Positions 1-64,000 of a DNA stretch of 64,000 nucleotides are shown here, one piece after another. The translations under genes were made by a program, and so were the position numbers. The stretch is taken from contig JAIPGM010000003.1 of NCBI GenBank assembly GCA_021735655.1, positions 32,001 to 96,000 of the forward strand, read 5' to 3'. Below the pieces are notes generated by a model. The model was given only the letters and a program-made list of their open reading frames with translations, did not search any database and was not told where the DNA came from. The DNA is from Candidatus Omnitrophota bacterium (GTDB lineage Bacteria > Omnitrophota > Gorgyraeia > Duberdicusellales > 4484-171). Numbering within the stretch: position 1 is the first letter of the stretch; the number at the start of each line of letters is the position of its first letter.

Positions 1-2
1 TC

Positions 3-266
3 GGAAAGAACACAATATTAAATACATTATCTTCTATTGACCATGATTGTCAGATTGCAGATTTTGTCCATATTGCTCCCGGTACCAATTTAAGCGGCGG
101 GGTAACTATTGGCAAATTTACTCATATTGGAGTTGGTACAGTTGTTAACCAGGGAATTAATATAGGTTGTAATTGTTTAATCGGTTCAGGCAGCGTAGTG
201 GTTAAAGATATCATTGATAATTTAAAAGCCTTTGGGAATCCTTGTAAAGCTATGGAGAAGAGATGA
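3..266 (+). CDS. Hexapeptide-repeat acyltransferase, 3' fragment (NeuD/PglD-like sugar N-acetyltransferase); 5' end lies outside the window
   Basis: Frame 3 translates to ...HIAPGTNLSGGVTIGKFTHIGVGTVVNQGINIGCNCLIGSGSVVVKD..., the left-handed beta-helix hexapeptide pattern [LIV]-G-x4 found at the C-terminus of NeuD/PglD. It ends at the TGA at 264-266, overlapping the next start as ATGA. Confidence 0.55.
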   Translation, partial: GKNTILNTLSSIDHDCQIADFVHIAPGTNLSGGVTIGKFTHIGVGTVVNQGINIGCNCLIGSGSVVVKDIIDNLKAFGNPCKAMEKR

Positions 267-1159
267 TAAGAATTATACCGCGTCTTGATATTAAAGGTCC
301 TAATCTAGTTAAAGGAGTTCACCTTGAGGGCCTTAGGGTTTTAGGCAAGGCTGAAGATTTTGCTTCAAAATATTATACTGATGGAGCCGACGAGCTTATT
401 TATATTGATGTTGTTGCCAGTCTCTATGGTAGAGAAAATCTTTTAGAGATTGTAAGGAGAACAGCACAAAATATATTTATCCCTTTGACTGCCGGCGGTG
501 GGATAAGGACAATTGACGATATAAAAGAATTATTACGAGCCGGCGCAGATAAGGTAGCAATAAATACTGCTGCCATACGAAATCCAGCCTTTATTAGTGA
601 AGCTGCGAAAGTTTTTGGTTCGCAATGTATTGTTATTTCAATCGAGGCTAAATTTAGAAGTGAAGGTAAGTATGAGGCTTTAACTGATAATGGCAGGGAA
701 AAAACTGATCGTGATGTGTTTGATTGGGTACAGGAGGCGGTTGGCCTTGGTGCCGGAGAACTGCTTATTACTAGTATTGATAAGGAAGGTACTGGTAGAG
801 GATATGATTTGAAGCTAATTAAGAGAATTTCAGAGTCAGTGCCAGTCCCGGTTATTGCCTGTGGCGGTGCTGGAAAGACTAAGCATTTTCTTGAAGTCAT
901 TGAAGACGGTTGCGCCGACGCTATAAGTGCTGCTTCTATTTTTCATTATCATTGTCTAGAAAAGTTGCGCTCCGTTGAAAATTTTAAAGAAGAAGGTAAT
1001 GTTGAGTTCATTAGCCAGAATAGAGAATCATTAGATTTCATGAAAAAGCGGCTTGAACCAGTGGATATTTTAGCTGTTAAAAGATATTTATCTGATTTTG
1101 GTATTGCCTGTAGAGCCATAGAGGCGTTTAGAGAAGTTACAAAAGCAGAAAAGATATGA
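263..1159 (+). CDS. HisF-like imidazole-glycerol-phosphate-synthase cyclase subunit homologue (WbuZ-type, sugar amidotransfer)
   Basis: (beta/alpha)8 HisF motifs: RIIPRLDIKG, DELIYIDV, TAGGGIR and VIACGGAGK. It sits directly beside a HisH-like glutaminase and a PP-loop amidotransferase, as in wbuXYZ/pseA loci. The 298 aa is longer than canonical HisF, indicating a C-terminal extension. Confidence 0.8.
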   Translation: MIRIIPRLDIKGPNLVKGVHLEGLRVLGKAEDFASKYYTDGADELIYIDVVASLYGRENLLEIVRRTAQNIFIPLTAGGGIRTIDDIKELLRAGADKVAINTAAIRNPAFISEAAKVFGSQCIVISIEAKFRSEGKYEALTDNGREKTDRDVFDWVQEAVGLGAGELLITSIDKEGTGRGYDLKLIKRISESVPVPVIACGGAGKTKHFLEVIEDGCADAISAASIFHYHCLEKLRSVENFKEEGNVEFISQNRESLDFMKKRLEPVDILAVKRYLSDFGIACRAIEAFREVTKAEKI

Positions 1160-1848
1160 AAGGATCAAAGCCGATTACTGTGATAGTTGATTATGGAATG
1201 GGCAATCTTTTCAGTCTAGAGAGAGTGATAAGACATCTTGGCGGGACTGCAGTTATATCTTCCGACCCGGAAACTATAGCTTCTGCTGAGCGGGTTATTT
1301 TACCTGGGGTAGGTGCTTTTGGTGATGGTATGGATAAGATAAAAAATCGGGAGTTGGTTGCGCCGATACAAAGAGCTATTGATTCGGGTAAGCCGTTTCT
1401 AGGGATATGTTTAGGCATGCAGCTTCTTATGACCGAGAGTGAAGAGTTTGGTGTTCATGGAGGATTAGATGTTATTTCTGGGTCTGTGCGTAGGTTTTTT
1501 GATTCCAAGGGTGATAAGGCGTCCTATAAGATACCACACGTTGGATGGAACCGCTTGCTTGCTCCTAAGATAGTTGAATTCGGCCAGCCAGTTTCTTGCG
1601 AGGGAAGTAATAAATTTTGGGAGGATACTATTTTAAATACAACTCAAGAGGGTGAATTTGTGTATTTTGTGCATTCGTATACCGTTACCCCTCAGAACCC
1701 TGAGCATATTCTTGCTGAGACTGAATATGGTCAGTCTCGTTTTTGCTCGGCAATACGTTCCAACAATGTGTTTGGCTGCCAGTTTCATCCTGAGGTAAGT
1801 GCGAATGTAGGTTTACGAATCTTAAAAGAGTTTTTATATACTGTTTAA
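1156..1848 (+). CDS. HisH-like class-I glutamine amidotransferase (WbuY-type)
   Basis: VIVDYGMGNLFSL, GVGAFG, a GICLGMQLL catalytic-Cys nucleophile elbow, and a C-terminal FHPE...S motif typical of HisH. The 4-bp overlap with the upstream HisF-like gene suggests translational coupling. Confidence 0.8.
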   Translation: MKGSKPITVIVDYGMGNLFSLERVIRHLGGTAVISSDPETIASAERVILPGVGAFGDGMDKIKNRELVAPIQRAIDSGKPFLGICLGMQLLMTESEEFGVHGGLDVISGSVRRFFDSKGDKASYKIPHVGWNRLLAPKIVEFGQPVSCEGSNKFWEDTILNTTQEGEFVYFVHSYTVTPQNPEHILAETEYGQSRFCSAIRSNNVFGCQFHPEVSANVGLRILKEFLYTV

Positions 1849-1887
1849 GTTTACAAATAGGATTTTTGGCTAGAGAAAGGAGTAATA

Positions 1888-3087
1888 ATGTTATTTCCAG
1901 GAAAAACCTTAGATCGACAGTTGGCAAAAAGCCCCAAAGAGGTTAAATATTGTACAAAGTGCGTGGTTTCAAATCAAAGACCAAGAATTACCTTTGATGA
2001 AAATGGAGTCTGCAGTGCATGTAATTATGCTTATCTTAAGCATAATAAGATTGATTGGGCTAAAAGAGAGAAAATGCTGTTGGAGTTGCTTGATAAGCAT
2101 AGGTCCAGTGATGGAAGTTATGATTGCGTTGTTCCTGGTTCCGGCGGAAAGGATAGTAGTTATGTTGCGCATCAATTGAAATATAAATATCAGATGCACC
2201 CACTTACTGTAACTTGGGCACCTTTTATTTACACAGACGTTGGCTGGCAGAATTATATCGCCTTTAAAGATCATGGGTTTAATAATCTTTTGTGTTTTCC
2301 TGACGGAATAATCCATCGTAAATTAGCTCGTCTTAGTTTTGAATTGTTAGGTGATGCCTGGGAGCCTTTTGCTTATGGGCAAAAGGCATATGCTTTCCAT
2401 ATTGCTACTAAGTTCAAGATTCCTTTAATTTTTTATGGCGAAAGCGGTGAAGTAGAATATGGGGGCTCAACTACTTATATAGATAGTCCGGTAGAGCCAA
2501 CCGATAACTATAGCGAAGTTTATTATAAGGGCTCCGGGGTTGATGAAATTATAAAACATGGTCAAGATGTGGGACTGTTTAGCGAAGAAGAAGTAAAGAG
2601 TAATCCTTTTCAATTTTATCGGATGCCTCCACTTGAGGATGTAGAGAAACTTAAACCACAGATGCACTGGTTTTCTTTTTATAAAAAATGGGTGCCACAG
2701 GAGAATTATTACTACTCTGTTGATCATACTGGTTTTCAAGCAAATTTCGATGGGCGCTCAGAAGGTACCTATTCCAAATATGCTAGCTTAGATGATAAAA
2801 CTGACGGATTCCATTTTTATTTGGCATATATCAAGTTTGGTATTGCCCGAGCTACATCAGATGCTGCGCATGAAATCAGAGACGGGCATCTAACCAGAGA
2901 AGAAGGGGTAGCCTTGGTTCATCGTTACGATGGTGAACTTCCTAAAAAATATTTTAAGGAATTTCTTGAGTATTTAGATATTAAAGAAGAGCAATTCTGG
3001 GAAGTTATTGATTTTTATCGTTCACTTTCTCCCCATCTTTGGGAAAAAATAAATGGTGAATGGAAACTCAAACATAAAGTATTTTGA
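1888..3087 (+). CDS. N-acetyl sugar amidotransferase (WbuX/PseA family, PP-loop ATP pyrophosphatase)
   Basis: PP-loop SGGKDSS at residues 85-91 and a C-x-x-C pair near the N-terminus (CTKCVV...CSACNY). It follows the HisH/HisF pair. An AAGGAG RBS lies 9 nt upstream of the ATG at 1888. Confidence 0.75.
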   Translation: MLFPGKTLDRQLAKSPKEVKYCTKCVVSNQRPRITFDENGVCSACNYAYLKHNKIDWAKREKMLLELLDKHRSSDGSYDCVVPGSGGKDSSYVAHQLKYKYQMHPLTVTWAPFIYTDVGWQNYIAFKDHGFNNLLCFPDGIIHRKLARLSFELLGDAWEPFAYGQKAYAFHIATKFKIPLIFYGESGEVEYGGSTTYIDSPVEPTDNYSEVYYKGSGVDEIIKHGQDVGLFSEEEVKSNPFQFYRMPPLEDVEKLKPQMHWFSFYKKWVPQENYYYSVDHTGFQANFDGRSEGTYSKYASLDDKTDGFHFYLAYIKFGIARATSDAAHEIRDGHLTREEGVALVHRYDGELPKKYFKEFLEYLDIKEEQFWEVIDFYRSLSPHLWEKINGEWKLKHKVF

Positions 3088-3115
3088 AGGTTGAGGATAG
3101 TAAGAAGGATTTAAA

Positions 3116-4195
3116 ATGAAAGACATAAAAAAAATATTTGTAACTAGTAACAATACGATTGAAGAAACTTTAGCTGTTATCCAGCGTGGAGGTGTGGGCA
3201 TAGCTTTGGTTGTAGATAACCAGCAGCATCTAGTTGGCACAATAACTGATGGAGATATCCGTAGGGCTATTTTGAACAAAATCCCTTTAAGTAAAAAAAT
3301 CACTGTCTTGTTTGATTATCGTCCTGAAGACTACCCAGTCCCGGTTTCAATGCCTCATGACATAACTCGTGAAGAGCTCATTGAGATTATGAGTGAGAAA
3401 AAACTAAATCAAATACCGCTCCTCGATAGCGATTCCCACATCGTAGAACTAGCTTTACTTTCGGAGCTTGTCGAAGAAGAGCTTAACTTGCCGGTTAGAG
3501 CAGTAGTTATGGCTGGCGGAAAGGGGCAGCGGTTGCACCCGCTTACTAAAGATACACCAAAACCGATGCTTCTTTTAGAAGATCGTCCCTTGGTGGAACG
3601 TACCATAGCCCAGCTGCGTAGATCAGGAATTACAAAAGTAAATATTTCTACTCATTACAAATCTGATGTGATTATAAAACATTTTGGTAAAGGAGATGCT
3701 TTTGGTGTAGATATTGATTATATTAATGAAGATCAACCATTGGGTACTGCTGGAGCTTTGGGATTAATGAAACCCATTGATGAACCGACTTTAGTTATCA
3801 ATGGAGATGTGTTAACTAAATTAGATTTTCGTAGGTTGCTTGATTTCCATCGCCATCATGATGCGATAATGACTGTAGGGGTGCGCAAGTGCGAGATAGA
3901 GATACCTTACGGAGTTATTGATATTGATGATGTAGTCGTAAAAAAGATTATTGAAAAACCAGTAAAGAATTTTATTGTTAATGCCGGAATTTATTTGTTA
4001 GGACCAATAGCCTATAAGTATATTCCCAAAAATATAAATTTTGATATGACCGATTTAGTTGATGAGTTACTAAAAGCTAAGCATAAAGTAGTCTGCTTTC
4101 CGATACAGGAGTATTGGCTTGACATAGGACATCCTGAAAATTATGAACAAGCAAAGGAGGACATTAAGAATGGCGCACTTCAGCTGGAAAAATAA
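3116..4195 (+). CDS. CBS-domain pair fused to a sugar-1-phosphate nucleotidyltransferase (PtmE-like, possible GlcNAc-1-P guanylyltransferase)
   Basis: The N-terminal ~120 aa look like a CBS pair (VGIALVVDNQQHLVGTITDGDIRRAIL). The C-terminal domain carries the NTP-transferase signature AVVMAGGKGQRLHPLTKDTPKPML. This architecture matches the CBS-nucleotidyltransferase of legionaminic acid pathways. Confidence 0.65.
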   Translation: MKDIKKIFVTSNNTIEETLAVIQRGGVGIALVVDNQQHLVGTITDGDIRRAILNKIPLSKKITVLFDYRPEDYPVPVSMPHDITREELIEIMSEKKLNQIPLLDSDSHIVELALLSELVEEELNLPVRAVVMAGGKGQRLHPLTKDTPKPMLLLEDRPLVERTIAQLRRSGITKVNISTHYKSDVIIKHFGKGDAFGVDIDYINEDQPLGTAGALGLMKPIDEPTLVINGDVLTKLDFRRLLDFHRHHDAIMTVGVRKCEIEIPYGVIDIDDVVVKKIIEKPVKNFIVNAGIYLLGPIAYKYIPKNINFDMTDLVDELLKAKHKVVCFPIQEYWLDIGHPENYEQAKEDIKNGALQLEK

Positions 4196-5171
4196 AAAAG
4201 TTTTTGTTACCGGTGCCGGAGGATTTATCGGAAGTCACTTGTGTGAATGTTTAGTTAAGCTAGGCGCAAAGGTAAAGGCAATGGCAGAGTATAACTCCTT
4301 GGGAAGATGGGGTTGGCTTGATTATTCTAGTTTACATGATGAAATGGATATTTTTTTAGGCGATATCAGAGATAGAGACAGCACCAGAGAAGCTGTTAAG
4401 GGCCAGGATATGGTTTTTCACCTAGCGGCTCTTATAGGTATACCTTATTCTTATATAGCTCCAGCTTCATATATTGAAACTAATATAGCTGGCACTCTTA
4501 ATTTATTGCAAGCAGCAAGAGAGTATGATATCGAATGTTTTTTACAGACCTCAACTAGTGAGACTTATGGAACCGCTCAATATACCCCTATTGATGAAAA
4601 GCATCAACTTCAGGGTCAATCTCCTTATTCAGCTTCGAAAATAGGTGCAGACAAAATGGCAGAGAGTTTTTATCGTTCTTTCAAAGTTCCGGTAGTAACG
4701 GTTAGGCCTTTTAATACCTATGGCCCCAGACAGTCTGCCCGGGCAGTTATACCTACAATTATTACACAAATTTTAGAAAAAGATAAAGTCTGCATTGGTT
4801 CGCTTGCTCCCAGGCGTGATTTGACCTATGTCCAGGATATTGCCTTAGCCTTCATTGGTGCAGCCCAGGCAGGCAAATCTGCCTTTGGTGAAGTGTTTAA
4901 TGTTGGCTCGGGAAAGTCAATATCTATAGGTGAATTAGCCCAAGTGATTGCTAAGCTTATTGGAAAAGAGGTACCCGTAGAAAGCAGTTGCCAGCGTATA
5001 AGGCCAGAGGCTAGTGAAGTAATGTTGTTGATGGCAGATAGTAGTAAAGCTAAAAAAATATTTGGGTGGGAACCAAGCCTTTCTCTAGAAGAAGGACTCA
5101 AGAAAACAATTGAATGGTTTAAGGATAAGGATAATTTAAAGTTATATAAAAATGACCGTTATGTAGTATAA
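4170..5171 (+). CDS. NAD-dependent NDP-sugar 4,6-dehydratase/epimerase (extended SDR, LegB/PseB-like)
   Basis: Rossmann motif VFVTGAGGFIGSHL and catalytic YxxxK (PYSASKIGADK). The start is reassigned to the ATG at 4170, which is preceded by AAGGAGG at 4154-4160; the ORF-track start at 4143 would overlap the upstream gene by 52 nt. Confidence 0.7.
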   Translation: MAHFSWKNKKVFVTGAGGFIGSHLCECLVKLGAKVKAMAEYNSLGRWGWLDYSSLHDEMDIFLGDIRDRDSTREAVKGQDMVFHLAALIGIPYSYIAPASYIETNIAGTLNLLQAAREYDIECFLQTSTSETYGTAQYTPIDEKHQLQGQSPYSASKIGADKMAESFYRSFKVPVVTVRPFNTYGPRQSARAVIPTIITQILEKDKVCIGSLAPRRDLTYVQDIALAFIGAAQAGKSAFGEVFNVGSGKSISIGELAQVIAKLIGKEVPVESSCQRIRPEASEVMLLMADSSKAKKIFGWEPSLSLEEGLKKTIEWFKDKDNLKLYKNDRYVV

Positions 5172-5181
5172 GGTTAAAACA

Positions 5182-6381
5182 ATGAGCTCTATGAATAAAA
5201 AAATTACTGTCAGTACATCAATTAATGACTTAATTCCTTTAAGCGTTCCTGAAATTAAGGGTAATGAATGGAAATATATAAAGGAGTGCCTAGATACCAA
5301 TTGGGTTTCATCAGTAGGAAGTTATGTTGATCAATTTGAAAATGCTGTAGCTGATTATGTTGGGCGCGGTTATGGTGTAGCTTGTGTTAATGGTACATCA
5401 GCCTTGCATGTAGCTCTTTTACTTTCGGGTATAAAATCTCAAGAGGAAGTTTTACTTCCGGCGCTTACCTTTGTCGCACCGGCCAATGCTATTTGCTATA
5501 CTGGGGCAAAGCCAGTTTTTATTGACGTTGATCTTGATAATTGGCAAATAGATACAGGAAAGATTTTAGGGTTTTTGAAAAAAGAGTGTAAATATCAAAA
5601 AGGAAAGTTAATTAATAAGAATACCGGTAGAGTAATTAAAGCAATAATGCCTGTGCATATACTAGGACACCCGGCTGATATGGACGCTATCATGAGCATT
5701 GCCCGAAAATATAAACTAAAAGTTATTGAAGATGCTGCTGAAGGATTAGGGTCAGCCTATAAAAATCGACCTCTGGGAATTTCAGGAGATATTGCTTGTT
5801 TTAGCTTTAATGGAAACAAGATATTAACTACTGGCGGCGGAGGTATGGTTGTTGTTGATAAAAAATCCTGGTCTGATCGGGCCCGTTATCTTATAACTCA
5901 AGCCCGGAATAATGTCTTAGAGAATATTCACAATGAAATTGGCTACAATTACCGCCTGACCAATATTCAAGCTGCTATGGGTTTTGCCCAGATGGAGCAA
6001 CTCGATAAATTTGTTGAGAAAAAGAGAGATATTGCTCGTCGATATAATGAGCAATTAAAAGATGTACCGGGAATCGGCTTACCAAAAGAAGCTTCCTGGG
6101 CTAAATCCAATTACTGGCTATATACAATCTTTGTTGACAGAGCTAAATATAGAATTGATAGCAGAGCTTTATTAGAAAAACTAAAAAGATCTAATATCCA
6201 GACTCGGCCTCTGTGGCACCCTTTACATTCCCTAAAGCCGTTTAAAAAGTGTTTTTCTTACAAGATAAAAGTAGCCAATAAATTGTATAAAAATTGTTTG
6301 AGCTTGCCTTCATCAGTAGGGCTTACCAAGAGCGATCAAAAGAAAGTCATCGACATTATAAAACGCAGTAGGAGCTTGTAA
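5182..6381 (+). CDS. DegT/DnrJ/EryC1/StrS family PLP-dependent sugar aminotransferase (LegC/PseC-like)
   Basis: Fold-type I aminotransferase motifs: a GTSALHVAL, DAAEGLGS, and SFNGNKILTTGGGG in which the PLP lysine is present. Confidence 0.75.
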   Translation: MSSMNKKITVSTSINDLIPLSVPEIKGNEWKYIKECLDTNWVSSVGSYVDQFENAVADYVGRGYGVACVNGTSALHVALLLSGIKSQEEVLLPALTFVAPANAICYTGAKPVFIDVDLDNWQIDTGKILGFLKKECKYQKGKLINKNTGRVIKAIMPVHILGHPADMDAIMSIARKYKLKVIEDAAEGLGSAYKNRPLGISGDIACFSFNGNKILTTGGGGMVVVDKKSWSDRARYLITQARNNVLENIHNEIGYNYRLTNIQAAMGFAQMEQLDKFVEKKRDIARRYNEQLKDVPGIGLPKEASWAKSNYWLYTIFVDRAKYRIDSRALLEKLKRSNIQTRPLWHPLHSLKPFKKCFSYKIKVANKLYKNCLSLPSSVGLTKSDQKKVIDIIKRSRSL

Positions 6382-6393
6382 AAGGAGTAGTCT

Positions 6394-7434
6394 ATGAGCC
6401 CAGACATGAATATAGTGCGTTCCCAGAAACTTGCCGATAAAATTGTTATTGTAGACGGACAACCCGGTTGCGGTAAAACTATGCTTTCACCGATTGTTGC
6501 TGCTTTGGATAGGGTGGAGTTACTTATGTTTGTTTATGAGATAGAATATTTTTGCGCTTTAAGATATTTACAAAAAATGGATAAAGATACAGCCGAAACT
6601 TTAATTAAATTGATTACTGATTTAAGAATTTATAATGCAATGATGTCGCGGGAAGTAAATTTTCGCTTCAGCGATGCTTCAAGCGCCTTTAAAGATATAA
6701 ATCCCCTGAAATACATTAGGAGGCTTTTTCAAAAGGGTGATGACTTGGTCCCTGAAAGAATAAAGAACCAGAGACCAATTTTGCATTTGGCTACCCATGA
6801 TCTCTTAAGCAGGGCCGATTCAGTTTTTGCTGCTTTAGGTGAAAATCTTGTTTTTATAGAGGTGGTGAGGCATCCTTTATACATGCTTAAACAAGAAGCA
6901 GTTAATATGCAGCGGCTATTCTTATCCGATCCTAAGCATTTTGAAGTATATTTTTCTTATAAGGATAAAGAGTTGCCTTATTTTGTTTATGGGTGGGAGG
7001 ATTTATTTTTTTCTTCTAATCATATTGAAAAAGCTATCTATTTAATCAATAGCATGACTGAGAGAACAGAGGCTTTTAAGAATAATGTAGAGGAAAAGTT
7101 GAACGGAGCTAAGTTGATAACAATTCCTTTTGAAGGTTTTGTGATAAGTCCTGAACCTTATTTGAAAGAAATAGAATTAGCTTTAGACACAAAAGTAACT
7201 AAGGCTACGCGTAAAATGATGAAACGTCAGAATGTGCCACGTAAGATGTATGCTCAAGGTGTTAAACTCGATGTTTACGAAAAGTATGGATGGGAGGCAC
7301 CTAAATCAACAGATGAGTATAGTGAATTAAACCTGCGTCGGAAATTTGCCCAAGATAATGCTTCTGAGGATGCAATGGTTGTGCTTGATAGGCTTTCTAA
7401 AAAGTATGAAGATGAATATTTAAATAAAAAGTAA
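6394..7434 (+). CDS. P-loop (Walker A) protein of unknown function inside the nonulosonic-acid module; candidate kinase or sulfotransferase-like enzyme
   Basis: A Walker-A-like VIVDGQPGCGKTML lies near the N-terminus. No other family signature was recognised by eye. The gene is tightly packed between the aminotransferase and the cytidylyltransferase. Confidence 0.3.
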   Translation: MSPDMNIVRSQKLADKIVIVDGQPGCGKTMLSPIVAALDRVELLMFVYEIEYFCALRYLQKMDKDTAETLIKLITDLRIYNAMMSREVNFRFSDASSAFKDINPLKYIRRLFQKGDDLVPERIKNQRPILHLATHDLLSRADSVFAALGENLVFIEVVRHPLYMLKQEAVNMQRLFLSDPKHFEVYFSYKDKELPYFVYGWEDLFFSSNHIEKAIYLINSMTERTEAFKNNVEEKLNGAKLITIPFEGFVISPEPYLKEIELALDTKVTKATRKMMKRQNVPRKMYAQGVKLDVYEKYGWEAPKSTDEYSELNLRRKFAQDNASEDAMVVLDRLSKKYEDEYLNKK

Positions 7435-7448
7435 AAGAGAGGTTTATT

Positions 7449-8111
7449 GTGAAAACAATTGTATTAGTTCCGGCAAAACTTAAAAGTGACAGAGTTCCTT
7501 TTAAAAATATAAAACAGTTAGGTGGAGTTCCTTTAGTCAATTATACCATGCGTACTTTAAATAAACTTTCAGACATTAATGATATTGTTGTTTTTGCCTC
7601 AGAGCCTTCCATATGCGAGTATATACAGCGCGGATTAAAATATACATTCCTGGAGCGTCCGACAGAGCTGGATACTCAAGATACAAAAATACAGGATATT
7701 ATAAGAGAGTTTTTAAACAGAAGTGATGCCGATATAGTTGTCCTAGTGCATATTACTTCACCATTTTTGCAGGCTGAAACAATCTCTGACTGCATAAAAA
7801 AGGTTCATTCTGGTCAGTATCATACAGCTTTCACTGCATATGAAGTTAGAAAATTCTGTTGGTTTCGCGATAAACCGCTTAACTATTCTTTAGATAAACC
7901 TACACCACGCACTCAGGATATAAACCCGGTAGTTGTAGAGCAGGCTAGTTTATATGTATTTAGGAGAGAGGTTTTTGAAAAAACAGGCCAGCGGATTTGC
8001 TCTAAGCCTTATATTAAATATATTGATCATTTCGAGGGCCATGATATTGATACTCCGGAAGACTTTAGGGTTGCAGAATTGATTGTTAATACAGGTCTCT
8101 TTGCAATATAG
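7449..8111 (+). CDS. Acylneuraminate cytidylyltransferase family (CMP-nonulosonic acid synthetase, NeuA/LegF/PseF-like)
   Basis: N-terminal VLVPAKLKSDRVPFKNIKQLGGVPLVNYT matches the CMP-NeuAc/CMP-Kdo synthetase glycine-rich loop. GTG start with an AGAGAGG RBS upstream. Confidence 0.75.
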   Translation: MKTIVLVPAKLKSDRVPFKNIKQLGGVPLVNYTMRTLNKLSDINDIVVFASEPSICEYIQRGLKYTFLERPTELDTQDTKIQDIIREFLNRSDADIVVLVHITSPFLQAETISDCIKKVHSGQYHTAFTAYEVRKFCWFRDKPLNYSLDKPTPRTQDINPVVVEQASLYVFRREVFEKTGQRICSKPYIKYIDHFEGHDIDTPEDFRVAELIVNTGLFAI

Positions 8112-8122
8112 GATGTAATTAA

Positions 8123-9262
8123 ATGGATCAAGAAACAATTTTTAAGAAAATTTACAATGTCGAACTTAACCAGGATAAGTATGACATTGTAATTGGTAAA
8201 GGTTTACTTGAAACTGCTGTTTTAGAAGCCTTAGAGAAACGGACTAAAAATAAGAATGTTGTTTTTGTCTTTGATGTATTTTTTCAAGATAGAAGCAATG
8301 CTTTTATAGATTTTTTATCTAAGGCTGGCTACAAAGTTTACCCATATTATATGGTAGCTGGCAAGCATAATAAAACTATAAGTGAGGCAATAAAAATATA
8401 CGAAATTCTTGAGGCTAACAGTCTATCTAGAGACTCAACTATAGTAGCTTTAGGAGGTGGTGTTCTTGGCGATTTAGCTGGATTCGTAGCAAGCACATAT
8501 CATCGCGGGATGAAGCTTATAAATATACCGACCACCCTTACGGCCATGATTGACAGTAGCATTGGAGGCAAGGTCGCTATAAATTTCAGAAAGACTATTA
8601 ATGCCATAGGAAATTACTATCATCCTATAGCAAATGTTATTGATTTTAAATTTATTAGTACATTACCTCAACGTGACTTTAAGGCTGGACTGGCTGAGAT
8701 AATAAAATGTGCAATTATTAACGATAAAGAACTGTTTGATTATCTTAAATCTAATAGCCAGAAGATTCTTGACCGGGATGAAGATTCTTTATTCAATATC
8801 ATGTGTCGAGCCATAGAGATTAAACTTGTTCATGTATCAGGGGATGTGAAGGAGAAGAATGAGAGACTCAAGCTCAATTACGGCCACACCTTAGGACATT
8901 CCATAGAGATTTCGACCGATGTCTTAGAGGAGATTTATCGCCATGGAGAGGGGGTGTCTCTTGGCATGGTTGCTGCAGCATTTTTGGCAAGAAAATATTT
9001 TGGACAAGGTCAAGATATCTTAGATGCTCATGAGGAGATTCTTAACCAGTATGGCCTTCCAACCCGAGTTCATGCAAAAGATATTGGTTTTGAATATAAG
9101 AGTTTGATTGAAGAATGTATGCGAAATGTTCATAAAGATAAAAAGAAAAAGGATAACAAACTCAGATTTATTCTTCCTGATGAAATTGGTAAATGCCAGG
9201 TCTACGATCGTGTGGCAGATGATGCTATCAGGGAGGCATTTGTTTATCTTATAAAGGAGTGA
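8123..9262 (+). CDS. 3-dehydroquinate synthase-like sugar-phosphate cyclase superfamily protein
   Basis: Signature of the DHQS/2-deoxy-scyllo-inosose synthase family: ALGGGVLGDLAGFVASTYHRGMKLINIPTTLTAMIDSSIGGKVAINF. Metal-binding histidines are in the C-terminal half (NYGHTLGHSIE). Confidence 0.7.
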   Translation: MDQETIFKKIYNVELNQDKYDIVIGKGLLETAVLEALEKRTKNKNVVFVFDVFFQDRSNAFIDFLSKAGYKVYPYYMVAGKHNKTISEAIKIYEILEANSLSRDSTIVALGGGVLGDLAGFVASTYHRGMKLINIPTTLTAMIDSSIGGKVAINFRKTINAIGNYYHPIANVIDFKFISTLPQRDFKAGLAEIIKCAIINDKELFDYLKSNSQKILDRDEDSLFNIMCRAIEIKLVHVSGDVKEKNERLKLNYGHTLGHSIEISTDVLEEIYRHGEGVSLGMVAAAFLARKYFGQGQDILDAHEEILNQYGLPTRVHAKDIGFEYKSLIEECMRNVHKDKKKKDNKLRFILPDEIGKCQVYDRVADDAIREAFVYLIKE

Positions 9263-9263
9263 T

Positions 9264-10025
9264 ATGAAAGAAAAAAAATCTTTAGAAAGAAAAACTTGTA
9301 TTATAACTGGATCTGGTAAGGGAATTGGAAGAGCAGCCGCAGAGCTTTTTTATAATCATGGGGCTAACTTGGCATTGATTACCAGAGATAAACAAGACTT
9401 GATATCCTTAAGGGACGATGTCGGATTTGACGATGAACGAATTTTTCTAAGCCAGGGAGACGTCTCTGATGAGGAAACGGTTAAAAGATTCATACAAGAA
9501 ACTATAGGAAAATTTAAAAAAATAGATGTTCTTATTAATAATGCCGGTATACGTTTCAGGAAAGATTTTTTAGACACCACGACAGAGGAGTGGGATCAAG
9601 TAATTAATAATAACCTCAATAGCACATATCTTTTTTCTAGGGAAGCAGGGCGAAATATGGTTTCAAGAAAAGAGGGCAAAATTGTTAATATTGTATCGAT
9701 TGTAGGTACGCTTGGATTGCCTCAGCTTTCCGCATACGGAGCATCAAAAGGAGGAGTAATCACGCTTACGAAATGCTTAGCTTTAGAGTGGGCCAAATGC
9801 AATATTAATGTTAACGCTATTGCCCCAGGATTTTGCGAAACATCGTATGTAGAAAAGTTTAGAAAAAAAGAAGAACTATATAAATTTACTATAGAAAGGA
9901 CGCCGCAGAAAAAATGGGGAACTTCTCTTGACATAGCAGAAGCCTGTCTTTTCTTATCCACAGAAGCATCTAAGTATATTACTGGTGAAGTGTTAAATGT
10001 TGATGGTGGTTGGAGTGCTTGGTAA
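9264..10025 (+). CDS. Short-chain dehydrogenase/reductase (SDR, FabG/PtmA-like)
   Basis: TGSGKGIGRAAA (TGxxxGxG), NNAG, and YGASKGG (YxxxK). Confidence 0.8.
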   Translation: MKEKKSLERKTCIITGSGKGIGRAAAELFYNHGANLALITRDKQDLISLRDDVGFDDERIFLSQGDVSDEETVKRFIQETIGKFKKIDVLINNAGIRFRKDFLDTTTEEWDQVINNNLNSTYLFSREAGRNMVSRKEGKIVNIVSIVGTLGLPQLSAYGASKGGVITLTKCLALEWAKCNINVNAIAPGFCETSYVEKFRKKEELYKFTIERTPQKKWGTSLDIAEACLFLSTEASKYITGEVLNVDGGWSAW

Positions 10026-10109
10026 AAATAATAAATTAAGAATAAAAAATGTTTTAAGATAGTAGAAAATTATTGTATTTTGTAATTAATATTGAGACAA
10101 ATATTTAAA

Positions 10110-12260
10110 ATGGGAATGAGGGGTGAGGAGAAAAATAATCAGAGAAGTTATTATATACAAAATCTTACAGTCGCTCCTTGGCTAGTATCGATAGCTCCTT
10201 ATCTAATGCGTAATTTTTTCAAGGGGAATAGAAATATCAAAGTTTATTTTATCGATGCTTCAATATGTGGTTTATGGCTGGCGCGCTTCATGTTATTATT
10301 TTTTGGTCTCAAGCTTAATGAGTTGAAATTTCGTTTGGTTGATGTCCATGATGACGATGGTGTTCTTCTGCATCTACGAGTAGATTATTTTGATTCTACG
10401 GTTGTGCAAAAATATATATTGGAAAGGCCTATTTTCTCGGAGCTGTTTTTAAACAAGCCTGCTAAAAGTAGAATAGCTATGTTTTTGGCAAAACGCATTT
10501 TTGCCTCTGCTAGTAAGCCTGAATCGACATTAGATAGAGCAGTTTATCTCATTCAAGTAGTTAAGCAAAAGTCAAAAGAGTATGTAGCTGAATGCTTGCA
10601 GCCTGTTTTGTTTTTGGACAGAAGGTTGTGGATGAATGAAATTAAAAGATATGCGTGCAAGCATAATATATCTGTTATTGGCGCTAAAAGTTTTAATATC
10701 AATTTTAAATATTTTTTATTAGGGTTTTTGGGACCAAAAATAAATATTTTAAAAAATATCTATTTTTGGTTTTTAAGAATAAAAAGAAGTTTTTGCAGTA
10801 AGTATGGCTGGATTGTTAAAAATAAGAAATCAATTTCAATCGTTATCAGACATAAAAAAAATAATGCAGATAATAGCATTATTGGTAGCCAGGTAAAGCT
10901 TGGGGTTAACTATTATGGTCATCTTAATCTTAATAATCCAGAACTGTATTCGGATTTATTTTTTTTACAGCAGTCAGATTTATCAGGAAAAGATATTTTA
11001 ATCGTATCTAATATGCTGTTTGATCCCATTGATGATAAAAAATTAATGGAGATTGCCAAGCATGATATGAATGTAGTTGCGCTTTCAGCAAAGGCAACTA
11101 ATAGTTTTTCCGTGCCGTTTTTTTACCATTGGCCGAGTCGTAGCTCAAATTCATCGTTTAAGTTTATCTCAAAAAATGCTTATAATGGCGATGAGCGCAG
11201 ATGGTTTCTGCGGCAGATGAGAGACTACTATAAGGATTGTAATTATTGGCAGGATTTTTTTGCAAAGCATAATGTTAAGGCATTTATGACTTGGTATAAG
11301 TATGATGCTTCTCACTGTGTTGTTGCCGATGCCATGCGGAATGTTGGAGGAATAATGGCTGTTTATCAACGCGCCTTTGAGGAATTTCCTTCTTGCAAGA
11401 CAACGATTGCGTCTGATGTTGTGTTTGGTTTTTCGCCTGCAAATGCTGAGATTGAACGTCTTTCCGGTTCACAGATTTCCTACCATATTTCTACAGGTTA
11501 TTATGCTGACTACAGGCTACCTTTGCTAAAGGCGCATGCACAGAGGGTGCGCACATCTCTACAGCAAAGAGGAGCTAAACAAATTATTGCTTATTTTGAT
11601 GAAAATTCCGGAGCTGATTCTCGTTGGCATAATGGGCATGAATCTACAATAGCTAATTATGATTTTTTACTTAAAAAAGTTTTATCTCAAAAATGGTTTG
11701 GTCTTATTTTAAAACCTAAGGTTCCCTCAACGTTAAGATTGAGGCTGGGGCTAACGGCAGACTTACTTAAGGAAGCAGAAGCAACTGGAAGGTGTTTTGT
11801 CTTTGAGGCAGGGGCCTTGCATAGTGCCTACCCTCCCGCTATAGCTGCTCTAGCTTCTGATATCGCCATCCACGGTCATCTGTATGCTGCAACAGCTGGG
11901 CTTGAATCAGCGCTTGCAGGAGTCCCTACTCTTTTACTTGATCGTGAAGGCTGGTCGATTAGTAAATTATACCATTTGGGTTTAGGACGGGTAGTTTTTA
12001 CTGATTGGCAAAGTCTTTGGAAAACATATATTGAATATTGGCAGGATTCCAGGAAGGTGCCAGGCTTCGGCGATTGGTCTTCGATGATAAATGATTTAGA
12101 TCCTTTCAGAGATGGCCGAGCAGCAGAAAGAATAGGTACATACTTGAAGTGGTTGCTTGACGGCTTTAAGCAAGGGCTTAAACGAGAAGATATTATGGCT
12201 TCTGCCGCAGAGCGTTATGCTAGGATTTGGGGAAGTGATAAAATAGCTACACTGGGGTAG
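10110..12260 (+). CDS. Large hypothetical protein (about 715 aa); the C-terminal region resembles GT-B glycosyl/phosphoglycosyl transferases of capsule or teichoic-acid type
   Basis: Long + strand ORF. The start is uncertain: the track gives a TTG at 10092, and the first in-frame ATGs are at 10110 and 10116. The C-terminal segment ...EAGALHSAYPPAIAALASDIAIHGHLYAATAGLESALAGVPTLLLDREGW... looks like a GT-B C-terminal nucleotide-binding fold. An AT-rich 85-bp intergenic precedes it. Confidence 0.3.
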   Translation: MGMRGEEKNNQRSYYIQNLTVAPWLVSIAPYLMRNFFKGNRNIKVYFIDASICGLWLARFMLLFFGLKLNELKFRLVDVHDDDGVLLHLRVDYFDSTVVQKYILERPIFSELFLNKPAKSRIAMFLAKRIFASASKPESTLDRAVYLIQVVKQKSKEYVAECLQPVLFLDRRLWMNEIKRYACKHNISVIGAKSFNINFKYFLLGFLGPKINILKNIYFWFLRIKRSFCSKYGWIVKNKKSISIVIRHKKNNADNSIIGSQVKLGVNYYGHLNLNNPELYSDLFFLQQSDLSGKDILIVSNMLFDPIDDKKLMEIAKHDMNVVALSAKATNSFSVPFFYHWPSRSSNSSFKFISKNAYNGDERRWFLRQMRDYYKDCNYWQDFFAKHNVKAFMTWYKYDASHCVVADAMRNVGGIMAVYQRAFEEFPSCKTTIASDVVFGFSPANAEIERLSGSQISYHISTGYYADYRLPLLKAHAQRVRTSLQQRGAKQIIAYFDENSGADSRWHNGHESTIANYDFLLKKVLSQKWFGLILKPKVPSTLRLRLGLTADLLKEAEATGRCFVFEAGALHSAYPPAIAALASDIAIHGHLYAATAGLESALAGVPTLLLDREGWSISKLYHLGLGRVVFTDWQSLWKTYIEYWQDSRKVPGFGDWSSMINDLDPFRDGRAAERIGTYLKWLLDGFKQGLKREDIMASAAERYARIWGSDKIATLG

Positions 12261-12298
12261 TTATCCAAATGTAACAATAGGTTAGAGAAGATATAACT

Positions 12299-13051
12299 GT
12301 GAATATACAAATTTTTATAAAAAAAGTTAAAAATAAACTGAAAACATTTTGGTTGCAAATAGCTACCTTAAGGAGTGCTAATTTGCGTTGGTTGTTTCGG
12401 AATCGTTATTTGCGTATGGATGCTAATGTAACAACAAATCCGGTTGAGAGAAGGATTTTTCATATTGATCGATATAAATTCGCCGTGAATAAACTTAGAA
12501 AAGTTTATAGCGATACAAGGAATTTACTTATTGTTGATGTTGCTTGTGGTACAGGGTATGGCTCGGATATTTTAAAAAAAGTTAATCCGAAAAAAATAAT
12601 AGGTATTGATATTTGTCCTGAGACAGTTAAATATGCTCAAAAAAAATATGGAACGCATCATTGTATTTTTAATACTAGCGATGCTGTCGAAATGAATATT
12701 ATTAAATCAGGAACTGTCGATGTGGTCGTTTCATTTGAAACCATTGAGCATTTAGAGCAGCCGATAATTTTTTTGAAGAACGTAAAAAGGGTATTGAAGA
12801 ATAAAGGATGCTTAATTATTTCCACACCTAATAGTTGGGGAGAAACAAGAGACCATAGGTTTGATTATGATTATCAATTGCTGAAGACTCACCTTGAACA
12901 ATTCTTCACGATAGACTCTATGTATGTTCAAAATAGCGGAAGTATGAATTTATGGATGAATAGAGGTTTTCAGCGGCGGTTAATTCCAGTGAGTCCCGAT
13001 AACGTTAATGAGGCCGAATGTTTTATAGCCATAGCCAGAAATTATTTTTAA
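12299..13051 (+). CDS. Class I SAM-dependent methyltransferase
   Basis: Motif I LIVDVACGTGYGSDIL, and VVVSFETIEHL as a motif II/post-I region. GTG start at 12299; an alternative ATG lies at 12416. Confidence 0.7.
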   Translation: MNIQIFIKKVKNKLKTFWLQIATLRSANLRWLFRNRYLRMDANVTTNPVERRIFHIDRYKFAVNKLRKVYSDTRNLLIVDVACGTGYGSDILKKVNPKKIIGIDICPETVKYAQKKYGTHHCIFNTSDAVEMNIIKSGTVDVVVSFETIEHLEQPIIFLKNVKRVLKNKGCLIISTPNSWGETRDHRFDYDYQLLKTHLEQFFTIDSMYVQNSGSMNLWMNRGFQRRLIPVSPDNVNEAECFIAIARNYF

Positions 13052-13061
13052 TAGTGTTGTT

Positions 13062-14018
13062 TTGTGCAGAGCGAATAAATTTATGAGAAATAAAATTAAT
13101 TTTTTAAAGGGATATGTCAAAAGGTATGTAGTTGCTGCATATAAACGACAGAAGTTACAGGCAGGTGAGTTTCCCCCCCAGCTATGGATAGAGAATACCA
13201 ATCATTGTAATGCAGCGTGTGTCATGTGTCCTCGTGATAAGCATAATCGGTCGCTTGGTTTTATGGAGTTTTCCCTTTTTGAACGTCTGATTAAGGAAAT
13301 AGCTGTACATAAAAATAATGTTTCAGCTGTTCATATGCATAATTATGGCGAACCGCTTATGGATAAAGAATTAATCAAAAAAGTAAAACTAGCTAAGGAT
13401 TATGGGATAAAACATGTTTATTTTGTTACCAACGCAGCATTGTTGACTAGTGATTTATCAGAAAAGCTAATAGCCTCAGGGCTTGATCAATTTAAAATAA
13501 GTTTTTATGGAACCGATAGACAAACATATAACGCTACAATGAGAGGGCTTGATTTTGATCAAACAATGTCTAATGTTAAGCAATTTTTCCAAATACGAAA
13601 GAAGATGAAGTCCCTTCAACCTAAAGTTATAATTCAATACCTTCCTCAGTCTCACAACAAGGCAGAAATTAGCAAATTTAAAAGTATTTTTGATTCCATG
13701 ATTGATTCTAAATTAGGCGATAGGTTGAATATTTATTCTTTGTTGAATTTCGGGGAAGGGAGAAGTTATAATAACTTTGCCAGAAGAATAGTTAGTTCAA
13801 TATGCAATTATCCGTGGAGGACTATGGTGGTATTGCATGATGGCCGGGTTACGGCTTGCTGTATGGATTATAATGGGGTTTTATCTATGGGAAATGTTAC
13901 TCAGAGCACTATAAAGCAAATATGGAATAACCAAACTTATAAAAAAATCAGAGAGGATTTTAAAAAGCTTGATTACAAAGAATACCAGGTTTGTAGAAAT
14001 TGTGATCTTATTTTTTAG
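13062..14018 (+). CDS. Radical SAM enzyme with SPASM-like C-terminal cysteine cluster
   Basis: CNAACVMCPRD carries the CxxxCxxC 4Fe-4S/SAM motif. Additional C-terminal cysteines (ACCMDYNG ... CRNCD) are consistent with an auxiliary-cluster (SPASM/twitch) domain. Confidence 0.65.
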   Translation: MCRANKFMRNKINFLKGYVKRYVVAAYKRQKLQAGEFPPQLWIENTNHCNAACVMCPRDKHNRSLGFMEFSLFERLIKEIAVHKNNVSAVHMHNYGEPLMDKELIKKVKLAKDYGIKHVYFVTNAALLTSDLSEKLIASGLDQFKISFYGTDRQTYNATMRGLDFDQTMSNVKQFFQIRKKMKSLQPKVIIQYLPQSHNKAEISKFKSIFDSMIDSKLGDRLNIYSLLNFGEGRSYNNFARRIVSSICNYPWRTMVVLHDGRVTACCMDYNGVLSMGNVTQSTIKQIWNNQTYKKIREDFKKLDYKEYQVCRNCDLIF

Positions 14019-14028
14019 GTAAATTTTT

Positions 14029-15828
14029 ATGAGAATAATTTGTTTTTTAAATCCAAAATTAATTAGCAGTCACAAAATTCCCGTTTTTAATAAAAATCGT
14101 TATATTATTTCCTATGATGAGTTTAAACCGCGGGAAGCTATTACTAGAGATAGCAACCTTAAACAAATTATAATTTTTCCAATAACAAATCAAGAGCGGG
14201 CCACTTGCGAAAGAGAGTATATCGCTAATGTTTCAAAATTATCCGAGATTTTTGATTCATTGGAGTGGTGGGCGAATCCAATTTCTGAGAAAAATGAACA
14301 TTCTTCTATACAGTATAAAGATTTGTGTTTATTTTTTTCTTTAATAAAAACTATAGATAAACATAGGGATGAACGATGCGACATTTTGGTTTATGGGGAC
14401 GGTAGTATTTATAATATTCTGAGAAAGCATTATTCGAACAAGGGGATACAGGTAGTATTCATAGGTAGCAAACTCTTTAGAAACATCCAAAGTTTTATAT
14501 ACCAGATACTAAAAATCGTATTATTATTTTTTAAAATTATTTCACGCAAGTTATTTTTGAGGAAAATAGCCAGTAAACTAAGGAAACAATTAAGTAACAA
14601 AAGCTGTTATTATGTAATAAGGACATGGCTTTATAATCAACCAGATGCTAATTTCAGAAATGATGCTTTTTTTGGAAGATTGCCTGAATACGCAGCGAAT
14701 CGAGGCAATAAAGTATTACTGCTAGGTGGAATTATTGATAATTATCGAAAGATTTTGCAAAAAATATTAAAGTCTGATGGTAAAACTATTGTTATTCCGG
14801 AAGAGTATTTTTTAAAATATTCAGATATTTTTAAGTTATTCGTTTATTTTAAATTTAAAATCAGGAAGCTTGATAGCAAAATTATTTTTAAGGGAATTGA
14901 TGTAACAGATTACTATTCTCAAGAGATTTTTAAAGGATTTTGGCAAGACTCATATATTTATAATATTATTCGTTATATGATTGCAAAGCGTTTTGGCGAA
15001 ACTGTTAATTTTAATGTTTTCCTGCAGACTTTTGAAAATTATGCTTGGGAAAAAGTGACCATTAAAGGGATTAAGGCGGCAAGGAGCAATTGTAGGGTAT
15101 TAGGATTTCAGCATGCCTTCGTGTCAAGGAATTCATTTAAGTATTTTCCTGGACAACAGGAATTAGACAGGATTCCTTTACCAGATAAAATTATTACTAT
15201 GGGTGAGAGGACAAAAGAGATTTTGCAAAATTACGGAGCTTATCGCAAAGAACAAATCGTAGTTGGTTGTGCTTTACGCCAACAGTATCTCGATGATTTG
15301 TCTTTTATAGAGAGGCGGCGTTGCAATAAAATACTAGTACCATTGACAATGGTTACTCAGGAGTCAATCAGAATTATTAAGTTTCTTTGCGACTCTAATA
15401 TTTCTAAGACAAATAAAAATATTGTTATTAGGCCTCATCCAGCACGGGATTTTAAATCAGTAAAAGAAAAGATTCCATTTGAAATACCCAGTAATTTTAT
15501 AATTAATAATTGTAAGACGATGAAGGAAGAGTTATCTGATGCAGGTATGGTTTTGTATACTTGGTCAACGATTTCTGCCGAAGCATTAAGATTGGGGTTG
15601 CCGGTAATTTATCTGGATATATTAAGGCCACTTTATGTTGATCCTTTATTTGAATGTGATGCTCTTAAAAGAAAGGTTAGTGAGGCTGATGAGCTTGTGC
15701 CGGCAGTTGACAGCCTTTATGGGATAAGTAATGATGATTTTGAAATTGAACGGAAGATGGCCAGTGAGTATAGTAAAAGTTATTTTTATCCAGTAACAGA
15801 AAGTAATTTAGCACATTTTTTTTCGTAA
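14029..15828 (+). CDS. Large hypothetical protein (599 aa), possibly glycosyl/phosphoglycosyl transferase-like
   Basis: Long ORF in the operon. The C-terminal region ...IVIRPHPARDF...DAGMVLYTWSTISAEALRLGLPVIY... resembles the C-terminal Rossmann half of GT-B enzymes. No definitive motif was identified. Confidence 0.3.
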   Translation: MRIICFLNPKLISSHKIPVFNKNRYIISYDEFKPREAITRDSNLKQIIIFPITNQERATCEREYIANVSKLSEIFDSLEWWANPISEKNEHSSIQYKDLCLFFSLIKTIDKHRDERCDILVYGDGSIYNILRKHYSNKGIQVVFIGSKLFRNIQSFIYQILKIVLLFFKIISRKLFLRKIASKLRKQLSNKSCYYVIRTWLYNQPDANFRNDAFFGRLPEYAANRGNKVLLLGGIIDNYRKILQKILKSDGKTIVIPEEYFLKYSDIFKLFVYFKFKIRKLDSKIIFKGIDVTDYYSQEIFKGFWQDSYIYNIIRYMIAKRFGETVNFNVFLQTFENYAWEKVTIKGIKAARSNCRVLGFQHAFVSRNSFKYFPGQQELDRIPLPDKIITMGERTKEILQNYGAYRKEQIVVGCALRQQYLDDLSFIERRRCNKILVPLTMVTQESIRIIKFLCDSNISKTNKNIVIRPHPARDFKSVKEKIPFEIPSNFIINNCKTMKEELSDAGMVLYTWSTISAEALRLGLPVIYLDILRPLYVDPLFECDALKRKVSEADELVPAVDSLYGISNDDFEIERKMASEYSKSYFYPVTESNLAHFFS

Positions 15829-15852
15829 GTATAAAAAGGAAATTAAGGTTAG

Positions 15853-16737
15853 ATGAAAATACTAATTACAGGGGCAGCGGGCATGCTTGCTGAGGAAGTG
15901 GTATCTAATTTATTAAAGCATGGGCACAAGGTTGTTCAAGCAGACATAAACCAACGTCTTCCAGATATATTAAAAATTAATATTCAAGATCGTGATGGTG
16001 TCATGAGGTTGGTAGAAAAAGAGAGCCCGGATTATATTTTCCATCTTGCTGCTGAGACTGATGTCGATTTATGTGAAGAAGATCCCGATCATGCTTTTAG
16101 AGTGAATAGCCAGGGAACCGAGAATATTGCTCTAGTTTGTTTGGAGCATAAGATACCTTGTCTATATATTAGCACAGGGGCAGTTTTTTCTGGAGTTAAG
16201 CAAGAGCCTTACACAGAGTTCGATACACCTTTACCAGTAAGTGTTTACGGTAGGAGTAAGCTAAAGGGCGAAGAGATAGTTAAAAATACTTTAAATAAAT
16301 ATTTTATAATTCGTGCTGGATGGATGGTTGGTGGTTGGGAACTTGACAAAAAGTTTGTTTATAAGATAGTTCAACAGCTAAAAAAAGGCCAAAAGCAATT
16401 ACGTGTAGTTGCTGATAAATTTGGTTCACCTACCTTTACAAAAGATTTTGCAAATAATCTTATGAGTGTTATTAATAGTAAGCGCTATGGATTGTATCAT
16501 ATGGCAAATACAGGTACATGTTCACGTTATGATATGGCAGTAAAGATAGTTGAATATATGGGGTTGAATGGTCAAGTAACAATTGAGCCTGTTAGCTCTG
16601 AACAATTTCCTTTATCTGCCCCCCGTGCTCGTTCAGAAATGATGCAAAATCACAAGTTGCAATTGTTAGGACTCAACAATATGCCACGTTGGGAAGATTC
16701 TCTCAAAAACTACATTAAAGAGAATAAATGCAGATAA
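15853..16737 (+). CDS. RmlD-like NAD(P)-dependent reductase (dTDP-4-dehydrorhamnose reductase family)
   Basis: ILITGAAGMLA near the N-terminus, catalytic YGRSKLKGE, and FGSPTFTKDFANNL typical of the RmlD substrate-binding family. About 294 aa. Confidence 0.7.
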   Translation: MKILITGAAGMLAEEVVSNLLKHGHKVVQADINQRLPDILKINIQDRDGVMRLVEKESPDYIFHLAAETDVDLCEEDPDHAFRVNSQGTENIALVCLEHKIPCLYISTGAVFSGVKQEPYTEFDTPLPVSVYGRSKLKGEEIVKNTLNKYFIIRAGWMVGGWELDKKFVYKIVQQLKKGQKQLRVVADKFGSPTFTKDFANNLMSVINSKRYGLYHMANTGTCSRYDMAVKIVEYMGLNGQVTIEPVSSEQFPLSAPRARSEMMQNHKLQLLGLNNMPRWEDSLKNYIKENKCR

Positions 16738-16738
16738 A

Positions 16739-17683
16739 ATGACAGAGTCAAAAAAAATAGATATTATTATTCCTGCTTACAATAAAGCAGATTTAACAGT
16801 TAAGGCCATTGATAGCGTATTGCAGCAAACTTACAATAATATAGAAATAATAGTAGTCGATGATGGTTCAACGGATGAAACTAAAAAGTTAATTTCATCC
16901 GTTAAAGATAAAAGCAAGGTAAAGTATATCTATAAAGATAATGGTGGTGCTTGTAGCGCTAGAAATTTAGGTATAAAAGTTTCTCAAGCTCAGTACATCG
17001 GATTTCTCGATTGCGATGATATGTACTTACCTCAAAAGGTGGAATTAAGTCTTGCTTATCTAGAGGATAACCCCGATATTGGGTTTGTTCATACGGCAGC
17101 TTATTTTATAGACGAGAACGACACTATTTTGCGTCAATTTTCTCCTAAGATAAGCACTAAAGTGGGCAAAATTAAAGATAATCTTGTTTTACGTAATTTT
17201 ATTTGTCCATCAACTACGATTATTAGAAAATCGTGCATCGATGAAGTTGGTTACTTTGATGAGTCAATTTTTACTCCGGCAGATTGGGATATGTGGCTAA
17301 GGTTGACAGAAAAATTTAAAGCTAGCTATATTGATATCCCTTTAACTATGTATAGAGTTTCAGATAGCTACATTTTAAGCAATCTAATTCAATCAGAGAA
17401 AGAAGAGCAGATAGTGCTAGATAAGCTATTTGTGAGAAATCTTCAAATTAATGATTTCACTAAAAGCAAAGCAATCTCTAATATGTATCTACGCTCGGCT
17501 ATAAATTACCTAATGACTGGAGATTTGCCTTCATCTAGGAGTAAGTTCCTTGCATCGTTAAGAGAAAACAGATTGAATTTCAAGGCTTTAGCGATGTTCA
17601 TATACTTTACTTTGGCTAAGCAAAACCTAAGAGCAAAAGTGACGAAAAAAATATTCGCTAAAGATTATTTCTCTGACGCATGA
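16739..17683 (+). CDS. Family 2 glycosyltransferase
   Basis: IIIPAYNKADLTVKAIDSVLQQTYNNIEIIVVDDGSTDET and a DCDD (DxD) motif. Confidence 0.8.
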   Translation: MTESKKIDIIIPAYNKADLTVKAIDSVLQQTYNNIEIIVVDDGSTDETKKLISSVKDKSKVKYIYKDNGGACSARNLGIKVSQAQYIGFLDCDDMYLPQKVELSLAYLEDNPDIGFVHTAAYFIDENDTILRQFSPKISTKVGKIKDNLVLRNFICPSTTIIRKSCIDEVGYFDESIFTPADWDMWLRLTEKFKASYIDIPLTMYRVSDSYILSNLIQSEKEEQIVLDKLFVRNLQINDFTKSKAISNMYLRSAINYLMTGDLPSSRSKFLASLRENRLNFKALAMFIYFTLAKQNLRAKVTKKIFAKDYFSDA

Positions 17684-17709
17684 TCAGGAGGATAATTTAA
17701 TTTAACGGT

Positions 17710-19431
17710 ATGGTTTTTACTAATTTTAAAAATAAAAATACCCTTGAAACTTTAATAAACACAACAGGGTTATTGGCTCTTGGTTTAGCCTCTTTTTTAT
17801 ACTGCATTCTTCATAGAAACTTTGCTGAATTAAACCTAAAATTATCCTTTTTGGATTTTCCCATCTTTATTGGGGAAGTACTATTAATTTTTTGTTTACT
17901 TTTTTTAGCAATAAAGCTGACTCTTAATTTTCCCAGATTTAACCGAGGGCATTGTTTAGTATTAATTTATTTTTTATTTATATTAATAAAAGCCTTTTGG
18001 GGATACTCTAAATGGGGACCGCTTGCCTTTCGGCACGCAGCTTTATTTTACTACCCCCTATTTTTTATCTTTGGCTATAAATTTTACCAGAAAAGTTTTT
18101 TTAACAAGTACACAATCCCGATTATATTTTTATTTTTGGTGTACAACACCCGTCAGACTACTTTAGTTTCACTTCTGCTTGCAGTTGTCCTTTTGATTGC
18201 TTATTGGAGGAAAAGTAAGCTATCCTACGTTCTCCTTTTAGGTCTTTTATCCTTTACACCCTTTCACTTGCTCTATAAAAGCTCACGAACAGCAATGATT
18301 AGCAGTTTCCTTACCATACTTTTCATTCTGGCTGCTTTGCTTTTTATATCTAAGCTAAAAATAAGGTATAAAATTTACCTCTTGATAGCTTCTTTTGTTT
18401 TCTCCCTGTTAGTTTTATTTAAGGTTTCACCGACCAATGAATTAAAATCTTTAGTGTCGTTTAAGCATTTACTTAATGGATATAAACTAGAACGCCAAAG
18501 AATAGCTGAAAGAGAGATTAATTTTGGAATTCAGGATATAAAAGTAGCCCTATACAATCCAGAGGTTAAGCAAAATGGCTTAAAACAGACTATTCAAGTA
18601 AAGCCAGATGAACCTCAGGTAGACTTAGAAAGAGTTAAGCCGGCCTTAGAAGAAATAGTAGTTGTTAGCAGCAGTCTTAAAGATCCAGAGGCCGAGGTAA
18701 TACAAGCAAGAATAAGAGAGCTTAAGGATAAGGTGGGAAAAAATGAAGCCACATTATCTAAAAACCAATTGAACACTCAAGAGGGCCTCAATAGCCTATA
18801 TAGAAATGCTAAGGGTGTAGTTCGTATTTTAGAAGATAAATCGAGCATACTTTCTTTGGAGGATATAAGGAAGATTGAGCGAGCTAAGACTTTGCTTGGT
18901 GAACTTTCAGTTATAATCGATAAATCCCAAGCAAAGAGTAAGGCTAAACCAATTACCCGCAATCTAGACGGAGCCAATACTAGTTCTTTGTTTAGGATTT
19001 TTATTTGGGAAGATATGATAAAGCAACTCATAGAAGAAAAACCGCTTTTGGGATTTGACTTTGGCAAACCCCTGCGCTCAAAGAATATTGAAATATTATA
19101 TTTGGCTGAAGCCGATTGGAAAGCCTGCGGTTGGATAACTCCACACAACTCTTATCTTCATGCTGTCTACAGGGCTGGGGTTGTAGGACTATTGTACGTA
19201 ATTATAATTTATATTTTTCTGCTGATAATGATAAAAAACTTTATTTCTTTACGTTCAGTTAAAGGCATACTACTGTCGGGGAGCGTAATGGTTTGGTTGA
19301 TAGCAGCTAATTTTTTTGTTATTTTTGAATTGCCTTATAGTGCTATTCCTTTTTGGAGTCTATTCGGTATGAGCTGGGCTTATCTAAGCGGTCTCAATAG
19401 AAAACTTAACAGTCAGAGGAGGAAGATGTAG
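17710..19431 (+). CDS. O-antigen ligase/polymerase family (Wzy_C) membrane protein with a large, charged, coiled-coil-like periplasmic loop
   Basis: Multiple hydrophobic TM segments at both ends. Wzy_C signature GFDFGKPLRS...PHNSYLHAVYRAGVVGLL. A roughly 220-aa hydrophilic K/E-rich insertion lies between the TM blocks. Confidence 0.6.
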   Translation: MVFTNFKNKNTLETLINTTGLLALGLASFLYCILHRNFAELNLKLSFLDFPIFIGEVLLIFCLLFLAIKLTLNFPRFNRGHCLVLIYFLFILIKAFWGYSKWGPLAFRHAALFYYPLFFIFGYKFYQKSFFNKYTIPIIFLFLVYNTRQTTLVSLLLAVVLLIAYWRKSKLSYVLLLGLLSFTPFHLLYKSSRTAMISSFLTILFILAALLFISKLKIRYKIYLLIASFVFSLLVLFKVSPTNELKSLVSFKHLLNGYKLERQRIAEREINFGIQDIKVALYNPEVKQNGLKQTIQVKPDEPQVDLERVKPALEEIVVVSSSLKDPEAEVIQARIRELKDKVGKNEATLSKNQLNTQEGLNSLYRNAKGVVRILEDKSSILSLEDIRKIERAKTLLGELSVIIDKSQAKSKAKPITRNLDGANTSSLFRIFIWEDMIKQLIEEKPLLGFDFGKPLRSKNIEILYLAEADWKACGWITPHNSYLHAVYRAGVVGLLYVIIIYIFLLIMIKNFISLRSVKGILLSGSVMVWLIAANFFVIFELPYSAIPFWSLFGMSWAYLSGLNRKLNSQRRKM

Positions 19432-20160
19432 ATGCAAGAGAAAGCTTCAGTAGTTGGAATGGATAAATTTTGCAAGAATTCTTTTGATGCTTTCTTTCAA
19501 AAGATACCTTTTTTGTGGCTTAAAAAGTTACTAGATAGAAATAACATTGATTTAAATGAAAAGTCGGTCTTAATCGCTGGATGTGGGATAGGCCGTGACA
19601 TTTACCACTTGCAAGATTTTTATAAATTTGACAGATTGTACGCCTCCGACATTAGTATCGATTCGCTTAAATCAACTATTTCTTCTTTTCCTTTGGCCAA
19701 AGGAGTAATTGTCGATAATCAACGGTTAGGATTGGAAACTGATTCTGTTGATTATGTTTTTGTGGGAACCTCTTTGCATCATTTGAAGGAACCATTGAGA
19801 GGGCTATATGAGCTATTGAGAGTTGCTAAAAAAGGACTGATAGTTATGGAGCCTAACGATACTTGGCTTACCAGACTTTTTGAGAAATTAGGCTTGGCTC
19901 AGGAATACGAAATTGAACATAAAAATTATGTTTATCGATTTAGGAAAAGAGAGGTAGCCAAGATAAGCAATGCCTTATTTTTCAAATACGATCTTTGCCG
20001 TTTTTTTGCTACCCATAGGGCACCAACAACAAAGATAGAGTTTTGTGCCCTAAAAATTATACACAGATTATCTAATTTATTTTTTCCTAGTTTTGGAAAT
20101 CATATTGTGTTTATAATCAAAAAAGAAAAGTTACTTCCTAGATGCTTGCAAGCTAAGTAA
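19432..20160 (+). CDS. SAM-dependent methyltransferase (class I)
   Basis: LIAGCGIGRD (motif I), VFVGTSLHHL and LIVMEP. Confidence 0.6.
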   Translation: MQEKASVVGMDKFCKNSFDAFFQKIPFLWLKKLLDRNNIDLNEKSVLIAGCGIGRDIYHLQDFYKFDRLYASDISIDSLKSTISSFPLAKGVIVDNQRLGLETDSVDYVFVGTSLHHLKEPLRGLYELLRVAKKGLIVMEPNDTWLTRLFEKLGLAQEYEIEHKNYVYRFRKREVAKISNALFFKYDLCRFFATHRAPTTKIEFCALKIIHRLSNLFFPSFGNHIVFIIKKEKLLPRCLQAK

Positions 20161-20167
20161 TGTTTGA

Positions 20168-21343
20168 ATGAAGATTCTTCAGGTTCATAATTATTATAAA
20201 CAGTCCGGAGGTGAGGATGAGGTTTTTGCTGCTGAAACAGAAATCTTACGTCAGAATGGGAACGAAGTTTTAACCCAGACAACTTGCAATAGCTCAATCG
20301 ATGAAATGTCGCGGCCAAGACTGGCTTTGCACACTATATGGTCAGAGAGCTCTAGGAATAATTTCTTTCAATTATTAAAGAATAATCGGCCAGACATAGT
20401 CCACTTTCATAATATTTTTCCTCTTATTTCTCCCTCGGTCTATTACGTTTGCAAGCAGCTTAAAATTCCAACAGTCCAGACTCTCCATAATTATCGGCTG
20501 ATATGCCCGGCGGCTATTCTTTTTAGAGATTCAGCGATATGTGAGGATTGTTTTAATTCTTGTTGTTTTTGTCCCGGGATTCGACATGGCTGTTATCATG
20601 ATTCACATTTACAGACAGCGGTTATTTCTAGTATGTTAATTTCCCATCGTTTATTTGGAACTTGGAAAAACAAGGTTAATTTTTACATAGCTCTTACTGA
20701 ATTTTCACGGAAAAAATTTATCCAAGGGGGCTTGCCAAAAGATAAGGTGGTAGTCAAACCTAATTTTATTTATCCTGAGATAGAATCGGGTAAAAGCAAA
20801 AACAGATATATTCTTTTCGTCGGTCGCCTTTCTCCGGAAAAAGGAATAATGACACTTCTTGGGGCTTGGAAGCTTCTAAAAAATGTTCCTTTAAAGATTG
20901 TTGGGGGAGGACCTCTGGAGAAAACAGCCTTAGAAAACTTAGAAGCAGAAGGTTTAAAAGATATAGAGTTTTTAGGACGGAAGTCTCACCAAGAGACAGT
21001 TGAATTAATAAAGAAGGCTTATTGCTTAATATTTCCTTCAAATTGGTACGAATGTTTTCCGATGGTAATAATTGAGTCTTTTGCTAGTTCAACTCCAGTG
21101 ATTGCTTCTAGACTGGGAGCAATGGAAGATATTATCGATGAGGGCAGAAATGGAATTTTCTTTGAGCCGCAAAATCCTAAAGATCTTGCCCAGAAAGTAA
21201 ACTATGTTTGGAATAATAGTGACAAAATTGCTATAATGGGACAAGAAGCCAGGAAAGACTACCAGGATAAATATTCTGCCAATAGGAACTATAAGCTACT
21301 TATGGATATTTATTATAGAGCTATTGATCAAGCTAATGCTTAA
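20168..21343 (+). CDS. GT-B glycosyltransferase, family 4 type
   Basis: C-terminal EX7E-like region FPSNWYECFPMVIIESFASSTPVIASRLGAMEDIIDEG and FVGRLSPEKG. Confidence 0.8.
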   Translation: MKILQVHNYYKQSGGEDEVFAAETEILRQNGNEVLTQTTCNSSIDEMSRPRLALHTIWSESSRNNFFQLLKNNRPDIVHFHNIFPLISPSVYYVCKQLKIPTVQTLHNYRLICPAAILFRDSAICEDCFNSCCFCPGIRHGCYHDSHLQTAVISSMLISHRLFGTWKNKVNFYIALTEFSRKKFIQGGLPKDKVVVKPNFIYPEIESGKSKNRYILFVGRLSPEKGIMTLLGAWKLLKNVPLKIVGGGPLEKTALENLEAEGLKDIEFLGRKSHQETVELIKKAYCLIFPSNWYECFPMVIIESFASSTPVIASRLGAMEDIIDEGRNGIFFEPQNPKDLAQKVNYVWNNSDKIAIMGQEARKDYQDKYSANRNYKLLMDIYYRAIDQANA

Positions 21344-21480
21344 CTTATGACAAGAAACAATTATAGGAGTTATATATTTTTATTTGATGTTTATTGTTTT
21401 ATTGTTGCCGCTATATATGTAGGGTGGAGAATATTTATTTTTCTAAAAAGATATTTTTAGGATACTGTTTAATCAATAAA

Positions 21481-23127
21481 ATGTTATCGAAAAAGACAAA
21501 TTCCTTTAGTAGCTTTTCAAACCTGCTTCATTTACCTAGTTTTGCATTGATCATAGGCTATATAATTTATTGGTTTGAGATATATTTTTTTAAAAAAGGC
21601 CAAGGTTTAAGCTCACCATTAGCTACCTGTTTGCTTGCCGTTCTTGCTATATATTTATTTTTCGGACAAAGAAAGCTATTTTTCTCAGCAGTTGATTGGT
21701 GCATTAAGGAATATAAACAAGAGAGTAAAATAAGAAAAGCCGTAATATTGCTGGCTTGTTGTATTGTCTTTTTAATACTGTTGACTACATTTTTTGCACT
21801 TTTACTACCGCCGCATCTAGCTCAGGAGTTTGATGCCTTGAATTATCATTTGACGCTTCCTCGGCAGCATTTGATTTTAGGTTCCTTTTCGCATATTCAC
21901 TGGTCTGCGGCCGATTTATTTCCTTTGCCGATACAGTTTGCGCTGGCTCCCTATTGGCTAATTAAGGAGATTCCTAGTAAGTTTATCCATATATTGTTTG
22001 TTTTTGGGTTATTAGCGATTTCTTTAAATCTTATAAGGTGTTTTAGCAACAACAATTTTTTGTCTTTATTTATCGGATTAATGGCTATCTTGGGTTCTCA
22101 TAATGTGGGCATACAAATTCCGATTCTGATGCTTGATATTGTTATATGTTATCTATTTTTAGCTAGTATTGATAGTTTTTTAGAGGGAAAAATTATCCTC
22201 GGGTCTATAGAGTTATCTTTCTTTATATGGTCAAAGTCTTTTGTCCCATTTCAAATGTTGGCAATTTTAACTATAATTTTTCTGATCGGATTACTTTTGA
22301 AAAAGCTTGGGGCCAATAATAGAAGTTGGGTTTTTGAAAAAACTTCTTACGATAAGTTACTCTCCAGAAAATATCTTAAGAAGAGTGTATTGTATCTATT
22401 TCTATCTAGTATGCTTGTCGGCGGACCTTTTATGGCTAAGTCGCTACTTAAGTCAGGAACGCCCTTGTTTCCTTTTTCTCCCGGTCTTCTAAAGACATCT
22501 TCAGTTGACCAAAAAACACCGCATTGGCGATCAATCGTAGCTTCTTCAGAAAGGCATTTTTCCACCAAAGATGCTTATGGATCAGGAAGGTCAATATTAG
22601 AATTCTTACGGCATCTATGGCTTATAGCTGTGCCCGAAGATCAGACTACAAATCGTTACGACTACCCCCTCGGTTTGCCTTATTTACTTTTTCTTGCCCC
22701 TTTTATTTACTTTGTTTTTATATCTTTTAAAAAGAAACAGCTTGTTTTGTTACCTTTATTTGCAGTTAGTTTTTGGATGCTTTGGTGGTTTGGTTCCCAG
22801 CAAGCCAGGTTTCTTTATATTCCTTTATTGATTATTTTTATCAGTGTGGCGGCTAAAATAAAACAACCAAGAAATTCATTTATTTACGCCTTAGTTATCG
22901 CATTACTCTTTAATTTTATATCTATTTTTAGAGCTCACTCAGGTGATCTCTTCAAGCCTTCAGTAAAGGTGTTGCGAACCAAAGACAAACAGCTGATAGA
23001 AATGAATAAAAAGTATCGTGATAGATCTAGTTTGAGTCCAGTAGTTTTAGATTATTATGATGTTGCTTATGCCAATTTTCCTTTAAAGATTGTTGGCAAA
23101 AACCGTTTTTGGGTTTTAGAGGAGTAG
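21481..23127 (+). CDS. Polytopic membrane protein, candidate GT-C-like glycosyltransferase or polymerase (hypothetical)
   Basis: At least 10 predicted hydrophobic helices. The first extracytoplasmic loop has an acidic motif (EFDALNYH). The start is reassigned to the ATG at 21481, in frame with the track start at 21394; a 135-bp intergenic precedes it. Confidence 0.4.
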   Translation: MLSKKTNSFSSFSNLLHLPSFALIIGYIIYWFEIYFFKKGQGLSSPLATCLLAVLAIYLFFGQRKLFFSAVDWCIKEYKQESKIRKAVILLACCIVFLILLTTFFALLLPPHLAQEFDALNYHLTLPRQHLILGSFSHIHWSAADLFPLPIQFALAPYWLIKEIPSKFIHILFVFGLLAISLNLIRCFSNNNFLSLFIGLMAILGSHNVGIQIPILMLDIVICYLFLASIDSFLEGKIILGSIELSFFIWSKSFVPFQMLAILTIIFLIGLLLKKLGANNRSWVFEKTSYDKLLSRKYLKKSVLYLFLSSMLVGGPFMAKSLLKSGTPLFPFSPGLLKTSSVDQKTPHWRSIVASSERHFSTKDAYGSGRSILEFLRHLWLIAVPEDQTTNRYDYPLGLPYLLFLAPFIYFVFISFKKKQLVLLPLFAVSFWMLWWFGSQQARFLYIPLLIIFISVAAKIKQPRNSFIYALVIALLFNFISIFRAHSGDLFKPSVKVLRTKDKQLIEMNKKYRDRSSLSPVVLDYYDVAYANFPLKIVGKNRFWVLEE

Positions 23128-23128
23128 G

Positions 23129-23920
23129 ATGGAGAAAGATATTGAGGCTATTAGCATCTTAGGCACTAAGCTTAACATTATCCAAATCCCAGGAGTTATT
23201 GATATCATGGAGCGTTGGATTAAGGAGGTTGAAACCGGCAATTATATTGTTATAGCCAATGCTAATGATGTAATGATGGGTAGAAAGTATCAAGCTGTTA
23301 ATCAGTCCATTAATGAAAGTAGCCTTTCGGTTGCCGATGGAATTTCTTTAGTTTGGGCAGCCAGAGTTCAAGGTCGGCATCTAGAACGACGGGTCTACGG
23401 CCCGGACCTAATGCTTGAATTTTTAAAAACTAGTTGCCATAAAGAATATTCGCATTTTTTCTATGGTTCCGATCCAGACACTTTAAAAACAATGGTAGAT
23501 AAAATAAAGACAAAATTTCCACAAATAAAAATAAGCGGGTTTTATTCTCCGCCTTTTAGGAAACTGACCGATAGCGAAGATGAGGCTGTAGCTAAGATGA
23601 TTAATCAGTCTTGTCCTGACGTGTTATGGGTGGGGTTGGGTTGTCCCAGACAGCAACTTTGGATGCATGAGCATAGAGATAAACTAAAAGTTCCGGTCAT
23701 GGCAGGGGTGGGGGCGGCTTTTGACTTTATAGCTGGGACTAAGTTACAAGCTCCCCAATGGATGCGTAACAATGGATTTGAATGGTTATTTCGTTTAGTC
23801 ACCGAGCCCAAGAGGTTGTGGAAGCGATATTTGGTTGGTAATTTTATATTTTTATGGTTATACTTAAAAGAGTTAGTTAAAATAAAGTTTTTAAAGTTTT
23901 CGCAGCAATTTAAACCTTAG
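23129..23920 (+). CDS. WecB/TagA/CpsF family glycosyltransferase (GT26)
   Basis: Family-typical N-terminus ILGTKLNIIQIPGVIDIMERWI, a ...VIANANDVMMG region, and a GFYSPPF...LWVGLGCPRQQLWM core. Confidence 0.75.
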   Translation: MEKDIEAISILGTKLNIIQIPGVIDIMERWIKEVETGNYIVIANANDVMMGRKYQAVNQSINESSLSVADGISLVWAARVQGRHLERRVYGPDLMLEFLKTSCHKEYSHFFYGSDPDTLKTMVDKIKTKFPQIKISGFYSPPFRKLTDSEDEAVAKMINQSCPDVLWVGLGCPRQQLWMHEHRDKLKVPVMAGVGAAFDFIAGTKLQAPQWMRNNGFEWLFRLVTEPKRLWKRYLVGNFIFLWLYLKELVKIKFLKFSQQFKP

Positions 23921-23990
23921 GGGTAAATTAAAACTAGGAAGGGTTAAACATGAAGAAAGCTTTAAAGGCTAAAGTTTAGGAGGTTAGTAA

Positions 23991-24776
23991 ATGAAAGCAG
24001 TAATATTATGTGGAGGAAGAGGGACAAGAATTAGAGATGCCTCAGAAGTTTTACCTAAGTCAATGCTTCCGGTGGGCAATATGCCCTTGCTTTGGCATAT
24101 AATGAAAATTTACGCTCATTATGGGATAAAAGATTTCGTTTTATGCCTTGGTTATAAAGGGTGGGCGATAAAAGAGTTTTTTTTAAATTATCAAGCTAAG
24201 GTTTTTGATGTAGTGTTGAAGTTAGATAAAGAAAATTCAATAATTTATGGCCAAAACCATCATGAAAAGTTAGATTGGAAAATCTCGCTTGTAGAAACAG
24301 GCGAAGAATCACAAACCGGAGCAAGAATTTGGAATGCACGCAAATATTTAGAAGATTGTGATATGTTTTGTGTAACTTATGGTGACGGTGTTGGCAATAT
24401 CGACATCAAATCTTTAATAGAAGTTCATAAAAAATCGGGTTTACTTGGCACAATAACTGGAGTTCATCCTTCAGGCCGTTTTGGCGAAATAGAGACAAAA
24501 GGTAAGATTATTTCTTCTTTCGCAGAGAAGCCAAATGTAAGCTTTGGTTCTTATAATGGCGGGTTTATGGTTTTTGATAGAAAAGTTTTAGGAAAATATT
24601 TTAGATCTGGAAAAGATTTGATATTGGAGGCAGAAACTTTGCCTAATATGGTGAATGACAAGCAGTTAGGAATATATGAGCATAATGGTTTTTGGCAATG
24701 TGTTGACACTAATCGGGAATTAGAAATATTGGAGGGTTTATGGAATTCTTCTAATCCTCCTTGGAAAGTATGGTGA
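23991..24776 (+). CDS. rfbF: Glucose-1-phosphate cytidylyltransferase
   Basis: MKAVILCGGRGTRIRDASEVLPKSMLPVGNMPLLWHIMKIYAHYGIKDFVLCLGYKGWAIKEFF is highly similar to the RfbF/DdhA N-terminus (AVILAGGLGTRL...KPILWHIMKIYS). It is followed by a 4,6-dehydratase and the E1 dehydrase. Confidence 0.85.
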   Translation: MKAVILCGGRGTRIRDASEVLPKSMLPVGNMPLLWHIMKIYAHYGIKDFVLCLGYKGWAIKEFFLNYQAKVFDVVLKLDKENSIIYGQNHHEKLDWKISLVETGEESQTGARIWNARKYLEDCDMFCVTYGDGVGNIDIKSLIEVHKKSGLLGTITGVHPSGRFGEIETKGKIISSFAEKPNVSFGSYNGGFMVFDRKVLGKYFRSGKDLILEAETLPNMVNDKQLGIYEHNGFWQCVDTNRELEILEGLWNSSNPPWKVW

Positions 24777-25753
24777 ATACGCAAGTAAAATTTTGGAAAG
24801 GCAAAAGAGTCTTGATTACGGGCTATGAAGGATTCTTAGGATCTAATCTTGCTAAAGTTCTGCTAAACTTTGGTGCAAAGATATCGGGTTTGGATATTTT
24901 GACTAGAAGAAAAGATACAATCCTTACTCAAAAAGAATTAGCCAAGATAAAGATAATTAAAGGAAATGTTGATAATTTATCTTTAGTAAAGAGGATTTTA
25001 AGGAATGATAAAATAGAGGTTATTTTTCATCTCGCTGCAGAGGCTTTAGTTGGCGAGTGTCTAAAAAGACCAGTCAAAGGATTTTCGACCAATATTAAGG
25101 GAACTTGGAATATTTTAGAAGCTTGGCGGCAAACAAAAATAGCCAAAGCAATAGTTGTAGCTTCAAGCGATAAAGCCTACGGAAGTCATTCTAAGCTTCC
25201 TTATAAAGAAGATAGTGCGCTTTGCGGTTTGCATCCCTATGATGTTTCGAAGTCATGTGCTGACTTAATTGCTCATGCTTATCATAATACCTATGGAGCG
25301 CCGGTAGTGATAACTCGCTGTGGTAACATTTTTGGTCCGGGAGACTTCAATTTTTCCAGAATTGTTCCTGAAACCTTACGTTCGGTAATTAGAAATAAAA
25401 CTTTGGTTATTCGTAGTGATGGAAAGTTCACTCGTGATTATGTATATGTTGATGATATTGTAGCCGGATATATAAACTTAGCTCAAAAATCTAAAAAGTT
25501 AAAACTATTTGGCCAGGCTTTTAATTTTAGCGCCGAGCAGCCGCTTTCAGTTTTAGCTTTGGTAAAGTTGATTTATAAATTAGCTGACAGAAGATCTAAC
25601 TATAAAATCTTAAAACAGGCGAAATATGAAATTAAGCATCAATATCTTTCATCTAGGAAGGCTGCTAGAGTTCTTGGCTGGAAACCAAAGCTGAAGCTAG
25701 ATAAGGCTTTGGAGAAAACTTACCAGTGGTATAAAGATAATCTAAGCAAATGA
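24761..25753 (+). CDS. rfbG: CDP-glucose 4,6-dehydratase
   Basis: Extended SDR with VLITGYEGFLGSNL and YDVSKSCADL (YxxxK). Its position immediately after rfbF fits the assignment. Confidence 0.75.
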   Translation: MESMVNTQVKFWKGKRVLITGYEGFLGSNLAKVLLNFGAKISGLDILTRRKDTILTQKELAKIKIIKGNVDNLSLVKRILRNDKIEVIFHLAAEALVGECLKRPVKGFSTNIKGTWNILEAWRQTKIAKAIVVASSDKAYGSHSKLPYKEDSALCGLHPYDVSKSCADLIAHAYHNTYGAPVVITRCGNIFGPGDFNFSRIVPETLRSVIRNKTLVIRSDGKFTRDYVYVDDIVAGYINLAQKSKKLKLFGQAFNFSAEQPLSVLALVKLIYKLADRRSNYKILKQAKYEIKHQYLSSRKAARVLGWKPKLKLDKALEKTYQWYKDNLSK

Positions 25754-26490
25754 AGATAAATTTTTTAGGAACAAATGGATGGTACGATACTGATACCGGA
25801 AATACTCTTTGTATTCTTATTGAAACTAAAAAAGAATATATTATTCTCGATGCCGGAGGCGGTTTTTACAAAATTGGTCAATATATAAAGAAAAAGAAGC
25901 CAATTTATCTTTTCTTAAGCCATTTTCATCTCGACCACATTATTGGACTTCATACCTTATTGCTAGGTAACTTTTCTCAGGGGATTAAGCTTTACGGACC
26001 ACCGGGAGTAAAGAAATACTTATCACAAATAGTAAATTATCCTTATACAGCGCCAATTTCTAAGTTAAAAACAAAGGTTATCGTTAATCAAATTAAAAAA
26101 GAAGTACGTTTTCCTTTTAAGGTTGAGTTTGGCAAGCTGCTTCATCCTTCATTATGTTACGGCTATCGGTTTAATTTGGAAGGCAAAACAATTGTTTATT
26201 GCACCGATACCGGAATTTGCAGTAATTTATATAAGTTAGCTAGGGATTCTGATTTATTTATTACTGAATGCTCGGCGACTGCCGGAAAAAAGGAAAAGGA
26301 TTGGCCTCATTTAACGGCTCAGGATGCAGCTAAGGTTGCTAAGAAATCCCAAGTAAAAAAATTATTTTTAGTTCATTTTAATGCTTCCTTATTTAAAACT
26401 GAAAAGCAACGCAATATGGCTAAGGCACAAGCAAAAGAGATATTTGGGAATACTTTTGCGGCCAGTGACGGACAAGTAGTTAATTTATAA
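25750..26490 (+). CDS. MBL-fold metallo-hydrolase (RNase Z/PhnP-like fold)
   Basis: LSHFHLDHIIGL (HxHxDH) and downstream His/Asp ligands. Embedded in the CDP-sugar module. Confidence 0.6.
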   Translation: MKINFLGTNGWYDTDTGNTLCILIETKKEYIILDAGGGFYKIGQYIKKKKPIYLFLSHFHLDHIIGLHTLLLGNFSQGIKLYGPPGVKKYLSQIVNYPYTAPISKLKTKVIVNQIKKEVRFPFKVEFGKLLHPSLCYGYRFNLEGKTIVYCTDTGICSNLYKLARDSDLFITECSATAGKKEKDWPHLTAQDAAKVAKKSQVKKLFLVHFNASLFKTEKQRNMAKAQAKEIFGNTFAASDGQVVNL

Positions 26491-26501
26491 AGCTTTAAAT
26501 A

Positions 26502-27386
26502 ATGAAGAAAACACCCGTAGCTATAATTGGTACTGGAAATATTGGTACTGATCTTTTAATTAAGATCCAGCGTTCGTCAATTTTAGAATGTGTTCTTTTT
26601 ACTGGCCGGCGTCTAGATTCACGGGGCATGCAAAGAGCAAGGTTGCTTGGCGTACCCATTTCCGATCAATCAATAAAAGCCATTCAGAGAAATCATAATA
26701 TTTGCGATATAGTCTTTGACGCAACCTCAGCTAAAGCTCATCAATATCACGCACCAATTTTAAAGAAATTAGGTAAGATCGCTATAGACTTAACGCCTTC
26801 AAAAGTTGGCAAGATGTGTATACCGGTTATTAACATGAACCAATGTTTAGATGAAAATAATGTGAATTTGGTTACTTGCGGCGGTCAAGCAGCTATTCCA
26901 ATAGCTCATGCAATTATGAGGGTGCATCCGGAGACCGAATATATAGAAGTTGTAGCAAGTATTGCTTCTAAATCCGCGGGCCTTGGGACTAGAGATAATA
27001 TTGATGAGTTTACTCAGACTACCGGTGATGCTATTTTAAATTTTACCGGAGTTCCTCGGGCAAAGGCAATTATTATTTTAAATCCGGCTGAACCACCAGT
27101 TTTAATGCACAATACCATTTATGCCCAGATTACTAAGCCAAAGATCAAAAAAATGACTGCGGCAATAAATGATATTGTTAACAAGGTTCAAAAATATGTT
27201 CCTGGTTATAAAGTAACTGTGGGTCCAGTGGCCGAGGGCAATCGGGTAACGGTTATGATTGAGGTGGTGGGTTTGGGCGATTTTCTTCCTAAATATTCCG
27301 GCAACTTAGATATTATTACCTGCGCTGCTGTGAATATTGCGGAAAGTTTTGCTCAAAAAAAGATAAGAGGCAAAGTGCCTTTATGA
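26502..27386 (+). CDS. Acetaldehyde dehydrogenase (acylating), DmpF/MhpF family
   Basis: VAIIGTGNIGTDLLIKI, DIVFDATSAKAH and IDLTPSKVGKMCIPVINM with the catalytic Cys align closely with MhpF (VAIIGSGNIGTDLMIKI...DIVFDATSAGAH...IDLTPAAIGPYCVPVVN). Confidence 0.75.
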   Translation: MKKTPVAIIGTGNIGTDLLIKIQRSSILECVLFTGRRLDSRGMQRARLLGVPISDQSIKAIQRNHNICDIVFDATSAKAHQYHAPILKKLGKIAIDLTPSKVGKMCIPVINMNQCLDENNVNLVTCGGQAAIPIAHAIMRVHPETEYIEVVASIASKSAGLGTRDNIDEFTQTTGDAILNFTGVPRAKAIIILNPAEPPVLMHNTIYAQITKPKIKKMTAAINDIVNKVQKYVPGYKVTVGPVAEGNRVTVMIEVVGLGDFLPKYSGNLDIITCAAVNIAESFAQKKIRGKVPL

Positions 27387-28435
27387 AAAAAAGGAAAAAG
27401 ATTTTATTCTTTGATTCTACTTTGCGCGATGGGTCTCATGCAATTAGCCATCAGCTGAAAGCTTCCCAGATTAAGCAATATTGTAAGTATGCAGATGACT
27501 CAGGGTTACATACAATTATTGTCGGCCATGGAAATGGTCTAAGTGCCTCATCTTTGCAGGTAGGGTTGTCGGCTCTTTCTGATACAGAGATGATTGTAAC
27601 TGCTCGCAAGAATCTTAAAGCTACGAAATTGGGAGTTTTTTTGATTCCTGGTTTTGGTACAATTAAGGATGATCTTGCTCCGGCAATTGATCAAGGGGTT
27701 GATTTAGTTTGTGTTGCTTCTCATTGTACCGAGGCTAATGTTACTCGTCAACATATCGAATACGTAAGAAAACGAGGCAAAGCCGCTTATGGGGTTTTAA
27801 TGATGCAGCATATGGCTTCAGCCGAACGTTTATCCGAAGAAGCTCACAAAATGCAAGATTATGGCGCATTGGGTGTTATTTTAATGGATTCTGCCGGAGC
27901 TTCTCATCCGGAGATGGTTTCAGAGCGGGTTGGCCTACTAGTTAAGAATCTTGATTGTCAAGTTGGATTCCATGCTCATAATAATTTAGGTTTAGCGATT
28001 GCTAATTCATACAGTGCAATTAAAGCTGGGGCTACAATTATTGATGGAACAGTTAGGGGTTTTGGGGCTGGGGCCGGGAATTGTCAAATTGAAGTTTTAG
28101 CAGGATTGCTCTATAAAATTGGCGTAAAGACAGGTCTAGATTTATATAAATTGATGGATGTTGGTGATGAAGTAGTAACTAAATTGAGTGAGAAATCTCA
28201 AGGTGTGAGCTCAATTAGCCTAATTAGCGGAATAACTGGGGTTTTTTCGGGTTTTTCTAAACATGTTGAGAAAGCAGCTAAGCGATTTGGCGTTGATCCG
28301 CGAGATATTTTTATGGAGTTAGGAAAAAGAAAAATGGTAGCCGGGCAGGAAGATTATATTGTTGACGTGGCAATGTATTTAGCTCAGAAGAAAACTGGCC
28401 AGAAAGACAGCTATCAGATAGAATCACTTTCTTAA
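27383..28435 (+). CDS. 4-hydroxy-2-oxovalerate aldolase-like (DmpG/MhpE family, DRE-TIM metallolyase)
   Basis: DSTLRDGSHAISHQ (DxxLRDG), FHAHNNLGLAIANSYSAIKAGATIIDGTVRGFGAGAGN and ELGKRKMVAGQEDYIVDVA match the MhpE/DmpG catalytic and communication-domain motifs. Confidence 0.75.
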   Translation: MKKRKKILFFDSTLRDGSHAISHQLKASQIKQYCKYADDSGLHTIIVGHGNGLSASSLQVGLSALSDTEMIVTARKNLKATKLGVFLIPGFGTIKDDLAPAIDQGVDLVCVASHCTEANVTRQHIEYVRKRGKAAYGVLMMQHMASAERLSEEAHKMQDYGALGVILMDSAGASHPEMVSERVGLLVKNLDCQVGFHAHNNLGLAIANSYSAIKAGATIIDGTVRGFGAGAGNCQIEVLAGLLYKIGVKTGLDLYKLMDVGDEVVTKLSEKSQGVSSISLISGITGVFSGFSKHVEKAAKRFGVDPRDIFMELGKRKMVAGQEDYIVDVAMYLAQKKTGQKDSYQIESLS

Positions 28436-28448
28436 TAAGGAGTAGACA

Positions 28449-30230
28449 ATGAGAGTGGCCGATTACATTTTTAATTTTTTAGTCGATAAAGGCGTAAGAA
28501 ATGTTTTTATGGTTTCCGGCGGCCAAGCTATGTTTTTGGTTGATGCTGTTGGACGTCAAAAAGAAATAGAAGTTGTTTGTACACATCATGAACAGGCAGC
28601 TGGGATGGCAGCTGAAGCTTATGGGCGAGTAACTCAAAAATTAGGAGTAGCTTTAGTTACTGCCGGGCCGGGCAGTATGAATATTGTAAATGCGGTAGCC
28701 GGAGGCTGGACAGATTCATCACCAATGATGGTTATTTCCGGCCAATCATCTTTATCATATGTACAGTATCAAGAAGAAACTAATATTCGACAGTATGGAA
28801 TTCAAGGAATTTACATTAAGCCAATAGTTCAGAATATTACTAAGTATTTTGTTACTGTTGATGATCCAGCAAAAATTTTATTTTATCTTCAAAAAGCTTA
28901 TTATTATGCAACTACTGGGCGTCCTGGCCCGGTTTGGATCGATGTTCCGATTGATGTGCAAAAGATGGAGGTTCCCGATCGCTTATTAGAAGAGTTTGAA
29001 CCACCGCTTGAGGCTTATCTTCCCGATGAGCTAACAGATAGTGTTGAGCTGTTATTGACGACAATTTCCAAAGCTAAGCGGCCAATATTTTTAGTTGGCC
29101 AGGGTGTTCGCTTGGGCGGTGCGGTTGATCAGTTTTATCAAGTTCTTGAAAGATTAGCGATTCCGGTATTAACCTCGCGTCTGGGAATAGATTTAATTAA
29201 TAGTGATCATCGTCTTTATGTCGGTCGTCCAGGAATTTATGGTGAGCGAGCAGCTAACTTTGCAATTCAGAATGCTGATGTTATAGTGGCTGTTGGCTCG
29301 CGCTTAGCAACAGCATTAGTTGGCTATGATTCTAAAAACTTTGGTAAACAGGCTTATAAAATAGCTGTTGATATTGATAAAAAAGAGCTAAATAAGATCG
29401 GCGTTGAAATAAATTTGCGAATTCATGCTGATGTAAAAGATTTTTTTAAAGAAATCCAGCGGCAGCTAGTTTCGGTTTCAGTTGGCGATTTTAGTCAATG
29501 GATTAAACAATGTAATGATTGGAAAAAGAACTATCCGGTAGTTTTGCCGTCTTATGAGAAGGAGAAACCAGTCAATTCTTATTATTTTACTGAAAAGCTA
29601 TCTCAGGTTACACCTTCTGAGGTAATGGTTTTGGTTGATACTGGTTCTTGTTTTCATGTGGCTTGTCAGGCTTGGAAGATTAAAACCGGGCAACGTTTTC
29701 TTACTACTGGGGGTCTTTCTTCGATGGGTTATTGGGCTGCAGTTTTGGGGGTTTGCGAGGCCAACAATCGAAAGAATACGATTGTTATTACCGGTGATGG
29801 TAGCTTACAGATGAATTTACAGGAATTAGCAACAATTAAACATTACAATTTTCCGATTAAAGTTATTATTTTCAATAACAACGGTTATCTTTTAATAAGG
29901 CATACACAGAAGAACTACATGAATAGTCGTTTTTGCGGTGAAGGGCCGGATAGCGGTGTTTGGTGTCCGGATTCTTTAAGGATAGCCGAGGCCTATGGGA
30001 TTAAAGGTGTCCGCATAGATTCAGTTAAAGGGCTTAGTGAAAAAATTAAAGAAGTAATTGAATATCCCGGCCCGGTGGTTTGCGATGTAATGACTCCTGA
30101 GTGGCAATTACTTATTCCTCGAGTTTCTTCAGAAAAAAAGCCCGATGGAACATTGGTTTCAAAACCCTATGAAGATATGTACCCGTTTTTGAGTAAAAAA
30201 GAATTAAAACAAAACATGCTTTTTGAATAA
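28449..30230 (+). CDS. Thiamine-diphosphate-dependent enzyme of the acetolactate-synthase-large-subunit family (YerE-like candidate C-C branching enzyme)
   Basis: N-terminal Pyr domain (VFMVSGGQAMFLVDA...THHEQAAGMAAEAYGR). ThDP-binding GDG-X24-NN motif ITGDGSLQMNLQELATIKHYNFPIKVIIFNNNGY. Confidence 0.7.
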   Translation: MRVADYIFNFLVDKGVRNVFMVSGGQAMFLVDAVGRQKEIEVVCTHHEQAAGMAAEAYGRVTQKLGVALVTAGPGSMNIVNAVAGGWTDSSPMMVISGQSSLSYVQYQEETNIRQYGIQGIYIKPIVQNITKYFVTVDDPAKILFYLQKAYYYATTGRPGPVWIDVPIDVQKMEVPDRLLEEFEPPLEAYLPDELTDSVELLLTTISKAKRPIFLVGQGVRLGGAVDQFYQVLERLAIPVLTSRLGIDLINSDHRLYVGRPGIYGERAANFAIQNADVIVAVGSRLATALVGYDSKNFGKQAYKIAVDIDKKELNKIGVEINLRIHADVKDFFKEIQRQLVSVSVGDFSQWIKQCNDWKKNYPVVLPSYEKEKPVNSYYFTEKLSQVTPSEVMVLVDTGSCFHVACQAWKIKTGQRFLTTGGLSSMGYWAAVLGVCEANNRKNTIVITGDGSLQMNLQELATIKHYNFPIKVIIFNNNGYLLIRHTQKNYMNSRFCGEGPDSGVWCPDSLRIAEAYGIKGVRIDSVKGLSEKIKEVIEYPGPVVCDVMTPEWQLLIPRVSSEKKPDGTLVSKPYEDMYPFLSKKELKQNMLFE

Positions 30231-31188
30231 TAAAGGACAAATTTTGATTAAGAAAAAAAACGTACTAGTTACTGGTGCTCGTGGATTCATTGGAAAAAAT
30301 ATTGTTGAACATTTCAAAGCTAACCTTTCAAACAATTATACTGTTTTTTCTCCCTATCATAATGAGTTAGAACTGCTTGATTCTCAAGTGGTTATTTCGT
30401 TTATTAAGAGTAAATCAATAGATCTTATTATTCATTGTGCTAATATTGGGGGATCACGTAAAACTGCCTACGATCAAGATCGTACTGATGTGGTATATAA
30501 AAATTTAGCGATGTTTTTTAATCTAGTCGGTGCAATGAATAAAGACACTCGAATGGTATTTTTTGGTAGCGGCGCAGAGTATGCCAGAGCCTATTATAAG
30601 CCCAAGATGAAAGAAGATTATTTCGATGAACACATACCGGAAGATAGCTACGGTTTTTCAAAATACGTATGTTCTAAGTATATAGAAAGTTCTGAGAAAA
30701 TAGTAAATTTGCGTCTTTTCGGAGTTTTTGGAAAGCACGAAGATTATGAGTTTAAATTTATATCTAATGCTATTGTTAAAAATTTATTAGGTTTACCAAT
30801 CACCATAAATCAAAATATTTATTTTGATTATTTGTATATAAACGATTTTTTAAAGATAGTTGAGTATTTTATAGATAAAATGCCTAAACAAAAGTTTTAT
30901 AACGCTGCTAGAGGCCAAACAATTGACTTGGTAACGATAGCTAAAGAAATTAATAAAGTTTCCGAAAAGCAGTCGGAGATAATTGTTAAACATGAAGGTT
31001 TGAATACCGAGTATAGTGCCGATAATTCAAGACTTTTAAAAGAAATCGGTAATTTTGACTTTACTCCTTTTGACCAAGCAATAAAGGAGTTGTATCTTTG
31101 GTATAAATCTAATTTGAATAAAATTAATAAAGCCAAAATTACCAAAGATGAATATATTAAGTATTGTCACATAGATAGCCAACAGTAA
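30223..31188 (+). CDS. NAD(P)-dependent sugar epimerase/reductase (extended SDR; possible 4-ketoreductase of the branched dideoxy pathway)
   Basis: VLVTGARGFIGKNI Rossmann motif and YGFSKYVCSK (YxxxK). Confidence 0.65.
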   Translation: MNNKGQILIKKKNVLVTGARGFIGKNIVEHFKANLSNNYTVFSPYHNELELLDSQVVISFIKSKSIDLIIHCANIGGSRKTAYDQDRTDVVYKNLAMFFNLVGAMNKDTRMVFFGSGAEYARAYYKPKMKEDYFDEHIPEDSYGFSKYVCSKYIESSEKIVNLRLFGVFGKHEDYEFKFISNAIVKNLLGLPITINQNIYFDYLYINDFLKIVEYFIDKMPKQKFYNAARGQTIDLVTIAKEINKVSEKQSEIIVKHEGLNTEYSADNSRLLKEIGNFDFTPFDQAIKELYLWYKSNLNKINKAKITKDEYIKYCHIDSQQ

Positions 31189-32498
31189 TGAATAACCAGA
31201 AGTTATTGCGAAAACAAATCCTTAAAAAGGTGAAGGACTTTCAAGTCAAAAGTCCAAAGTCTAAATTTGTTCCCGGCGAAACTTATATTAACTATGCTGG
31301 GCGTATTTTTGACCATGAAGAACTCATCAATTCAGTTGATGCTTCTTTAGATTTTTGGTTAACTTCTGGACGATTCGCTTGTGAGTTTGAGAAGGAGTTA
31401 GCAAGATTTTTAGGAATTAAACATTGCATGTTAACAAATTCCGGTTCTTCGGCCAATCTTTTAGCTATTTCAGCGTTAAAGTCACCGTTATTAAAGAAAC
31501 GAAGTTTGAAGGCAGGCGATGAAGTTATTACCACTGCTTGCGGATTCCCGACAACTTTAAATCCAATTTTACAAAATAATCTTGTTCCGGTTTTTGTTGA
31601 TTTGGAGTTGGGTACCTATAATATTGATGTTACTAAAATAGAGCGAGCAATTTCTAAGAAAACAAAGGCTATTTTTGTTGCTCATACCTTAGGTAACCCG
31701 GTTGAACTAGATGCAATTATGAAAATAGTTAAAAAGCATAATTTATTTTTTATCGAAGATAATTGCGACAGTCTAGGTTCTAAATATAATGATAAATATA
31801 CCGGCAGTTTTGGTCAAATTTCAACTTGTAGTTTTTATGCCAGCCATCATATCACTATGGGAGAGGGCGGAGCGGTTTTAACCAATGACCCTTTACTTCG
31901 CAAGATAATTCTTTCTTTACGCGATTGGGGCCGTGATTGTTTTTGTGAACCAGGCCGGGATAATAGTTGTGGTAAGCGGTTTTCTAAAAAGCAGGGTAAG
32001 CTCCCCTTAGGGTATGATCACAAGTATATATATTCACATATTGGTTATAATTTAAAAATTACTGATATGCAGGCAGCAATTGGTTTAGCACAACTTAAGA
32101 AACTTAAGAACTTTATTTCTATTCGCAGAAAAAACTTTGACTATCTTTATAAAAATTTATCACAATATGATAAGTATATTGCTTTTCCTAAAGTTAGCAA
32201 TAAGTCTAAGGTTAGCTGGTTTGGATTTCCTGTTTTGATAAAATCTGATGCGCCTTTTAAGCGGATTGAGCTAGTAAGGTACCTAGAGAAAAATAAAATT
32301 GCTACTCGTATGTTATTCGGAGGAAATTTAACTAAGCAACCGGCTTATCAAGGCATAAAATATAGAGTTTCCGGAAGCTTAAATAATACTAACTTAGTTA
32401 TGGACAATCTTTTTTGGATTGGTGTGTACCCAGGCATCACCAAAGATAAGCTTGATTATATAGCAAAAATATTCTCATACTTTTTTAAGAAATTATGA
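31188..32498 (+). CDS. rfbH: CDP-6-deoxy-D-xylo-4-hexulose 3-dehydrase (E1; DdhC/RfbH)
   Basis: DegT-fold protein of 436 aa in which the PLP-lysine position reads SFYASHHITMGEGG. The replacement of Lys by His is the hallmark of E1 PMP-dependent dehydrases. The other three DegT paralogues in this window keep the Lys (SFNGNK, SFYANK, SFYPGK). A CFCEPGRDNSCGKRF cysteine cluster is consistent with the E1 [2Fe-2S] site. Confidence 0.8.
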   Translation: MNNQKLLRKQILKKVKDFQVKSPKSKFVPGETYINYAGRIFDHEELINSVDASLDFWLTSGRFACEFEKELARFLGIKHCMLTNSGSSANLLAISALKSPLLKKRSLKAGDEVITTACGFPTTLNPILQNNLVPVFVDLELGTYNIDVTKIERAISKKTKAIFVAHTLGNPVELDAIMKIVKKHNLFFIEDNCDSLGSKYNDKYTGSFGQISTCSFYASHHITMGEGGAVLTNDPLLRKIILSLRDWGRDCFCEPGRDNSCGKRFSKKQGKLPLGYDHKYIYSHIGYNLKITDMQAAIGLAQLKKLKNFISIRRKNFDYLYKNLSQYDKYIAFPKVSNKSKVSWFGFPVLIKSDAPFKRIELVRYLEKNKIATRMLFGGNLTKQPAYQGIKYRVSGSLNNTNLVMDNLFWIGVYPGITKDKLDYIAKIFSYFFKKL

Positions 32499-33199
32499 AG
32501 CTTTCGGTAATCATAACTTGCTTTAATGAGAAGGCTACTATCCTGGCAGCCATAGAGGAAGCCAGGCAGTTAGATATCGATAAAGAGATAATTGTTATTG
32601 ATAATTGCTCTAGTGATGGCACGAAACAGATTCTAGAAGGGTTAGGCGATAAAACTTTACAGATTGTATTTCAACCTAAGAATTTTGGTGTCGGGCAATC
32701 AGTTAAGCTTGGTGTTGAAATGGCAACCGGCGATTGTTGTTATAGCCCTTGCGCTGATTTAGAGTATAGGATGAATGATGTTTTTAAAATGATTAAAAAA
32801 ATGGAGCAAAATAATTTAGATGCTGTTTTTGGGTCGCGTATTGCTGATAGAAAGAATATTTCAAAATTAGTAATTATTAAAGAAAGACCATACTATGCCG
32901 CAACAATCGTGGCAACGTATCTTATCAATAAGTGGTATGGAAGAAATTTCACGGATATTATTGCTCCGAAGCTTATTAAAGCAGATATTTTTAAAAAACT
33001 AGCTATTAGTTCTAACGGCCAAGCTTTTGAGTTTGAGTTAGTCAGCAGGTTGTGTGAAGTTGGTTGTAGAATAGCTGAAGTGCCTATTTATTATAAGCCT
33101 CGGTCAGCAAAGCAAGGTAAAACTATTAAGCCTTGGGATTTTATTCCTGCTTTGTTAGCTATGATTAAAGTGAGGCTATCTAGAAAAAATAAATCATGA
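32495..33199 (+). CDS. Family 2 glycosyltransferase (DPM1-like)
   Basis: LSVIITCFNEKATILAAIEEARQLDIDKEIIVIDNCSSDGT. Confidence 0.75.
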   Translation: MKLSVIITCFNEKATILAAIEEARQLDIDKEIIVIDNCSSDGTKQILEGLGDKTLQIVFQPKNFGVGQSVKLGVEMATGDCCYSPCADLEYRMNDVFKMIKKMEQNNLDAVFGSRIADRKNISKLVIIKERPYYAATIVATYLINKWYGRNFTDIIAPKLIKADIFKKLAISSNGQAFEFELVSRLCEVGCRIAEVPIYYKPRSAKQGKTIKPWDFIPALLAMIKVRLSRKNKS

Positions 33200-34611
33200 T
33201 TCATTCTTCGAGAAAAATCTATCCTTTTTATATTTTAACTGATGTGTTTTTTATCGTTTTAAGTTTTTTTATACCTTACCTGTTAAAGTATGGCTCTTCG
33301 CAGATATCCTCTAGTTTAAATATTAAACTGCCGAATTTTGAAGAATATGTAGTGATATTTATACTTTGGGGTTTATTTATAATTATTACCTTAAATCGAA
33401 AAGGTTTCTACGCTACTGATCGCTCGCTGAGTATTCCTAAAGAAGCTTTCCGAGTATCAATAAATATTTTATATGTTAGTATTTTTGTGGCCGGATTGAT
33501 ATTTTTTACTAAGTATCAGTTTTTCTCTCGTGAAATATTCTTTAGCAACTTTGTTTTGCTTTGTGTCTTGTTATCTGGATGGAGAGCGCTTAAAAGATTA
33601 GTTTTACGAAAGTTAATATCTCAGGGATTCAAAAATGTAAATGTTTTAATTGTCGGCGCTGGAAAGATTGGTGAGAGTATTGCTGCAGAAATTTACAAAA
33701 ATCCTTATTGGGGATTTAAAATTTCAGGATTTCTTGATGATAGTAAAGTCAAGGCAGTTAGCGACTTACCGATTTTGGGAACCCTGAGTAACTTTATTTC
33801 TGTGGCCAAGAAGTACTTTATTGATGAAGTAATTATATCTATTCCTTCGGAAAGGAAAGCTGTTTCAGAACTAATCAAACAGGCCCAGAAGATGAACTTG
33901 GGTTTAAGAATCATTCCTGATAGTTTTGAAGAACCGCTTCCGGTGGTAGAGATAACTAATCTTGGGTTAATTCCTTTACTTACTTATAAAGAGAGGAAGC
34001 ACCATCCGGCAGAGTTTGCTTTAAAGCGGTTATTTGATATTTTAGTGTCTTTAATTTTGCTGATTTTATTGTTACCGGTTTTTTTAATAGTTTCAATATT
34101 AATAAAAATAGATTCAAAAGGTCCGGTTTTTTATATTCGTAAGCGCTCTGGTTTTAAAGGGAAAATATTTAGTTTTTATAAATTTCGCTCTATGGGTCAA
34201 GACGCCGATAAGCAAAAAGCCGATCTTTTGAGTAAAAATGAATCTAAAGGCAACCTTATTTTTAAGATGAAAAAAGATCCGCGAGTTACTTCGGTAGGTA
34301 AGTTTTTGCGCCGCTATAGCCTAGATGAATTACCTCAAATATTTAATGTTTTAAAGGGTGATATGAGTTTGGTTGGGCCGCGGCCTTTTCCGGTAGAAGA
34401 AAGCGATAAATTTCAGTATGAACATCTCCAGCGGTTGACGGTGCGCCCGGGAATAACCGGTTTAGCCCAGATTAGAGGCCGTTCAGACCTTTCGGTTTAC
34501 CGTTGGATTAAATGGGACCTTTGGTATGTGAACAACTGGTCTTTTCGGCTGGATTTTTTGATTCTTTGGTGGACAATTCCAGTAGTTTTAAAAGGAAGAG
34601 GAGCCTATTAA
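33196..34611 (+). CDS. Undecaprenyl-phosphate hexose-1-phosphate transferase (WbaP/CpsE bacterial sugar transferase family; initiating enzyme)
   Basis: N-terminal TM helices, a central Rossmann-like VLIVGAGKIGE, and the C-terminal catalytic domain KFRSMGQDAD...PRVTSVGKFLRRYSLDELPQIFNVLKGDMSLVGPRP. Confidence 0.8.
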   Translation: MIHSSRKIYPFYILTDVFFIVLSFFIPYLLKYGSSQISSSLNIKLPNFEEYVVIFILWGLFIIITLNRKGFYATDRSLSIPKEAFRVSINILYVSIFVAGLIFFTKYQFFSREIFFSNFVLLCVLLSGWRALKRLVLRKLISQGFKNVNVLIVGAGKIGESIAAEIYKNPYWGFKISGFLDDSKVKAVSDLPILGTLSNFISVAKKYFIDEVIISIPSERKAVSELIKQAQKMNLGLRIIPDSFEEPLPVVEITNLGLIPLLTYKERKHHPAEFALKRLFDILVSLILLILLLPVFLIVSILIKIDSKGPVFYIRKRSGFKGKIFSFYKFRSMGQDADKQKADLLSKNESKGNLIFKMKKDPRVTSVGKFLRRYSLDELPQIFNVLKGDMSLVGPRPFPVEESDKFQYEHLQRLTVRPGITGLAQIRGRSDLSVYRWIKWDLWYVNNWSFRLDFLILWWTIPVVLKGRGAY

Positions 34612-34693
34612 TCTGCGTAATCTCTGCAAAAGATTTATTTTTTCCAAACCGACCATTTTTTTCGCAATATTTATCTTAGTTTCTAGTTCATTC

Positions 34694-35140
34694 ATGCGTC
34701 AGGTGATGAATTTTGTTAAGGCTAATATTGGAGAATTTGGGTTTAGAACTTTAATAAGCTTAATTTTACTAGCTGTCGGATTAGTTTTTGTAGTTTTTGC
34801 AATAAAGAAAATACCGAGCTTAGGGAGAGGTTTTTTTCTTGTTGGACTAACAGCTGTTAGTTTATTATTAGTTTGGCAGATAGAGATAGCTGAGGAAAAA
34901 ATTCATTTATTTGAGTTTGCAGTTTTAGGTTGGCTAGCTTTTAAAGATACTTGGAGTAAAGATAAAAAATCTAAAGGAGTTATTTTAGCTTTAGTTTTTA
35001 CCTTTGCTGTGGGCGTTCTAGATGAAGGATTTCAGGCGGTACTACCCTATCGTTATTTTCAAGGCTGGGATATTTTTTTGAATTGTTTAGGGGGTCTTTG
35101 GGGGGTGCTGTCATTTTTAATTTTCAGAGGCGCAAGATGA
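34694..35140 (+). CDS. VanZ-like small membrane protein
   Basis: Four hydrophobic segments and a GVLDEGFQAVLPYRYFQGWDIFLNCLGGLWG pattern typical of VanZ. Confidence 0.5.
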   Translation: MRQVMNFVKANIGEFGFRTLISLILLAVGLVFVVFAIKKIPSLGRGFFLVGLTAVSLLLVWQIEIAEEKIHLFEFAVLGWLAFKDTWSKDKKSKGVILALVFTFAVGVLDEGFQAVLPYRYFQGWDIFLNCLGGLWGVLSFLIFRGAR

Positions 35141-35979
35141 GAAAGTCTCTATTTTTCTTTTTGTTCACATTTTTCGTTTTTTCTTTTTCTGTTTTCGCTG
35201 ATCAGCAATTAGAAATTCATTTTATTGATGTCGGAGAAGGTAATTCCATTTTTATCGAAACGCCCGGCGGCGAAGTAGTCTTAATTGATGCTGGAAATTT
35301 AATTAGTGGATTTAAGTTGTCGAAATATCTAAAAAAGAATAAAGTTGAAAAAATAGATCATCTTATCTTTACTCATCCTCATCTTGATCATATTGGCGGC
35401 AGTTTTTTCGTAACTCAAGAGTTTCAGATAGAGAATACTTATGATAGCGGAGAGGATTTATTGAATCTGGCTAAAGAGCAAGATGTCTATCGTTGGTATG
35501 CGGATTTAGTAAGAGAGGATAGCAGATATCGAGTTTTAACGGCTGGCGATGGACTTTTAACTGGTGAGGTAAGCTTTAAGGTGCTATGGCCTCGGGATCT
35601 ATCGCTAGGGTCTGATTTTAATATTAATTCTTTAGTGATTATGATAAAATATAAAGATTTTAGATGCCTTTTAATGGCTGATGCGACTATTGAGGCTGAG
35701 CGAGAACTTCTTAAAAGAGGAGAAGTTTTGGGAGCCGATATTCTAAAAGTTGGTCATCACGGTTTTCGTGATGCGTCTTCAGAGCAGTTTTTAGGGGCGG
35801 TATCAGCTGATGTGGCCATAATTAGTGTTAACAAGGATAATCTTCGCGGTTATCCTTCATTAGAGGTTTTAGAGCGCCTAAAAAAAGAAAAAGCCGTAAT
35901 TTATCGAACTGATAAAAGTGGAACTATAGTTATTGAAGTAAATTCTAAAGGGGAATTTTTAGTTAAGGAGGAGTTTTGA
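35137..35979 (+). CDS. Secreted MBL-fold hydrolase (ComEC C-terminal-like metallo-beta-lactamase domain)
   Basis: Signal-peptide-like N-terminus MRKSLFFFLFTFFVFSFSVFA. HFIDVGEGNSIFIETPGGEVVLIDAGN...HPHLDHIGG. The start is set at the ATG at 35137, which overlaps the VanZ stop as ATGA. Confidence 0.6.
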   Translation: MRKSLFFFLFTFFVFSFSVFADQQLEIHFIDVGEGNSIFIETPGGEVVLIDAGNLISGFKLSKYLKKNKVEKIDHLIFTHPHLDHIGGSFFVTQEFQIENTYDSGEDLLNLAKEQDVYRWYADLVREDSRYRVLTAGDGLLTGEVSFKVLWPRDLSLGSDFNINSLVIMIKYKDFRCLLMADATIEAERELLKRGEVLGADILKVGHHGFRDASSEQFLGAVSADVAIISVNKDNLRGYPSLEVLERLKKEKAVIYRTDKSGTIVIEVNSKGEFLVKEEF

Positions 35980-37235
35980 CTGAAAGCCAAAAAATGAAGA
36001 TAGTAGATATAATCGATAGGATTGCTGTTTTTTTCTTTGCAGTTTTAATATTTTTTCTTCCTATTTCTAATGCTGCGATTGAGTCTTGTTTTGGGTTTAT
36101 TTACTTATGCTTCATAACCAGATGTTTTTTTAAGCGGCCGACCCTAAGAGCAATAAGAGAGTTTTTTGCCAATAGGGTAAATTTGTCGTTATTGGTTTTT
36201 TATTGCATTGCCGGAATATCAATGTTAGCCACAGGGTCTTTAATTGGTAAAAGTTTTAATGCTTGGTTCTTTAAATGGGGTGAGGGATTTTTACTATTTT
36301 ATTTTGCTCAAGTTTTTATAAAAAAGGAACATATAAAATATTTATTAGTAGTATTTTTCTGTTCTGCTTTTTTGATTTGCATCAATGGCATATATCAAAA
36401 AATATTTTATTCTGGTTTTATAAGAAATTTCAACCTGTCCATTTTATCAAGTAATTCCGGAATCGCTGCGGTTAGGTCTACTTTTCTTCATTATAATGAT
36501 TTTTCTAGTTATCTAACAGTTATATTTTTTTTGACTTTAGGATTTTTTCTTGACGAAAAAAAAATTATTCGAAGATTATTTATTTTTTGTTTATTCTCGG
36601 TGCTATTAGTTAATTTGTTATTTACACTTTCGCGAGGAGCTTGGCTAGCTTTAATAGTCGTTAGCTTTTTTTCAATAATTATTTTTTTTAGTAAAAGAAG
36701 GATAGCATTATCTTTATTTATTTTGGCCATTCTTGCGGGTACTTTATTCTTAATTCCAGGGTTTAACGGTAGGCTTGTGAGTATTTTCCAAGTTGGCGGT
36801 GATGCTGGTAGATTTTTTATATGGAAAACAGCGATGCTTATGTTTAAGGAATCCCCGTTACTAGGAAGAGGCCCAGGGTTATTCATGGATTATATGAATA
36901 GCTATCAATATCGAGGTATGAGCGGCCTAGGCTTTGCAAGCCCTCTGTATGCCCATAACTGTTACTTGCAAATTCTGGCTGAAATGGGAATATTTGGATT
37001 GTTGTCGTTTTTTTGGTTTTTGGGAGAGTTATTAAAGAAAGGCTATCGTAGGACAAGAAAGAGTGGAGACTTTTTGCTTTTAGGAATATTATTAGCCTTA
37101 GTTGCCTTTTTAATTCATTCTTTTTTTGATACCCAATTCTATTCATTAAAGTTATCGATTTTATTTTGGTTGCTTGTTTCGTTTCTTGGAGTGTGTATTA
37201 CAAAAGAGTCGCCAAAGGTAATTACTAGAAATTAA
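35976..37235 (+). CDS. O-antigen ligase family membrane protein (WaaL/Wzy_C)
   Basis: Polytopic. Signature LSRGAWLALIVVS...YAHNCYLQILAEMGIFGLL. Confidence 0.7.
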   Translation: MTESQKMKIVDIIDRIAVFFFAVLIFFLPISNAAIESCFGFIYLCFITRCFFKRPTLRAIREFFANRVNLSLLVFYCIAGISMLATGSLIGKSFNAWFFKWGEGFLLFYFAQVFIKKEHIKYLLVVFFCSAFLICINGIYQKIFYSGFIRNFNLSILSSNSGIAAVRSTFLHYNDFSSYLTVIFFLTLGFFLDEKKIIRRLFIFCLFSVLLVNLLFTLSRGAWLALIVVSFFSIIIFFSKRRIALSLFILAILAGTLFLIPGFNGRLVSIFQVGGDAGRFFIWKTAMLMFKESPLLGRGPGLFMDYMNSYQYRGMSGLGFASPLYAHNCYLQILAEMGIFGLLSFFWFLGELLKKGYRRTRKSGDFLLLGILLALVAFLIHSFFDTQFYSLKLSILFWLLVSFLGVCITKESPKVITRN

Positions 37236-37239
37236 AGAA

Positions 37240-38598
37240 ATGTTTTTTAAACCGAGAAAGAAAAAAGCATTTGTTATTGGCCTAGATTGTGCTCCGCCGA
37301 GACTTCTCTTTGATAAATTTAAAGATGAGCTGCCTAATTTCAAGATGATGCTAGATAAAGGGGTTCATTGTCCTATGCGTTCAGTGCATCCGCCGATTAC
37401 AATTCCAGCCTGGATGAGCATGTGCTCTGGCTTGGATGTTGGCGAGATTGGCGTTTATGGGTTTAGAACCCGAAAAGATAATTCTTATACAGAATTTGAT
37501 ATCTCTACTTCTAAAAAGTTTTCTCAAATCGATAAGATTTGGGATATTTTAGCAAAATTAAAAAAGAAAAGTGTTCTTGTAGGTGTTCCTCCAAGTTACC
37601 CAACTTATCATATTGATGGAGGTATGATTTCGGGATTTATTTGTCCTGACGCAGCCAGTAATTTTACTTATCCTGAAAGCTTAAAGGGTGAAATTGAAGA
37701 GTTAGTTGGAGAATATAAACTTGATGTGGTGTTTAGAACCGAAGATCGAGATAAGCTAATAAAATCTGCCTGGGAGATGACCGAGAAGAGATTCAAGGTT
37801 ATTGAGTACTTAATAAAAAATAAACAGTGGGATTTTTTTATGTTCGTTGAGATTGGCGTAGACAGAATTCAGCATGCTTTTTGGAAATATTATGATCCGT
37901 CACACCATCTTTATCAACCTGAGCATAAGTATAAAAACGTCATTTTCGATTACTATAAATTTATTGATCAAAAAGTTGGAAAGATTCTTTCAGTTTTGGA
38001 TAAAGATACTACTGTTTTTACAGTATCCGATCACGGGGCAAAGTCAATGAAAGGAGTTTTTTGTCTTAATGAATGGCTTATTGATAAAGGTTATTTAGTG
38101 TTAAATAAATATCCTGATAAGATAGCCAGCTTCAATCAGCTAGATGTTGATTGGCAAAAAACTCGGGCCTGGGGTTGGGGAGGCCATTGTGGAAGGATTT
38201 TTATTAATAAAAAGAACCGCGAAACTCAAGGGTTAGTTAGAGATTCTGAATATGAGAGTTTGCGCGACGGTCTAATTAAGGAGTTAGAAAATGAAACCGA
38301 TCCTTTAGGTAAACCTTGGAATACGAAAGTTTATAAGCCTAAGGATGTCTATAAAGTGTTAAATGGAACCCCTTCGGACCTTGTGGCTTATTTTGATGAC
38401 TTAGCATATAGGGGTGCAGGTACCGTAGGGCATAAAAAGATTTTTCTAGAAGAAAACGATACTGGTCCTGACGATGCCGCACATGATTGGCAAGGTGTAT
38501 TTATTGAGTATAGTCCTTTAAGTAAAAGTGCAGAAGAATTAAACCAAATAAGCATCCTTGATTTCAAAGATAGAGTATTAAAGAGCATGGGAATATGA
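37240..38598 (+). CDS. Alkaline-phosphatase-superfamily enzyme, type I phosphodiesterase/nucleotide pyrophosphatase (NPP, PF01663-like)
   Basis: VIGLDCAPPRLL...VHPPITIPAWMSMCSGLDVGEIGVYGF is comparable to the NPP nucleophile region (PTxTFPNHYxxVTGLYPESHGI). A distal metal-site motif VSDHGA is also present. Confidence 0.55.
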   Translation: MFFKPRKKKAFVIGLDCAPPRLLFDKFKDELPNFKMMLDKGVHCPMRSVHPPITIPAWMSMCSGLDVGEIGVYGFRTRKDNSYTEFDISTSKKFSQIDKIWDILAKLKKKSVLVGVPPSYPTYHIDGGMISGFICPDAASNFTYPESLKGEIEELVGEYKLDVVFRTEDRDKLIKSAWEMTEKRFKVIEYLIKNKQWDFFMFVEIGVDRIQHAFWKYYDPSHHLYQPEHKYKNVIFDYYKFIDQKVGKILSVLDKDTTVFTVSDHGAKSMKGVFCLNEWLIDKGYLVLNKYPDKIASFNQLDVDWQKTRAWGWGGHCGRIFINKKNRETQGLVRDSEYESLRDGLIKELENETDPLGKPWNTKVYKPKDVYKVLNGTPSDLVAYFDDLAYRGAGTVGHKKIFLEENDTGPDDAAHDWQGVFIEYSPLSKSAEELNQISILDFKDRVLKSMGI

Positions 38599-39668
38599 AA
38601 TCATTTTTAATTATTAATCCTTTTGGTATCGGTGATGTTTTGTTTTCTACACCGTTGATAAGGAACATTAAGGAAAACTTGCCTGAAAGTAAGATTTTCT
38701 ACCTTTGCAATCGACGCGCCCAACCGATTCTAGAAAATCACCCCTTAATAGATAAGTGTTTTATCTATGAAAGGGATGAATTCGAAGCCATAAGAAAGAG
38801 ATCAAAGATAAGCTGGTTTAAAAAAATATTAAGTTTTATATCTGAAATAAAAAAAGAGAAAATTGACGTTGCTTTAGACCTGTCTTTAAATCCGCAATTT
38901 GGATTTTTATCTTTTATTGCCGGGATAAAAGAGCGAGTTGGTTATGATTATAAACGGCGGGGTCGATTTTTAACTAAAAAAATTAAGTTTTCCGGCTATA
39001 AGGATAAACATGTCATTGAATATTACCTTGATCTTCTAAAATACATTAATTTAGAACCAATTCATCGAAAAACCGAGCTATTTTTGAGTAAAATAGATAA
39101 AAACAAGTTAGATCTTTGGCAAAGATATAATTTATCTGAAACTAATTTAAATATAGTTATAGCGCCTTGTGGCGGTGCAAGTTGGGGTTTAGAGGCAGGT
39201 TATAAACATTGGAACCTTGAGAAATTTGCTCAGCTAGCCGATAGAAGTATAAGCGAGCTTAAAGCTAGAGTAATCTTAGCCGGCAGTAGACAGGAAAAGG
39301 AAGCCATTGAAAAGGTTGAACGGTTAATGAGCAATAAGCCTCAGAAAGCGATCGGTCTAGAACTTGAAGATTTCCTTGCTATCTTAGCCAAAAGTCAGCT
39401 GGCAGTAGTCAATGACGGTGGAGTATTGCATATGGCCGTAGCCTTGGGGATTAAAACTGTATCTATCTTTGGTCCGGTCAATGAAGTAGTCTATGGGCCT
39501 TACCCGATTGATTCTAGTAAGCATGTTGTGCTTAAGGTTGATATAGGTTGTCGGCCGTGCTATGTAAATTTTCGTTTGCCAGAATGTGTTTATAATAAAA
39601 AATGTTTGAACGATCTCGAAGTCAGTGAAGTTTTTAAAGCGGTTAAGTCTTTAATGGATAAAAAATAG
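38595..39668 (+). CDS. GT9 glycosyltransferase (LPS heptosyltransferase family)
   Basis: IINPFGIGDVLFSTPLIRNIKENLPESKIFYLCN... and a C-terminal GGVLHMAVALGIKTVSIFGP motif. Confidence 0.8.
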   Translation: MKSFLIINPFGIGDVLFSTPLIRNIKENLPESKIFYLCNRRAQPILENHPLIDKCFIYERDEFEAIRKRSKISWFKKILSFISEIKKEKIDVALDLSLNPQFGFLSFIAGIKERVGYDYKRRGRFLTKKIKFSGYKDKHVIEYYLDLLKYINLEPIHRKTELFLSKIDKNKLDLWQRYNLSETNLNIVIAPCGGASWGLEAGYKHWNLEKFAQLADRSISELKARVILAGSRQEKEAIEKVERLMSNKPQKAIGLELEDFLAILAKSQLAVVNDGGVLHMAVALGIKTVSIFGPVNEVVYGPYPIDSSKHVVLKVDIGCRPCYVNFRLPECVYNKKCLNDLEVSEVFKAVKSLMDKK

Positions 39669-39696
39669 TCTGAAGTTAATTTAATAATTTAAGCTA

Positions 39697-41565
39697 ATGG
39701 ATATTTTTATTATTGGAATATTGTGGGCTGCGGCGACTTTTTTTCTTTTTGGGGTCATTGTTGGGATAGGAATAAGTTTTCTAAATAGGTTTAATTTTTC
39801 CTTTATTGGAAACCTATGGTTTTATTTTCTGACCGGCCTTTCCTATATAGCTTATTTAGGCGTAAGAATTATACCCTTGGCTGGTTTGTTGGGATTAATA
39901 TTGGAGGGGTTGCTTGGCATATCAAGATCTGCAGTTATTTTAGTATATCTTGGCTGCACGATTAATCTTCTGACTTACTTTTTTGCCAAATGGTATATTA
40001 CTGGAAAAGAAATACCCTCGACCGTCATAAGTTTCATCCCGGTGGTTCTTTTGGTAATTTTTCGTGAAAGTTTTTCATTGAAAATTATTACTTCTTTGGG
40101 TGCGGTTTGGCTGAGCTTAGTAATTTCAATTAGCTTTCTGGCAGCTTTAATAAGAACTTTTTTTCGTAAGAAAACTACTGGCCAAAAAAGCCAAATTAAA
40201 CCTAATAATTCTTTAAAGCCGGAAGTCAACCAGGTTAATAAAAAAGTAGCTTTTATAGGATTAGATGGTTGCGATTGGCAGTTATTAAAGAGATTTATAG
40301 ATCAAGGTAAATTGCTTACTTTCCGAAGGCTTATTGACGGGGGGGCGTCAGCTAGGCTTAAAACTATTCAGCCGACTCTCTCGCCTTTAATTTGGAACTC
40401 TATACTTACTGGCAAATCGCCTTCCGATCACGGTATCGCCCATTGGTATAAAACTAAATTTCCCCTTCTGCCTCCAGTCGTAGGGGATATTGTCCATCCG
40501 CGCTATTGCCGTTCGAAGCGGATTATTTTATGGTTAATAAAGAAAAATCTGATTAGAAGAATTCCTTTTTCAACCGAGGATAGAGGAGTTAAGGCCATTT
40601 GGAATATATTATCTGATTACGATAAGAGCTCTATTAACGTAGGGTGGATTTTTAGCTGGCCAGCTGAAAAGATTAGGGGGGTTCAGGTAAGTTGGCTTTT
40701 TTATCCTTTTGAGGAGGCAGCTCAAGGTTTTAAAAGATTTAGCTCAAGCAAATTGCCTCAAAGAGTCTATCCGGAAAGTCTATTTGCTGATCTTGAGCGT
40801 TTCATTGTTAGGCCTTCTGATTTAGCCGATGCTGAGTTACGCAGTATGCATTTTACAACCGAAAGTATTAATCCTGAGAAACTTTATGTTGATAAGTTAA
40901 GTCCCTGGGATTATACTAAAGACAAAACTTTTTTACAGGTTAGCAGTTATTTGCTCGACCAAAATAAAGAGTTTGATTTTTTCTCTTTATATCTTTATGG
41001 AATTGACGCCGTTTGTCATAATTACTGGCCATTTTCTAAAGATGCAAGCAACAATCAAAAGCATAAAAACGAGCTACTTTCAGTTAGCGACAGCGAAAAA
41101 TTTAAAAAAGAGGCTGAATCGTTTGATAAATGTATTTTGCGTTATTATGAATATTTAGATAGTGAAATTGCTAAACTTTTAAGTAAGCTTGGTCAAGATT
41201 GCAATATAGTCATAGCTTCTGACCACGGATTTAATTTAGACGGTAGTGAACATGAGAATGCCCCCGATGCGGTGTTGATTGCTTATGGACCTTATATCGC
41301 TAAGGGTAAAAACTTAAGTTCTCTTTCGATATATGATGTTTTGCCTACGGTTTTATGCTTGTTGGGCTTACCATTGGCAAATGATATGCCGGGCAGGGTA
41401 GCTAAGGAGTTGTTTAGCGATCAATTTTTGAATGCTTTTCCTTTTAACTATATTGATAGTTACGAACACACTAGCGATAAGTTAAATGATAGGAGCTTTA
41501 AATTGGATGAGGCTAGCCGCAAAGGTATAGAAGAACGCCTTAGGTCCTTAGGTTATATAGATTAA
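39697..41565 (+). CDS. Membrane-anchored alkaline-phosphatase-superfamily (NPP-type) enzyme
   Basis: About 170 aa of N-terminal TM helices, then VAFIGLDGCDWQLL...PTLSPLIWNSILTGKSPSDHGIAHW and ASDHGF. It is a paralogue of the 37240 gene. Confidence 0.55.
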   Translation: MDIFIIGILWAAATFFLFGVIVGIGISFLNRFNFSFIGNLWFYFLTGLSYIAYLGVRIIPLAGLLGLILEGLLGISRSAVILVYLGCTINLLTYFFAKWYITGKEIPSTVISFIPVVLLVIFRESFSLKIITSLGAVWLSLVISISFLAALIRTFFRKKTTGQKSQIKPNNSLKPEVNQVNKKVAFIGLDGCDWQLLKRFIDQGKLLTFRRLIDGGASARLKTIQPTLSPLIWNSILTGKSPSDHGIAHWYKTKFPLLPPVVGDIVHPRYCRSKRIILWLIKKNLIRRIPFSTEDRGVKAIWNILSDYDKSSINVGWIFSWPAEKIRGVQVSWLFYPFEEAAQGFKRFSSSKLPQRVYPESLFADLERFIVRPSDLADAELRSMHFTTESINPEKLYVDKLSPWDYTKDKTFLQVSSYLLDQNKEFDFFSLYLYGIDAVCHNYWPFSKDASNNQKHKNELLSVSDSEKFKKEAESFDKCILRYYEYLDSEIAKLLSKLGQDCNIVIASDHGFNLDGSEHENAPDAVLIAYGPYIAKGKNLSSLSIYDVLPTVLCLLGLPLANDMPGRVAKELFSDQFLNAFPFNYIDSYEHTSDKLNDRSFKLDEASRKGIEERLRSLGYID

Positions 41566-41566
41566 T

Positions 41567-42436
41567 ATGAAAATAGCTTTAATTTACAATAAGGATAATA
41601 ATTCTACTACTGGTATCTATATCGAGAAGGTATTTCAGGAAAATAGAATCAACTATAGTCATTTCTGGACCAAAGATGCGGATAATATTCCAAAACAGTT
41701 TGATCTTTACTTGCGAATCGATCACGGCGATTACAAATATGATCTTCCTGAGGATCTCCGTCCGGCCGTATTTTATGTTATCGATACCCATTTAAAAAAG
41801 CCTTATAAAAAAATCCGGCGACAAGCAAGACATTACGATGTAGTGTTTTGTTCAGAAAAAACTGGTTTGTTGTCTTTGCGTCGGCAGGTGAGGAATGTTG
41901 ATTTTCAGCGGCTTCCGCTCTCTTGTGATCCCCAGATTCATAAAAAATTAAACTTACCTAAAAAATATGATATCGGCTTTGTTGGTTCCCAAGCCCGTAA
42001 GTTTCCTCGCGGACGCCTGATAGATGTTTTGAGAGAGAAGTACCCGAATAGTTATATCAAGGGGGCAAAGTTTAAACAGATGAGTGAGATCTATAGCTCT
42101 TCTAAAATTGGCTTTAACTATGCTATTGCTAACGGTGTTAATATGCGTAATTTTGAGATAATGTCTTGTGGTTGTTTTTTGTTGACGAATCGGATAAAAG
42201 ATAACGGCTTTTACGAACTATTTGAAGAAGGAAAGCACCTTGTTACCTATAGCAATGAAAAAGAACTTTTGCGATTAATTGAGTATTATTTACATAATGA
42301 TAGCGAGCGAGAGCGTATTGCTCAGGCCGGGTTTGAGCTGGTGACTGAAAGACACACTTATTATCATCGGGTTCAAACCTTGTTTAATTATCTTGCTTTT
42401 AAATGGGGCGGAAAATTTAATCAGTTGAGGATATAG
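41567..42436 (+). CDS. CgeB-like glycosyltransferase domain protein (Glyco_trans_1_2-like)
   Basis: C-terminal FNYAIANGVNMRNFEIMSCGCFLLTNRIKD...HLVTYSNEKELLRLIEYYLHNDSERERIAQAGFELV matches the CgeB-family C-terminal domain. Confidence 0.5.
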   Translation: MKIALIYNKDNNSTTGIYIEKVFQENRINYSHFWTKDADNIPKQFDLYLRIDHGDYKYDLPEDLRPAVFYVIDTHLKKPYKKIRRQARHYDVVFCSEKTGLLSLRRQVRNVDFQRLPLSCDPQIHKKLNLPKKYDIGFVGSQARKFPRGRLIDVLREKYPNSYIKGAKFKQMSEIYSSSKIGFNYAIANGVNMRNFEIMSCGCFLLTNRIKDNGFYELFEEGKHLVTYSNEKELLRLIEYYLHNDSERERIAQAGFELVTERHTYYHRVQTLFNYLAFKWGGKFNQLRI

Positions 42437-42456
42437 GACATATATGAGTAAATGTG

Positions 42457-42485
42457 TTGCCAATACATTATAAATTGGTTAATAT
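42457..42485 (+). promoter_or_regulatory. Candidate sigma70-type promoter for the downstream cupin-aminotransferase-GT2-rSAM-ArnT-like operon
   Basis: -35 TTGCCA at 42457-42462, a 17-nt spacer, then -10 TAATAT at 42480-42485. It lies in the only sizeable intergenic region of this part of the locus. Confidence 0.4.
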
Positions 42486-42495
42486 AAGGAATTTA

Positions 42496-42590
42496 ATCCC
42501 TCGCAGAAATACCCGGGCTTTAGCCCGAGGGATGAATGCTCTTTTAGGATTTCTGCTCGGGAGGAAGCCCCCGGCCTTTTAGTCCGGGGA
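42496..42590 (+). promoter_or_regulatory. GC-rich structured 5' leader with mutually exclusive helices (candidate attenuator or riboswitch-like element)
   Basis: Helix 1: ATCCCTCG (42496-42503) pairs with CGAGGGAT (42526-42533), enclosing an inner GGGC-TTTA-GCCC hairpin. Helix 2: CCCCGG (42569-42574) pairs with CCGGGG (42584-42589). Alternative pairing: GCAGAAAT (42503-42510) is the exact reverse complement of ATTTCTGC (42549-42556) and extends imperfectly to CCCTCG/TCGGGAGG. This alternative competes with helix 1 or forms a pseudoknot. The element sits between the candidate promoter and the RBS/ATG at 42619. Confidence 0.4.
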
Positions 42591-42618
42591 GTCTTCACAA
42601 ATAAAAGAGAGGTAATTT

Positions 42619-43071
42619 ATGAAAGAACGCATAGAACATAAAGGTGAACTTTTAGGCCTTATTATAAGAGGAGACTATAATCCTTCTCAGACTGAGTTTT
42701 TTACACCTAATGAATTTAAGCAACAGGTTGGATATATATTTTACGATACCGGTCAGGAGGTGGCAGCTCATATTCATCATAATATGCCGCGTAGCCTTGA
42801 GGGTACTTCTGAAGTTTTAATTCTTAAAACCGGCCATGCCCGGATTGATTTTTATTCTCAAGATAAACAATATTTAGAAAGCCGGGAGATATTTCCCGGT
42901 GATATTATTATTTTAGTTTTTGGTGGGCATGGTATTCATTTTTATGAACCAAGTTTACTTCTGGAAATAAAACAAGGTCCTTATATCGGAGTTCAGGAAA
43001 AGGAAAGGTTTCCCTCGGCTTACCCAGAGCAAGAAAAGCTAAAGAAGGATGGTGAACCATTATCCCCGTAA
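42619..43071 (+). CDS. Cupin-fold protein (possible NDP-sugar ketoisomerase, FdtA/QdtA-like)
   Basis: 150 aa with a VAAHIHHNMP...E and ...VFGGHGIHF two-motif cupin signature. It lies immediately upstream of a DegT aminotransferase, the arrangement seen for 3,4-ketoisomerase/transaminase pairs. Confidence 0.4.
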   Translation: MKERIEHKGELLGLIIRGDYNPSQTEFFTPNEFKQQVGYIFYDTGQEVAAHIHHNMPRSLEGTSEVLILKTGHARIDFYSQDKQYLESREIFPGDIIILVFGGHGIHFYEPSLLLEIKQGPYIGVQEKERFPSAYPEQEKLKKDGEPLSP

Positions 43072-43079
43072 ATGAACCA

Positions 43080-44222
43080 TTGCTGCCGGGCAATGAATTA
43101 AAGTACGTTTCCGAGTGTCTTAAGACTAATTGGATTTCTTCTTCTGGCAGTTTTCTTGAGCGTTTCGAATCCGAATGGGCAAAGTATTGCGGTCAAAAAT
43201 ATGGTATTGCTGTTTGTAACGGAACGGTTGCTTTAGAGTTAGCTGTAGATGCTTGCAATTTTCCTAAGGGAAGTGAAATAATTCTACCTAGTTTTACTAT
43301 TATTTCTTGCGTCCAGGCGGTTACTAAAGCTGGTTGTAAGCCAGTGCTTGTTGATTGTGATTCGGAAACTTACTGTATGCAAGTAAGCCGGATAGAAGCA
43401 AAAATTACTGACCGGACCGTGGCAATTATGCCGGTACATATGTACGGACATCCAGTTGAAATGAAGCCAATAATGGACATTGCTCAGAAACACGGTCTTG
43501 TTGTTATTGAAGATGTGGCTCAGACCCAGGGAGGTGAATATCGAGGAAAAAAATGCGGTAGTTTTGGTAAGCTTTCCTGTTTTTCATTCTATGCAAATAA
43601 AAATATAACTACTGGCGAAGGAGGTATGGTTTTAACCTCTGATACTGTAATTGCTCAACGTTTGCGTAAGCTCAAAAATCTTTGTTTTTTAAAATCACCA
43701 AGATTTTTGCATTACCGGCTAGGCTATAACTATCGAATGACTAATATCCAAGCTGCTTTAGGCTTAGCCCAATTAGAGAATATCGATAGGTTCATTGAAC
43801 GTAAAATTGACATGGCCAAAAAGTATTCGCAGGCCTTAGTAAATTTACCGCTTCAATTACCTATGGAGCATAAATGGGCCAAGAATGTTATTTGGATGTA
43901 TAATGTGCTCCTTAAGGAAGATAAACAAAGCCAGGAGTTTTTTGAAAAAGACTGGAAAAATATAAGTCCAGAAGAGTATTTTAGATGGCCGGCATACAAG
44001 CTAATGAAAGTTTTAGAGCAGGCTGGAGTACAAACTCGTCCCTTTTTTATTGGAATGCATGAGCAGCCTGTGTTTCATGAGCAGGGGCTGTTTAAGGGTG
44101 AGAGATACCCGGTTACTGAAAAAATTGCTCGTTCTGGTTTTTATCTTCCTAGTGGCCAAGCGATAACTGATTTTCAGATAGATGAAGTTTCGCGAGCTTT
44201 AAAGGAGATATTTAATGAATAA
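43080..44222 (+). CDS. DegT/DnrJ/EryC1 family PLP-dependent aminotransferase (ArnB-like)
   Basis: CNGTVALELAV, DVAQTQG, and SFYANKNITTGEGG with the PLP Lys. Apparent TTG start at 43080. Confidence 0.75.
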   Translation: MLPGNELKYVSECLKTNWISSSGSFLERFESEWAKYCGQKYGIAVCNGTVALELAVDACNFPKGSEIILPSFTIISCVQAVTKAGCKPVLVDCDSETYCMQVSRIEAKITDRTVAIMPVHMYGHPVEMKPIMDIAQKHGLVVIEDVAQTQGGEYRGKKCGSFGKLSCFSFYANKNITTGEGGMVLTSDTVIAQRLRKLKNLCFLKSPRFLHYRLGYNYRMTNIQAALGLAQLENIDRFIERKIDMAKKYSQALVNLPLQLPMEHKWAKNVIWMYNVLLKEDKQSQEFFEKDWKNISPEEYFRWPAYKLMKVLEQAGVQTRPFFIGMHEQPVFHEQGLFKGERYPVTEKIARSGFYLPSGQAITDFQIDEVSRALKEIFNE

Positions 44223-44967
44223 ACATTTATCACTTTCAGTAATTTTGCCTACTTACGATGAGGCTGAAAATATAAGACCTTTGATAGAAAGCATAGCTGA
44301 GGCCACTGAGCATCTTCAGGAAATAATAGTTGTTGATGATGATTCTCCTGATGGGACGGCTGATGTTGTTGAAGATATGATCGAAAGCGGAAAATACCCT
44401 TTTCTAAAACTGGAAAGAAGGCTTAAAAACCCTAGCTTAAGAAATAGTATTTGGAGAGGCATAGAGCTAGCTAGCGGAGATACTGTTGGCTGGATGGATT
44501 GCGATTTTTCCATGCCACCTAGATACTTTCCGGTACTTCTATCTTTAGTAAATGCAGATTATGATATAGCTTTAGGTTCTCGTTTTGTTTTAGGGGGTAC
44601 TTGGAGAGAAGAAACTTTGGAGGATTCAGATACGATTTTAGCGGCTTCAGGTAGCAGGCTGATGAATTTTTTTATTCAGATTTTTCTTGACCACAGAGTT
44701 AGGGATTATACCAGTGGTTTTGTAGTTGCCCGGCGCGATATTTTTAAACGGATTAAATTAAGGGGTGATTATGGTGAGTATTTCATTGATTTTATATATC
44801 GGGCCTTAAAGTTAAGGTATCGGGTGGTTGAAATTCCCTATGTTTGGGCTTCCAGAAGAAGGGGATATTCTAAAACAGGTAATAACCTTAAGGATTATTT
44901 TAAGCGAGGAAGAAAGTATATAGCTACAGTCTTGCGTTTGTTGCTTACGCGAAATTATGAATATTAA
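44215..44967 (+). CDS. GT2 polyprenyl-phosphate sugar transferase (ArnC/DPM1-like)
   Basis: LSVILPTYDEAENIRPLIESIAEATEHLQEIIVVDDDSPDGT. The short soluble GT2 form is typical of Und-P/Dol-P sugar synthases. Confidence 0.65.
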   Translation: MNKHLSLSVILPTYDEAENIRPLIESIAEATEHLQEIIVVDDDSPDGTADVVEDMIESGKYPFLKLERRLKNPSLRNSIWRGIELASGDTVGWMDCDFSMPPRYFPVLLSLVNADYDIALGSRFVLGGTWREETLEDSDTILAASGSRLMNFFIQIFLDHRVRDYTSGFVVARRDIFKRIKLRGDYGEYFIDFIYRALKLRYRVVEIPYVWASRRRGYSKTGNNLKDYFKRGRKYIATVLRLLLTRNYEY

Positions 44968-46396
44968 AAAAAATATGAAACCTAAAGTTTTATTAATTAG
45001 TCCTCCTTTTGAGCATGAAGAAGAGTCAGTAGGCAAAACTAAAAGCATTATAAAGGTGTTAAATATTGTGCCGCCTTTAGGGATTGCTTATATTGCTGCG
45101 GTTTTAGAAAGAATCGGGATAGAAGTAAAAATAGTCGATTGTGCTACCGGAATTTCTTTCGACAGTCTTTTTAATAGCATAAAAATAGAATCTCCGGATG
45201 TAGTTGGTCTCACAGTTACTACTCCGGCATTTCTCAAAGCCAAAAAGGTAGCAGCTTTTGTCCGAAAAAATCTTCCTCAAGCAAAGATTTTGATCGGAGG
45301 CGCTCAGGTAACAGCTTTACCTAAAGAGACCCTAGAGACCGGTCTTTTTGATATTGGAATAATCGGTGAGGGAGAGTTAATTATTGAGCAGTTATTTAAA
45401 AATTATAAAAATGAAGGATTTGAGAATTTAAAAGAAGTTCCTGGTATTATTTATAGAGATGATCAAGGCATTCATCAAAATGAAAAACAGGCTTTTGTTG
45501 AGGATTTAGATTCTTTACCACTCCCGGCAAGGCATCTTTTGCCACATCCTAAATTTTATCGTCCTACTCCAGCTTCTTGTCGTAAAGTCCCTTATGTTGT
45601 GATTATGACTTCTCGTGGTTGTCCTTCAAAATGTACTTTTTGTGATCGAAAAATATTCGGTGAACGCTGCCGGATGAGAAGTGTAGCTAATATTTTTGAA
45701 GAGATAGAAGAGGTAGTATCAAAATATGGAGTAAAAGAGATAAGGTTTTTTGATGATACTTTTACTTTGGATAAAAAAAGAGTTTATAAAATTTGCGATG
45801 AATTTGAAAAGCGAAAACTTAAGCTTGCTTGGACCTGTCTTACCAAAGCAGCCTGCGTGGATGGTCCGCTACTAAAGCGAATGAGGCAGGTTGGTTGTTG
45901 GCAAGTTTTATATGGTTTTGAATCTGGTGATGACCGAGTCCTCAAACTGCTTAAAAAAGGCAATACTGTAGAGTTGAACAAAAGAGCAGTTCGTTTGACT
46001 AAAGAAGCTGGCCTTGAAGTGAGAGGGGATTTTATCGTTGGAACCCCTGGTGAAACTTGGGAGAGTTTAGAGAGAACCGTGCGTTTTGCTATAGATATGG
46101 ATTTAGATTACGCCCATTTTAATAAATTCATACCTTTTCCGGGAACAGAATTGTACCAGAATCTTAGGCAGCAGGGATATTCTTTTGATTTTTCTAAGAG
46201 TACTATATTAGACCACACTCAAATTCATTATGTTAATGAAGGTATGACTGCGGAGGGGTTTTCTCGATTTTTAGATAAAGCTAATAAAAGGTTTTACTTA
46301 AGATGGAAATATATATTAAAAAGACTATTTTCTATCCGAACTTTTCACCAGTTAAAAGGCCAAATAAACGGATTTTTTGCTATTTTTGAGATTTAA
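44957..46396 (+). CDS. B12-binding-domain radical SAM enzyme (class B rSAM, methyltransferase-like)
   Basis: N-terminal cobalamin-binding-like Rossmann domain (KVLLISPP...LGIAYIAAVLERIGIEVKIVDCATG), then CPSKCTFCDRK (CxxxCxxC) and a rSAM core. Confidence 0.75.
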   Translation: MNIKKNMKPKVLLISPPFEHEEESVGKTKSIIKVLNIVPPLGIAYIAAVLERIGIEVKIVDCATGISFDSLFNSIKIESPDVVGLTVTTPAFLKAKKVAAFVRKNLPQAKILIGGAQVTALPKETLETGLFDIGIIGEGELIIEQLFKNYKNEGFENLKEVPGIIYRDDQGIHQNEKQAFVEDLDSLPLPARHLLPHPKFYRPTPASCRKVPYVVIMTSRGCPSKCTFCDRKIFGERCRMRSVANIFEEIEEVVSKYGVKEIRFFDDTFTLDKKRVYKICDEFEKRKLKLAWTCLTKAACVDGPLLKRMRQVGCWQVLYGFESGDDRVLKLLKKGNTVELNKRAVRLTKEAGLEVRGDFIVGTPGETWESLERTVRFAIDMDLDYAHFNKFIPFPGTELYQNLRQQGYSFDFSKSTILDHTQIHYVNEGMTAEGFSRFLDKANKRFYLRWKYILKRLFSIRTFHQLKGQINGFFAIFEI

Positions 46397-47897
46397 AATG
46401 AAAAAAGACGTTGTTTTAATTTTACTTTGTTTTTTTGCAGTGGTAATCCTATTTACTAATTTAGGAGGCACCTATCTTTGGCAAGATGAAGCCACAACCG
46501 CAGTTTTAGGTAGGAACACGTTAAACTTTGGAATCCCTAAGGCTTTTGATGGAAAAAATCTTATTCTCAACATCTATGAAGATCCTTGTGTCGATAAGGG
46601 TTGGAAGTATGCTCCCTGGCTTCAATTTTATCTTGTGGCTGGATCATTTTGGTTATTAGGAGAAACCACCTTTGCTGCTCGCTTGCCTTTTGCTATATTT
46701 GGCGTTGGTGCTTTACTGTTGTGCTTTTTATTGGCCGAGCGGCTGTTTAAAAATAGATTAGTTTCAAGAATTGCTTGCGCCTTCATGGCTTTTTCCAGTA
46801 TTTTTTTCCTCTATATGCGTCAAGCCAGGTGGTATCCACTTACCACTTTTTTCACCCTTTGGCTGCTAGTTTCGTACTTAGATTTAGTCAAAAGTAAGAA
46901 GAAAGCTATTTTAGGTTTTGTGCTTAGCGCTGTATTACTTTTTCACTCTAATTACGGAATTTTCTTTTCCGTATTCTTAGGTCTAGCTTCTCATTTCTTT
47001 ATTTTTAACAGAAGTAACATTAAGGCGATTGGGATAAAAAAGATAGTATTTTGTCTTTTTATGATTACCATATTAACTTTACCTTCTTTATTGTATCTTG
47101 GTAGTGTGGAGTATAGCGGAAAGATAACCTTCGAGCGGACAGAGGACCATTTAGAATTCTATTTTCGTTCACTTAATAAGTATATTTTTCCTGTAGGATT
47201 TTTATTCTTCAGTTTAACTTTTTTTAGCTTCTTTAGGAAAAAAGTTTTTCCAATATTGGGCAAACCGTTAGATAAGCAAAACCTTTGGCTTTTGATTTGT
47301 GTATTTATTTCTACTATTTGTTTTCTTCTTTTGGCCGATGAGAGGCAATTAAGATATCTCGTGCATTTATTGCCAATTTTTTCTATTATCCTAGGAGTTT
47401 TAATTGTCGGATGGTTAAAGATAAATAAAATAGCTGCGGTTTTACTTTTTGTTATTATTTGTTTTACAAATATATTTAATCGGGGAAGTTTCTCTCATAA
47501 TAAACTATCGATTCATCCGGTTAATATAGTTTATGAATTAACCCATGATTATGACGGTCCGGTAGAAGGAATAGTAAAGTTTTTAAATCGCCAGGCAAAG
47601 CCAACAGATACGGTTAAGCTAATTTATGGTGATTATGCTACGATTTTTTATACTGATCTTCGTGTCGACAATAGTTGCTTTAAGTGTAAAACCTTTCCAG
47701 AATGGATTGTTATCAGAGATGGTTGGTTTCCTTTGAAGAATTTAGACAAAGATTATCTTAGAGAGATAAATGAGAGATATCAAAAAATAATACTGGATTA
47801 TCCTGACATAATGTGGGAGAATCGGCCCGACCCTGGTTATCATAAATTCAAAACAGTATCAGATTGGCCGCCGGTTGTAATATATAAGAAAAAATGA
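46377..47897 (+). CDS. ArnT/PMT-family GT-C glycosyltransferase (GT39/GT83-like)
   Basis: LLCFFAVVILFTNLGGTYLWQDEATTAVLGRN in the first periplasmic loop carries the conserved DE-type motif of ArnT/PMT. Multiple TM helices are followed by a C-terminal soluble domain. Confidence 0.7.
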   Translation: MLFLRFKMKKDVVLILLCFFAVVILFTNLGGTYLWQDEATTAVLGRNTLNFGIPKAFDGKNLILNIYEDPCVDKGWKYAPWLQFYLVAGSFWLLGETTFAARLPFAIFGVGALLLCFLLAERLFKNRLVSRIACAFMAFSSIFFLYMRQARWYPLTTFFTLWLLVSYLDLVKSKKKAILGFVLSAVLLFHSNYGIFFSVFLGLASHFFIFNRSNIKAIGIKKIVFCLFMITILTLPSLLYLGSVEYSGKITFERTEDHLEFYFRSLNKYIFPVGFLFFSLTFFSFFRKKVFPILGKPLDKQNLWLLICVFISTICFLLLADERQLRYLVHLLPIFSIILGVLIVGWLKINKIAAVLLFVIICFTNIFNRGSFSHNKLSIHPVNIVYELTHDYDGPVEGIVKFLNRQAKPTDTVKLIYGDYATIFYTDLRVDNSCFKCKTFPEWIVIRDGWFPLKNLDKDYLREINERYQKIILDYPDIMWENRPDPGYHKFKTVSDWPPVVIYKKK

Positions 47898-48916
47898 GCT
47901 GCGACATTATTATTCCGGTTTGGAATCTGATTGATTTTACAAGAGATTGTATAGAGAGCGTATTGAGCCAGACAGAATACCCTTTTCATTTGATTGTTAT
48001 TGATAACGGCAGCGATAGTGAAACTAAAGAATATTTATTCAAGTTGGCTCAACAAAGAAAGAACGAAATTACCCTGATTAGAAATGAAAATAATCTAGGA
48101 TTTATTAAAGCAACTAATCAGGGAATAAGAGCCTCTAAGGCCCCTTATTTATGTCTTTTAAATAACGATACAATAGTCACTAAGGGTTGGCTTAGAGAAA
48201 TGGTTAAATTGGCAACTAGCAGAGAAGATATAGGCATAGTCAATCCTAGTAGTAATACTTTAGGTTGTAATCCAAAGCGCGGAGATTCTTTGGAGTCGTT
48301 TGCCGAGGAGCGGAAATCTTACTCGGGAGAATATTCTGAACTAGCCTGGGCAACTGGATTTTGTATGTTGATTAAACGTAAAATTATTGAAGAGGTAGGG
48401 TTGCTTGATGAAGTATATGGAATGGGTAATTTCGAAGACGCTGATTTTTGCAAAAGAGCTCAAAAACAAGGTTATCTATCTGTTTGCGCCAAGGCTGCCT
48501 ATGTTCATCATCAAGAAAGACGTTCATTTATAAGATTTAAGAAATTCAACCAGAACTTTGAGGACAATAAACAGACCTTCTATGCTAAATGGGGAAGCTT
48601 AAAGCGCATACTTTATGTTTTGAATAAAGAAGACCATCTTTATATAGAAAGAATAGGAGCCGAAGCTTTAAAATTGGCCCGTGAGGGAAATATTGTTTGG
48701 ATTTTTTCAAAAGGCAGAGATAAGTTAGAGATTAGAAAGCACTCTAATATTTATGTCTATAATCGCCCAAAGCCTTTTTTTAATTTAACTAATTTTTTGA
48801 TTATTTTGAAACGTAAGAAGAAATTTGATAAGATATACGTAAATAGCAAGAGTTATGCTAAAAGGTTAAACAGTTTTAAATATATTCATAAAGCAGAGGT
48901 GATCTGCGCAGAATAA
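47894..48916 (+). CDS. Family 2 glycosyltransferase with C-terminal extension
   Basis: IIIPVWNLIDFTRDCIESVLSQTEYPFHLIVIDNGSDSET and an NND (DxD-like) motif. Confidence 0.7.
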   Translation: MSCDIIIPVWNLIDFTRDCIESVLSQTEYPFHLIVIDNGSDSETKEYLFKLAQQRKNEITLIRNENNLGFIKATNQGIRASKAPYLCLLNNDTIVTKGWLREMVKLATSREDIGIVNPSSNTLGCNPKRGDSLESFAEERKSYSGEYSELAWATGFCMLIKRKIIEEVGLLDEVYGMGNFEDADFCKRAQKQGYLSVCAKAAYVHHQERRSFIRFKKFNQNFEDNKQTFYAKWGSLKRILYVLNKEDHLYIERIGAEALKLAREGNIVWIFSKGRDKLEIRKHSNIYVYNRPKPFFNLTNFLIILKRKKKFDKIYVNSKSYAKRLNSFKYIHKAEVICAE

Positions 48917-48966
48917 GGCCTTATATTTTAAAAGAGCATACAAAGAAGCCTTTAAGGGAGAAAAAA

Positions 48967-49974
48967 ATGAAGAGAATTGGAATTATCGGTTGTGGACATT
49001 GGGGCCCGAATTATCTGCGTAATTTTAGTCAGTTAGAAGATTCATCAGTATTAGTTTGTTGTGACTTATCAAAAGATAATTTAGATAAGGTTAAGAAACA
49101 CTACAGATCGATAGAGGTTGTTGAAGATTACAAGGATGTGCTTAGGGACAAGCGTATTGATGCGGTTGTCATTGCTACTCCTGCTCGAACTCATTATAAA
49201 ATCGCTAAAGATGCACTTTCAGCCGGTAAGCATATTTTATTAGAAAAGCCAATGGCTTTAAACTATGCAGATTGTAAAAAGTTGGTCAATTTGGCAAAAG
49301 AAAAGAAAAGAATCCTTATGGTTGGTCACACTTTTTTGTTTAATCCGGCTGTAAGAAAGTTGAAGGATTATATAAAAAAAGGTGCTGTGGGAAAGATTTA
49401 TTATTTGCATGCAACCAGGACACATTTAGGTTTAGTCCGTAACGATGTAAATGTGAGTTGGGATTTAGTACCACATGATATATCTATATTTTCTTATTTA
49501 TTAGGAGAAATGCCGATTAGTGTTTCAGCTTTGGGCGGATCCTTTTTGAGAAGTCCGAAACAAGATGTAGTGTTTATTAATTTAATTTACCCGAAGGGTA
49601 TAATTGCTAATATTCATGCTAGCTGGGCCGATTCCAATAAGGTTAGAGAAATTCAGGTAATCGGCAGTCGGGCCAGAGTGGTTTTTGATGATTTAAATAG
49701 TATGGAAAAGATAAAACTGTACAAGAAAGGAATATCTGTAGATAAGTCATATGCCAATTTTGGTGAATTCCAATTACTTTTAAGAGACGGCGATATTCTT
49801 AGTCCCAAAATTGGTCCCGAGGAACCGCTACGACTTCAATGCCAACATTTTTTAAACTGTCTTAAAAACGGAAAGAAGCCATTTGTTGATGGAGAAGACG
49901 GTGCGAGTGTTGTTAAGATAATGAATGCAATAAATAAATCTTTAGTATTGGGAGCTAGGGTGGTTAAAGTATGA
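48967..49974 (+). CDS. Gfo/Idh/MocA family NAD-dependent sugar-nucleotide oxidoreductase (WbpB/GnnA-like)
   Basis: MKRIGIIGCGHWGPNYL Rossmann start and a central EKPMA motif. Confidence 0.75.
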   Translation: MKRIGIIGCGHWGPNYLRNFSQLEDSSVLVCCDLSKDNLDKVKKHYRSIEVVEDYKDVLRDKRIDAVVIATPARTHYKIAKDALSAGKHILLEKPMALNYADCKKLVNLAKEKKRILMVGHTFLFNPAVRKLKDYIKKGAVGKIYYLHATRTHLGLVRNDVNVSWDLVPHDISIFSYLLGEMPISVSALGGSFLRSPKQDVVFINLIYPKGIIANIHASWADSNKVREIQVIGSRARVVFDDLNSMEKIKLYKKGISVDKSYANFGEFQLLLRDGDILSPKIGPEEPLRLQCQHFLNCLKNGKKPFVDGEDGASVVKIMNAINKSLVLGARVVKV

Positions 49975-50579
49975 AAACGAAGAATTTCTTAATTGGAAAA
50001 AATTCTAAAATTGATAAATCGGTAATCTTAGGTGAGAAAACAGGCAGGAAAATTAAGATTTCAAAGACGATTATCGGAAAAGATGCAAGGGTAAGGTCAA
50101 ATACGGTTATTTATTCAAATACTAAGATTGGCGATGGATTGGAGACAGGGCACAATGTTGTGATTCGCGAACAAAACAAAATCGGCAATAATTTAAGTAT
50201 TTGGAATAACTCTACCATTGATTATGGATGTGAAATTGGCAATAATGTTAAGATCCACGCCAATACTTATGTAGCTCAGTTTACTGTCATTGAAGATGAT
50301 GTTTTTCTAGCTCCCGGGGTAATGATTGCAAATGATCCTCATCCTATCTGTACAAAATGCATGAAAGGCCCATTAATAAAAAAAGGGGCACGGATCGGGG
50401 TGAATGTTACGCTTTTACCTAATATTGTAATTGGGGAAAATTCTTTAGTTGGAGCCGGCAGCGTTGTCACTAAGGATGTTGCGGCTAACGTGGTAGTTTT
50501 TGGCTCACCGGCAAAAGTAGGCGGAAGAATTAAAGATTTAAAGTGCAAAGCAAGAATAAAGGATAGAGCCTATGAGTAA
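49971..50579 (+). CDS. Hexapeptide-repeat N-acetyltransferase (WbpD-like)
   Basis: Repeated [LIV]-G-x4 hexapeptides throughout ([31 protein letters not shown]...[13 protein letters not shown]...). Confidence 0.75.
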
Positions 50580-51693
50580 TAATAAGATGAACGTTCCTTT
50601 TGTGGATTTACAGATTCAATATCGTAAGTTGAGCAAGGAAATCAATCAACGGTTAATTGAAACAGTTGAAAGCGGTTCTTTTATTTTAGGTGAAAGTGTT
50701 CAAAAGTTTGAGCAGGAATTTGCTAATTATTGTGGCGCAAAACATGCTGTAGGTATTGCTTCGGGAACTGCTGCTTTATTTTTGTCTCTAAAAAGCTTAG
50801 GAGTCGGCAGGGGAGATGAAGTAATTACTCCGGCAAATACATTTATTGCAACAGCCTTAGCTATTTATTATACCGGAGCAAAGATTATCTTAGTAGACAT
50901 AGATGAAGAAACCTATAATTTAGATATAAAAAAGACAGAAGCGGTAATAAATAGCAAAACCAAAGCTATCCTACCAGTGCATCTTTATGGTCAACCGATA
51001 GATTTAGAGCCTTTACTTGCTTTAGCTAAGAAACACAACTTAATAGTTGTTGAGGATGCTTGCCAGGCTCACGGTGCTGAATATAAAGGCAAAAAGGTGG
51101 GAGGATTCGGTAACGCTGCAGCCTTTAGCTTTTATCCTGGTAAAAATTTAGGTGCTTTTGGTGATGCCGGTATAGTAGTGACTAACGATGAAAAGGTTAA
51201 AGATGAATTGATCATGTTGAGAAACTATGGCCAGAAACAAAAGTATCATCATTTAGTAAAAGGGTATAATTCTCGTTTAGATACAATTCAGGCAGAAATA
51301 TTGAGAGTTAAGCTTGGCTATTTAGACCAATGTAATGAAGAGCGAAGAAAAAGTGCTCAAGTTTATAAAACCTTGCTTCAAAGCATCAGTGACCGTATCT
51401 TAATTCCTAAAGAAATGTCATCAGTAAAACATGTTTGGCATCTTTATGTAATTAGGGCAGAAAAAAGAGATGACTTACAGGAATATCTTAAAAAGGCAGG
51501 GATTAGTACCGGTATACATTATCCTATTCCGATTCATTTGCAGCCGGCTTTTTCTGATTTAGATTATAAGAAGGGAGACCTTCCTGTTACAGAAAAGACT
51601 GCTGATCAGATTCTTTCTTTGCCGATGTACCCAGGGTTAAAAGAAGAGCAAATTGAATATGTTGTGAAAAAAATAAGTGATTTTTTGCAGTAA
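50572..51693 (+). CDS. DegT family aminotransferase (WbpE/GnnB-like)
   Basis: [29 protein letters not shown], and [15 protein letters not shown] with the PLP Lys. Confidence 0.8.
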
Positions 51694-51709
51694 GCAACCT
51701 AGTTGATAA

Positions 51710-52807
51710 ATGAAGCTATTTTTTAAATCTTGGCAGAAAAAAAGTAAAAAGAAGAGAATTCTTTTTGCTGGAGTCTGCCATGCTAATTTCATACAGTTTA
51801 GGCCAATTTATGAGATCCTTAAGCAGGATCCAAGAGTTGAAATTTTATTCTCTGGTATGTATCAAAGTAAAGACCGGCCGCGTGAACTCTATAAACCTTT
51901 TAATATAGATAAGAAATTCATCATAAGAGAAAAGTTCGCAAAAACTTTGAGTTTTGACATCTATATTAGCCCAGATTATCACATGATTGACAATAACTAT
52001 TCTTCAACTATTCAGTTTTTTCACACCACTTCTTTTAGAAATTTCTCAGTTAGTGAAGAGGCAAAAAGCTTTGATCAGATTTTTTTAATTGGGCCGTACA
52101 TGAAGCGTAAGTTTATCGAGGCAGGTATTTTTGAAGTTGATGATCCGAGATTAAAAGAAGTAGGCATGCCGCAAACAGATGCTCTTTTAGATAATATCGA
52201 CACTGGTTTGTCTGAGAGACTTGGCTTAGATAAGAGTCTTCCGACTATACTTTACGCTCCAGTCTGGGCGCCGATAGAGAGCTTTCTTGAAGATGTTCAA
52301 ACAACACTTAAAACTTTAACCTCAATTAAGGCTAATCTTCTTCTTAAGTTGCACGATAAATTTTATTATCAACAGGTAAATAAAATTAGATGGCGGGAGT
52401 TTTTGAATTTGGTGCTAAGCGAGAATAAGAATGTACATTTAATAGATGATTTTGATATTATACCTTACATGAAAATTAGTGATTTGCTTGTCAGCGACGT
52501 TAGTGCTGTTGTACATCAGTTTTCTATATTAGATAAGCCAATAGTATGCATGAAGGTAGATGTTGATGAGTTTAAAAAGTTCTGGCCAGGGCTTGATCAT
52601 AAAGCCTATTTAGATCGCGCGGTAATAGAAGCTTCTCAAGGAGAGGCTTTAAAAGAGGCAGTTTTGGGAGAACTTGCTAATCCTGGCAATTTGAGTCAAA
52701 AACGGATAGCCATGAGTAAAGAGTATTTTTATAATATTGGGTTTTCTGCAAAATGCGCAGTTTCGCAAATTTATCAGTCTTTTAATCTAAAGAATACAGA
52801 TGAATAA
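51710..52807 (+). CDS. CDP-glycerol glycerophosphotransferase family protein (TagB/TagF-like)
   Basis: The TILYAPVWAP segment resembles the TagF-family ...LYAPT[WF]R core. It is followed by a GT-B-like C-terminal half. Confidence 0.5.
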   Translation: MKLFFKSWQKKSKKKRILFAGVCHANFIQFRPIYEILKQDPRVEILFSGMYQSKDRPRELYKPFNIDKKFIIREKFAKTLSFDIYISPDYHMIDNNYSSTIQFFHTTSFRNFSVSEEAKSFDQIFLIGPYMKRKFIEAGIFEVDDPRLKEVGMPQTDALLDNIDTGLSERLGLDKSLPTILYAPVWAPIESFLEDVQTTLKTLTSIKANLLLKLHDKFYYQQVNKIRWREFLNLVLSENKNVHLIDDFDIIPYMKISDLLVSDVSAVVHQFSILDKPIVCMKVDVDEFKKFWPGLDHKAYLDRAVIEASQGEALKEAVLGELANPGNLSQKRIAMSKEYFYNIGFSAKCAVSQIYQSFNLKNTDE

Positions 52808-53903
52808 AAAGCCGCTTTCCTCAAAAAATAGTTTCTTAGTTAAACTGAAAGTCAGCCAAGAAATCCTTATGGATGCCGAGCAAATAGCTATAGGTGGGTA
52901 CGCTCCAGTTGATGGTTTTATGGGAAAGGCTGACTTTGAATCAGTTTTGAATAATATGCGCCTTGTAAAAGGTGATGTTTGGACTTTGCCAATAGTGTTA
53001 GATATAAGTAAAAAAGAAGCAGCATCAATTAAAATCGGGGATGAAATATTGCTTGGTGACGGCCAGGATCAGGAAAATTTTCTTTTTTCTGTGGAAGATA
53101 TTTATGAACATGATAAATCTTTGTATTGCGATAAGGTTTATGGTACTAAAGATGTAGCTCATTCAGGAGTAGCAAAGGTGCTTAAGATGGGAGAGGTCCT
53201 TGTAGGGGGCCGGGTTATATCGGTTTTAAATAATTTTGATTTTGATATGCGTAAATTCACCATGACCCCGAAAGAGACAAAAGCCCAGTTTGAAAAAAAT
53301 AATTGGAAAACGGTTGTTGCTTTTCATACCCGGAATGTGGTGCACAGAGCCCATGAGTATCTTCAGCGCTGTGCTATGGAATATGCCGATGGAATTTTGA
53401 TCCATCCTGCGGTTGGCTTTACAAAACCCGGTGATTTCAAGAAAGAGCTTATAATAAAGGGCTATCAAAGTTTAATTGATAACTATTATCCAAAAAATAA
53501 AGCTCTTCTCTCGGCTTTGGGCATAGGCATGAAATTTGCCGGGCCAAGAGAAGCTGTATTTCATGCCTTGGTGCGGAAAAATTATGGTTGTACACATATA
53601 ATTATTGGTAGAGATCATGCTGGCGTAGGCGGATACTATGAGAAGTATGCCGGACATAAGATATTTTCTAGTTTGCCATCTTTGGGCATAACCCCTTTAT
53701 TATTTAAGGGACCGTTTTATTGCAATAAATGTGAAGCTATGGCTACCGAAAGCACCTGCTCGCATGATGAGTCTTATAGGTCAGAAGTCAGCGGAACATT
53801 AGCTCGTAAATTCATAAAGGAAAAGAAAAAGCTCCCTAAGTGGCTGATGCGTCCTGAAATCGCAAACTTGCTTGAAGACCTCGGTGAAAGCGTTTTTTCT
53901 TAA
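52800..53903 (+). CDS. sat: Sulfate adenylyltransferase (ATP sulfurylase)
   Basis: FHTRNVVHRAHEYL (QTRN...HRAH motif) and IIIGRDHAGVGGYY (GRDHAG motif) are diagnostic of ATP sulfurylase. No APS-kinase domain is fused or adjacent. Confidence 0.8.
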   Translation: MNKKPLSSKNSFLVKLKVSQEILMDAEQIAIGGYAPVDGFMGKADFESVLNNMRLVKGDVWTLPIVLDISKKEAASIKIGDEILLGDGQDQENFLFSVEDIYEHDKSLYCDKVYGTKDVAHSGVAKVLKMGEVLVGGRVISVLNNFDFDMRKFTMTPKETKAQFEKNNWKTVVAFHTRNVVHRAHEYLQRCAMEYADGILIHPAVGFTKPGDFKKELIIKGYQSLIDNYYPKNKALLSALGIGMKFAGPREAVFHALVRKNYGCTHIIIGRDHAGVGGYYEKYAGHKIFSSLPSLGITPLLFKGPFYCNKCEAMATESTCSHDESYRSEVSGTLARKFIKEKKKLPKWLMRPEIANLLEDLGESVFS

Positions 53904-53926
53904 AACTTAAATAAGGAGTAAACAAG

Positions 53927-54469
53927 ATGTTAATAATTTCACAACATGCAAGATTGTTGCATATTCCTTTTCCTGATACTGCTGTATTTAGGGTAAATGT
54001 TGCTTGGATTAAAAGTCAGGAAGAGTTATTCAGCTTACTAAAGCAAATTAAGAATGATGTATTTTTGGATTTTCCTGAAGGGCGATTCAAACCGCCGATC
54101 CCTATTTTAGGTTTAGACGATTTATTGGGAGCCATGGATAGGTTTGACAATATAAAATATTTTGGGGTGACCAATGTGACAGCAGCCGAACAAATTATTG
54201 AAATGAGAAAGAAAGTTCCTCAGAGAGTAATATTAATACCTAAGGTGGAGTCAAGAGAAGGAATAGACAATTTAGAAAAGATACTTGGCCAGCTAGAAAA
54301 GGGTGAAAAATTTATAATGCTAGATAAAGAGGATCTATATACTGATTTAAAGGAGCATAAGGAATTATTTGAACAATATGTTCAGTTGGTAAAAGATAAA
54401 TGCAGGAAAAATAATATTAGCGTGCTTGAGTTGCAAGGTGTGATATTTGCAGCGAATGAAGACTTATAA
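53927..54469 (+). CDS. Hypothetical 180-aa protein; LIPKVESREGIDNLEKIL resembles the active-site strand of the pyruvate-kinase/HpcH TIM-barrel superfamily
   Basis: ORF with an AAGGAG RBS. The motif is comparable to pyruvate kinase IISKIEN.EGV.N.DEIL, but the protein is too short to be a complete barrel. Confidence 0.3.
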   Translation: MLIISQHARLLHIPFPDTAVFRVNVAWIKSQEELFSLLKQIKNDVFLDFPEGRFKPPIPILGLDDLLGAMDRFDNIKYFGVTNVTAAEQIIEMRKKVPQRVILIPKVESREGIDNLEKILGQLEKGEKFIMLDKEDLYTDLKEHKELFEQYVQLVKDKCRKNNISVLELQGVIFAANEDL

Positions 54470-54481
54470 GAGGATTATGGA

Positions 54482-55231
54482 ATGTCGGATATATCCGTAG
54501 TTATCGTTACCGAGAATGCTCAAGACACTATCAAAGACTGTCTTGATTCAGCAAGCTGGGCTGATGAAATTGTTGTTGCAGATGCTGAAAGCAGTGACCA
54601 AACAATTGAGATTGTTACTAAATATACAGATAGAATAGTCAAGATCGACCCACAGCTTAATTCTGGACAGCGGTGGAATCAAGCTATAGCCGCAGCAAGT
54701 AAAAATTGGATATTTTTGCTTGAATCCGACAAAAGAATACCGTTGGCTCTAAGGCTTGAATTAGAAAAGAGAGTTAAAGAAAATAAGTTAAAGGATGCAG
54801 ATGGGTATTTAATTAATACAAGAAATTATTTTTTGAACCATTGGGTTAAGACGGCCGGTTTTTATCCCGATCGTAAATTATATATTTTTAGAAAAGGTAT
54901 GGCTAAATTCCAAGAGCGACAACGTGGCTGTATTGTTTTTGAAGGCAAGATTGATAATCTAAACGGGTATATTGAACATTACGTTTATAGATCTTTAGAA
55001 CAGTGTTTTTCTAAAGTAAATAAAGAGTCAGATAATTTGGCAGAAGAATTTTTTGGCCAGGGGTTAATTTTTAAAAAGCGGTTTGTAATCACAAAACCCT
55101 TGAGAACATTTAAAAAACAATACTTTCGTCATCGGGGCTCAAAGCAAGGGATGGCAGGGTTGTTGATTTCTCTTGTCGCTGCTTTTGAATGTTTTTTTGT
55201 CTATATAAAGGTGTGGGCAATTAGGAGATAG
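54482..55231 (+). CDS. GT2 glycosyltransferase, KdtX/WaaE-like (LPS core)
   Basis: SVVIVTENAQDTIKDCLDSASWADEIVVADAESSDQTIEIV parallels the KdtX N-terminus. Confidence 0.65.
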   Translation: MSDISVVIVTENAQDTIKDCLDSASWADEIVVADAESSDQTIEIVTKYTDRIVKIDPQLNSGQRWNQAIAAASKNWIFLLESDKRIPLALRLELEKRVKENKLKDADGYLINTRNYFLNHWVKTAGFYPDRKLYIFRKGMAKFQERQRGCIVFEGKIDNLNGYIEHYVYRSLEQCFSKVNKESDNLAEEFFGQGLIFKKRFVITKPLRTFKKQYFRHRGSKQGMAGLLISLVAAFECFFVYIKVWAIRR

Positions 55232-55232
55232 A

Positions 55233-55997
55233 GTGAAAACAAGGTTGAGTTTTTCAGCGGTTATAATCACTAAGAATGCAGAGGCTAAGATAAGAAATTG
55301 CCTCGAGAGTATAAAATGGGCAGATCAGGTGGTAGTGGTTGATGGATTCTCGACCGATTCGACGGTCGATATTTGTAAAGAGTATGGCGCTAAGATCGTT
55401 CAAAGAAAATTCGAAGGTTTTGATAAAGAAAGAAACGCCGGCATTGAACATGCTTCTGGAGATTGGATTCTTCAGTTAGACGCTGATGAGGTAGTGAGCG
55501 AAGATATGCGCAAGGCTGTAAAGGAAGTGCTTAGTGGTGATGAAAAATATAATGCCTATAAATTTCGCAGGCAGAATTTCTTTTTAGGTAAAGCCATGCG
55601 GTATGGAGGATGGTACCACTACTCTGCTCATTTTTTAAGGAAAGGCAAGGCTCATTATGAAGGCAGCATTCATGAAACTCTTGTTGTTGATGGTCCGATT
55701 GGTAAGTTGGAGGCAGCAGTAGAGCATTATCCTTTTGACAATATATCGGATTTCATCAGGCGTCAAAACAGATACACTAACCTTCAGTCACAAAGGATGC
55801 TCGATGATTTAGGCATTAAAGATGATAAATTTATAAAAAAGAATCTTTTAAAACGAATGCGTAAGGTATTTTGGAAGACTTACATAAAGAAAAAAGGGTT
55901 CAAGGAAGGAATGCATGGTTTAGTATTCAGTATTCTTTTTGTTTGGGTGGAATTTATTAAATGGGCAAAGTATTGGGAACTAGTCAGTAAAAAGTGA
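55233..55997 (+). CDS. GT2 glycosyltransferase, KdtX/WaaE-like (tandem paralogue)
   Basis: SAVIITKNAEAKIRNCLESIKWADQVVVVDGFSTDSTVDICKEYGAKIV. GTG start with an AGGAG RBS. Confidence 0.65.
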   Translation: MKTRLSFSAVIITKNAEAKIRNCLESIKWADQVVVVDGFSTDSTVDICKEYGAKIVQRKFEGFDKERNAGIEHASGDWILQLDADEVVSEDMRKAVKEVLSGDEKYNAYKFRRQNFFLGKAMRYGGWYHYSAHFLRKGKAHYEGSIHETLVVDGPIGKLEAAVEHYPFDNISDFIRRQNRYTNLQSQRMLDDLGIKDDKFIKKNLLKRMRKVFWKTYIKKKGFKEGMHGLVFSILFVWVEFIKWAKYWELVSKK

Positions 55998-56938
55998 AAA
56001 AAGTTTTATTCATTCGTTCAGACAGATTGGGAGAGTTTTTATTGAGCCTCCCAGCAATTAAACTTTTCAAACTTAATTATCCTCAAAGTGATGTTTACCT
56101 TTTGGCTCAAAAAACTAATATTGAGCTAACCAAGGATGTCGACTTCATCGATTATTTTTTAGAATATAAAGAAAATAGCTTTTCTGGCTTTAAAGGAGTT
56201 TTTCGTTTAGCAGCCTGCTTAAGAAAAGAAAAAATAGACTGTTTAGTGGCTATGAACCCTAAAAAGGAGTTTCATCTAGCTGCTAAGCTAGCCGGTATAC
56301 CTTTACGGGTTGGCTATGATCGAAAGTGGGGCTGGTGTTTAAATAAAAAAATTAAAGATAAAAAGTATTTGGAAGAGAAACACGAGGTTGAATATAATAT
56401 AGAATTAGTAAGGTTGATTTGTGGGGATTTGCCAGCGCTCGAAGTTGATCTTAAGGTCGACGGGCAAGAGTCACTAGATTTTTTAAAAGAAGATTTAGAT
56501 ATCTCAAGTTCTTATTTAATAGTTCATCCATTTACTTCTAATCCCTTAAAGAAGGTTTATTTTGAGTTCTGGCGAAGCTTAATAAGACGGTTAAAAGAAA
56601 AAGGCTTTGAAAATATTGTACTTATTGGCGCAACCAGCGAAAAAGAAGAGGCTAAGGAATTAGCAGCTGAGCTGGGAATTATTGACTTAGTTGGAACTAT
56701 GAGCTTGCGTAATCTAGCTGCTTTTATGAAATATAACTGCTCAGCCTTTGTTGGGTTAGATTCGGGGCCAATGCATTTAGCCAGTTTATTCAAAATTCCG
56801 GTGGTAAGCTTATTTACCACTTCAAATCCTAAACGTTGGGGTCCCTGGAAAACCAAGTCTTTGGTTTTTGAGCTAAAACCAAAAGAGGATTTTTCTAATC
56901 AAGTTACTGAGGCAGTAAATTTTATCCTTAAACAATAA
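55994..56938 (+). CDS. GT9 glycosyltransferase (LPS heptosyltransferase family)
   Basis: VLFIRSDRLGEFLLSLPAIKLFKLNYPQSDVYLLAQ... and a C-terminal GLDSGPMHLAS motif. Confidence 0.75.
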   Translation: MKKVLFIRSDRLGEFLLSLPAIKLFKLNYPQSDVYLLAQKTNIELTKDVDFIDYFLEYKENSFSGFKGVFRLAACLRKEKIDCLVAMNPKKEFHLAAKLAGIPLRVGYDRKWGWCLNKKIKDKKYLEEKHEVEYNIELVRLICGDLPALEVDLKVDGQESLDFLKEDLDISSSYLIVHPFTSNPLKKVYFEFWRSLIRRLKEKGFENIVLIGATSEKEEAKELAAELGIIDLVGTMSLRNLAAFMKYNCSAFVGLDSGPMHLASLFKIPVVSLFTTSNPKRWGPWKTKSLVFELKPKEDFSNQVTEAVNFILKQ

Positions 56939-56946
56939 TTTTAATT

Positions 56947-58290
56947 ATGGATAGTTTATTCAATATCCCTAAAGTCTACACAGTTTTAGAACTTAATAAT
57001 ACTGTTCGTTCGGCTATTAAAGATAAGTTTCCTGAACAGGTTTGGGTTTGTGGTGAAATTCAAGGATTGCGTCCTGATCGCGGCAAAAGACACACTTACT
57101 TTGAATTAGTTCAAAAGGGTTCTGAAGTTGAAGGAATTGTAGCTAAAGTTAAGGTTGCTCTTTTTGCCGGGCGTAAACCAGTGATTGATCGGAGAATTCA
57201 AGAAACCAAAGGAGCTTTTGAACTCAAGAACGATATTGAGGTAAAGTTTTTATGTGAAGTTAGTCTACATGCTCCGACTGGTCAATATAGCATTGTAATT
57301 GTTGACATTGATACGGTTTATACTTTAGGTAAGGTTGCCCAGAATAGATTAAAAATAATTGAAGAGTTAAAGCAAAAGGGGGCTTTTGAGAAGAATAAGC
57401 TACACCAATTGCCGCTTTTGCCTTTGAAGGTCGGCTTGATCACTGCTTATGATTCAGCTGCTTATCATGATTTTACCAATGAATTAAGCTTAAGCGGCTT
57501 TGCTTTTAAGGTTTTAGCTATTAACTGTCATATGCAGGGCGCCTTAGTCGAGGCTGATTTGCTCAAAGGGTTAGATTTCTTTAACAAATTGAGCCCTAGT
57601 GAGTTAGACGTTGTTATTGTTACCCGAGGTGGTGGCTCAGTAGCTGATTTGAGCTATTTTGATAATAAAAAGATTGCTGAGGCCATAGCTGATTTAAATT
57701 TTCCGGTTATTTCGGCTATCGGGCATCAGATAAACACTACGATTACTGATATGGTTGCTCATACTTTTTGTAAAACTCCGACTAAGGCTGCTCAGGTTTT
57801 AGTTGAAAAGATGCAGGAGCTTTCACAAAAGCTGGATAATTTAGAAAAGGATATCTTAACTAAAGGAGAAAGTTTAGTTGAAAGCGCTAAGAGTCAGCTT
57901 CAAAACGTAGCCATTAGTATTGACTCGATTGTTTCGCGTTATTTTGTGGTTCATCGTGAAGATATTTTAGAAAAGATGCATTCGATAGCAGCAATTTTAA
58001 GAGTTAGTTTAGCTCAGCAAAATGAATTTTTAAAGAGTACTGTTTTGACTCTTAAGACAGCCTTGCCCAATGTTTTTAGAAGTCTTTTTGAGCAGTTGAG
58101 CCATTTAGAAGAGAAGGTGAGCATATTAGATCCGAAACAGGTCTTGCGGCGCGGTTATTCCTTAACTTATAAGAATGGGCAGATATTTAAGTCAATTAAA
58201 GATGTTGAGGTTGGTGATCGGGTTACTACAGTTCTTTATGATGGTAAAATAGATTCTGAAGTTAAGAAAAAGGAGAAAACAAATGAGTAA
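56947..58290 (+). CDS. xseA: Exodeoxyribonuclease VII large subunit
   Basis: N-terminal OB-fold LSELNNTVRSAIKDKFPEQVWVCGEIQG, a central catalytic region (VITRGGGS), and a C-terminal coiled coil. Confidence 0.85.
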   Translation: MDSLFNIPKVYTVLELNNTVRSAIKDKFPEQVWVCGEIQGLRPDRGKRHTYFELVQKGSEVEGIVAKVKVALFAGRKPVIDRRIQETKGAFELKNDIEVKFLCEVSLHAPTGQYSIVIVDIDTVYTLGKVAQNRLKIIEELKQKGAFEKNKLHQLPLLPLKVGLITAYDSAAYHDFTNELSLSGFAFKVLAINCHMQGALVEADLLKGLDFFNKLSPSELDVVIVTRGGGSVADLSYFDNKKIAEAIADLNFPVISAIGHQINTTITDMVAHTFCKTPTKAAQVLVEKMQELSQKLDNLEKDILTKGESLVESAKSQLQNVAISIDSIVSRYFVVHREDILEKMHSIAAILRVSLAQQNEFLKSTVLTLKTALPNVFRSLFEQLSHLEEKVSILDPKQVLRRGYSLTYKNGQIFKSIKDVEVGDRVTTVLYDGKIDSEVKKKEKTNE

Positions 58291-58495
58291 AAAACCCACC
58301 AAGTATCGCGAAGCCATAGTTGAGCTACAGGCTATCCTTAATGGTCTTGAATCTGAGCAGATCGATGTCGATGAAGTTTCACAAAAGGTAAAGCGAGCAG
58401 TTGAGCTGATTAAGCTATGCCGGGAAAGAATTGAAAGTACTGAATTAGAGGTTAGAAAGATAGTAAAAGAGTTCGAAAAGGATCCGGCGAAGTAG
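58283..58495 (+). CDS. xseB: Exodeoxyribonuclease VII small subunit
   Basis: 70-aa helical protein (YREAIVELQAILNGLESEQIDVDEVSQKVKRAVELIKLCRERI) that overlaps xseA by 8 nt. Confidence 0.75.
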   Translation: MSKKPTKYREAIVELQAILNGLESEQIDVDEVSQKVKRAVELIKLCRERIESTELEVRKIVKEFEKDPAK

Positions 58496-58508
58496 ATATT
58501 TAATCTAC

Positions 58509-58537
58509 TTGACCTAATTTGAAGCTTTTGTTATAAT
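58509..58537 (+). promoter_or_regulatory. Strong sigma70-like promoter upstream of rpsO-pnp
   Basis: -35 TTGACC at 58509-58514, a 17-nt spacer, then a perfect -10 TATAAT at 58532-58537. A 110-nt leader follows before the rpsO ATG. Confidence 0.5.
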
Positions 58538-58649
58538 ACCTTCCTACGGTGGCTTCCCGCTTCCTTTCCCAATTTCAATTTTTTTGAAGTGAGGGTTGAG
58601 AAGGTAAGCAAAAGTAGTTAATTAGAGTAGTTAATTAAGGTGATTTATT

Positions 58650-58913
58650 ATGATTGAAAAGAGCAAAAAGAAGAAATTAATTGAGAAATTTAAGGTGCAT
58701 GTTGAGGATACTGGTTCAGCAACGGTCCAGATAGCTCTGCTAAGTGAGAGGATAAATTATCTTACCGATCACCTTAAAAAGCACAAGAAAGATTTTCATT
58801 CCCGCCGTGGCCTGTTAACTCTTGTTGGAAGACGTCGTCGCCTCTTGAGTTATCTCGCTATAAAAGAACCTCAAAGCTATGCTGAGGTCACGAAGGAGCT
58901 TAAACTTAAATAA
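58650..58913 (+). CDS. rpsO: 30S ribosomal protein S15
   Basis: [49 protein letters not shown]. Confidence 0.9.
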
Positions 58914-58914
58914 T

Positions 58915-61008
58915 ATGACCGCTTCAGTATCTACTTCCAAATTAGGAAAGAGTACACTTAGTTTTTCTACCGGACAGTGGGCCAAACAAGCTCATGGAAG
59001 CGTTTGTGCTTCTTTGGGTGATACTTTAGTTTTAACCACGGCCTGTATGTCTAAGGAGCCTTCTCCGGGAAGAGGTTTTTTCCCGCTTACCGTTGAATAT
59101 CAAGAAAGAACCTATGCAATGGGAAAGATACCGGGAGGTTTTTTCAAGAAAGAGGGAAGGTCCAAGGATGATGAAATCTTAACTGCCCGTCTTATTGATC
59201 GACCCTTAAGGCCACTTTTTCCTAAAGGATTAACTAATGAAGTTCAGTTAATCAACATGGTTTTATCTAGTGACGGAGTAAATGATCCGGATATCTTGGC
59301 GGTTAATGCAGCAAGTTGCGCCTTAGTTATTTCTGATATTCCTTTTGATAATCCAGTTGGCGCAGTGAGAGTTTCAAGATTAGAGAATAAGTTAATAATT
59401 AACCCTAGCTATGAACAGAGGACATCTTCGGATATGGACTTAGTAGTAGTGGGGACTGATTCAAAGATTGTGATGCTTGAGGGAGGTCTAAAAGAGGTTG
59501 CTGAAAAAGATGTTTTAGAAGCAATTAATTTTGCCCATCCATTTATAAAAGAAATCATTACTTTACAGAAGGATTTAGCTAAAAAGGTTGGTAAAAAGAA
59601 ACGTCAGCCGGAATTATCCAAGATAAATGAGGATTTACTTAAGCAGGTTAAGGTTAAGGCTAGTGCCAAGCTTGAGAAAATTTACGCCGTTGTTGATCGC
59701 GACCAAAAACATCTTCAGTCAGAGGAAGTTCTTTCTTTTTTGGTTGAAGAGTTAATAACTGAAGATTCTGAAATAACCGAAACAGACATAAAGAATGCAT
59801 TGGAAGTTGTTGAAGAAGATATTTTACGTGAAAAGATCCTTAAAGAAGGTAAGCGACCGGATGGTCGGTCGATAACTGATATTCGTAATATTGAATGTAA
59901 GGTCGGGGTTTTGCCAAGAACTCATGGTTCAGCAACCTTTACCCGCGGTCAGACTCAATCCTTAGCTGTGGTTACTTTGGGTACCAGTTCTGATGAGCAG
60001 CTGATTGAGACTTTAGAAGGAAAAGATTATAAGAATTTTATTTTTCATTATAGTTTCCCGCCTTTTAGTGTTGGTGAAGTTAAATTTATGCGTGGCCCCT
60101 CAAGAAGAGAAGTTGGCCATGGTGCCTTAGCTGAGAAATCACTAACACCGTTAATTCCTTCCAAGGAAGATTTTCCTTACACGATAAGGCTAGTTTCAGA
60201 AATTCTAGAATCAAATGGTTCTTCAAGCATGGCTTCAGCTTGTGCAGCTTCGCTTTCATTGATGGATGCTGGAGTTCCGATAGAGGAGCTAGTTTCCGGA
60301 ATTGCTATTGGTATGGTCACTAAGGGTGAGGAATATAAAATTCTTACTGATATTGCTGGAGCCGAAGATCATTATGGTGATATGGATTTTAAGGTGGCCG
60401 GGACTAAAAATGGTATTACGGCAATTCAACTTGATACAAAAATTGATGGATTAAATTTTAAGATGATTGAAGATACTCTTGCTCGGGCCAAAGAAGCCCG
60501 GGCTAAAATATTAGAGCATATGGTTAAAGCTATATCAGCACCTCGGGAATCTCTTTCTGAATATGCACCGAAGATAAAGTCATTTGATATAAATCCTGAG
60601 AAAATTGGTGCGATTATCGGGCCCGGTGGAAAGATTATTAAAAGAATTCAGCGTGAAAATAATGTTACTGTTGATATTTCTGATGAGACCGGTACAGTTT
60701 CAGTTGCTGCTCAGACTACAGCAGAATTAGAAAAAGCAGTTAGGCAAATCGAAAACCTAGTCAAAGAAGTAGAGGTTGGCGAAATCTATGAGGCTACCGT
60801 CGAGCGTATTGTTAGCTTTGGTGCCTTTTGTGAAATTGCCCCGGGTAAGTCTGGATTAGTACACGTTTCAGAGCTAGCCGATGGATTTGTCAAAGACGTA
60901 AACGAATTTTTGAAACTGGGTGACGTAGTAACCACAAAAGTAATCGGAATAGACCCTCAGGGCAAAATTCGCCTGAGTATTAAACAAGCAAAGCCAGAAA
61001 ACTCATAA
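58915..61008 (+). CDS. pnp: Polyribonucleotide nucleotidyltransferase (PNPase)
   Basis: Two RNase PH domains, then KH (IGAIIGPGGKIIKRI) and S1 (GEIYEATVERIVSFGAFCEI) domains. The start is set at the ATG at 58915, 1 nt after the rpsO stop; the track start at 58879 overlaps rpsO. Confidence 0.9.
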   Translation: MTASVSTSKLGKSTLSFSTGQWAKQAHGSVCASLGDTLVLTTACMSKEPSPGRGFFPLTVEYQERTYAMGKIPGGFFKKEGRSKDDEILTARLIDRPLRPLFPKGLTNEVQLINMVLSSDGVNDPDILAVNAASCALVISDIPFDNPVGAVRVSRLENKLIINPSYEQRTSSDMDLVVVGTDSKIVMLEGGLKEVAEKDVLEAINFAHPFIKEIITLQKDLAKKVGKKKRQPELSKINEDLLKQVKVKASAKLEKIYAVVDRDQKHLQSEEVLSFLVEELITEDSEITETDIKNALEVVEEDILREKILKEGKRPDGRSITDIRNIECKVGVLPRTHGSATFTRGQTQSLAVVTLGTSSDEQLIETLEGKDYKNFIFHYSFPPFSVGEVKFMRGPSRREVGHGALAEKSLTPLIPSKEDFPYTIRLVSEILESNGSSSMASACAASLSLMDAGVPIEELVSGIAIGMVTKGEEYKILTDIAGAEDHYGDMDFKVAGTKNGITAIQLDTKIDGLNFKMIEDTLARAKEARAKILEHMVKAISAPRESLSEYAPKIKSFDINPEKIGAIIGPGGKIIKRIQRENNVTVDISDETGTVSVAAQTTAELEKAVRQIENLVKEVEVGEIYEATVERIVSFGAFCEIAPGKSGLVHVSELADGFVKDVNEFLKLGDVVTTKVIGIDPQGKIRLSIKQAKPENS

Positions 61009-61010
61009 CC

Positions 61011-63236
61011 ATGAAGCATCTCTCTTCTTTTCTGAAGAGTGTTACTTTATTCCTCGCTTCAATTCTGATTCTCTTCAGTCTTATATCTTACAATCCTGTT
61101 GATATTTCTTTTTTAACAGCCCCAAAAGCAGCCGCAATTACCAATCTTATTGGTATTGGTGGAGCCTATTTGGCATTCTTACTATTTTTTCTTATCGGCT
61201 ATACAGCTTATTTTATTCCGGTCTATCTTTTTTTAACTGGTTTTAATACTTTGGGGATTGTGCGTTCTACCGGTTTAGCTAGTCGAAAGACAATCAGTCT
61301 ATTTGCTTTTATATTTTTTGTTTCTTTCCTTGCGGCTTTTATTGGGGTATTTCCTCAAAGCCAGGTCGATATATTTAGTGCTTCTGGGATTATTGGTTTT
61401 TCTTTAGCTTCATTTTTTAAGAAATATCTTGGGACCCACGGCGCCTTACTTACTTTATTTCTACTTATAGCGGTAAACGCAACTCTTTTATTTGGTTTTT
61501 TCTTTGTCGATCTAGTTAAGGCAATTAAAGCTTTAATCATTAGTTTAGTTTCTTTTATTAGAGATCGAAAGGCTAATCAAGGAGAAGGACCTGAATTAGT
61601 ACGCAAGAAAAAGAAATTGATAACACCGGCTAAAATATTTGAAAAAATAAAACCGGAGATAAAAGTATATGCGCCTAAGGTTGAAACTGATTCTAATTTA
61701 ACTTCTCAGCGGGCCAGTAAAGAAGAGCTTAAGCTTAAAAGTGCTAGTTTAAGAGCTTCAGTTGGTAACAAAGATTCTGCCAATAGCGGTTTTGATCCTC
61801 AAAATGAGCAGCCGGGGAAACCTTTTGATCCGCGTAACTACAAGTTGCCTCATCCATCATTGATAAAGTTGCCCCCTTATTCTGATCAACGTCAGTCCAA
61901 AGATGATATAAAGTCTAAGATTAAGGAGTTAGAGAAAACCTTACTTGATTTCGGTGTTGAAGCCAAAGTGGTTAGTGTCCAGAAGGGGCCGGTGGTTACT
62001 ATGTACGAAGTTTCTCCTCAGTCAGGTACGAAAATTCAGAAAATTTCAGTACTCGCTGATGATATAGCTTTATCAATGAAGTCTTCGCATGTTCGGATAG
62101 TCGCTCCGATTCCTGGAAAGGGGACGGTTGGTGTTGAGATTCCTAACAGCGTAAAGAACTTTGTATTTTTAAGAGAAGTTATTGAAGAAAAAGCTTTTAC
62201 TAACGCTACCTCGAAACTCAGCGTTGCTATTGGAAAAGATGTTTCGGGGAATCCGGTGGTTGCCGATCTTACTGAGATGCCGCACCTTTTAATTGCCGGC
62301 GCAACCGGTGCCGGAAAAACCATCTGCGTTAACTCTTTAATTTCATCAATTCTTTTTAAAGCTCGACCGGATGAGGTTAAATTCATAATGGTTGATCCAA
62401 AAATGGTCGAACTAGCAATATTTTCCGGAATTCCTCATCTTATCCATCCGATTATCTCCGAAGCCAAAAAAGCATTTTTAGCTTTGAACTGGGCAACTGA
62501 AGAGATGGAAAGAAGATACCAGCTCTTGGCTGATGAAGGTTGTCGCAATATACAGGCTTACAATAAAAAAGGTAAAAAACTTCCTTATATCGTTATTATT
62601 GTTGATGAGTTGGCCGATTTAATGATAGTTGCTCGTGATAGCATTGAGACTACGATTCAAAGATTGGCTCAGCTTTCCCGGGCAGTAGGTATTCACTTGG
62701 TTTTAGCTACCCAGCGGCCATCAGTGGATGTTATTACCGGAGTAATTAAAGCTAACTTTCCTTCACGTATTTCTTTTAAGGTAGCTTCTAAGGTTGACTC
62801 GCGTACGGTTTTGGATTCAATGGGGGCTGATAAACTTCTTGGTAATGGAGATTTACTTTTCTTAAAGCCAGGCGCTTTAAAGTTAATTCGAGCTCAAGGT
62901 TCTTTTCTTGACGATGAAGATATCGAGATTCTTGCTAATTTTGTCAAAGTTCAAGGAAGGCCAGTTTATGAAGAGGCAATTTCTGAAGCTGAAAAGAAAG
63001 CTAAAACTAATCTAGGTAGCGATGAGCTATTTGATGATGCGGTAAAGGTTATTCTCGGTGCTCGTCAGGCTTCAGCTTCGATACTGCAACGAAGAATGCG
63101 GGTTGGTTATACCCGAGCCGCCCGATTGCTAGATATAATGGAGCAGGAGGGAATTGTTGGTCCGTTTTGCGGAAGCAAGGCTAGGGAGATTATAGTTGAG
63201 CCTGAGAAGTACTTAGCTGAAAGGGGTTGGTTATGA
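61011..63236 (+). CDS. ftsK: DNA translocase FtsK
   Basis: Four N-terminal TM helices and a low-complexity linker. Motor domain with Walker A GATGAGKT and Walker B IVIIVDELAD. C-terminal gamma winged-helix (ILQRRMRVGYTRAARLLDIME). Confidence 0.85.
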   Translation: MKHLSSFLKSVTLFLASILILFSLISYNPVDISFLTAPKAAAITNLIGIGGAYLAFLLFFLIGYTAYFIPVYLFLTGFNTLGIVRSTGLASRKTISLFAFIFFVSFLAAFIGVFPQSQVDIFSASGIIGFSLASFFKKYLGTHGALLTLFLLIAVNATLLFGFFFVDLVKAIKALIISLVSFIRDRKANQGEGPELVRKKKKLITPAKIFEKIKPEIKVYAPKVETDSNLTSQRASKEELKLKSASLRASVGNKDSANSGFDPQNEQPGKPFDPRNYKLPHPSLIKLPPYSDQRQSKDDIKSKIKELEKTLLDFGVEAKVVSVQKGPVVTMYEVSPQSGTKIQKISVLADDIALSMKSSHVRIVAPIPGKGTVGVEIPNSVKNFVFLREVIEEKAFTNATSKLSVAIGKDVSGNPVVADLTEMPHLLIAGATGAGKTICVNSLISSILFKARPDEVKFIMVDPKMVELAIFSGIPHLIHPIISEAKKAFLALNWATEEMERRYQLLADEGCRNIQAYNKKGKKLPYIVIIVDELADLMIVARDSIETTIQRLAQLSRAVGIHLVLATQRPSVDVITGVIKANFPSRISFKVASKVDSRTVLDSMGADKLLGNGDLLFLKPGALKLIRAQGSFLDDEDIEILANFVKVQGRPVYEEAISEAEKKAKTNLGSDELFDDAVKVILGARQASASILQRRMRVGYTRAARLLDIMEQEGIVGPFCGSKAREIIVEPEKYLAERGWL

Positions 63237-63979
63237 TTAAAGAGCTATGTCATAGGTTGAAAGAGAAGCGTTGTGCTCTCGGCTATAGCATTGAATATAC
63301 GGTTGAGAAAACCAAGATCCATCCTTCAGCGATTAGAGATATTGAATCCGGTGATCTTACTAATATAAGCCCGATCTACTTAAGGGGTTTCATGAGAATC
63401 TATGCAGAGTTTCTGGGGGTAGATTTAGGTACGGCCTTAGAAGAAATAAATTCTCTCAGTATTCCGAATAAGAAAGCTAAGTTTATCCGAAAAGTTCCAG
63501 TTGCCAAGGTAGGCCAAGAGGCTAAACCCAAACCAGCTAAGATATCACCGGAATTAAAAAAGAAAATCTTACTTATAGTTTTAGGTCTGGTTTTGCTTTG
63601 GATTTTAGTTGTAGTCGGCGGGAAAATTATTGGCGGAATAGCAAAAATATTTAAAGGTAAACCAAAACAGGAAACAATAGTCCAAACTGAGAATATAACT
63701 ACCCCCTTAGTCACTAAGGGCGAACTTTTAGTTTCTCTGACCGTTAAACGAAAGTGTTTTTTAAGGGTAGTTGTTGATGGTACATTATACTTTGACGGAC
63801 TTCTTGCTAAAGGGGCCCGGGAAAGTTGGAAAGGAAAAAAAGAGATAGAACTCAAGATAAGCGATGGTTCTGCAGTCTATTTAGAAGTGAACGGAAAGTC
63901 AATTCCCACCCTGACATCTCTACGAAAGCCGATAAAGAGCCTTAAGGTCACACATTCGGGCATCTCGGTTGATAAATAA
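63233..63979 (+). CDS. rodZ: RodZ-like cytoskeleton-associated protein (XRE-type HTH, TM segment and C-terminal domain)
   Basis: N-terminal HTH (LKEKRCALGYSIEYTVEKTKIHPSAIRDIESG), a basic linker, a single TM (ILLIVLGLVLLWILVVVGG) and a C-terminal beta domain. Start at the ATG at 63233. Confidence 0.55.
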   Translation: MIKELCHRLKEKRCALGYSIEYTVEKTKIHPSAIRDIESGDLTNISPIYLRGFMRIYAEFLGVDLGTALEEINSLSIPNKKAKFIRKVPVAKVGQEAKPKPAKISPELKKKILLIVLGLVLLWILVVVGGKIIGGIAKIFKGKPKQETIVQTENITTPLVTKGELLVSLTVKRKCFLRVVVDGTLYFDGLLAKGARESWKGKKEIELKISDGSAVYLEVNGKSIPTLTSLRKPIKSLKVTHSGISVDK

Positions 63980-64000
63980 CTCGTACCAAAATGTCTAAAA

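Follow-up and report, generated by a model that had tools for sequence, protein, structure and literature searches.

The rfb locus of Leptospira exceeds 100 kb in some strains (PMC13111663), and variable polysaccharide cassettes have already been described in Omnitrophota. With regard to branched sugars, ErwE joins 4-hydroxy-2-oxo acids to CDP-4-keto-3,6-dideoxyglucose, while JanthE takes 4-hydroxy-2-oxovalerate (PMC12247030, PMC12188165). We describe herein a locus of an uncultured Candidatus Omnitrophota bacterium, contained for the most part in a 64-kb window (the whole stretch of DNA that was analysed). Our main reading, to which we assign a probability of about 0.8, is that the window covers the 3' two-thirds of a recombining, hypervariable LPS/surface-glycan cassette region for legionaminic, erwiniose-like and diacetamido sugars, the chemistry being predicted from gene families.

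Extent and continuity of the glycan region

Sixty credible genes were counted in the window (57 plus-strand ORFs of at least 100 aa, together with xseB, rpsO and one 5'-truncated gene), all on the + strand as originally predicted, and each of the six minus-strand ORFs that reach 100 aa is nested within a family-matched plus-strand gene. Positions 1-56,938 contain 54 tightly packed genes, and the housekeeping flank predicted from 56,947 onward was matched there. The features are as follows.

3..266 (+): 3' end (87 aa) of a NeuD/PglD-type sugar N-acetyltransferase, LegH-like (NCBIfam TIGR03570, E 3.8e-29)
263..3087 (+): WbuZ (HisF-like), WbuY (HisH-like) and WbuX N-acetyl sugar amidotransferase trio, from family models
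3116..6381 (+): PtmE-like CBS and nucleotidyltransferase protein, LegB 4,6-dehydratase, LegC aminotransferase; predicted early legionaminic-acid steps
6394..7434 (+): 346-aa soluble protein with an N-terminal Walker-A motif (GQPGCGKT)
7449..10025 (+): CMP-type cytidylyltransferase, DHQ-synthase (DHQS)-like enzyme, SDR (Pfam CTP_transf_3, DHQ_synthase, adh_short)
10092..15828 (+): 722-aa protein, SAM methyltransferase, radical SAM/SPASM enzyme, 599-aa protein, from domain scans
15853..23920 (+): assembly block of RmlD, GT2, 9-TM Wzy-like protein, methyltransferase, GT4, 10-TM membrane protein, WecG/TagA GT26
23991..32498 (+): Glc-1-P cytidylyltransferase, CDP-Glc 4,6-dehydratase-like enzyme, MBL-fold protein, DmpF, DmpG, ThDP enzyme, SDR reductase, RfbH/E1
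32495..34611 (+): polyprenyl-phosphate-type GT2 and initiating phosphoglycosyltransferase of the WbaP/WcaJ class
34694..39668 (+): conserved scaffold of VanZ, ComEC-C-terminal-like MBL protein, Wzy_C ligase/polymerase, soluble alkaline-phosphatase-family protein, GT9
39697..42436 (+): membrane-anchored (~7 TM by TM profile) alkaline-phosphatase-superfamily protein and Glyco_trans_1_2 transferase (Pfam Phosphodiest, Glyco_trans_1_2)
42437..42618 (+): largest intergenic gap, with two GC-rich hairpins (fold -53.1 kcal/mol, z = -2.17)
42619..48916 (+): cupin-like 150-aa protein, DegT aminotransferase, polyprenyl-P-type GT2, B12-radical SAM enzyme, 8-TM GT-C (PMT_2), GT2
48967..51693 (+): GFO-family 3-dehydrogenase, hexapeptide N-acetyltransferase, DegT aminotransferase; putative 2,3-diacetamido-2,3-dideoxy sugar trio
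51710..54469 (+): CDP-glycerol-type glycerophosphotransferase, ATP sulfurylase, conserved 180-aa protein
54482..56938 (+): two small GT2s and a second GT9 adjoining xseA
56947..63979 (+): xseA, xseB, rpsO, pnp, ftsK and a rodZ-like gene, the housekeeping flank at which the glycan region ends on its 3' side

Pfam and NCBIfam scans placed about 45 of the 54 genes of 3..56,938 in sugar-nucleotide, glycosyltransferase or glycan-assembly families. A block made up of glycan enzymes only had been predicted; this holds for the majority, but nine genes (those at 6394, 10092, 14029, 21394, 42619 and 53927, two MBL genes and VanZ) have no family or a generic fold only. The hisF/hisH, aroB, dmpFG and AHAS-like genes are recruited glycan enzymes despite their housekeeping-like names. 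The prediction of a contiguous, very large and diverse glycan region stands; the scans revealed no misread housekeeping genes and a chimera is not evident. The block encodes 12-13 glycosyltransferases, where at least nine had been expected, as well as one phosphoglycosyltransferase, two GT9 proteins and two Wzy_C proteins; of the latter, both proposed to be O-antigen-ligase-like, one is strong and the other is sub-threshold (28.3 vs 31.7).

The 54 junctions of the block comprise 21 overlaps, 25 gaps of 0-30 nt and eight gaps of more than 30 nt, the largest being 182 nt. The packing is thus tight, but overlaps of exactly 4 or 8 bp, which had been described as occurring throughout, are found at only 15 of the 54. 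No tRNA, Rfam family or repeat family was found inside the block. Transcription as a single long polycistronic unit, or as a few of them, had been proposed; scans for consensus promoters and terminators gave matches at or below shuffle expectation. The 182-nt gap, in which no repeat family was found and which has only a weak promoter-like match (42,457-42,485), is a possible transcription-unit boundary.

The one-strand layout is regional and not specific to the locus: the housekeeping flank, whose synteny is kept in more than 20 Omnitrophota loci, has the same orientation, and in 19 related loci 191 of the 207 ORFs flanking xseA lie on its strand. Position 1 had been taken as the start of the locus, which understated its size. 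That position falls inside the NeuD/PglD-like gene (full length, 216 aa with PglD_N, as read in contig L001), and at least 27.7 kb of glycan genes lie further upstream. These 27.7 kb carry 24 more glycan genes on one strand, including three NeuB genes, NeuC, CMP-transferases, a split transketolase, an ABC exporter, a GHMP kinase with a nucleotidyltransferase, and two B12-radical SAM enzymes. The surface-glycan region spans at least 84.6 kb and about 78 genes on one strand, and its 5' boundary was not reached in the DNA examined.

A Logan assembly of run SRR12088349 reproduces window positions 1-42,541 and the upstream DNA, with 0 mismatches in 11,159 overlapping bases between L001 and the window and in 3,106 bases between L040 and L001. 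A second Logan contig begins exactly at 42,541. This break, inside the largest intergenic gap, and the strain variability of such loci in Omnitrophota populations would suit a chimeric contig in which glycan loci of co-occurring strains or genomes were fused, and the NCBI accession order, which matches the gene map, is not independent support for continuity because the window is probably the same MAG contig. Nonetheless, fusion is the least probable of the readings considered here. The two Logan contigs meet at one and the same base, which is expected of a graph branch and not of unrelated ends, and the first spans 1-42,541 together with the upstream 27.7 kb. Moreover, the order GT1_2, 150-aa protein, DegT recurs over the break in L031, L032 and L033 (three assemblies of relatives, from other samples), L027 independently gives the order from 20 to 39 kb, and the block is uniform in GC, GC3, tetranucleotide pattern and GC skew.

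Predicted activated-sugar cassettes

The region would represent a set of self-contained cassettes, each supplying one activated sugar; the families were matched directly, and the chemistry is what those families would predict. The nonulosonic-acid, C-branched dideoxyhexose and diacetamido modules of the original prediction were each recovered at the family level.

A GDP-GlcNAc-based legionaminic acid pathway would span the 5' edge of the window. In addition to the PtmE-like gene (NTP_transferase and CBS domains), LegB (443 bits vs a cutoff of 475) and LegC (488.7 vs 420), equivalents of LegI, LegG, LegH and LegF are located directly upstream in L001, and an Ela-like GFO/CMP-transferase/SDR trio lies immediately upstream of the window. 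The WbuXYZ-type trio is predicted at the family level to form acetamidino groups and would convert N-acetyl to acetamidino in this pathway (WbuX, 342 bits vs 203; WbuZ model, 280.7, and hisF model, 283, each slightly below its own cutoff; HisH model, 195.8); it is kept in a JGI relative at 75-95% identity. The 346-aa protein, for which Pfam, NCBIfam and PDB gave weak P-loop matches and none beyond these, has a 66% identical counterpart at the same position in L037.

The CMP-transferase/DHQS-like/SDR cassette, the most novel piece of the region, would be another of its activated-sugar cassettes, for which no product is proposed. The DHQS-like protein scores 318 with the aroB model (cutoff, 305) and keeps the DHQS catalytic motifs, and canonical Pasteurella aroB is only 38% identical to it. 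The same trio occurs in glycan loci of Sulfurovum, Zambryskibacteria and Brocadiaceae (47-69% identity). Downstream, the 599-aa protein weakly matches TIGR04326 and TIGR04396 ("surface carbohydrate biosynthesis protein"); judging from motifs seen by eye at the C-terminus, it and the 722-aa protein are possible GT-B-like transferases.

Module 23991..32498 was confirmed at the family level as one for a C-branched 3,6-dideoxyhexose of the erwiniose/caryophyllose type. CDP-glucose would be converted to CDP-4-keto-3,6-dideoxyglucose by the 4,6-dehydratase and E1/RfbH (694 vs a cutoff of 423), and DmpF (399.6 vs 282) and DmpG (383.6 vs 286) would make 4-hydroxy-2-oxovalerate from acetyl-CoA and pyruvate. 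The YerE/ErwE/JanthE-like ThDP enzyme would decarboxylate this acid and then carry out attachment at C-4, after which the SDR would reduce the side chain to yield an erwiniose-like branched sugar. The best PDB match of the ThDP enzyme, whose GDG ThDP motif is at residue 449, is JanthE (8rph, 420 bits), followed by PpYerE (5ahk, 254 bits) and AHAS (~235 bits). These scores, together with that of the AHAS model (372 vs a cutoff of 538), favour a YerE-type enzyme over AHAS. E1 is normally partnered by an E3 reductase; none was found in any of the DNA examined, which counts against our main reading.

Toward the 3' end, module 42619..48916 can be assigned at the class level only to a lipid-carrier aminosugar system of Arn/Gtr logic, in which the aminotransferase, polyprenyl-phosphate GT2 and GT-C would charge a lipid carrier with an aminosugar for flipping and for transfer outside the cytoplasm. 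An Arn-like pathway had been predicted, and it holds at that level but no further (ArnC model, 52.8 vs 529; PMT_2, 25.8 vs 26.1). This module is collinear in L031 and L008 at 71-94% identity. The GFO/aminotransferase/acetyltransferase trio, which as a unit is absent from L008, L031 and L033, would produce a 2,3-diacetamido sugar (UDP-GlcNAc 3-dehydrogenase model, 186 bits). The glycerophosphate candidate proved to be a glycerophosphotransferase gene (Glyphos_transf, 63.4 bits), and the sulfation candidate an ATP sulfurylase (Sat, 443 vs 387), but no APS kinase, sulfotransferase or TagD was recognised in the window, and both branches are thus without activating enzymes there. These two proteins and the 180-aa protein, a weak HpcH/PK-barrel match, are 82-83% identical in the JGI relative.

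Assembly and number of products

Most plausibly the region serves LPS O-antigen, core and decorations, and it may serve other glycoconjugates too. The WbaP-type phosphoglycosyltransferase (EPS_sugtrans, 434.5 bits vs 295.6; Bac_transf and CoA_binding_3 domains) would initiate assembly, and about 12 glycosyltransferases would carry out extension; the adjacent polyprenyl-phosphate-type GT2 has AglJ and PpgS as top matches, and block 15853..23920 gave Pfam matches to GT2, GT4 and Glyco_tran_WecG, along with rmlD (256.9 bits vs 224) and the sub-threshold Wzy_C. Wzx, Wzz and Wzm/Wzt all went unrecognised in the window, and export would rely either on the PglK/MsbA-type ABC protein encoded upstream or on a flippase that escaped recognition. 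Polymerisation of the product, or its ligation to a GT9-built core, would fall to the Wzy_C-family proteins, and the alkaline-phosphatase-family and glycerophosphotransferase enzymes would add phospho-substituents. Segment 54482..56938, the last of the locus, is probably devoted to the core oligosaccharide; L002-L004, L006-L008, L010 and L011 have a GT9 or GT2 homologue directly upstream of xseA. Attachment to LPS, as opposed to proteins, an S-layer or a capsule, is only a prediction, since no lipid A/Kdo genes (lpx, kdsA, waaA) were found in the 91.7 kb examined and both GT9 proteins fall below every heptosyltransferase equivalog cutoff. The predicted pair of GT9 genes exists, but not as recognisable heptosyltransferases, and the label of KdtX-like for two GT2s is unsupported: no NCBIfam model matched them specifically, and they gave weak matches to unrelated GT2 families only.

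A single, highly decorated glycan had been proposed. Several assembly lines fit equally well, given the three NeuB-domain genes, four CMP-transferase (CTP_transf_3) genes, three or four membrane proteins of Wzy/GT-C-like type, initiating or priming enzymes of two kinds (WbaP-type phosphoglycosyltransferase and WecG/TagA), and an upstream ABC exporter suggestive of a route other than the Wzy-dependent one. The segment may then be a general surface-glycan gene depot in which independent systems are neighbours, such as those for LPS O-antigen and core, for nonulosonic-acid glycosylation of pilin, flagellin or S-layer, and for a capsule or teichoic-like polymer. The TagF-like glycerophosphotransferase, the gap at 42.4-42.6 kb that could divide transcription units, and the position of the DHQS-like cassette beside Wzm/Wzt in Zambryskibacteria point the same way. 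On the other hand, packing is continuous (no gap above 30 nt at 46 of the 54 junctions), scaffold order is kept in three genomes, and no target protein, PglB/PglL-class oligosaccharyltransferase, Wza, Wzc or KpsMT was recognised in the 91.7 kb. We regard such a depot as a tentative reading of somewhat under even odds; it fits most of our main reading and differs only in the number of end products.

A recombining mosaic beside xseA

The region is built on a conserved scaffold with its anchor next to xseA; modules on this scaffold are present or absent, and the region appears as a recombining mosaic among Omnitrophota relatives. Identity to L027 runs from 52% to 94%, 57% and 82% across neighbouring genes, and the leap from 52% to 94% between adjacent genes argues for recombination. 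The branched-sugar module is collinear there as a whole (52-94% identity), as are the genes from GT4 through GT9, with three extra genes. The order of scaffold 34694..39668 is common to L027 and L031-L033, the latter without the phosphodiesterase-family gene. In comparison with the JGI relative (XseA identity, 64%), blocks at 83-95% stand beside blocks at 54-70%, and that genome is without DmpFG/ThDP/SDR, both phosphodiesterase-family genes (including the membrane-anchored one of 39697..42436) and the diacetamido trio. Some glycan proteins have partners of at least 90% identity in other genomes; XseA has none. In the relative's 125-kb contig, of whose locus all but the middle 43 kb was covered, the stretch from the HisF-like gene to the xseA end measures ~76 kb, and glycan genes extend as far as position 104 kb of the record.

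Rates of change differ among these genes (Wzy and VanZ fast, DmpG slow) and may account for part of the identity contrast; a 52% DdhA beside a 94% DmpG is hardly explained by rate alone.

The top XseA relatives are Omnitrophota MAGs, and glycan homologues adjoin xseA in many relatives with XseA at 53-71% identity, which argues that the anchoring is old. A lineage-specific insertion of the whole block, raised in the original prediction as a matter for synteny, thus finds little room, and a recently acquired mobile genomic island beside xseA is improbable. The block is slightly lower in GC than the flank (0.359 vs 0.388) and modestly different in codon usage (RSCU correlation 0.916, just below the 0.917 minimum of 200 size-matched glycan subsets), but composition shows no sharp break, and the codon reference, a six-gene flank with the highly expressed rpsO and pnp, can alone explain the codon difference. 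Surface-glycan genes have been reported as mobile-element cargo in Omnitrophota, and no homologous glycan genes precede xseA in the more distant relative L019; yet the window contains no integrase, transposase, tRNA or flanking repeat. In our main reading, cassettes would be inserted, deleted and exchanged on the xseA-side scaffold among related Omnitrophota, giving rise to a hypervariable surface-antigen locus.

The size of the locus had been called unusual. Set against rfb of Leptospira and the variable cassettes of Omnitrophota, it is large and well stocked, but of a kind already known from Leptospira and other bacteria. Its erwiniose-like feature is the DmpFG donor supply beside a YerE/JanthE-like ThDP enzyme.

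Extent and packing of the glycan region

All 60 genes of the window lie on the + strand, as the original prediction had stated for every credible gene (~60): 57 are ORFs of at least 100 aa, and the others are xseB, rpsO, and a 5'-truncated gene at 3-266. On the minus strand, the six ORFs that reach 100 aa are each nested within a family-matching + strand gene. The one-strand layout is a regional property, because 191 of 207 ORFs in 19 Omnitrophota xseA loci likewise lie on the strand of xseA. Summed gene lengths amount to ~98.8% of the window, and the 54 junctions within the glycan block comprise 21 overlaps, 25 gaps of 0-30 nt, and 8 gaps of >30 nt. Overlaps of 4-8 bp had been described as occurring throughout; the tight packing stands, but "throughout" does not, as only 15 of the 54 junctions overlap by exactly 4 or 8 bp.

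The block had also been delimited to positions 1-56,938. Its glycan content holds, but the real region is larger and continues upstream past position 1. The HisF-like protein was located on a Logan contig (SRR12088349_3401; 90,288 bp) on which window position 1 corresponds to record 47,748, and record 20,045-47,747 of this contig (L001 and L040, upstream DNA of the same source contig) is continuous with the window, the compared overlaps showing 0 mismatches. This upstream stretch contains 24 further genes, all on the + strand. Window, L001, and L040 together form a continuous glycan region of at least 84,641 bp with ~78 genes, whose 5' end lies beyond the DNA covered.

Genes upstream of and within the window, in plain terms (families from Pfam and NCBIfam scans; transmembrane (TM) counts from a hydropathy script; scores are given against the model cutoff)
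upstream of window (L040), +, epimerase, split transketolase (N and C halves), second epimerase
upstream of window, +, B12-radical SAM, GHMP kinase, nucleotidyltransferase, second B12-radical SAM
upstream of window, +, AP_endonuc_2 protein, aminotransferase, TIGR00180-family GT, 601-aa ABC exporter
upstream of window, +, 795-aa amine-oxidase/GLF-like-NeuB fusion, NAD-binding protein, NeuB-CTP_transf_3 fusion
upstream of window, +, DegT, uncharacterized 428-aa protein, three GFO paralogues
upstream of window, +, CTP_transf_3, SDR, NeuB, NeuC
3-266, +, NeuD/PglD-type acetyltransferase fragment
263-3087, +, WbuZ/WbuY/WbuX amidotransferase trio (WbuX, 342 bits vs 203)
3116-6381, +, PtmE-like CBS-nucleotidyltransferase, LegB (443 vs 475), LegC (489 vs 420)
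6394-7434, +, Walker-A protein without assigned function
7449-10025, +, CTP_transf_3, DHQ-synthase-like (aroB model, 318 vs 305), SDR
10092-15828, +, two large uncharacterized proteins around a methyltransferase and a radical SAM/SPASM enzyme
15853-23920, +, RmlD, GT2, 9-TM Wzy-like protein, methyltransferase, GT4, 10-TM protein, WecG/TagA
23991-32498, +, CDP-sugar branched-chain module
32495-34611, +, GT2, WbaP-class phosphoglycosyltransferase (434 vs 296)
34694-39668, +, VanZ, MBL, Wzy_C (79.8 vs 31.7), alkaline-phosphatase-family protein, GT9
39697-42436, +, membrane alkaline-phosphatase-family protein, GT1-like transferase
42619-48916, +, cupin-like protein, DegT, polyprenyl-P-type GT2, B12-radical SAM, 8-TM GT-C, GT2
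48967-51693, +, GFO, acetyltransferase, DegT trio
51710-54469, +, glycerophosphotransferase, ATP sulfurylase (443 vs 387), uncharacterized 180-aa protein
54482-56938, +, GT2, GT2, GT9
56947 onward, +, xseA, xseB, rpsO, pnp, ftsK, rodZ-like

In none of the three 20-kb segments did consensus promoter and terminator scans return more matches than expected from shuffling. The sole strong promoter-like site (58,509-58,537; sigma-70-like, 11/12 positions, with an extended -10 TG) precedes rpsO. The gap that harbors this best sigma-70-like match of the window (58496-58649) contained no Rfam rpsO or pnp leader at gathering thresholds, and tRNA and Rfam scans of the whole window gave no matches.

The Logan contig ends at window position 42,541, and a second one from the same run (20,215 bp) starts at the same base. 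This break falls within the largest intergenic gap of the glycan block (42,437-42,618; 182 nt). A chimeric join at this position would account for the break, but the order GT1_2, 150-aa protein, DegT, which spans 42,541, recurs in three relatives' loci from other sources (L031, JGI; L032, NCBI; L033, another Logan run), which argues that the contig is not chimeric here. The order of NCBI protein accessions, which follows gene order, was rejected as independent support for the assembly, as the window probably comes from that 278,835-bp NCBI MAG contig itself. A repeat was likewise rejected as the cause of the break, for the search gave no repeat family and none of the fetched loci contained the GC-rich motif. 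Two GC-rich hairpins (z = -2.2) are predicted in the gap, in an otherwise AT-rich genome. The gap could encode a regulatory RNA, separate transcription units, or mark where co-occurring strains diverge.

A mosaic scaffold beside xseA

A search with XseA gave best matches in Omnitrophota at 56-71% identity, and the order xseA-xseB-rpsO-pnp-ftsK-rodZ is conserved among relatives. Relatives whose XseA is 53-71% identical encode homologues of the GT9, GT2, radical SAM, and Wzy_C proteins immediately before xseA, in the same orientation; none were present upstream of xseA in a more distant locus (L019; XseA, 50%). Whether the glycan block is a lineage-specific insertion was to be judged from xseA-rpsO-pnp-ftsK synteny; as a whole it is not one, since glycan genes adjoin xseA in these relatives. 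Marks of a mobile island (integrase, transposase, tRNA/att flanks, or a compositional break) were not found in the window. Two database labels deserve mention. A contig filed as "Methanosarcinales archaeon" (L004; JAIWAR010000010.1) has bacterial glycan genes upstream of an xseA-xseB-rpsO-pnp-ftsK-rodZ block that shares 52-79% identity with that of the window; it probably belongs to Omnitrophota and was mis-binned into an archaeal MAG. Several TPA MAGs named "uncultured Planctomycetia" also resemble Omnitrophota.

Composition distinguishes block and flank only modestly. GC is 0.359 in the glycan block vs 0.388 in the housekeeping flank, GC3 is 0.303 vs 0.318, and the RSCU correlation between the two is 0.916, against 0.956 +/- 0.011 (minimum, 0.917) for 200 size-matched glycan subsets. 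In 2-kb steps, GC ranges from 0.31 to 0.40 with a positive GC skew in all, and tetranucleotide correlation to the whole is 0.92-0.98 without a sharp break. Foreign origin of the block could produce such a difference, but the highly expressed genes of the small flank could explain it as easily.

Comparison of individual genes reveals a strongly mosaic pattern. A relative on a 429-kb contig (L027) is collinear with the window from GT4 to GT9, apart from three additional genes (two on the minus strand), and encodes a formyltransferase beyond GT9. Against this relative, identities were 52% for DdhA, 57% for Wzy_C, 68% for DdhB, 82% for the phosphodiesterase-family protein, 86% for the MBL protein, 89% for DmpF, 90% for the ThDP enzyme, and 94% for DmpG. 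The JGI relative (L031; 125-kb contig), compared outside the middle 43 kb of its contig, keeps the order PGT-VanZ-MBL-Wzy_C-GT9-GT1_2-150aa-DegT-GT2-B12rSAM-GT-C-GT2-...-Glyphos-Sat-181aa-GT2-GT2 and is without the DmpFG/ThDP/SDR genes, both phosphodiesterase-family genes, and the diacetamido trio. Blocks of 83-95% identity lie beside blocks of 54-70%, with XseA at 64%. The distance from the HisF-like gene to the xseA end of the region is ~76 kb in the JGI relative vs 56.7 kb in the window. One-strand glycan genes of this relative extend to record 104 kb; among them are a further NeuB gene, an ABC exporter gene, and additional radical SAM genes.

Along this scaffold, VanZ-family and ComEC-C-terminal-like MBL genes precede the Wzy_C gene, next to the phosphoglycosyltransferase gene, in all three loci:
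window 34694-37235, VanZ/MBL/Wzy_C triad
L027:16287-18881, the same triad
L031:5525-8003, the same triad
The 150-aa protein (42619-43071), 94% identical in the JGI relative, has cupin-like His/Gly motifs with no significant Pfam match and is encoded directly before the DegT aminotransferase; it may be a sugar ketoisomerase.

Predicted sugar pathways and assembly functions

Individual modules of the block match known kinds of glycan pathway at the family level, as had been proposed. The nonulosonic-acid module was borne out: LegC exceeds its cutoff (TIGR04181, 488.7 vs 420), and NeuB with SAF, Epimerase_2 (NeuC-type), PglD_N/Hexapep, and CTP_transf_3 domains lie just upstream of window position 1 in the same locus (Pfam on L001, domain level). 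LegB falls slightly below its cutoff (TIGR04180, 443.4 vs 475), the next-best model being dTDP-glucose 4,6-dehydratase far behind at 165.6 bits. A legionaminic-type product is predicted for the locus; by the GDP-GlcNAc route to CMP-legionaminic acid, this would be a 5,7-diamino-3,5,7,9-tetradeoxynonulosonic acid of D-glycero-D-galacto configuration. The single run of PtmE-, LegB-, LegC-, LegH-, NeuC/LegG-, and NeuB/LegI-like genes with a CMP-transferase resembles the legionaminic pathway of Campylobacter and Legionella. HisF/HisH together with WbuX is a known arrangement for forming acetamidino groups, and the HisF- and HisH-named genes here, in a trio 75-95% identical in a relative, are predicted to belong to such an acetamidino-forming unit; the WbuX/PseA-family amidotransferase components are shared with acetamidino-modified legionaminic systems. 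The GFO/CTP_transf_3/SDR trio ahead of NeuB has the same arrangement as ElaA/ElaB/ElaC, the CMP-legionaminic acid 8-epimerase system (PMC13656337).

In contrast to model legionaminic pathways, the locus contains three GFO paralogues and two additional NeuB fusion proteins without counterpart there. The fusions, at L040:12894-18126, are unusual in joining an amine-oxidase/GLF-like domain to NeuB (795 aa) and NeuB to CTP_transf_3 (587 aa); with the stand-alone NeuB, nonulosonic-acid synthase domains number three. Further upstream, a split transketolase (L040:384-2154; record 20,428-22,198) has two sugar epimerase/reductase genes and one for a B12-radical SAM enzyme as neighbors. This set is a possible second branching system, of the two-carbon, transketolase type; TK branching enzymes have been predicted, but not yet demonstrated on ketosugars (PMC12247030).

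The C-branched dideoxyhexose pathway stood at the family level and could be refined. RfbH/E1 scores well above its cutoff (694 vs 423); glucose-1-phosphate cytidylyltransferase (292.8 vs 300.25) and the CDP-glucose 4,6-dehydratase-like gene (220 vs 278) score just under theirs. The AHAS-like gene reaches 372 against an AHAS equivalog cutoff of 538, and among PDB entries its product matches JanthE (8rph) at 420 bits and PpYerE (5ahk) at 254 bits, with AHAS at <=236 bits; no AHAS small subunit gene adjoins it. An acetolactate synthase would account for the family match, but these scores identify the product as a predicted YerE-like ThDP carboligase. DmpG and DmpF, which interconvert 4-hydroxy-2-oxovalerate with pyruvate plus acetaldehyde/acetyl-CoA, are encoded next to the ThDP gene, and both exceed their equivalog cutoffs. 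JanthE, itself YerE-like, can use 4-hydroxy-2-oxovalerate (PMC12188165), and ErwE joins hydroxy-keto acids to CDP-4-keto-3,6-dideoxyglucose to form erwiniose (PMC12247030). From the DmpG/DmpF adjacency and the donor ranges of ErwE and JanthE, we infer that the ThDP enzyme uses a 4-hydroxy-2-oxo acid as donor and CDP-4-keto-3,6-dideoxyglucose as acceptor; the acceptor would be supplied by the cytidylyltransferase, the 4,6-dehydratase-like protein, and RfbH/E1. The module is read as putatively erwiniose/caryophyllose-type because a YerE-like enzyme, adjacent DmpFG, and CDP-sugar acceptor genes occur together.

CDP-glucose activation, 4,6-dehydratase, E1/RfbH, and a YerE-like ThDP enzyme are shared with the YerE/ErwE/JanthE pathways (yersiniose, erwiniose, caryophyllose), and the makers of the donor class of ErwE, 4-hydroxy-2-oxo acids, are encoded alongside. 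The ThDP motif here is the canonical GDG, whereas JanthE has CDG. Unlike those pathways, the module includes a conserved MBL-fold gene, and no gene for an E3 (DdhD/AscD) reductase of the ferredoxin-NADP-reductase type was found in the 91.7 kb examined or in L027; such a gene could lie elsewhere. The MBL-fold protein (RNase Z-like / Apyc1-like) directly follows the CDP-sugar 4,6-dehydratase-like gene in three genomes, with or without the DmpFG/ThDP genes, and we know of no role for such an enzyme in 3,6-dideoxyhexose pathways:
window 25750-26490, RNase Z-like / Apyc1-like MBL
L027:7303-8043, the same gene
L031:1884-2624, the same gene

Other labels fared unevenly. The term "Arn-like" is apt for architecture at the class level, but not at the equivalog level, where the ArnB (200 vs 631) and ArnC (52.8 vs 529) models fall below cutoff, as does PMT_2 (25.8 vs 26.1) for an ArnT equivalent. 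Neither ArnA (UDP-GlcA decarboxylase/formyltransferase) nor the ArnD deformylase is encoded in the window, and a Formyl_trans_N gene was seen only in L027. As in Arn (L-Ara4N)/Gtr systems, an aminotransferase, a polyprenyl-phosphate GT2, and a multi-pass GT-C lie in one run; unlike them, B12-radical SAM and cupin-like genes are embedded in it, so the likeness is one of logic only. The diacetamido-sugar module, for a UDP-2,3-diacetamido-2,3-dideoxy sugar (WbpB/WbpE/WbpD or GnnA/GnnB type), is upheld at the domain level by adjacent GFO_IDH_MocA (3-dehydrogenase), Hexapep (N-acetyltransferase), and DegT (aminotransferase) genes, the GFO gene scoring 186 against the UDP-GlcNAc 3-dehydrogenase cutoff of 450. 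For sulfation by the PAPS route, ATP sulfurylase is well matched (443 vs 387), but the pathway is incomplete, as the window has no APS_kinase or Sulfotransfer family match. The ATP sulfurylase gene occurs with those for a TagF-like glycerophosphotransferase and the 180-aa protein (52800-54469), 82-83% identical in a relative; the 180-aa protein has a weak HpcH/pyruvate-kinase-barrel match. The anion used may be APS itself or a different adenylylated one. RmlD (dTDP-4-dehydrorhamnose reductase; 15853-16737) is above its equivalog cutoff, with RmlA, RmlB, and RmlC absent from the window; it is either an orphan reductase for another 4-keto sugar or has its partner genes elsewhere.

As in Wzx/Wzy-dependent O-antigen systems, an initiating phosphoglycosyltransferase (EPS_sugtrans, 434.5 vs 295.6) and a Wzy/WaaL-family protein are present: the Wzy_C gene at 35976 scores 79.8 against 31.7, and a second candidate, at 17710, 28.3, under cutoff. 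In contrast to such systems, neither Wzx nor Wzz was found (no Polysacc_synt, MurJ, or Wzz matches in the window), nor were Wzm/Wzt, lpx, or kds genes recognized there; a fused ABC exporter is encoded upstream. The two GT9 proteins match Glyco_transf_9 at 80 and 101 bits (Pfam), with all NCBIfam heptosyltransferase models (WaaC/WaaF/WaaQ) below cutoff (best, 117 vs 134.6). ADP-heptose synthesis genes were absent from the window, and a GHMP kinase and nucleotidyltransferase pair lies upstream. The KdtX-like label for GT2 proteins found no specific support.

Among the remaining proteins, that at 6394-7434 (346 aa) has a Walker-A motif, GQPGCGKT, and a 66% identical homologue at the equivalent position in L037, another locus with the DHQS-like cassette. 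Low-stringency Pfam gave a P-loop hint only, and the protein may be kinase or sulfotransferase-like. Its similarity to a Sulfurovum Mito_fiss_Elm1 protein was not significant, nor was that of the 10092 protein to a 642-aa Brocadiaceae protein; PDB sequence searches with the 6394, 10092, and 14029 proteins returned nothing usable.

A cross-phylum cassette and comparison with known loci

The most novel element of the region is a CMP-transferase/DHQS-like/SDR cassette that recurs across phyla. Its aroB-like protein (8123-9262) scores 318 against the TIGR01357 cutoff of 305, and alignment to V. cholerae DHQS (3okf) shows that the GGGxxGD, DSSxGGK, E..K, K…R..LN.GH..GH, HGE, and DKK motifs are kept; read against A. 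nidulans DHQS, these would be the NAD, metal, phosphate, and carboxylate sites. Copies of the cassette were found at five places:
window 7449-10025, CTP_transf_3, DHQS-like, SDR
L034:6325-9633, cassette copy
L035:7001-9718, cassette copy
L036:5664-8895, cassette copy
L037:17156-19748, cassette copy

In model score and motifs, this protein resembles shikimate AroB, so that a stray shikimate gene has to be considered. In location it differs: in five loci from four phyla (including CPR), the gene lies inside a CTP_transf_3/SDR cassette in a glycan locus, and none of these loci has it together with aro genes. In Sulfurovum mangrovi it lies between two CTP_transf_3 genes and an SDR gene and adjoins GT4s and a lipid A acyltransferase; in Zambryskibacteria it is beside Wzm/Wzt, followed by SDR and CTP_transf_3; and in Brocadiaceae two CTP_transf_3 genes precede it, with SDR and a radical SAM/SPASM gene after it. 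Homologues in Omnitrophota, Zambryskibacteria, Ignavibacteriae, Brocadiaceae, Saganbacteria, Sulfurovum, and Arcobacter are 52-71% identical, whereas canonical Pasteurella aroB is 38% identical and was the only match (38%) from a plasmid collection. A scan of metagenome contigs yielded no close relatives of the DHQS-like protein. Across phyla, the neighbors are also conserved (cytidylyltransferase, 47-65%; SDR, 57-69%). Because its neighbors are co-conserved and canonical aroB is only 38% identical, we regard the gene as part of a glycan cassette, not as a stray shikimate gene.

A role of the DHQS-like enzyme as the oxidoreductase of an Ela/Epa-type nonulosonic-acid epimerase was considered and downgraded, as the phosphate and carboxylate residues of true DHQS are retained. 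With the DHQS motifs kept, DHQS-type chemistry on a phosphorylated 3-deoxy-ulosonate is the favored prediction. The substrate would be a 3-deoxy-ulosonate phosphate, and the product could be a carbocyclic, quinate-like "carba-ulosonic acid" or a deoxygenated ulosonic acid. Acinetobacter AciA may also be DHQS-like; no description of a CTP_transf_3/DHQS-like/SDR cassette was found in the searchable literature.

A tentative joint reading, to which we would give about one chance in five, is that this undescribed cassette, present in glycan loci of Omnitrophota, CPR (Zambryskibacteria), Brocadiaceae, and Campylobacterota, has spread horizontally and makes a new CMP-activated acidic unit, and that the locus is a recombination-driven "sugar library". 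Such a library, of at least 85 kb, would also hold the transketolase-type branching system, four radical SAM enzymes, and the two NeuB fusions. If so, the cassette product would be a building block so far unrecognized in bacterial surface glycans, and the library could set phage or host specificity in ultra-small Omnitrophota. The cassette is in any case the most promising lead, as its product, if identified, could add a new class of monosaccharide; the YerE-type carboligase with its own donor supply and the B12-radical SAM sugar modifiers are further enzymes of interest. The scaffold beside xseA, with its exchangeable cassettes, provides a map for strain comparison, prediction of phage or host recognition, and enzyme mining.

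Omnitrophota have not been cultured; most of these bacteria are ultra-small, and a dependence on hosts or prey is assumed for them. To our knowledge there are neither experimental LPS data for Omnitrophota nor other experimental findings on their envelope. One Omnitrophota chromosome is reportedly roughly 2 Mb, and at least 85 kb for surface sugars in one lineage would be a few percent of such a genome. Nearly all genes of the Leptospira rfb locus lie on one strand. That locus, which ranges from ~4 kb to >100 kb (PMC13111663), is likewise a very large, gene-dense surface-polysaccharide region that varies by strain and bears signs of horizontal exchange. Two uncharacterized proteins of the window have weak matches to Leptospira-named families (TIGR04326, LIC_10190). 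The two regions differ in phylum and in flanks (xseA here, MarR to DASS in Leptospira), and the repertoire here adds the YerE/DmpFG branched sugar, three NeuB genes, and the DHQS-like cassette.

In Omnitrophota, variable polysaccharide cassettes of ~25-26 kb have been described, as have hypervariable regions that reach 109.5 kb, and the cassettes have been compared with the SAR11 hypervariable region (bioRxiv 10.64898/2026.05.20.726742, 10.64898/2026.06.07.730766). These belong to the same phylum and are similar in content (O-antigen ligase, heptosyltransferase II, many GTs, exporter) and in strain-variable, recombining behavior, which is seen here between relatives rather than within populations. 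Overall, the original observation was confirmed, and its interpretation only in part: "unusually large and diverse" is fair in that the locus lies at the upper end of the range, but it is not unprecedented, given >100 kb in Leptospira and 109.5 kb in Omnitrophota. The region is thus a new, very large, mosaic hypervariable surface-polysaccharide locus, an instance of a phenomenon already known and not a new kind of system; compared with the ~25-26-kb Omnitrophota cassettes, it is at least 84.6 kb, continuous, and built on a conserved scaffold anchored at xseA.

Follow-up and report, generated by a model that had tools for sequence, protein, structure and literature searches.

The region at positions 3116–10025 of the window (the whole 64,000-nucleotide stretch of uncultured Omnitrophota DNA analyzed here) raises the question of whether its genes serve a single nonulosonic acid (NulO) pathway or something more. 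A sequence-only reading had proposed a legionaminic-type NulO locus in which a P-loop gene (6394–7434) and a 3-dehydroquinate-synthase-like gene (8123–9262) were non-canonical inserts. We propose instead, with a probability of roughly one half, that two biosynthetic units are joined here in one operon: a legionaminic acid (Leg) unit and an accessory cassette. All seven open reading frames of 3116–10025 are on the + strand at the coordinates previously given, the gaps between genes from 5171 to 10025 are 1–14 nt, and there are no promoter-like or terminator-like sites inside these gaps, the counts being those expected from shuffling. With such short gaps and no terminator in any of them, the genes read as one tightly packed operon. 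The identities established for these genes and their neighbors are as follows:

3–266, + strand: C-terminal end of a NeuD/PglD-type (LegH-like) N-acetyltransferase with hexapeptide repeats; the 5′ part of the gene precedes the window
263–1159, + strand: HisF-like WbuZ (WbuZ model TIGR03572, 281 bits, below the cutoff of 300)
1156–1848, + strand: HisH glutaminase (TIGR01855, 196 bits)
1888–3087, + strand: N-acetyl sugar amidotransferase WbuX (TIGR03573, 342 bits, cutoff 203)
3116–4195, + strand: PtmE-like sugar-1-phosphate nucleotidyltransferase with an N-terminal CBS domain (Pfam CBS, 2.5e-10; NTP_transferase, 8.8e-42)
4143–5171, + strand: LegB-type NAD-dependent NDP-GlcNAc 4,6-dehydratase (TIGR04180, 443 bits, below the cutoff of 475)
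5182–6381, + strand: LegC-family PLP aminotransferase (TIGR04181, 489 bits, over the cutoff of 420; PseC, 273 bits)
6394–7434, + strand: sulfotransferase-fold protein, 346 aa (Walker-A-type loop G22QPGCGKT; R159..Q167 motif)
7449–8111, + strand: divergent second CTP_transf_3 cytidylyltransferase, 220 aa, clade B (Pfam CTP_transf_3, 1.9e-18; PseF model, 75 bits, cutoff 206)
8123–9262, + strand: AroB-like 3-dehydroquinate synthase (DHQS) paralogue of a glycan locus (DHQ_synthase and DHQS_C; TIGR01357, 318 bits, cutoff 305)
9264–10025, + strand: FabG/KduD-like classical SDR ketoreductase, partner of the DHQS (Pfam adh_short_C2, 7.7e-62)
10092–12260, + strand: 722-aa protein (684 aa in the NCBI call) with a GT-B fold (AF2 and Foldseek)

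A NeuB-family synthase and a hydrolyzing 2-epimerase had been predicted to lie upstream, and extending the contig in that direction located both, directly adjoining. The genes found there are NeuB/LegI, NeuC/LegG, the full-length NeuD/LegH (216 aa, L001 9354–10004; NeuD_NnaD TIGR03570, 206 bits, cutoff 161), a LegF-like CTP_transf_3 cytidylyltransferase of 236 aa that adjoins NeuB, and a second SDR that also adjoins NeuB; NeuB, NeuC, NeuD and LegC all score over their curated cutoffs. For LegB, whose likely start according to the gene caller is at window position 4170 (L001 13908–14909), the runner-up model, dTDP-glucose dehydratase, scores 166 bits, and the CBS plus NTP_transferase architecture of its neighbor recurs beside LegB/LegC in nine loci. 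The upstream arrangement of GFO, cytidylyltransferase and SDR genes is one that we take to be that of the ptm genes of Campylobacter jejuni (Cj1330–Cj1332). Since the synthase, the epimerase, the acetyltransferase and a LegF-like gene are all present upstream, a GDP-type legionaminic acid route, as predicted from the genes, is well supported, and the family scores together with the upstream genes bear out the assignment as a legionaminic-type NulO locus. In this first unit (3116–6381 and the upstream genes) the PtmE-like nucleotidyltransferase, LegB and LegC would produce NDP-4-amino-4,6-dideoxy-GlcNAc, from which NeuD/LegH, NeuC/LegG, NeuB/LegI and the LegF-like cytidylyltransferase would complete CMP-Leg.

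Comparison with the CMP-Leg pathway of C. jejuni and Tannerella forsythia (PtmE, LegB, LegC, LegH, LegG, LegI and LegF, as defined in PMC5378307) establishes that the set is complete, homologues for all seven functions being present within the window or immediately before it. There are differences, in that a WbuXYZ amidotransferase set is interspersed among the genes here, the Leg set is followed by five more genes unmatched in the described pathway, and both LegB (443 of 475 bits) and the LegF candidate (153 of 206 bits, PseF model) fall under curated cutoffs. The GDP specificity is likewise putative here, GTP specificity being established only for the C. jejuni PtmE (PMC5378307). The amidotransferase genes (263–3087, encoding WbuZ, HisH and WbuX), located between the NeuD fragment and position 3116, were absent from the sequence-only reading and belong to the same sugar pathway; judging from their family names, they would probably convert one N-acetyl group to an acetamidino group.

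The second unit would span 6394–10025 and continue to 12260, with a self-contained trio of cytidylyltransferase, AroB-like DHQS and ketoreductase as its core. At its start is the 6394–7434 protein, which has no match in Pfam or NCBIfam at E≤0.001 and is the founding member of an unannotated family. It had been called a P-loop protein and does contain the Walker A motif GQPGCGKT, but it is better described by its sulfotransferase fold, which we regard as established. It is only 11–15% identical to the PAPS-dependent tyrosylprotein sulfotransferases, mycobacterial Stf and CurM/OLS domains, and differs from them in having a kinase-type GxxGxGKT loop (GCGKT) in place of the (K/R)SGTT phosphosulfate loop, and a Gln where they have the motif 3′-phosphate serine. 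PAPS is not assured as its donor. The ATP sulfurylase of the window is 43 kb from the cassette, no APS kinase was recognized, and no homologue of the ATP sulfurylase is present in loci L002–L021. The protein would place sulfate, or possibly phosphate, on the NulO or on a second acid residue.

The product of 7449–8111 shares its CTP_transf_3 domain with the CMP-Kdo, CMP-NulO and CMP-sialic acid synthetases (KdsB, NeuA, PseF and LegF), although unlike these it falls below every equivalog cutoff; its N-terminal PAK..K..R..KN and C-terminal DIDTPEDF motifs are, we presume, typical of the CMP-Kdo/CMP-NulO synthetase family. Phylogenetically it and the upstream LegF-like protein belong to separate clades, and members of its own (clade B) are either fused to a cupin or adjoin DHQS or HpcH-aldolase genes. 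In Sulfurovum mangrovi (CP087124.1) and Arcobacteraceae, a cytidylyltransferase (47% identical to that of the window), a DHQS (52%) and an SDR (57%) occur in the same order as here, within a locus of LPS-core type that lacks NeuB. Another contig, with a DHQS assigned by NCBI to Zambryskibacteria, bears this DHQS (59%), an SDR (69%) and a CTP_transf_3 gene downstream of a Wzm/Wzt transporter. The trio forms a module of its own, recurring in LPS or polysaccharide loci that lack NulO genes. Because the upstream set has a cytidylyltransferase and an SDR of its own (the latter only 31–33% identical to the 9264–10025 SDR), we assign 7449–8111 and 9264–10025 to the DHQS trio; they are probably not the Leg-pathway enzymes that they had been taken for.

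The gene order around the DHQS, which we regard as established, recurs in L002–L004 and L026–L030. The order P-loop gene, cytidylyltransferase, DHQS is kept in L002–L004 and L026 at 35–79% protein identity, and the SDR is next in L002–L004 and missing in L026. More broadly, 19 of 26 loci centered on the sulfotransferase-fold gene have a DHQS-like gene no more than 10 kb from it, and these come from Omnitrophota, Margulisiibacteriota, Acidobacteriota, Nitrospinota, Planctomycetota, Gemmatimonadota, SAR86, SAR11 and others; this established co-occurrence across many phyla speaks against the two genes being independent inserts. The other seven show no DHQS, and three of these (L006, L020 and L021) have full 10-kb flanks. 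The claim that both genes are outside the described NulO pathways has held up, in that the first has no Pfam or NCBIfam family, aroB and DHQS models are the only ones that the second matches, and no literature was found on the cassette or linking either gene to NulO loci. The combination of sulfotransferase-like protein, sugar-activating enzyme, DHQS and reductase is an undescribed cassette occurring across many phyla.

The 8123–9262 protein clears the cutoff of the aroB model, shares 37% identity with the AroB of Vibrio cholerae, clusters with true AroB in a tree and has true DHQSs as its top PDB matches. Unlike the AroB of the shikimate pathway, it is encoded in a surface-glycan operon, where its partners are a cytidylyltransferase and an SDR and not aro genes. 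In most other phyla the equivalent cassette position is occupied by members of TIGR04425 ('AroB-related putative sugar phosphate phospholyase (cyclizing)'), likewise neighbored by an SDR, a CTP_transf_3 enzyme and a sulfotransferase-fold gene. The window protein falls outside this family (215 bits, cutoff 400; 25% identity), and the companions of the TIGR04425 type, a GmhA-like isomerase, IolG-like and PGDH-like dehydrogenases and a cytidylyltransferase-fused cupin, are all lacking in the window. An IolG-like oxidoreductase adjoins the DHQS in nearly every TIGR04425-type locus, where the GmhA-like and PGDH-like genes are usually present, whereas loci of the AroB-like type have neither of the latter and no IolG-like gene adjoining the DHQS. 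It is as if these companion enzymes supplied a DAHP-like substrate, one that the AroB-like type would draw from primary metabolism. The putative ligands of metal, phosphate and carboxylate do not vary in either subfamily of these loci; we assigned these residues after the Aspergillus nidulans DHQS, in which a Lys/Arg pair presumably binds the DAHP carboxylate.

Several other interpretations can be weighed against the two-unit reading. It is very unlikely that 7449–8111 is the CMP-legionaminic acid synthetase and 9264–10025 a Leg (PtmA-like) SDR, with the P-loop and DHQS-like genes as unrelated insertions. The families of both enzymes do occur in Leg loci and every gene reads as co-transcribed with LegC, but a better LegF candidate (153 versus 75 bits with the PseF model) and another SDR are present upstream beside NeuB, the two proteins are 47–69% identical to DHQS partners in NulO-free loci and 21–33% identical to the upstream Leg-type copies, and the order of P-loop gene, cytidylyltransferase and DHQS is conserved in L002–L004 and L026. 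We give slightly less credence still to 8123–9262 being a housekeeping aroB that is in a polysaccharide operon by chance. Its score over the NCBI aroB equivalog cutoff, its NCBI name (3-dehydroquinate synthase) and the retention of all checked catalytic residues are as that view predicts; against this, its subfamily (50–71% identity) is found between a cytidylyltransferase and an SDR in Omnitrophota, Campylobacterota and Zambryskibacteria-assigned glycan loci, no aro genes neighbor it in any locus examined, and TIGR04425 holds the equivalent place in other phyla.

Somewhat less improbable, though still unlikely, is that the DHQS-like enzymes are secondary-metabolism sugar-phosphate cyclases (of the 2-epi-5-epi-valiolone or 2-deoxy-scyllo-inosose synthase type) that make a neutral C6/C7 cyclitol from sedoheptulose 7-phosphate or glucose 6-phosphate for incorporation into the glycan. 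The name of TIGR04425, to which the widespread subfamily belongs (469 bits, cutoff 400), fits such a role, and its association with a GmhA-like sedoheptulose-7-phosphate isomerase homologue, an IolG-like dehydrogenase and aminotransferases recalls aminocyclitol pathways; as far as we know, candidate-phyla-radiation bacteria may also lack DAHP. However, 8123–9262 exceeds the aroB cutoff, the Lys/Arg pair is kept in both subfamilies, the partner activating enzyme is of a family for alpha-keto/alpha-hydroxy acid sugars rather than cyclitol phosphates, and the PGDH-like 2-hydroxyacid dehydrogenase of the long module suits 2-keto acid synthesis. A further interpretation, doubtful but deserving more weight, is that the cassette tailors Leg or CMP-Leg (e.g. 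by epimerization, keto-reduction, re-activation or O-sulfation) and makes no separate sugar. In most loci the sulfotransferase-fold gene is indeed within or beside Leg-type or WbuXYZ genes, most often directly after LegC or WbuX, and tailoring of Leg by this protein alone is plausible. Nonetheless, the trio occurs without any NulO genes, five loci (L008, L010, L013, L016 and L023) combine the sulfotransferase-fold gene and a full DHQS module with no NeuB, LegB, LegC or LegG within 10 kb, and Leg, being 9-deoxy and without phosphate, would offer no obvious DHQS substrate.

On the two-unit reading, the cassette product is probably a second acidic sugar for the cell surface. We infer the chemistry of the second unit throughout, namely the building, CMP-activation, transfer and perhaps sulfation of a DAHP-derived acid. 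The DHQS would carry out its usual NAD- and metal-dependent phosphate elimination (cyclization), with DAHP or some 2-keto-acid phosphate very similar to it as substrate, the SDR would then reduce the resulting ketone, and the 7449–8111 enzyme would form the CMP ester of a 7-carbon alpha-hydroxy acid, either a quinate-like carbocycle or, if an intermediate is trapped ahead of ring closure, 3,7-dideoxy-heptulosonate. A quinate-like donor is chemically awkward, since the CMP ester would be that of a carbocycle without the ring oxygen that normally stabilizes glycosyl transfer; the dideoxy-heptulosonate alternative, on the other hand, requires interception of the DHQS intermediate.

Attachment of the activated acid to a glycan would fall to the 10092–12260 protein, a candidate transferase for the cassette product. 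Its sequence has no match in Pfam, NCBIfam or the PDB; its fold, which we also count as established, comes from an AF2 model (pLDDT 81) that Foldseek matches to the GT-B proteins UDP-GlcNAc 2-epimerases, HepE, polysialyltransferase 5wcn and OtsA, and in at least 11 loci a homologue adjoins either the DHQS module or the sulfotransferase-fold gene. To our knowledge, candidate-phyla-radiation bacteria such as Zambryskibacteria generally lack the shikimate pathway, so the substrate may not be DAHP in every case. In L020 and L021, an HpcH-type pyruvate aldolase is encoded near the clade-B cytidylyltransferase, and lineages may accordingly not all activate the same acid.

The region described here is well supported as a complete legionaminic acid (Leg)-type nonulosonic acid (NulO) pathway fused to a conserved accessory cassette, and its architecture is modular. 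It lies in a 64 kb window in which essentially all genes are on the plus strand at a GC content of about 36%. A domain scan of the window's ORFs identifies glycosyltransferases of families 1, 2, 4 and 9, Wzy_C proteins, several NDP-sugar pathways and an ATP sulfurylase; the entire window is a surface-polysaccharide or LPS locus. Low GC, the single coding strand and TIGRFAM names apparently of Leptospira origin had at first suggested a Leptospira rfb locus, a reading given up because three window proteins are 100% identical to those of a Candidatus Omnitrophica MAG. The seven ORFs named in the sequence-only reading are real and correctly positioned:

3116–4195, plus strand: CBS and NTP_transferase domains, PtmE-like (domain search)
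4143–5171, plus strand: LegB-type 4,6-dehydratase (TIGR04180, 443 bits; cutoff 475)
5182–6381, plus strand: LegC-family aminotransferase (TIGR04181, 489 bits, above the cutoff of 420)
6394–7434, plus strand: Walker A (P-loop) protein with a sulfotransferase fold, no family match
7449–8111, plus strand: CTP_transf_3 cytidylyltransferase, 220 aa (domain E 1.9e-18)
8123–9262, plus strand: AroB-like dehydroquinate synthase (DHQS) with both DHQS domains (aroB model TIGR01357, 318 bits, above the cutoff of 305)
9264–10025, plus strand: classical SDR (domain search)

Intergenic gaps among the seven genes are 1–14 nt, no promoter-like or terminator-like sites were found inside the gaps (site counts do not exceed those of shuffles), and the genes are read as a single operon.

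The NulO synthase and 2-epimerase had been predicted to lie upstream, and both are there. The upstream contig (L001), retrieved via the window's first complete protein, adds 9.7 kb, such that the window starts at L001 position 9739. It encodes NeuB at L001 7129–8172 (NeuB_NnaB, 466 bits; cutoff 400) and a 2-epimerase of the hydrolysing type at L001 8169–9335 (NeuC_NnaA, 483 bits; cutoff 236), both within 2.6 kb of the window start, together with the complete form of a NeuD-type acetyltransferase (206 bits; cutoff 161); the fragment at window positions 3–266 is its C-terminal end. Reading toward the window, L001 begins with a 587-aa NeuB–CTP_transf_3 fusion, a PseC/LegC-like (DegT) aminotransferase, a 428-aa protein and three GFO/IDH/MocA-type genes (L001 1–5625), a set that may belong to a second nonulosonic acid pathway of this locus; these are followed by a 236-aa CTP_transf_3 protein, an SDR, NeuB, the 2-epimerase and the acetyltransferase. 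On the PseF model the 236-aa protein reaches 153 bits (cutoff 206), and it belongs to the clade that lies beside genes linked to NeuB. Downstream, the window ORFs scanned include no gene of the NeuB family.

Within the window, the LegB-type dehydratase scores just below the TIGR04180 cutoff and far above other dehydratase models, and the PtmE-like protein comes closest to the NCBIfam models for mannose-1-P guanylyltransferase and archaeal GlmU without reaching the cutoff of either; its PtmE-like architecture suggests GDP-linked intermediates. When the Campylobacter-type CMP-legionaminic acid route is taken as the reference enzyme set (PMC5378307), the upstream genes plus the PtmE-like, LegB-type and LegC genes make up the full set. 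The proposal of a Leg-type locus is thus borne out by genes in the window and directly upstream, and in itself this part is one more ordinary example of a known pathway. Between NeuD and PtmE (263–3087) lie genes absent from the earlier description, encoding a HisF-like (WbuZ-type) protein, HisH and a WbuX amidotransferase; by family name, this WbuXYZ-type triplet would imply an acetamidino-substituted sugar. The same triplet is found directly upstream of the sulfotransferase-fold gene in five loci from other genomes (L008, L010, L018, L022 and L023).

The genes at 7449–10025 (cytidylyltransferase, DHQS and SDR; hereafter the trio) probably do not belong to this pathway. The sequence-only layout treated the cytidylyltransferase as the CMP-NulO synthetase LegF and the SDR as a Leg enzyme, assignments that are contradicted on several counts. 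A LegF-like enzyme and an SDR already stand beside NeuB upstream, so the 220-aa cytidylyltransferase is a second copy; the window SDR belongs with the DHQS. In a neighbour-joining tree of all CTP_transf_3 proteins of 21 related loci, the window protein falls outside the NeuB-linked, LegF-like clade; its clade-mates (clade B) are either cupin-fused or encoded beside DHQS or HpcH-aldolase genes. Among equivalog models PseF is its best match at 75 bits (cutoff 206), and KdsB models give at most 48 bits. Moreover, the trio occurs independently, in loci that include the following:

L027, Sulfurovum mangrovi CP087124.1, record positions 2103096–2124223: DHQS trio locus
L029 and L030, Arcobacteraceae: trio locus near-identical to that of Sulfurovum mangrovi

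In the Sulfurovum mangrovi complete genome and the Arcobacteraceae contigs the gene order is CTP_transf_3, DHQS, SDR, CTP_transf_3, placed directly after genes for Elm1-like (PF06258) and GT4 glycosyltransferases and an LpxL-type (lipid A) acyltransferase, which suggests that the trio product of these Campylobacterota is destined for the LPS core. A contig with a DHQS that is assigned by NCBI to a Zambryskibacteria MAG has a Wzm/Wzt transporter followed by DHQS, SDR and CTP_transf_3. None of the Sulfurovum, Arcobacteraceae or Zambryskibacteria-assigned loci contains NeuB, a LegB/LegC pair or the P-loop gene. The proteins of these NulO-free loci are nonetheless 52–59% (DHQS), 57–69% (SDR) and 47% (first Sulfurovum cytidylyltransferase) identical to the window proteins, whereas identities to the upstream Leg-type cytidylyltransferase and SDR are only 21–33%. 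Occurrence of the trio in NulO-free loci, together with these identities, indicates that the trio is a portable module, complete in itself, whose product is activated by its own enzyme. The best 120 matches to the window DHQS, at 50–71% identity, are from Omnitrophota, Ignavibacteriae, Brocadiaceae, Deltaproteobacteria, Saganbacteria, Zambryskibacteria, Sulfurovum and Arcobacter, and any that are named are called 3-dehydroquinate synthase.

The window DHQS closely resembles the shikimate-pathway enzyme. A PDB search places genuine DHQSs best, with that of V. cholerae first (3OKF, 190 bits) and DOIS, ValA and DDGS far lower, and when the window protein is aligned with 12 DHQS-like proteins from related loci, 12 residues do not vary among the 13 sequences (R128, D144, K150, N160, E192, K234, R248, N252, H255, H259, H274 and K340 in window numbering), the same 12 being aligned in V. 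cholerae AroB. We take these to be the metal ligands and the phosphate and carboxylate binders of the Aspergillus (A. nidulans) DHQS active site, and it is this active site on which the residue argument for a DHQS as against a sedoheptulose-7-phosphate cyclase is built. Such likeness could be accounted for by a hitch-hiking housekeeping aroB, an explanation contradicted by synteny that is kept across several phyla. No aro gene lies beside the DHQS in the window, in L002–L004 or in L026–L030, and the DHQS neighbours in glycan loci always include one or more CTP_transf_3 genes and, L026 apart, an SDR; gene context thus points, indirectly, away from chorismate biosynthesis for 8123–9262.

The DHQSs of these loci form two groups, an AroB-like group (the window, L002–L004 and, more distantly, L026) and a larger group that matches TIGR04425, the model named AroB-related putative sugar phosphate phospholyase. 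The AroB-like group falls together with true AroB; the window protein shares 37% identity with V. cholerae AroB and 25% with the TIGR04425 group, and on the TIGR04425 model it scores 215 bits, below the cutoff of 400, as against 469 bits for its L008 homologue. DHQS type correlates cleanly with the genes around it. AroB-like loci have only the cytidylyltransferase, the DHQS and (not in L026) the SDR. In nearly all loci of the TIGR04425 type, the DHQS is accompanied by an adjacent IolG-like GFO oxidoreductase, usually also by a GmhA-like SIS isomerase, one or two SDRs, a cupin-fused cytidylyltransferase and an aminotransferase, and in about half of them a PGDH-like 2-hydroxyacid dehydrogenase. 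The presence of two DHQS lineages in one slot argues that the cassette needs DHQS chemistry itself. A DUF4862 protein, without mention in the literature searched and without a PDB sequence match, recurs in the long (TIGR04425-type) module (L008 3948–4922, L013 12889–13923 and L023 6281–7264).

Structure predictions made on database homologues of the P-loop protein at 6394–7434 settle that it has a sulfotransferase fold, and the PDB sequence search gives no match. Canonical PAPS-binding motifs (5′-PSB, (K/R)xGTT; 3′-PB, R..8..S) are not present as such: its loop is G-Q-P-G-C-G-K-T, a kinase-type Walker A in place of the (K/R)SGTT of sulfotransferases, and the second motif, R159-HPLYMLK-Q167, keeps the sulfotransferase Arg and the spacing with Gln replacing Ser. 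The window protein does not match Pfam Sulfotransfer_1, 2 or 3, and nine of 19 relatives have weak Sulfotransfer_3 matches (best E 6.7e-4). An indexed search returns 473 homologues at 48–73% identity, all of those named at source being hypothetical, and an exhaustive profile search returns 1,364 representatives of 50%-identity clusters (453 at E≤1e-30). The family alignment has the invariant blocks GxxGCGKTMLSPI, NFRxxDxSS, RHPLY..Q and QxVPR. We predict that the protein O-sulfates, or possibly phosphorylates, either the NulO or the trio product. As to PAPS supply, an ATP sulfurylase with a PUA-like domain is encoded at 52800–53903, within a stretch (51710–54469) that consists of a Glyphos_transf-family protein and the sulfurylase, followed by a 180-aa ORF. 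The ORF matches nothing in Pfam or the PDB and cannot be recognised as an APS kinase, and L002–L021 contain no homologue of the sulfurylase, so that this stretch lends no real support to sulfation by 6394–7434; no linked PAPS supply was found in the checks of the window and L002–L021.

The P-loop and DHQS genes, two non-canonical inserts in the sequence-only reading, are not independent of each other when compared across loci. We assembled 26 loci centred on the sulfotransferase-fold gene (20 from a scan of species-representative genomes, five homologue contigs and the window contig), and 19 of them have a DHQS-like gene no more than 10 kb away; of the seven loci without one, four are contigs shorter than 15 kb. 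Most of the 26 also have Leg-type genes. Five (L008, L010, L013, L016 and L023) have a full DHQS module with no NeuB, LegB, LegC or LegG in view, WbuXYZ being present in three. The gene most commonly before the sulfotransferase-fold gene is LegC or WbuX, and the gene most commonly after it encodes the clade-B cytidylyltransferase, an SIS isomerase or a protein of about 700 aa. The last is the counterpart of window 10092–12260 (722 aa), which has no domain, sequence-family or PDB sequence match; a 277-aa neighbour likewise has no PDB sequence match. The predicted structure of the 722-aa protein (pLDDT 81) has the two Rossmann domains of a GT-B fold, and Foldseek retrieves UDP-GlcNAc 2-epimerases, HepE, polysialyltransferase and OtsA (E to 5e-7, TM (target) to 0.61). 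On the basis of this model it is the obvious candidate transferase for the cassette product.

We infer that the cassette produces a second acidic residue through DHQS chemistry, activates it with CMP and transfers it, and that the sulfotransferase-fold protein would serve as a tailoring enzyme. In the long module, isomerase, aldose oxidation and 2-hydroxyacid oxidation steps would turn a heptose phosphate into a DAHP-like 2-keto-acid phosphate; an AroB-like cassette would skip these steps and draw DAHP from primary metabolism. If the product is a CMP-linked carbocycle, it would lack the ring oxygen and so serve poorly as a glycosyl donor. Alternatively, the SDR might trap the ring-opened 2,6-diketo intermediate to give a 3,7-dideoxy-heptulosonate that behaves like Kdo. 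A weak point of the DAHP chemistry is that candidate-phyla-radiation bacteria may be without DAHP, and a weak point of the DHQS chemistry is that in some lineages the clade-B cytidylyltransferase is paired with an HpcH pyruvate aldolase and not with a DHQS. HpcH/HpaI-type pyruvate aldolase genes are beside or near CTP_transf_3 genes of clade B in L015, L020 and L021, and of another type in L023; in SAR11 and other marine bacteria these pairs may provide an aldolase route, independent of NeuB, by which a 3-deoxy-2-ulosonic acid is made. A neutral cyclitol synthase is a possible alternative to acid formation, mainly for the TIGR04425 type. It is also possible that the cassette tailors Leg, as regards the sulfotransferase-fold protein; the trio does not fit this role. 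Taken as a whole, the reading of a second, DHQS-derived residue is that many phyla recruit a DHQS acting on DAHP or a long-module 2-keto-acid phosphate to form a C7 acid, quinate-like and carbocyclic or 3,7-dideoxy-heptulosonic, that is then activated with CMP, as Kdo and sialic acid are, attached to LPS or surface glycans by a new GT-B family, and often sulfated by a new sulfotransferase-fold family. We put the chance that this holds in all its parts at roughly one in five.

Nonulosonic and ulosonic acids (sialic acid, Leg, Pse, Kdo) shape surface recognition by hosts, phages and predators, and their pathways are considered well mapped. The locus points to a conserved cassette over many phyla, comprising a sulfotransferase-fold family of about 1,364 clusters, a dedicated trio and a new GT-B family, and for the trio there is a realistic chance that its product belongs to a new class of CMP-activated surface sugars. 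If the proposed chemistry is correct, a shikimate-pathway reaction has been co-opted for such a sugar; the fuller reading would add an unrecognised 'ulosonic-acid-like' class of surface sugars drawn from the shikimate pathway. Because the trio is present in cultured Sulfurovum mangrovi, with a near-identical locus in Arcobacteraceae, the question is directly testable. The literature available for search contains no description of the cassette, and nothing relevant that ties dehydroquinate synthase to legionaminic acid, nonulosonic acid, O-antigen or cytidylyltransferase, that concerns TIGR04425, or that links a sulfotransferase with legionaminic acid; the SugarBase preprint mentions neither quinate, shikimate, cyclitol nor sulfate. 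Cassette parts are labelled in databases as "hypothetical", "3-dehydroquinate synthase" or "AroB-related putative sugar phosphate phospholyase". The first two labels are misleading annotation, and genome-scale metabolic models that count 8123–9262 as aroB may wrongly infer a shikimate step.

Several further features of the locus were noted. Compared with the Omnitrophota locus L003 (JAHKAJ010000015.1), window positions 1–10025 have a mosaic pattern of identity, HisF, WbuX and PtmE being 91–95% identical and LegB through SDR 62–70%, with the GT-B protein at 49%; the pattern is suggestive of a recombination breakpoint that separates PtmE from LegB, with LegB and LegC travelling with the cassette. 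Downstream of the GT-B gene are a methyltransferase (12299–13051), a radical-SAM/SPASM protein (13062–14018) and a 599-aa protein with a weak TIGR04326 match (14029–15828). Radical-SAM, methyltransferase and 599-aa genes again follow the GT-B gene in L004, and the 599-aa protein recurs also in L003 and L009. B12-binding radical SAM enzymes (family F21) are encoded in the window (44957–46396) and in L003, L004 and L013, the L004 gene lying between the cassette SDR and the GT-B protein. Finally, the stretch at 23991–32498 opens with genes for a sugar nucleotidyltransferase and an NDP-sugar dehydratase-family protein, after which come those for an MBL-fold protein, a DmpF-like acylating acetaldehyde dehydrogenase, a DmpG-like HMGL aldolase, a thiamine-diphosphate enzyme, an epimerase and a DegT aminotransferase. 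The set resembles a pathway that would make a branched-chain or two-carbon-extended deoxysugar.

Follow-up and report, generated by a model that had tools for sequence, protein, structure and literature searches.

A predicted sulfotransferase-fold protein with a kinase-type Walker A motif belongs to a large unnamed family found almost only in bacterial legionaminic-acid gene clusters

The locus raises the question of what a P-loop protein does inside a cluster for the synthesis of nonulosonic acid (NulO). The target gene lies at 6394..7434 of the window, by which we mean the whole 64-kb stretch of DNA that was analysed, and is on the + strand, as is every feature given with coordinates below. 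The ORF stands as first described, encoding a soluble protein of 346 aa from an ATG start, with a Shine-Dalgarno sequence (AAGGAG, 6382..6387) read 6 nt 5' of the ATG. The LegC-family gene upstream stops at 6381, leaving a gap of 12 nt, and the next gene begins with GTG at 7449 after a gap of 14 nt. Homologue searches returned 473 sequences at E<=1e-3 in a 90%-identity database, and the family as a whole comprises 1398 clusters at 50% identity, with 475 of these below 1e-30. With about 40 invariant columns in the alignment of close relatives as well, the target is a genuine gene, as opposed to an ORF that arose by chance.

An earlier note on this DNA had read the protein as a possible sugar kinase or sulfotransferase and could place no motif beyond a Walker-A-like GQPGCGKT near the N-terminus. 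That motif was confirmed at residues 22-29 (6457..6480), and indeed nothing else could be placed by direct searches: the matches in Pfam, in NCBIfam (both at E<=10) and in the PDB (by phmmer and by profile) were all sub-threshold and restricted to 20-30 residues of the P-loop. Even at E<=10, no sulfotransferase family, PF00685 and PF13469 included, was among the Pfam matches of the target itself, which counts against a sulfotransferase reading. The structural model shows one alpha/beta domain built on a parallel sheet of five strands, and its nearest structural relatives are solved sulfotransferases, with adenylate kinase, the APS kinase CysC and nicotinamide riboside kinase at about half that similarity. 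According to the model, the target thus has a sulfotransferase fold. The comparison of folds that the earlier note had called for came down on the sulfotransferase side of its pairing, as did the beta4 and beta5 motifs described below, while a kinase fold is disfavoured.

Homology to the sulfotransferase superfamily is supported both transitively, since members of the family pass PF00685, and by profile-profile comparison. Three divergent members (P0204, P0221 and P0230), which the family profile matches with E values between 1e-62 and 1e-70, exceed the PF00685 gathering score; the Sulfotransfer_1 matches of divergent members run from the 3'-PB region onward, and PF13469 is matched weakly by 17 of 37 family members. 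Alignment of the family profile to a TPST profile by hhalign gave E 1.5e-4 over 188 columns with a probability of 51%, a modest value because the TPST profile is shallow, our homologue search having yielded vertebrate TPSTs alone, at >=75% identity. The target family is a large branch of the sulfotransferase superfamily that has neither a name nor a Pfam model, and the target is its founding member.

The roles proposed here for individual residues come from alignment and motif order. The P-loop, G22-Q-P-G-C-G-K28-T29, is a kinase-type Walker A located where sulfotransferases have their 5'-PSB loop. K28 is kept in all 269 ungapped members, and position 29 is mostly a hydroxyl residue (T178/S59/A16/G12), with Ala or Gly in 28 of the 269, or in 27 of 130 when only distant members are counted. 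The hhalign pairing sets K28 opposite TPST2 T81 and G25 opposite TPST2 R78; position 25 is Gly in 246 of 274 members and Arg in 11. The family therefore departs from the 5'-PSB motif [KR]-[ST]-G-[ST]-[ST], having a Gly at the position of the catalytic Lys/Arg and a loop of the form GxxGxGK[TS], and this counts against the sulfotransferase reading. In TPST2, roles have been described for Arg78, which is essential, Glu99 and Lys158 (PMC10951654). About 23 residues past the P-loop lysine, the conserved acidic residue E51 (6544..6546; E257/D12 of 274) is a candidate general base that may be the analogue of Glu99, 21 residues after Arg78 in TPST2, although hhalign offsets the two by 3-5 residues. 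The pair T134-H135 (6793..6798) lies just past strand beta3, which spans residues 129-133 in the model, and H135 (His in 266/274) is a candidate catalytic residue at the position of SULT His108 and TPST2 Lys158. Motif order would place both H135 and E51 in the active site.

R159-H-P-L-Y-M-L-K-Q167 (6868..6894) is the counterpart of the 3'-PB motif, in which beta4 ends in an Arg, with a Ser eight residues on. R159 (273/274) pairs with TPST2 R183 and P161 is invariant (274/274), but position 167, paired with TPST2 S191, is mostly Gln or His (Q165/H73/S7), and this loss of the Ser counts against the reading. The spacing from H135 to R159 is 24 residues, compared with 25 in TPST2 (K158-R183). In cytosolic SULTs the corresponding His-Arg spacing is 22. 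The beta5 motif P-F246-E247-G-F-V-I-S-P253 (7126..7152; F246 F263/Y10, E247 267/274, P253 259/274) fits the sulfotransferase pattern '[FY]-E-x-L-x-x-x-P...FLG' and aligns to 'VYYEQLVLHP...DFLG' of TPST2 and 'LFYEDMKENP' of SULT1A1; we take '[FY]-E-x-[LF]..P' on beta5 to be the adenine-side motif. Two further elements are conserved. The family-specific motif S-R-x-x-N-F-R-x-x-D-x-S-S (6646..6684; R86 273/274, N89 272/274, R91 R262/K11, D94 272/274, S96 S243/T31) forms an inter-helix loop, without regular secondary structure in the model, that may bind the acceptor or act as a lid. The near-invariant Q279-N-V-P282-R283 loop (7228..7242; P282 273/274, R283 270/274) may provide a second contact to the 3'-phosphate or a contact to the acceptor.

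The gene neighborhood was the guide to the substrate. The family occurs almost only inside bacterial legionaminic-acid (Leg) gene clusters. Directly upstream of the target is the LegC-family aminotransferase announced by the earlier note (5182..6381; TIGR04181 488.7 bits, cut-off 420), preceded by a LegB-type NAD-dependent 4,6-dehydratase (4143..5171; TIGR04180 443 bits, slightly under the cut-off of 475; GDP_Man_Dehyd 230 bits) and by a protein with Pfam CBS and NTP_transferase domains that resembles the sugar-1-phosphate guanylyltransferase PtmE (3116..4195) and is found beside Leg genes in 21 of 36 related loci. The WbuZ (HisF-like)/HisH/WbuX N-acetyl-sugar amidotransferase trio, for acetamidino formation, is at 263..3087 (TIGR03572 280.7, TIGR01855 195.8 and TIGR03573 342.3 bits) and, among 37 loci, adjoins a member of the family in 7. 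Directly downstream (7449..8111), the gene previously labelled a CMP-NulO synthetase does encode a cytidylyltransferase (Pfam CTP_transf_3, 67.5 bits), but the canonical CMP-legionaminate synthetase sits upstream of the window start, in a PtmF-LegF-PtmA arrangement (locus L007), so that the one adjoining the target is a second paralogue. It scores 74.7 bits to PseF, far from the cut-off of 205.7, and is 29% identical to the CTP-cupin protein of locus L001 versus 23% to the LegF type; its orthologue in related loci is the 'CTP_transf_3+cupin' gene. A CTP_transf_3 gene lies directly downstream of the target family in 13 of 37 loci (12 of the 'CTP_transf_3+cupin' type and one of the LegF type), and each cluster has two or three such paralogues.

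Beyond the cytidylyltransferase, a co-conserved second module (8123..10025) consists of a dehydroquinate-synthase-like (DHQS-like) gene (8123-9262; TIGR01357 318 bits, Pfam DHQ_synthase) and an SDR gene (9264-10025). The DHQS-like gene is present in 25 of 36 related loci. Its orthologue in L001 matches TIGR04425, 'AroB-related sugar phosphate phospholyase (cyclizing)', with 396.9 bits. A second-module gene adjoins the target family in 24 of 37 loci and a Leg gene in 17 of 37. Genes often found right next to the family include those for a GmhA-like sugar-phosphate isomerase and for a cytidylyltransferase. The second module is followed at 10092..12260 by a conserved protein of 684-722 aa that has no Pfam domain and a GT-B fold, TagF/TarL-like and CMP-Kdo-transferase-like, and that is probably the transferase or polymerase for a CMP-activated product.

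Our best explanation, to which we give about an even chance, is that the target works in the cytoplasm as a soluble member of the sulfotransferase superfamily, specialised for legionaminic-acid-type NulO clusters, and that it performs PAPS-dependent sulfation. As this branch of the superfamily is almost confined to Leg clusters, the sugar sulfated is probably of the legionaminic-acid type. The protein would bind a 3'-phosphorylated nucleotide donor, most likely PAPS, with K28 taking the role of the canonical 5'-PSB Lys/Arg in stabilising the phosphosulfate leaving group. The sulfuryl group would be passed to a hydroxyl of a legionaminic-acid derivative that is still a cytoplasmic precursor, free or CMP-linked; H135 and/or E51 may deprotonate this acceptor while the Arg-rich S-R-x-x-N-F-R-x-x-D-x-S-S motif holds the anionic sugar. 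Judging by gene order, the acceptor position may be O4 or O8 on Leg, or else one of the hydroxyls on the second ulosonic-type product that the neighboring module makes. Next, one of the two cytidylyltransferases would CMP-activate the modified sugar for transfer by the conserved TagF-like GT-B protein. Sulfated legionaminic acid was not reported in the literature searched, which counts against sulfation, and the same literature held nothing relevant on a link between legionaminic acid and a sulfotransferase or on a sulfotransferase fold with a Walker A. Untargeted surveys of CMP-sugars may miss sulfated products, since one recent pipeline filters out compositions containing both N and S.

The source of activated sulfate was also considered. 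The ATP sulfurylase gene (sat) noted earlier at 52800..53903 was verified (NF003166 443.4 bits, cut-off 387); it is 45 kb downstream of the target, shares 8 nt with the end of a Glyphos_transf gene, and its role as supplier of activated sulfate for the target is possible but unproven. No APS kinase was found in the 64-kb window. The earlier note had suggested looking for co-occurrence with sat and cysC; co-localisation was not observed, neither gene lying within 10 kb in 36 related loci when probed with the Sat of the window and an E. coli CysC sequence. The lack of nearby sulfate-activation genes neither supports nor excludes the use of PAPS. The presence of the family in SAR11 was dropped as an argument against PAPS use, cysC and cysQ having been published for most SAR11 genomes.

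The rival that survives best, which we regard as unlikely, is an ATP-dependent small-molecule kinase on a sulfotransferase-like scaffold, in which K28 would bind ATP at its beta and gamma phosphates and the product would be a phosphorylated NulO or precursor, for example to supply the phosphate ester for the DHQS-like 'phospholyase'. The loop GQPGCGKT is a perfect GxxxxGK[ST] Walker A of the kind found in P-loop small-molecule kinases, with the invariant K28 and with Gly where sulfotransferases have their catalytic Lys/Arg, and single-sequence hhalign aligned it to E. coli CysC (E 5e-4) and to Adk, the P-loop being the sole aligned part. The absence of PAPS-synthesis genes nearby, the frequent GmhA-like isomerase and cytidylyltransferase and the DHQS-like gene, phosphate esters being the substrates of its known relatives, all favor this reading. 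In contrast to NMP-kinase-like kinases, the target lacks a Walker B or Mg-binding acid, its family varies in the hydroxyl residue that follows the Lys, and the protein is twice their size, with sulfotransferase-type beta4 and beta5 motifs. The family alignment has no conserved Asp/Glu after beta3, where such kinases would ligate Mg2+.

We consider it quite unlikely that the target, as a sulfotransferase (or kinase), provides a legionaminic-acid or ulosonate intermediate with a leaving group, sulfate or phosphate, so that the DHQS-like and oxidoreductase enzymes could eliminate, deoxygenate or cyclise that intermediate before the second cytidylyltransferase re-activates the result. According to their library descriptions, several of the nearest structural relatives sulfate for activation (the ST domains of CurM and of olefin synthase, retinol dehydratase, and LGS1, 'sulfation-assisted ring formation'). 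The frequent adjacency of second-module genes and the TIGR04425 score of the L001 protein are consistent with such a role, and a cytidylyltransferase plus an oxidoreductase form a known route turning one NulO into another, that of EpaA/EpaB (PMC12053666). The second module is, however, inconstant: divergent members adjoin HMGL-like, Fe-S, HAD, HpcH or radical-SAM genes without a DHQS-like gene, and the full-length locus L012 has Leg genes alone. No such NulO chemistry is known, the reading is entirely our inference, and the literature searched held nothing relevant on nonulosonic or legionaminic acid with dehydroquinate synthase or on the pairing of a sugar phosphate cyclase with a cytidylyltransferase. 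There is a slim chance that the target is a 'missing-link' group-activating enzyme, joining a sulfotransferase fold to a kinase-type Walker A, whose leaving group would be used by the DHQS-like 'phospholyase' and oxidoreductases to make a new NulO class, further deoxygenated or carbocyclic, to be re-activated by the second cytidylyltransferase and installed by the TagF-like GT-B protein. If true, it would amount to a new branch of sialic-acid-like sugar chemistry with a wide distribution among uncultured bacteria.

It is also improbable that this sulfotransferase-fold protein uses another 3'-phospho-nucleotide donor, transfers another group, or is a non-catalytic nucleotide-binding subunit. 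The atypical PSB loop, the multiple CTP_transf_3 paralogues and the PAPS genes not found nearby would agree with another donor, for which 3'-phospho-CDP-amidate, the donor in Campylobacter O-methyl-phosphoramidate synthesis, offers an analogy. Nevertheless, the loci lack an APS-kinase-like 3'-kinase, and the strong conservation of K28, E51, H135, R86, R91 and D94 over 274 members favors catalysis. Finally, the target can hardly be part of, or related to, an AAA+/STAND/ABC-type NTPase and without small-molecule transferase activity, the outcome that the earlier note had named as refuting its proposal, because the weak Pfam and PDB matches to NPHP3_N, nSTAND3, TIP49, AAA_22, NACHT, NVL and MRP1 cover 17-31 residues of the P-loop, are all under gathering thresholds, and the fold is that of a sulfotransferase.

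The family is found in at least a dozen phylum-level groups, among them the abundant marine lineages Pelagibacteraceae, SAR86, SAR116, SAR324, Nitrospina and Scalindua. None of the ten divergent clusters and 34 GTDB loci contained a named or cultured representative, all being metagenomic and hypothetical. If the preferred sulfation reading is true, the surface of many environmental bacteria would display a doubly anionic mimic of sialic acid, which would bear on phage and grazer recognition and on metal binding, and would be relevant to the extracellular polymers of granular sludge that have been reported as sulfated and rich in NulO. A sulfotransferase fold with a Walker-A lysine and without the PSB Lys/Arg also bears on the evolution of sulfotransferases from P-loop kinases. 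The remark that no described NulO pathway uses a P-loop enzyme agrees with the literature searched, in which no enzyme that sulfates, or phosphorylates by way of a P-loop, a bacterial nonulosonic acid is described.

Among known systems, the target can be compared with TPST1/TPST2 and the bacterial and PKS Sulfotransfer_3 relatives (Stf1, Stf9, CurM-ST and OLS-ST), to which it is only 12-15% identical. The catalytic R78 of the TPST2 5'-PSB is replaced by Gly and the Thr two residues past the loop glycine by the invariant Walker A Lys, the Ser of the 3'-PB is replaced by Gln or His, and the SRxxNFRxxDxSS motif lies in an additional helical insert (residues 60-126, some 60 in all). The acceptor of the target is presumed to be a sugar acid instead of a peptide, lipid or acyl-ACP. 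Unlike the SULTs and heparan sulfate 3-OST/NST (Sulfotransfer_1), the target has no PF00685 match, lacks a PKSGTT-type loop and shows no recognisable C-terminal RKGxxGxWK 3'-phosphate loop, the Q-x-V-P-R loop being conserved instead. The sole known NulO-sulfating enzymes are the vertebrate sialate:O-sulfotransferases WSCD1/WSCD2, which are PAPS-dependent, have 5'-PSB and 3'-PB motifs and form Neu5Ac 8-O-sulfate (PMC9304399). They differ from the target in being Golgi membrane-bound deuterostome proteins with WSC domains and canonical PSB motifs that act on glycoconjugate-bound sialic acid. Going by their literature description, any similarity would be at the superfamily level only, and they would be the working model for the target if our best explanation is right.

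The gene under study (6394-7434, +) has an ATG start and 346 codons and is preceded by a Shine-Dalgarno sequence, AAGGAG, at 6382-6387. The preceding gene ends at 6381, and the next one begins with a GTG at 7449 and has a purine-rich site of its own, bearing out the tight packing described in the earlier note, as well as the 346-aa ORF and the GQPGCGKT motif read from the sequence (residues 22-29, nt 6457-6480). The GC content of the gene is near that of the window (35.4% vs 36.2%) and no 19-residue stretch of the protein shows transmembrane-like hydropathy (maximum 1.47), which marks the product as a native, soluble, cytoplasmic protein. Pfam, NCBIfam and PDB sequence searches with the query matched only 17-31 residues of the P-loop, all below threshold, and the label "orphan P-loop protein" is accurate.

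Between 263 and about 58 kb, every gene of the window lies on the + strand. Upstream of the target are a WbuZ(HisF-like)/HisH/WbuX amidotransferase trio (263-3087), a PtmE-like CBS-nucleotidyltransferase (3116-4195), LegB (4143-5171) and LegC (5182-6381; TIGR04181, 488.7 bits, cut-off 420); downstream are a 220-aa CTP_transf_3 protein (7449-8111), a dehydroquinate-synthase-like (DHQS-like) protein (8123-9262), an SDR (9264-10025) and a 722-aa GT-B protein without a Pfam match (10092-12260). Extending the contig 3.6 kb upstream (locus L007) revealed the remaining legionaminic acid (Leg) pathway: CTP_transf_3 in the LegF/PtmB position, SDR (PtmA), NeuB (LegI), Epimerase_2 (LegG) and a PglD-like acetyltransferase (LegH). 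The gene adjoining the target, previously called a CMP-nonulosonic acid (NulO) synthetase, is indeed a CTP_transf_3 cytidylyltransferase but, given the LegF/PtmB-position gene upstream, it is a second paralogue. Its identity is 29% to the "CTP_transf_3+cupin" gene found in related loci, against 23% to a LegF-type gene.

The rest of the window contains glycosyltransferases, other sugar-modification modules and a sulfate adenylyltransferase gene, sat. Following the GT-B gene on the + strand are a class-I methyltransferase (12299-13051), a radical-SAM/SPASM protein (13062-14018) and a 599-aa protein without a Pfam match (14029-15828), a trio also present in the Omnitrophota locus L010 with the methyltransferase/radical-SAM order reversed. 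The run at 23991-32498 (NTP_transferase, 4,6-dehydratase, metallo-beta-lactamase fold, acylating acetaldehyde dehydrogenase, HMGL/DmpG-type aldolase, TPP-dependent enzyme, epimerase and DegT aminotransferase) resembles a set of genes for making a branched-chain or C-acylated deoxy-amino sugar. The stretch 37240-41565 encodes two "Phosphodiest" proteins of the alkaline-phosphatase superfamily, of 452 and 622 aa, one on either side of a GT9 heptosyltransferase-like gene, and a B12-binding radical-SAM enzyme is found within the glycan locus at 44957-46396.

The target very probably belongs to the sulfotransferase fold and superfamily. The AlphaFold2 model, for which 33 sequences were used, was confident (pLDDT 91.5, pTM 0.91), and the top 38 Foldseek matches were all sulfotransferases. 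When family members were scanned singly, 17 of 37 weakly matched Pfam Sulfotransfer_3 and seven matched Sulfotransfer_1; three divergent members (P0204, P0221, P0230) passed the gathering score of Sulfotransfer_1, the matched part reaching from the 3'-PB region almost to the C-terminus. A TPST profile was seeded with a human TPST2 sequence that had been checked against PDB 3AP3 (292/293 identical). The family aligned to it by hhalign with an E-value of 1.5e-4 over 188 columns, pairing R159 with TPST2 R183, Q167 with S191, and the family's P-F-E-G-F-V-I-S-P with V-Y-Y-E-Q-L-V-L-H-P of TPST2. With family diversity used, the sequence evidence therefore agrees with the structure match. Of the earlier proposal of a "sugar kinase or sulfotransferase", these structure and profile comparisons favor the sulfotransferase alternative as regards fold and superfamily.

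The phosphate loop is anomalous. TPST2 activity requires Arg78, Glu99 and Lys158 (PMC10951654); in the hhalign comparison G25 falls at the catalytic Arg78 and the invariant K28 at Thr81, indicating a kinase-type Walker A rather than a 5'-PSB loop. In single-sequence hhalign, CysC and adenylate kinase matched only the P-loop (18-19 columns) and TPST2 and SULT1A1 only the beta5 motif region, so that the protein appears directly as a mosaic of a kinase-like P-loop and a sulfotransferase-like beta5 region. Judged from the alignment, the family lacks the canonical 5'-PSB Lys/Arg, a feature by which sulfotransferases are defined, and we place it in the superfamily as a variant rather than an ordinary member.

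An ATP-dependent kinase built on a sulfotransferase scaffold is a less likely reading but keeps an appreciable probability. Residue conservation was tallied among 274 family members (134 with <40% identity to the query). K28 is present in 269/269 ungapped sequences and position 25 is G in 246 and R in 11. Position 29, the Mg2+-ligating hydroxyl in P-loop NTPases, varies (T178, S59, A16, G12), being Ala/Gly in 11% of members and 21% of distant ones, and no conserved acidic residue follows beta3 across the family alignment; both argue against a Mg-NTP site. Near-invariant R159 (273) lies at the site where sulfotransferases hold the 3'-phosphate, which is present in PAPS and not in ATP. Together these observations favor PAPS as the donor or, failing that, another nucleotide with a 3'-phosphate, and K28 would take over the role of the canonical PSB Lys/Arg. 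Other conserved positions are E51 (E or D, 269), R86, N89 and D94 (272-273 each), R91 (R or K, 273), H135 (266), P161 (274), 167 (Q165, H73, S7), F246 (F or Y, 273), E247 (267), P282 (273) and R283 (270).

The target is not unique: 473 homologues were found at E<=1e-3 (90%-identity clusters), the first of which, from a Candidatus Omnitrophica MAG, is identical to the target, and searching 1.84 billion representatives with a profile gave 1398 clusters, 475 below 1e-30. None of the homologues found has a name or Pfam domain, and every one came from a metagenome, MAG or SAG. Scanning one genome per GTDB species yielded 34 loci, in Omnitrophota, Planctomycetota (including Scalindua), Nitrospirota, Nitrospina, Elusimicrobia, Acidobacteriota, Gemmatimonadota, Cloacimonadota, Legionellales, other Gamma-, Alpha- and Deltaproteobacteria, SAR86, SAR116, SAR324 and Pelagibacteraceae; a further locus was from Margulisiibacteriota.

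ORFs called in all loci were labelled by phmmer probes from the window, L001, L002, L005 and L006. Across 37 loci, 607/617 genes were co-directional; at least one Leg gene was present in 32, the WbuXYZ trio in 12, and one or more genes of a second, co-conserved module in 34. Members of this module are a GmhA-like SIS isomerase, an IolG-like GFO oxidoreductase, one or two SDRs, a DHQS-like gene, often a 2-hydroxyacid dehydrogenase, CTP_transf_3 (usually but not constantly fused to a cupin) and a ~670-aa protein (window 7449-10025; L001 11047-17091; L002 13511-18374; also L005 and L006). Its association with Leg clusters may count as a separate finding. The L001 DHQS-like orthologue matched TIGR04425 ("AroB-related sugar phosphate phospholyase (cyclizing)") with 396.9 bits; we know of no described NulO pathway with such an enzyme. 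Four loci (L011, L015, L033, L042) have a pair of NeuB-type synthases and as many as three CTP_transf_3 genes, which suggests two different ulosonic acids per cluster.

An immediate neighbor of the family gene is a second-module gene in 24/37 loci and a Leg gene in 17/37. Within 10 kb, in 36 related loci, we found CTP_transf_3 (32), DHQS-like (25), PtmE-like (21), Epimerase_2 (21), NeuB (20) and 666-722-aa (20) genes. A protein installing a leaving group for the DHQS-like module would fit this neighborhood, yet is improbable. What the family contexts share is Leg biosynthesis plus an extra cytidylyltransferase. On that basis the acceptor requiring the fewest assumptions is a Leg derivative, most likely modified as a cytoplasmic precursor. 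Four members with 26-36% identity to the query lie in Ptm-type Leg or WbuXYZ clusters with another second module: P0265 and P0244 beside HMGL-like, LdpA-like Fe-S, HAD and HpcH genes and a further CTP_transf_3, P0291 beside a radical-SAM protein, and P0271 beside a DHQS-like gene and three CTP_transf_3 genes. The set conserved 3' of divergent members (P0265 context; L045 4798-9775), namely HMGL-like (~555 aa), LdpA-like Fe-S, HAD hydrolase, HpcH/HpaI aldolase and CTP_transf_3, reads like an aldolase-phosphatase-cytidylyltransferase route to another 2-keto-3-deoxy acid. A fifth, P0230, is in a sugar-modification cluster of less clear Leg character.

PAPS-dependent sulfation of a Leg derivative is the best-supported mechanism, at about even odds of being correct. 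The ATP sulfurylase noted earlier at 52800-53903 (+) is a bona fide sat by profile match; APS kinase is absent throughout the 64-kb window, and the rest of the window has no canonical sulfotransferase. The suggested co-occurrence with sat/cysC was not seen at the locus level: in none of the 36 related loci did phmmer probes find Sat or CysC less than 10 kb from the family gene. The sat gene shares 8 nt with the end of a gene of the CDP-glycerol glycerophosphotransferase family (51710-52807) and is followed by a 180-aa ORF whose sole similarity is a weak HpcH/HpaI match (stretch 51710-54469). Another donor or a non-catalytic role is improbable.

In the literature searched, no paper connects Leg to a gene for either a sulfotransferase or a DHQS-like enzyme. 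The known sialate O-sulfotransferases are vertebrate WSCD1/2 (PMC9304399). A 2026 preprint shows that NulOs acquire their modifications as CMP-sugars and describes higher-carbon CMP-ulosonic acids that it leaves unassigned; because the composition filter used there removed any formula with N and S together, it would have missed sulfated NulOs. SAR11 genomes lack sulfate assimilation and most keep cysC and cysQ (PMC5069961), making PAPS-dependent sulfation feasible in one family-carrying lineage. In Acinetobacter, Pse is converted to 8-epi-Pse by EpaA (CTP_transf_3 + reductase) and EpaB (SDR) (PMC12053666), a precedent for a second cytidylyltransferase and oxidoreductases remodelling a NulO.
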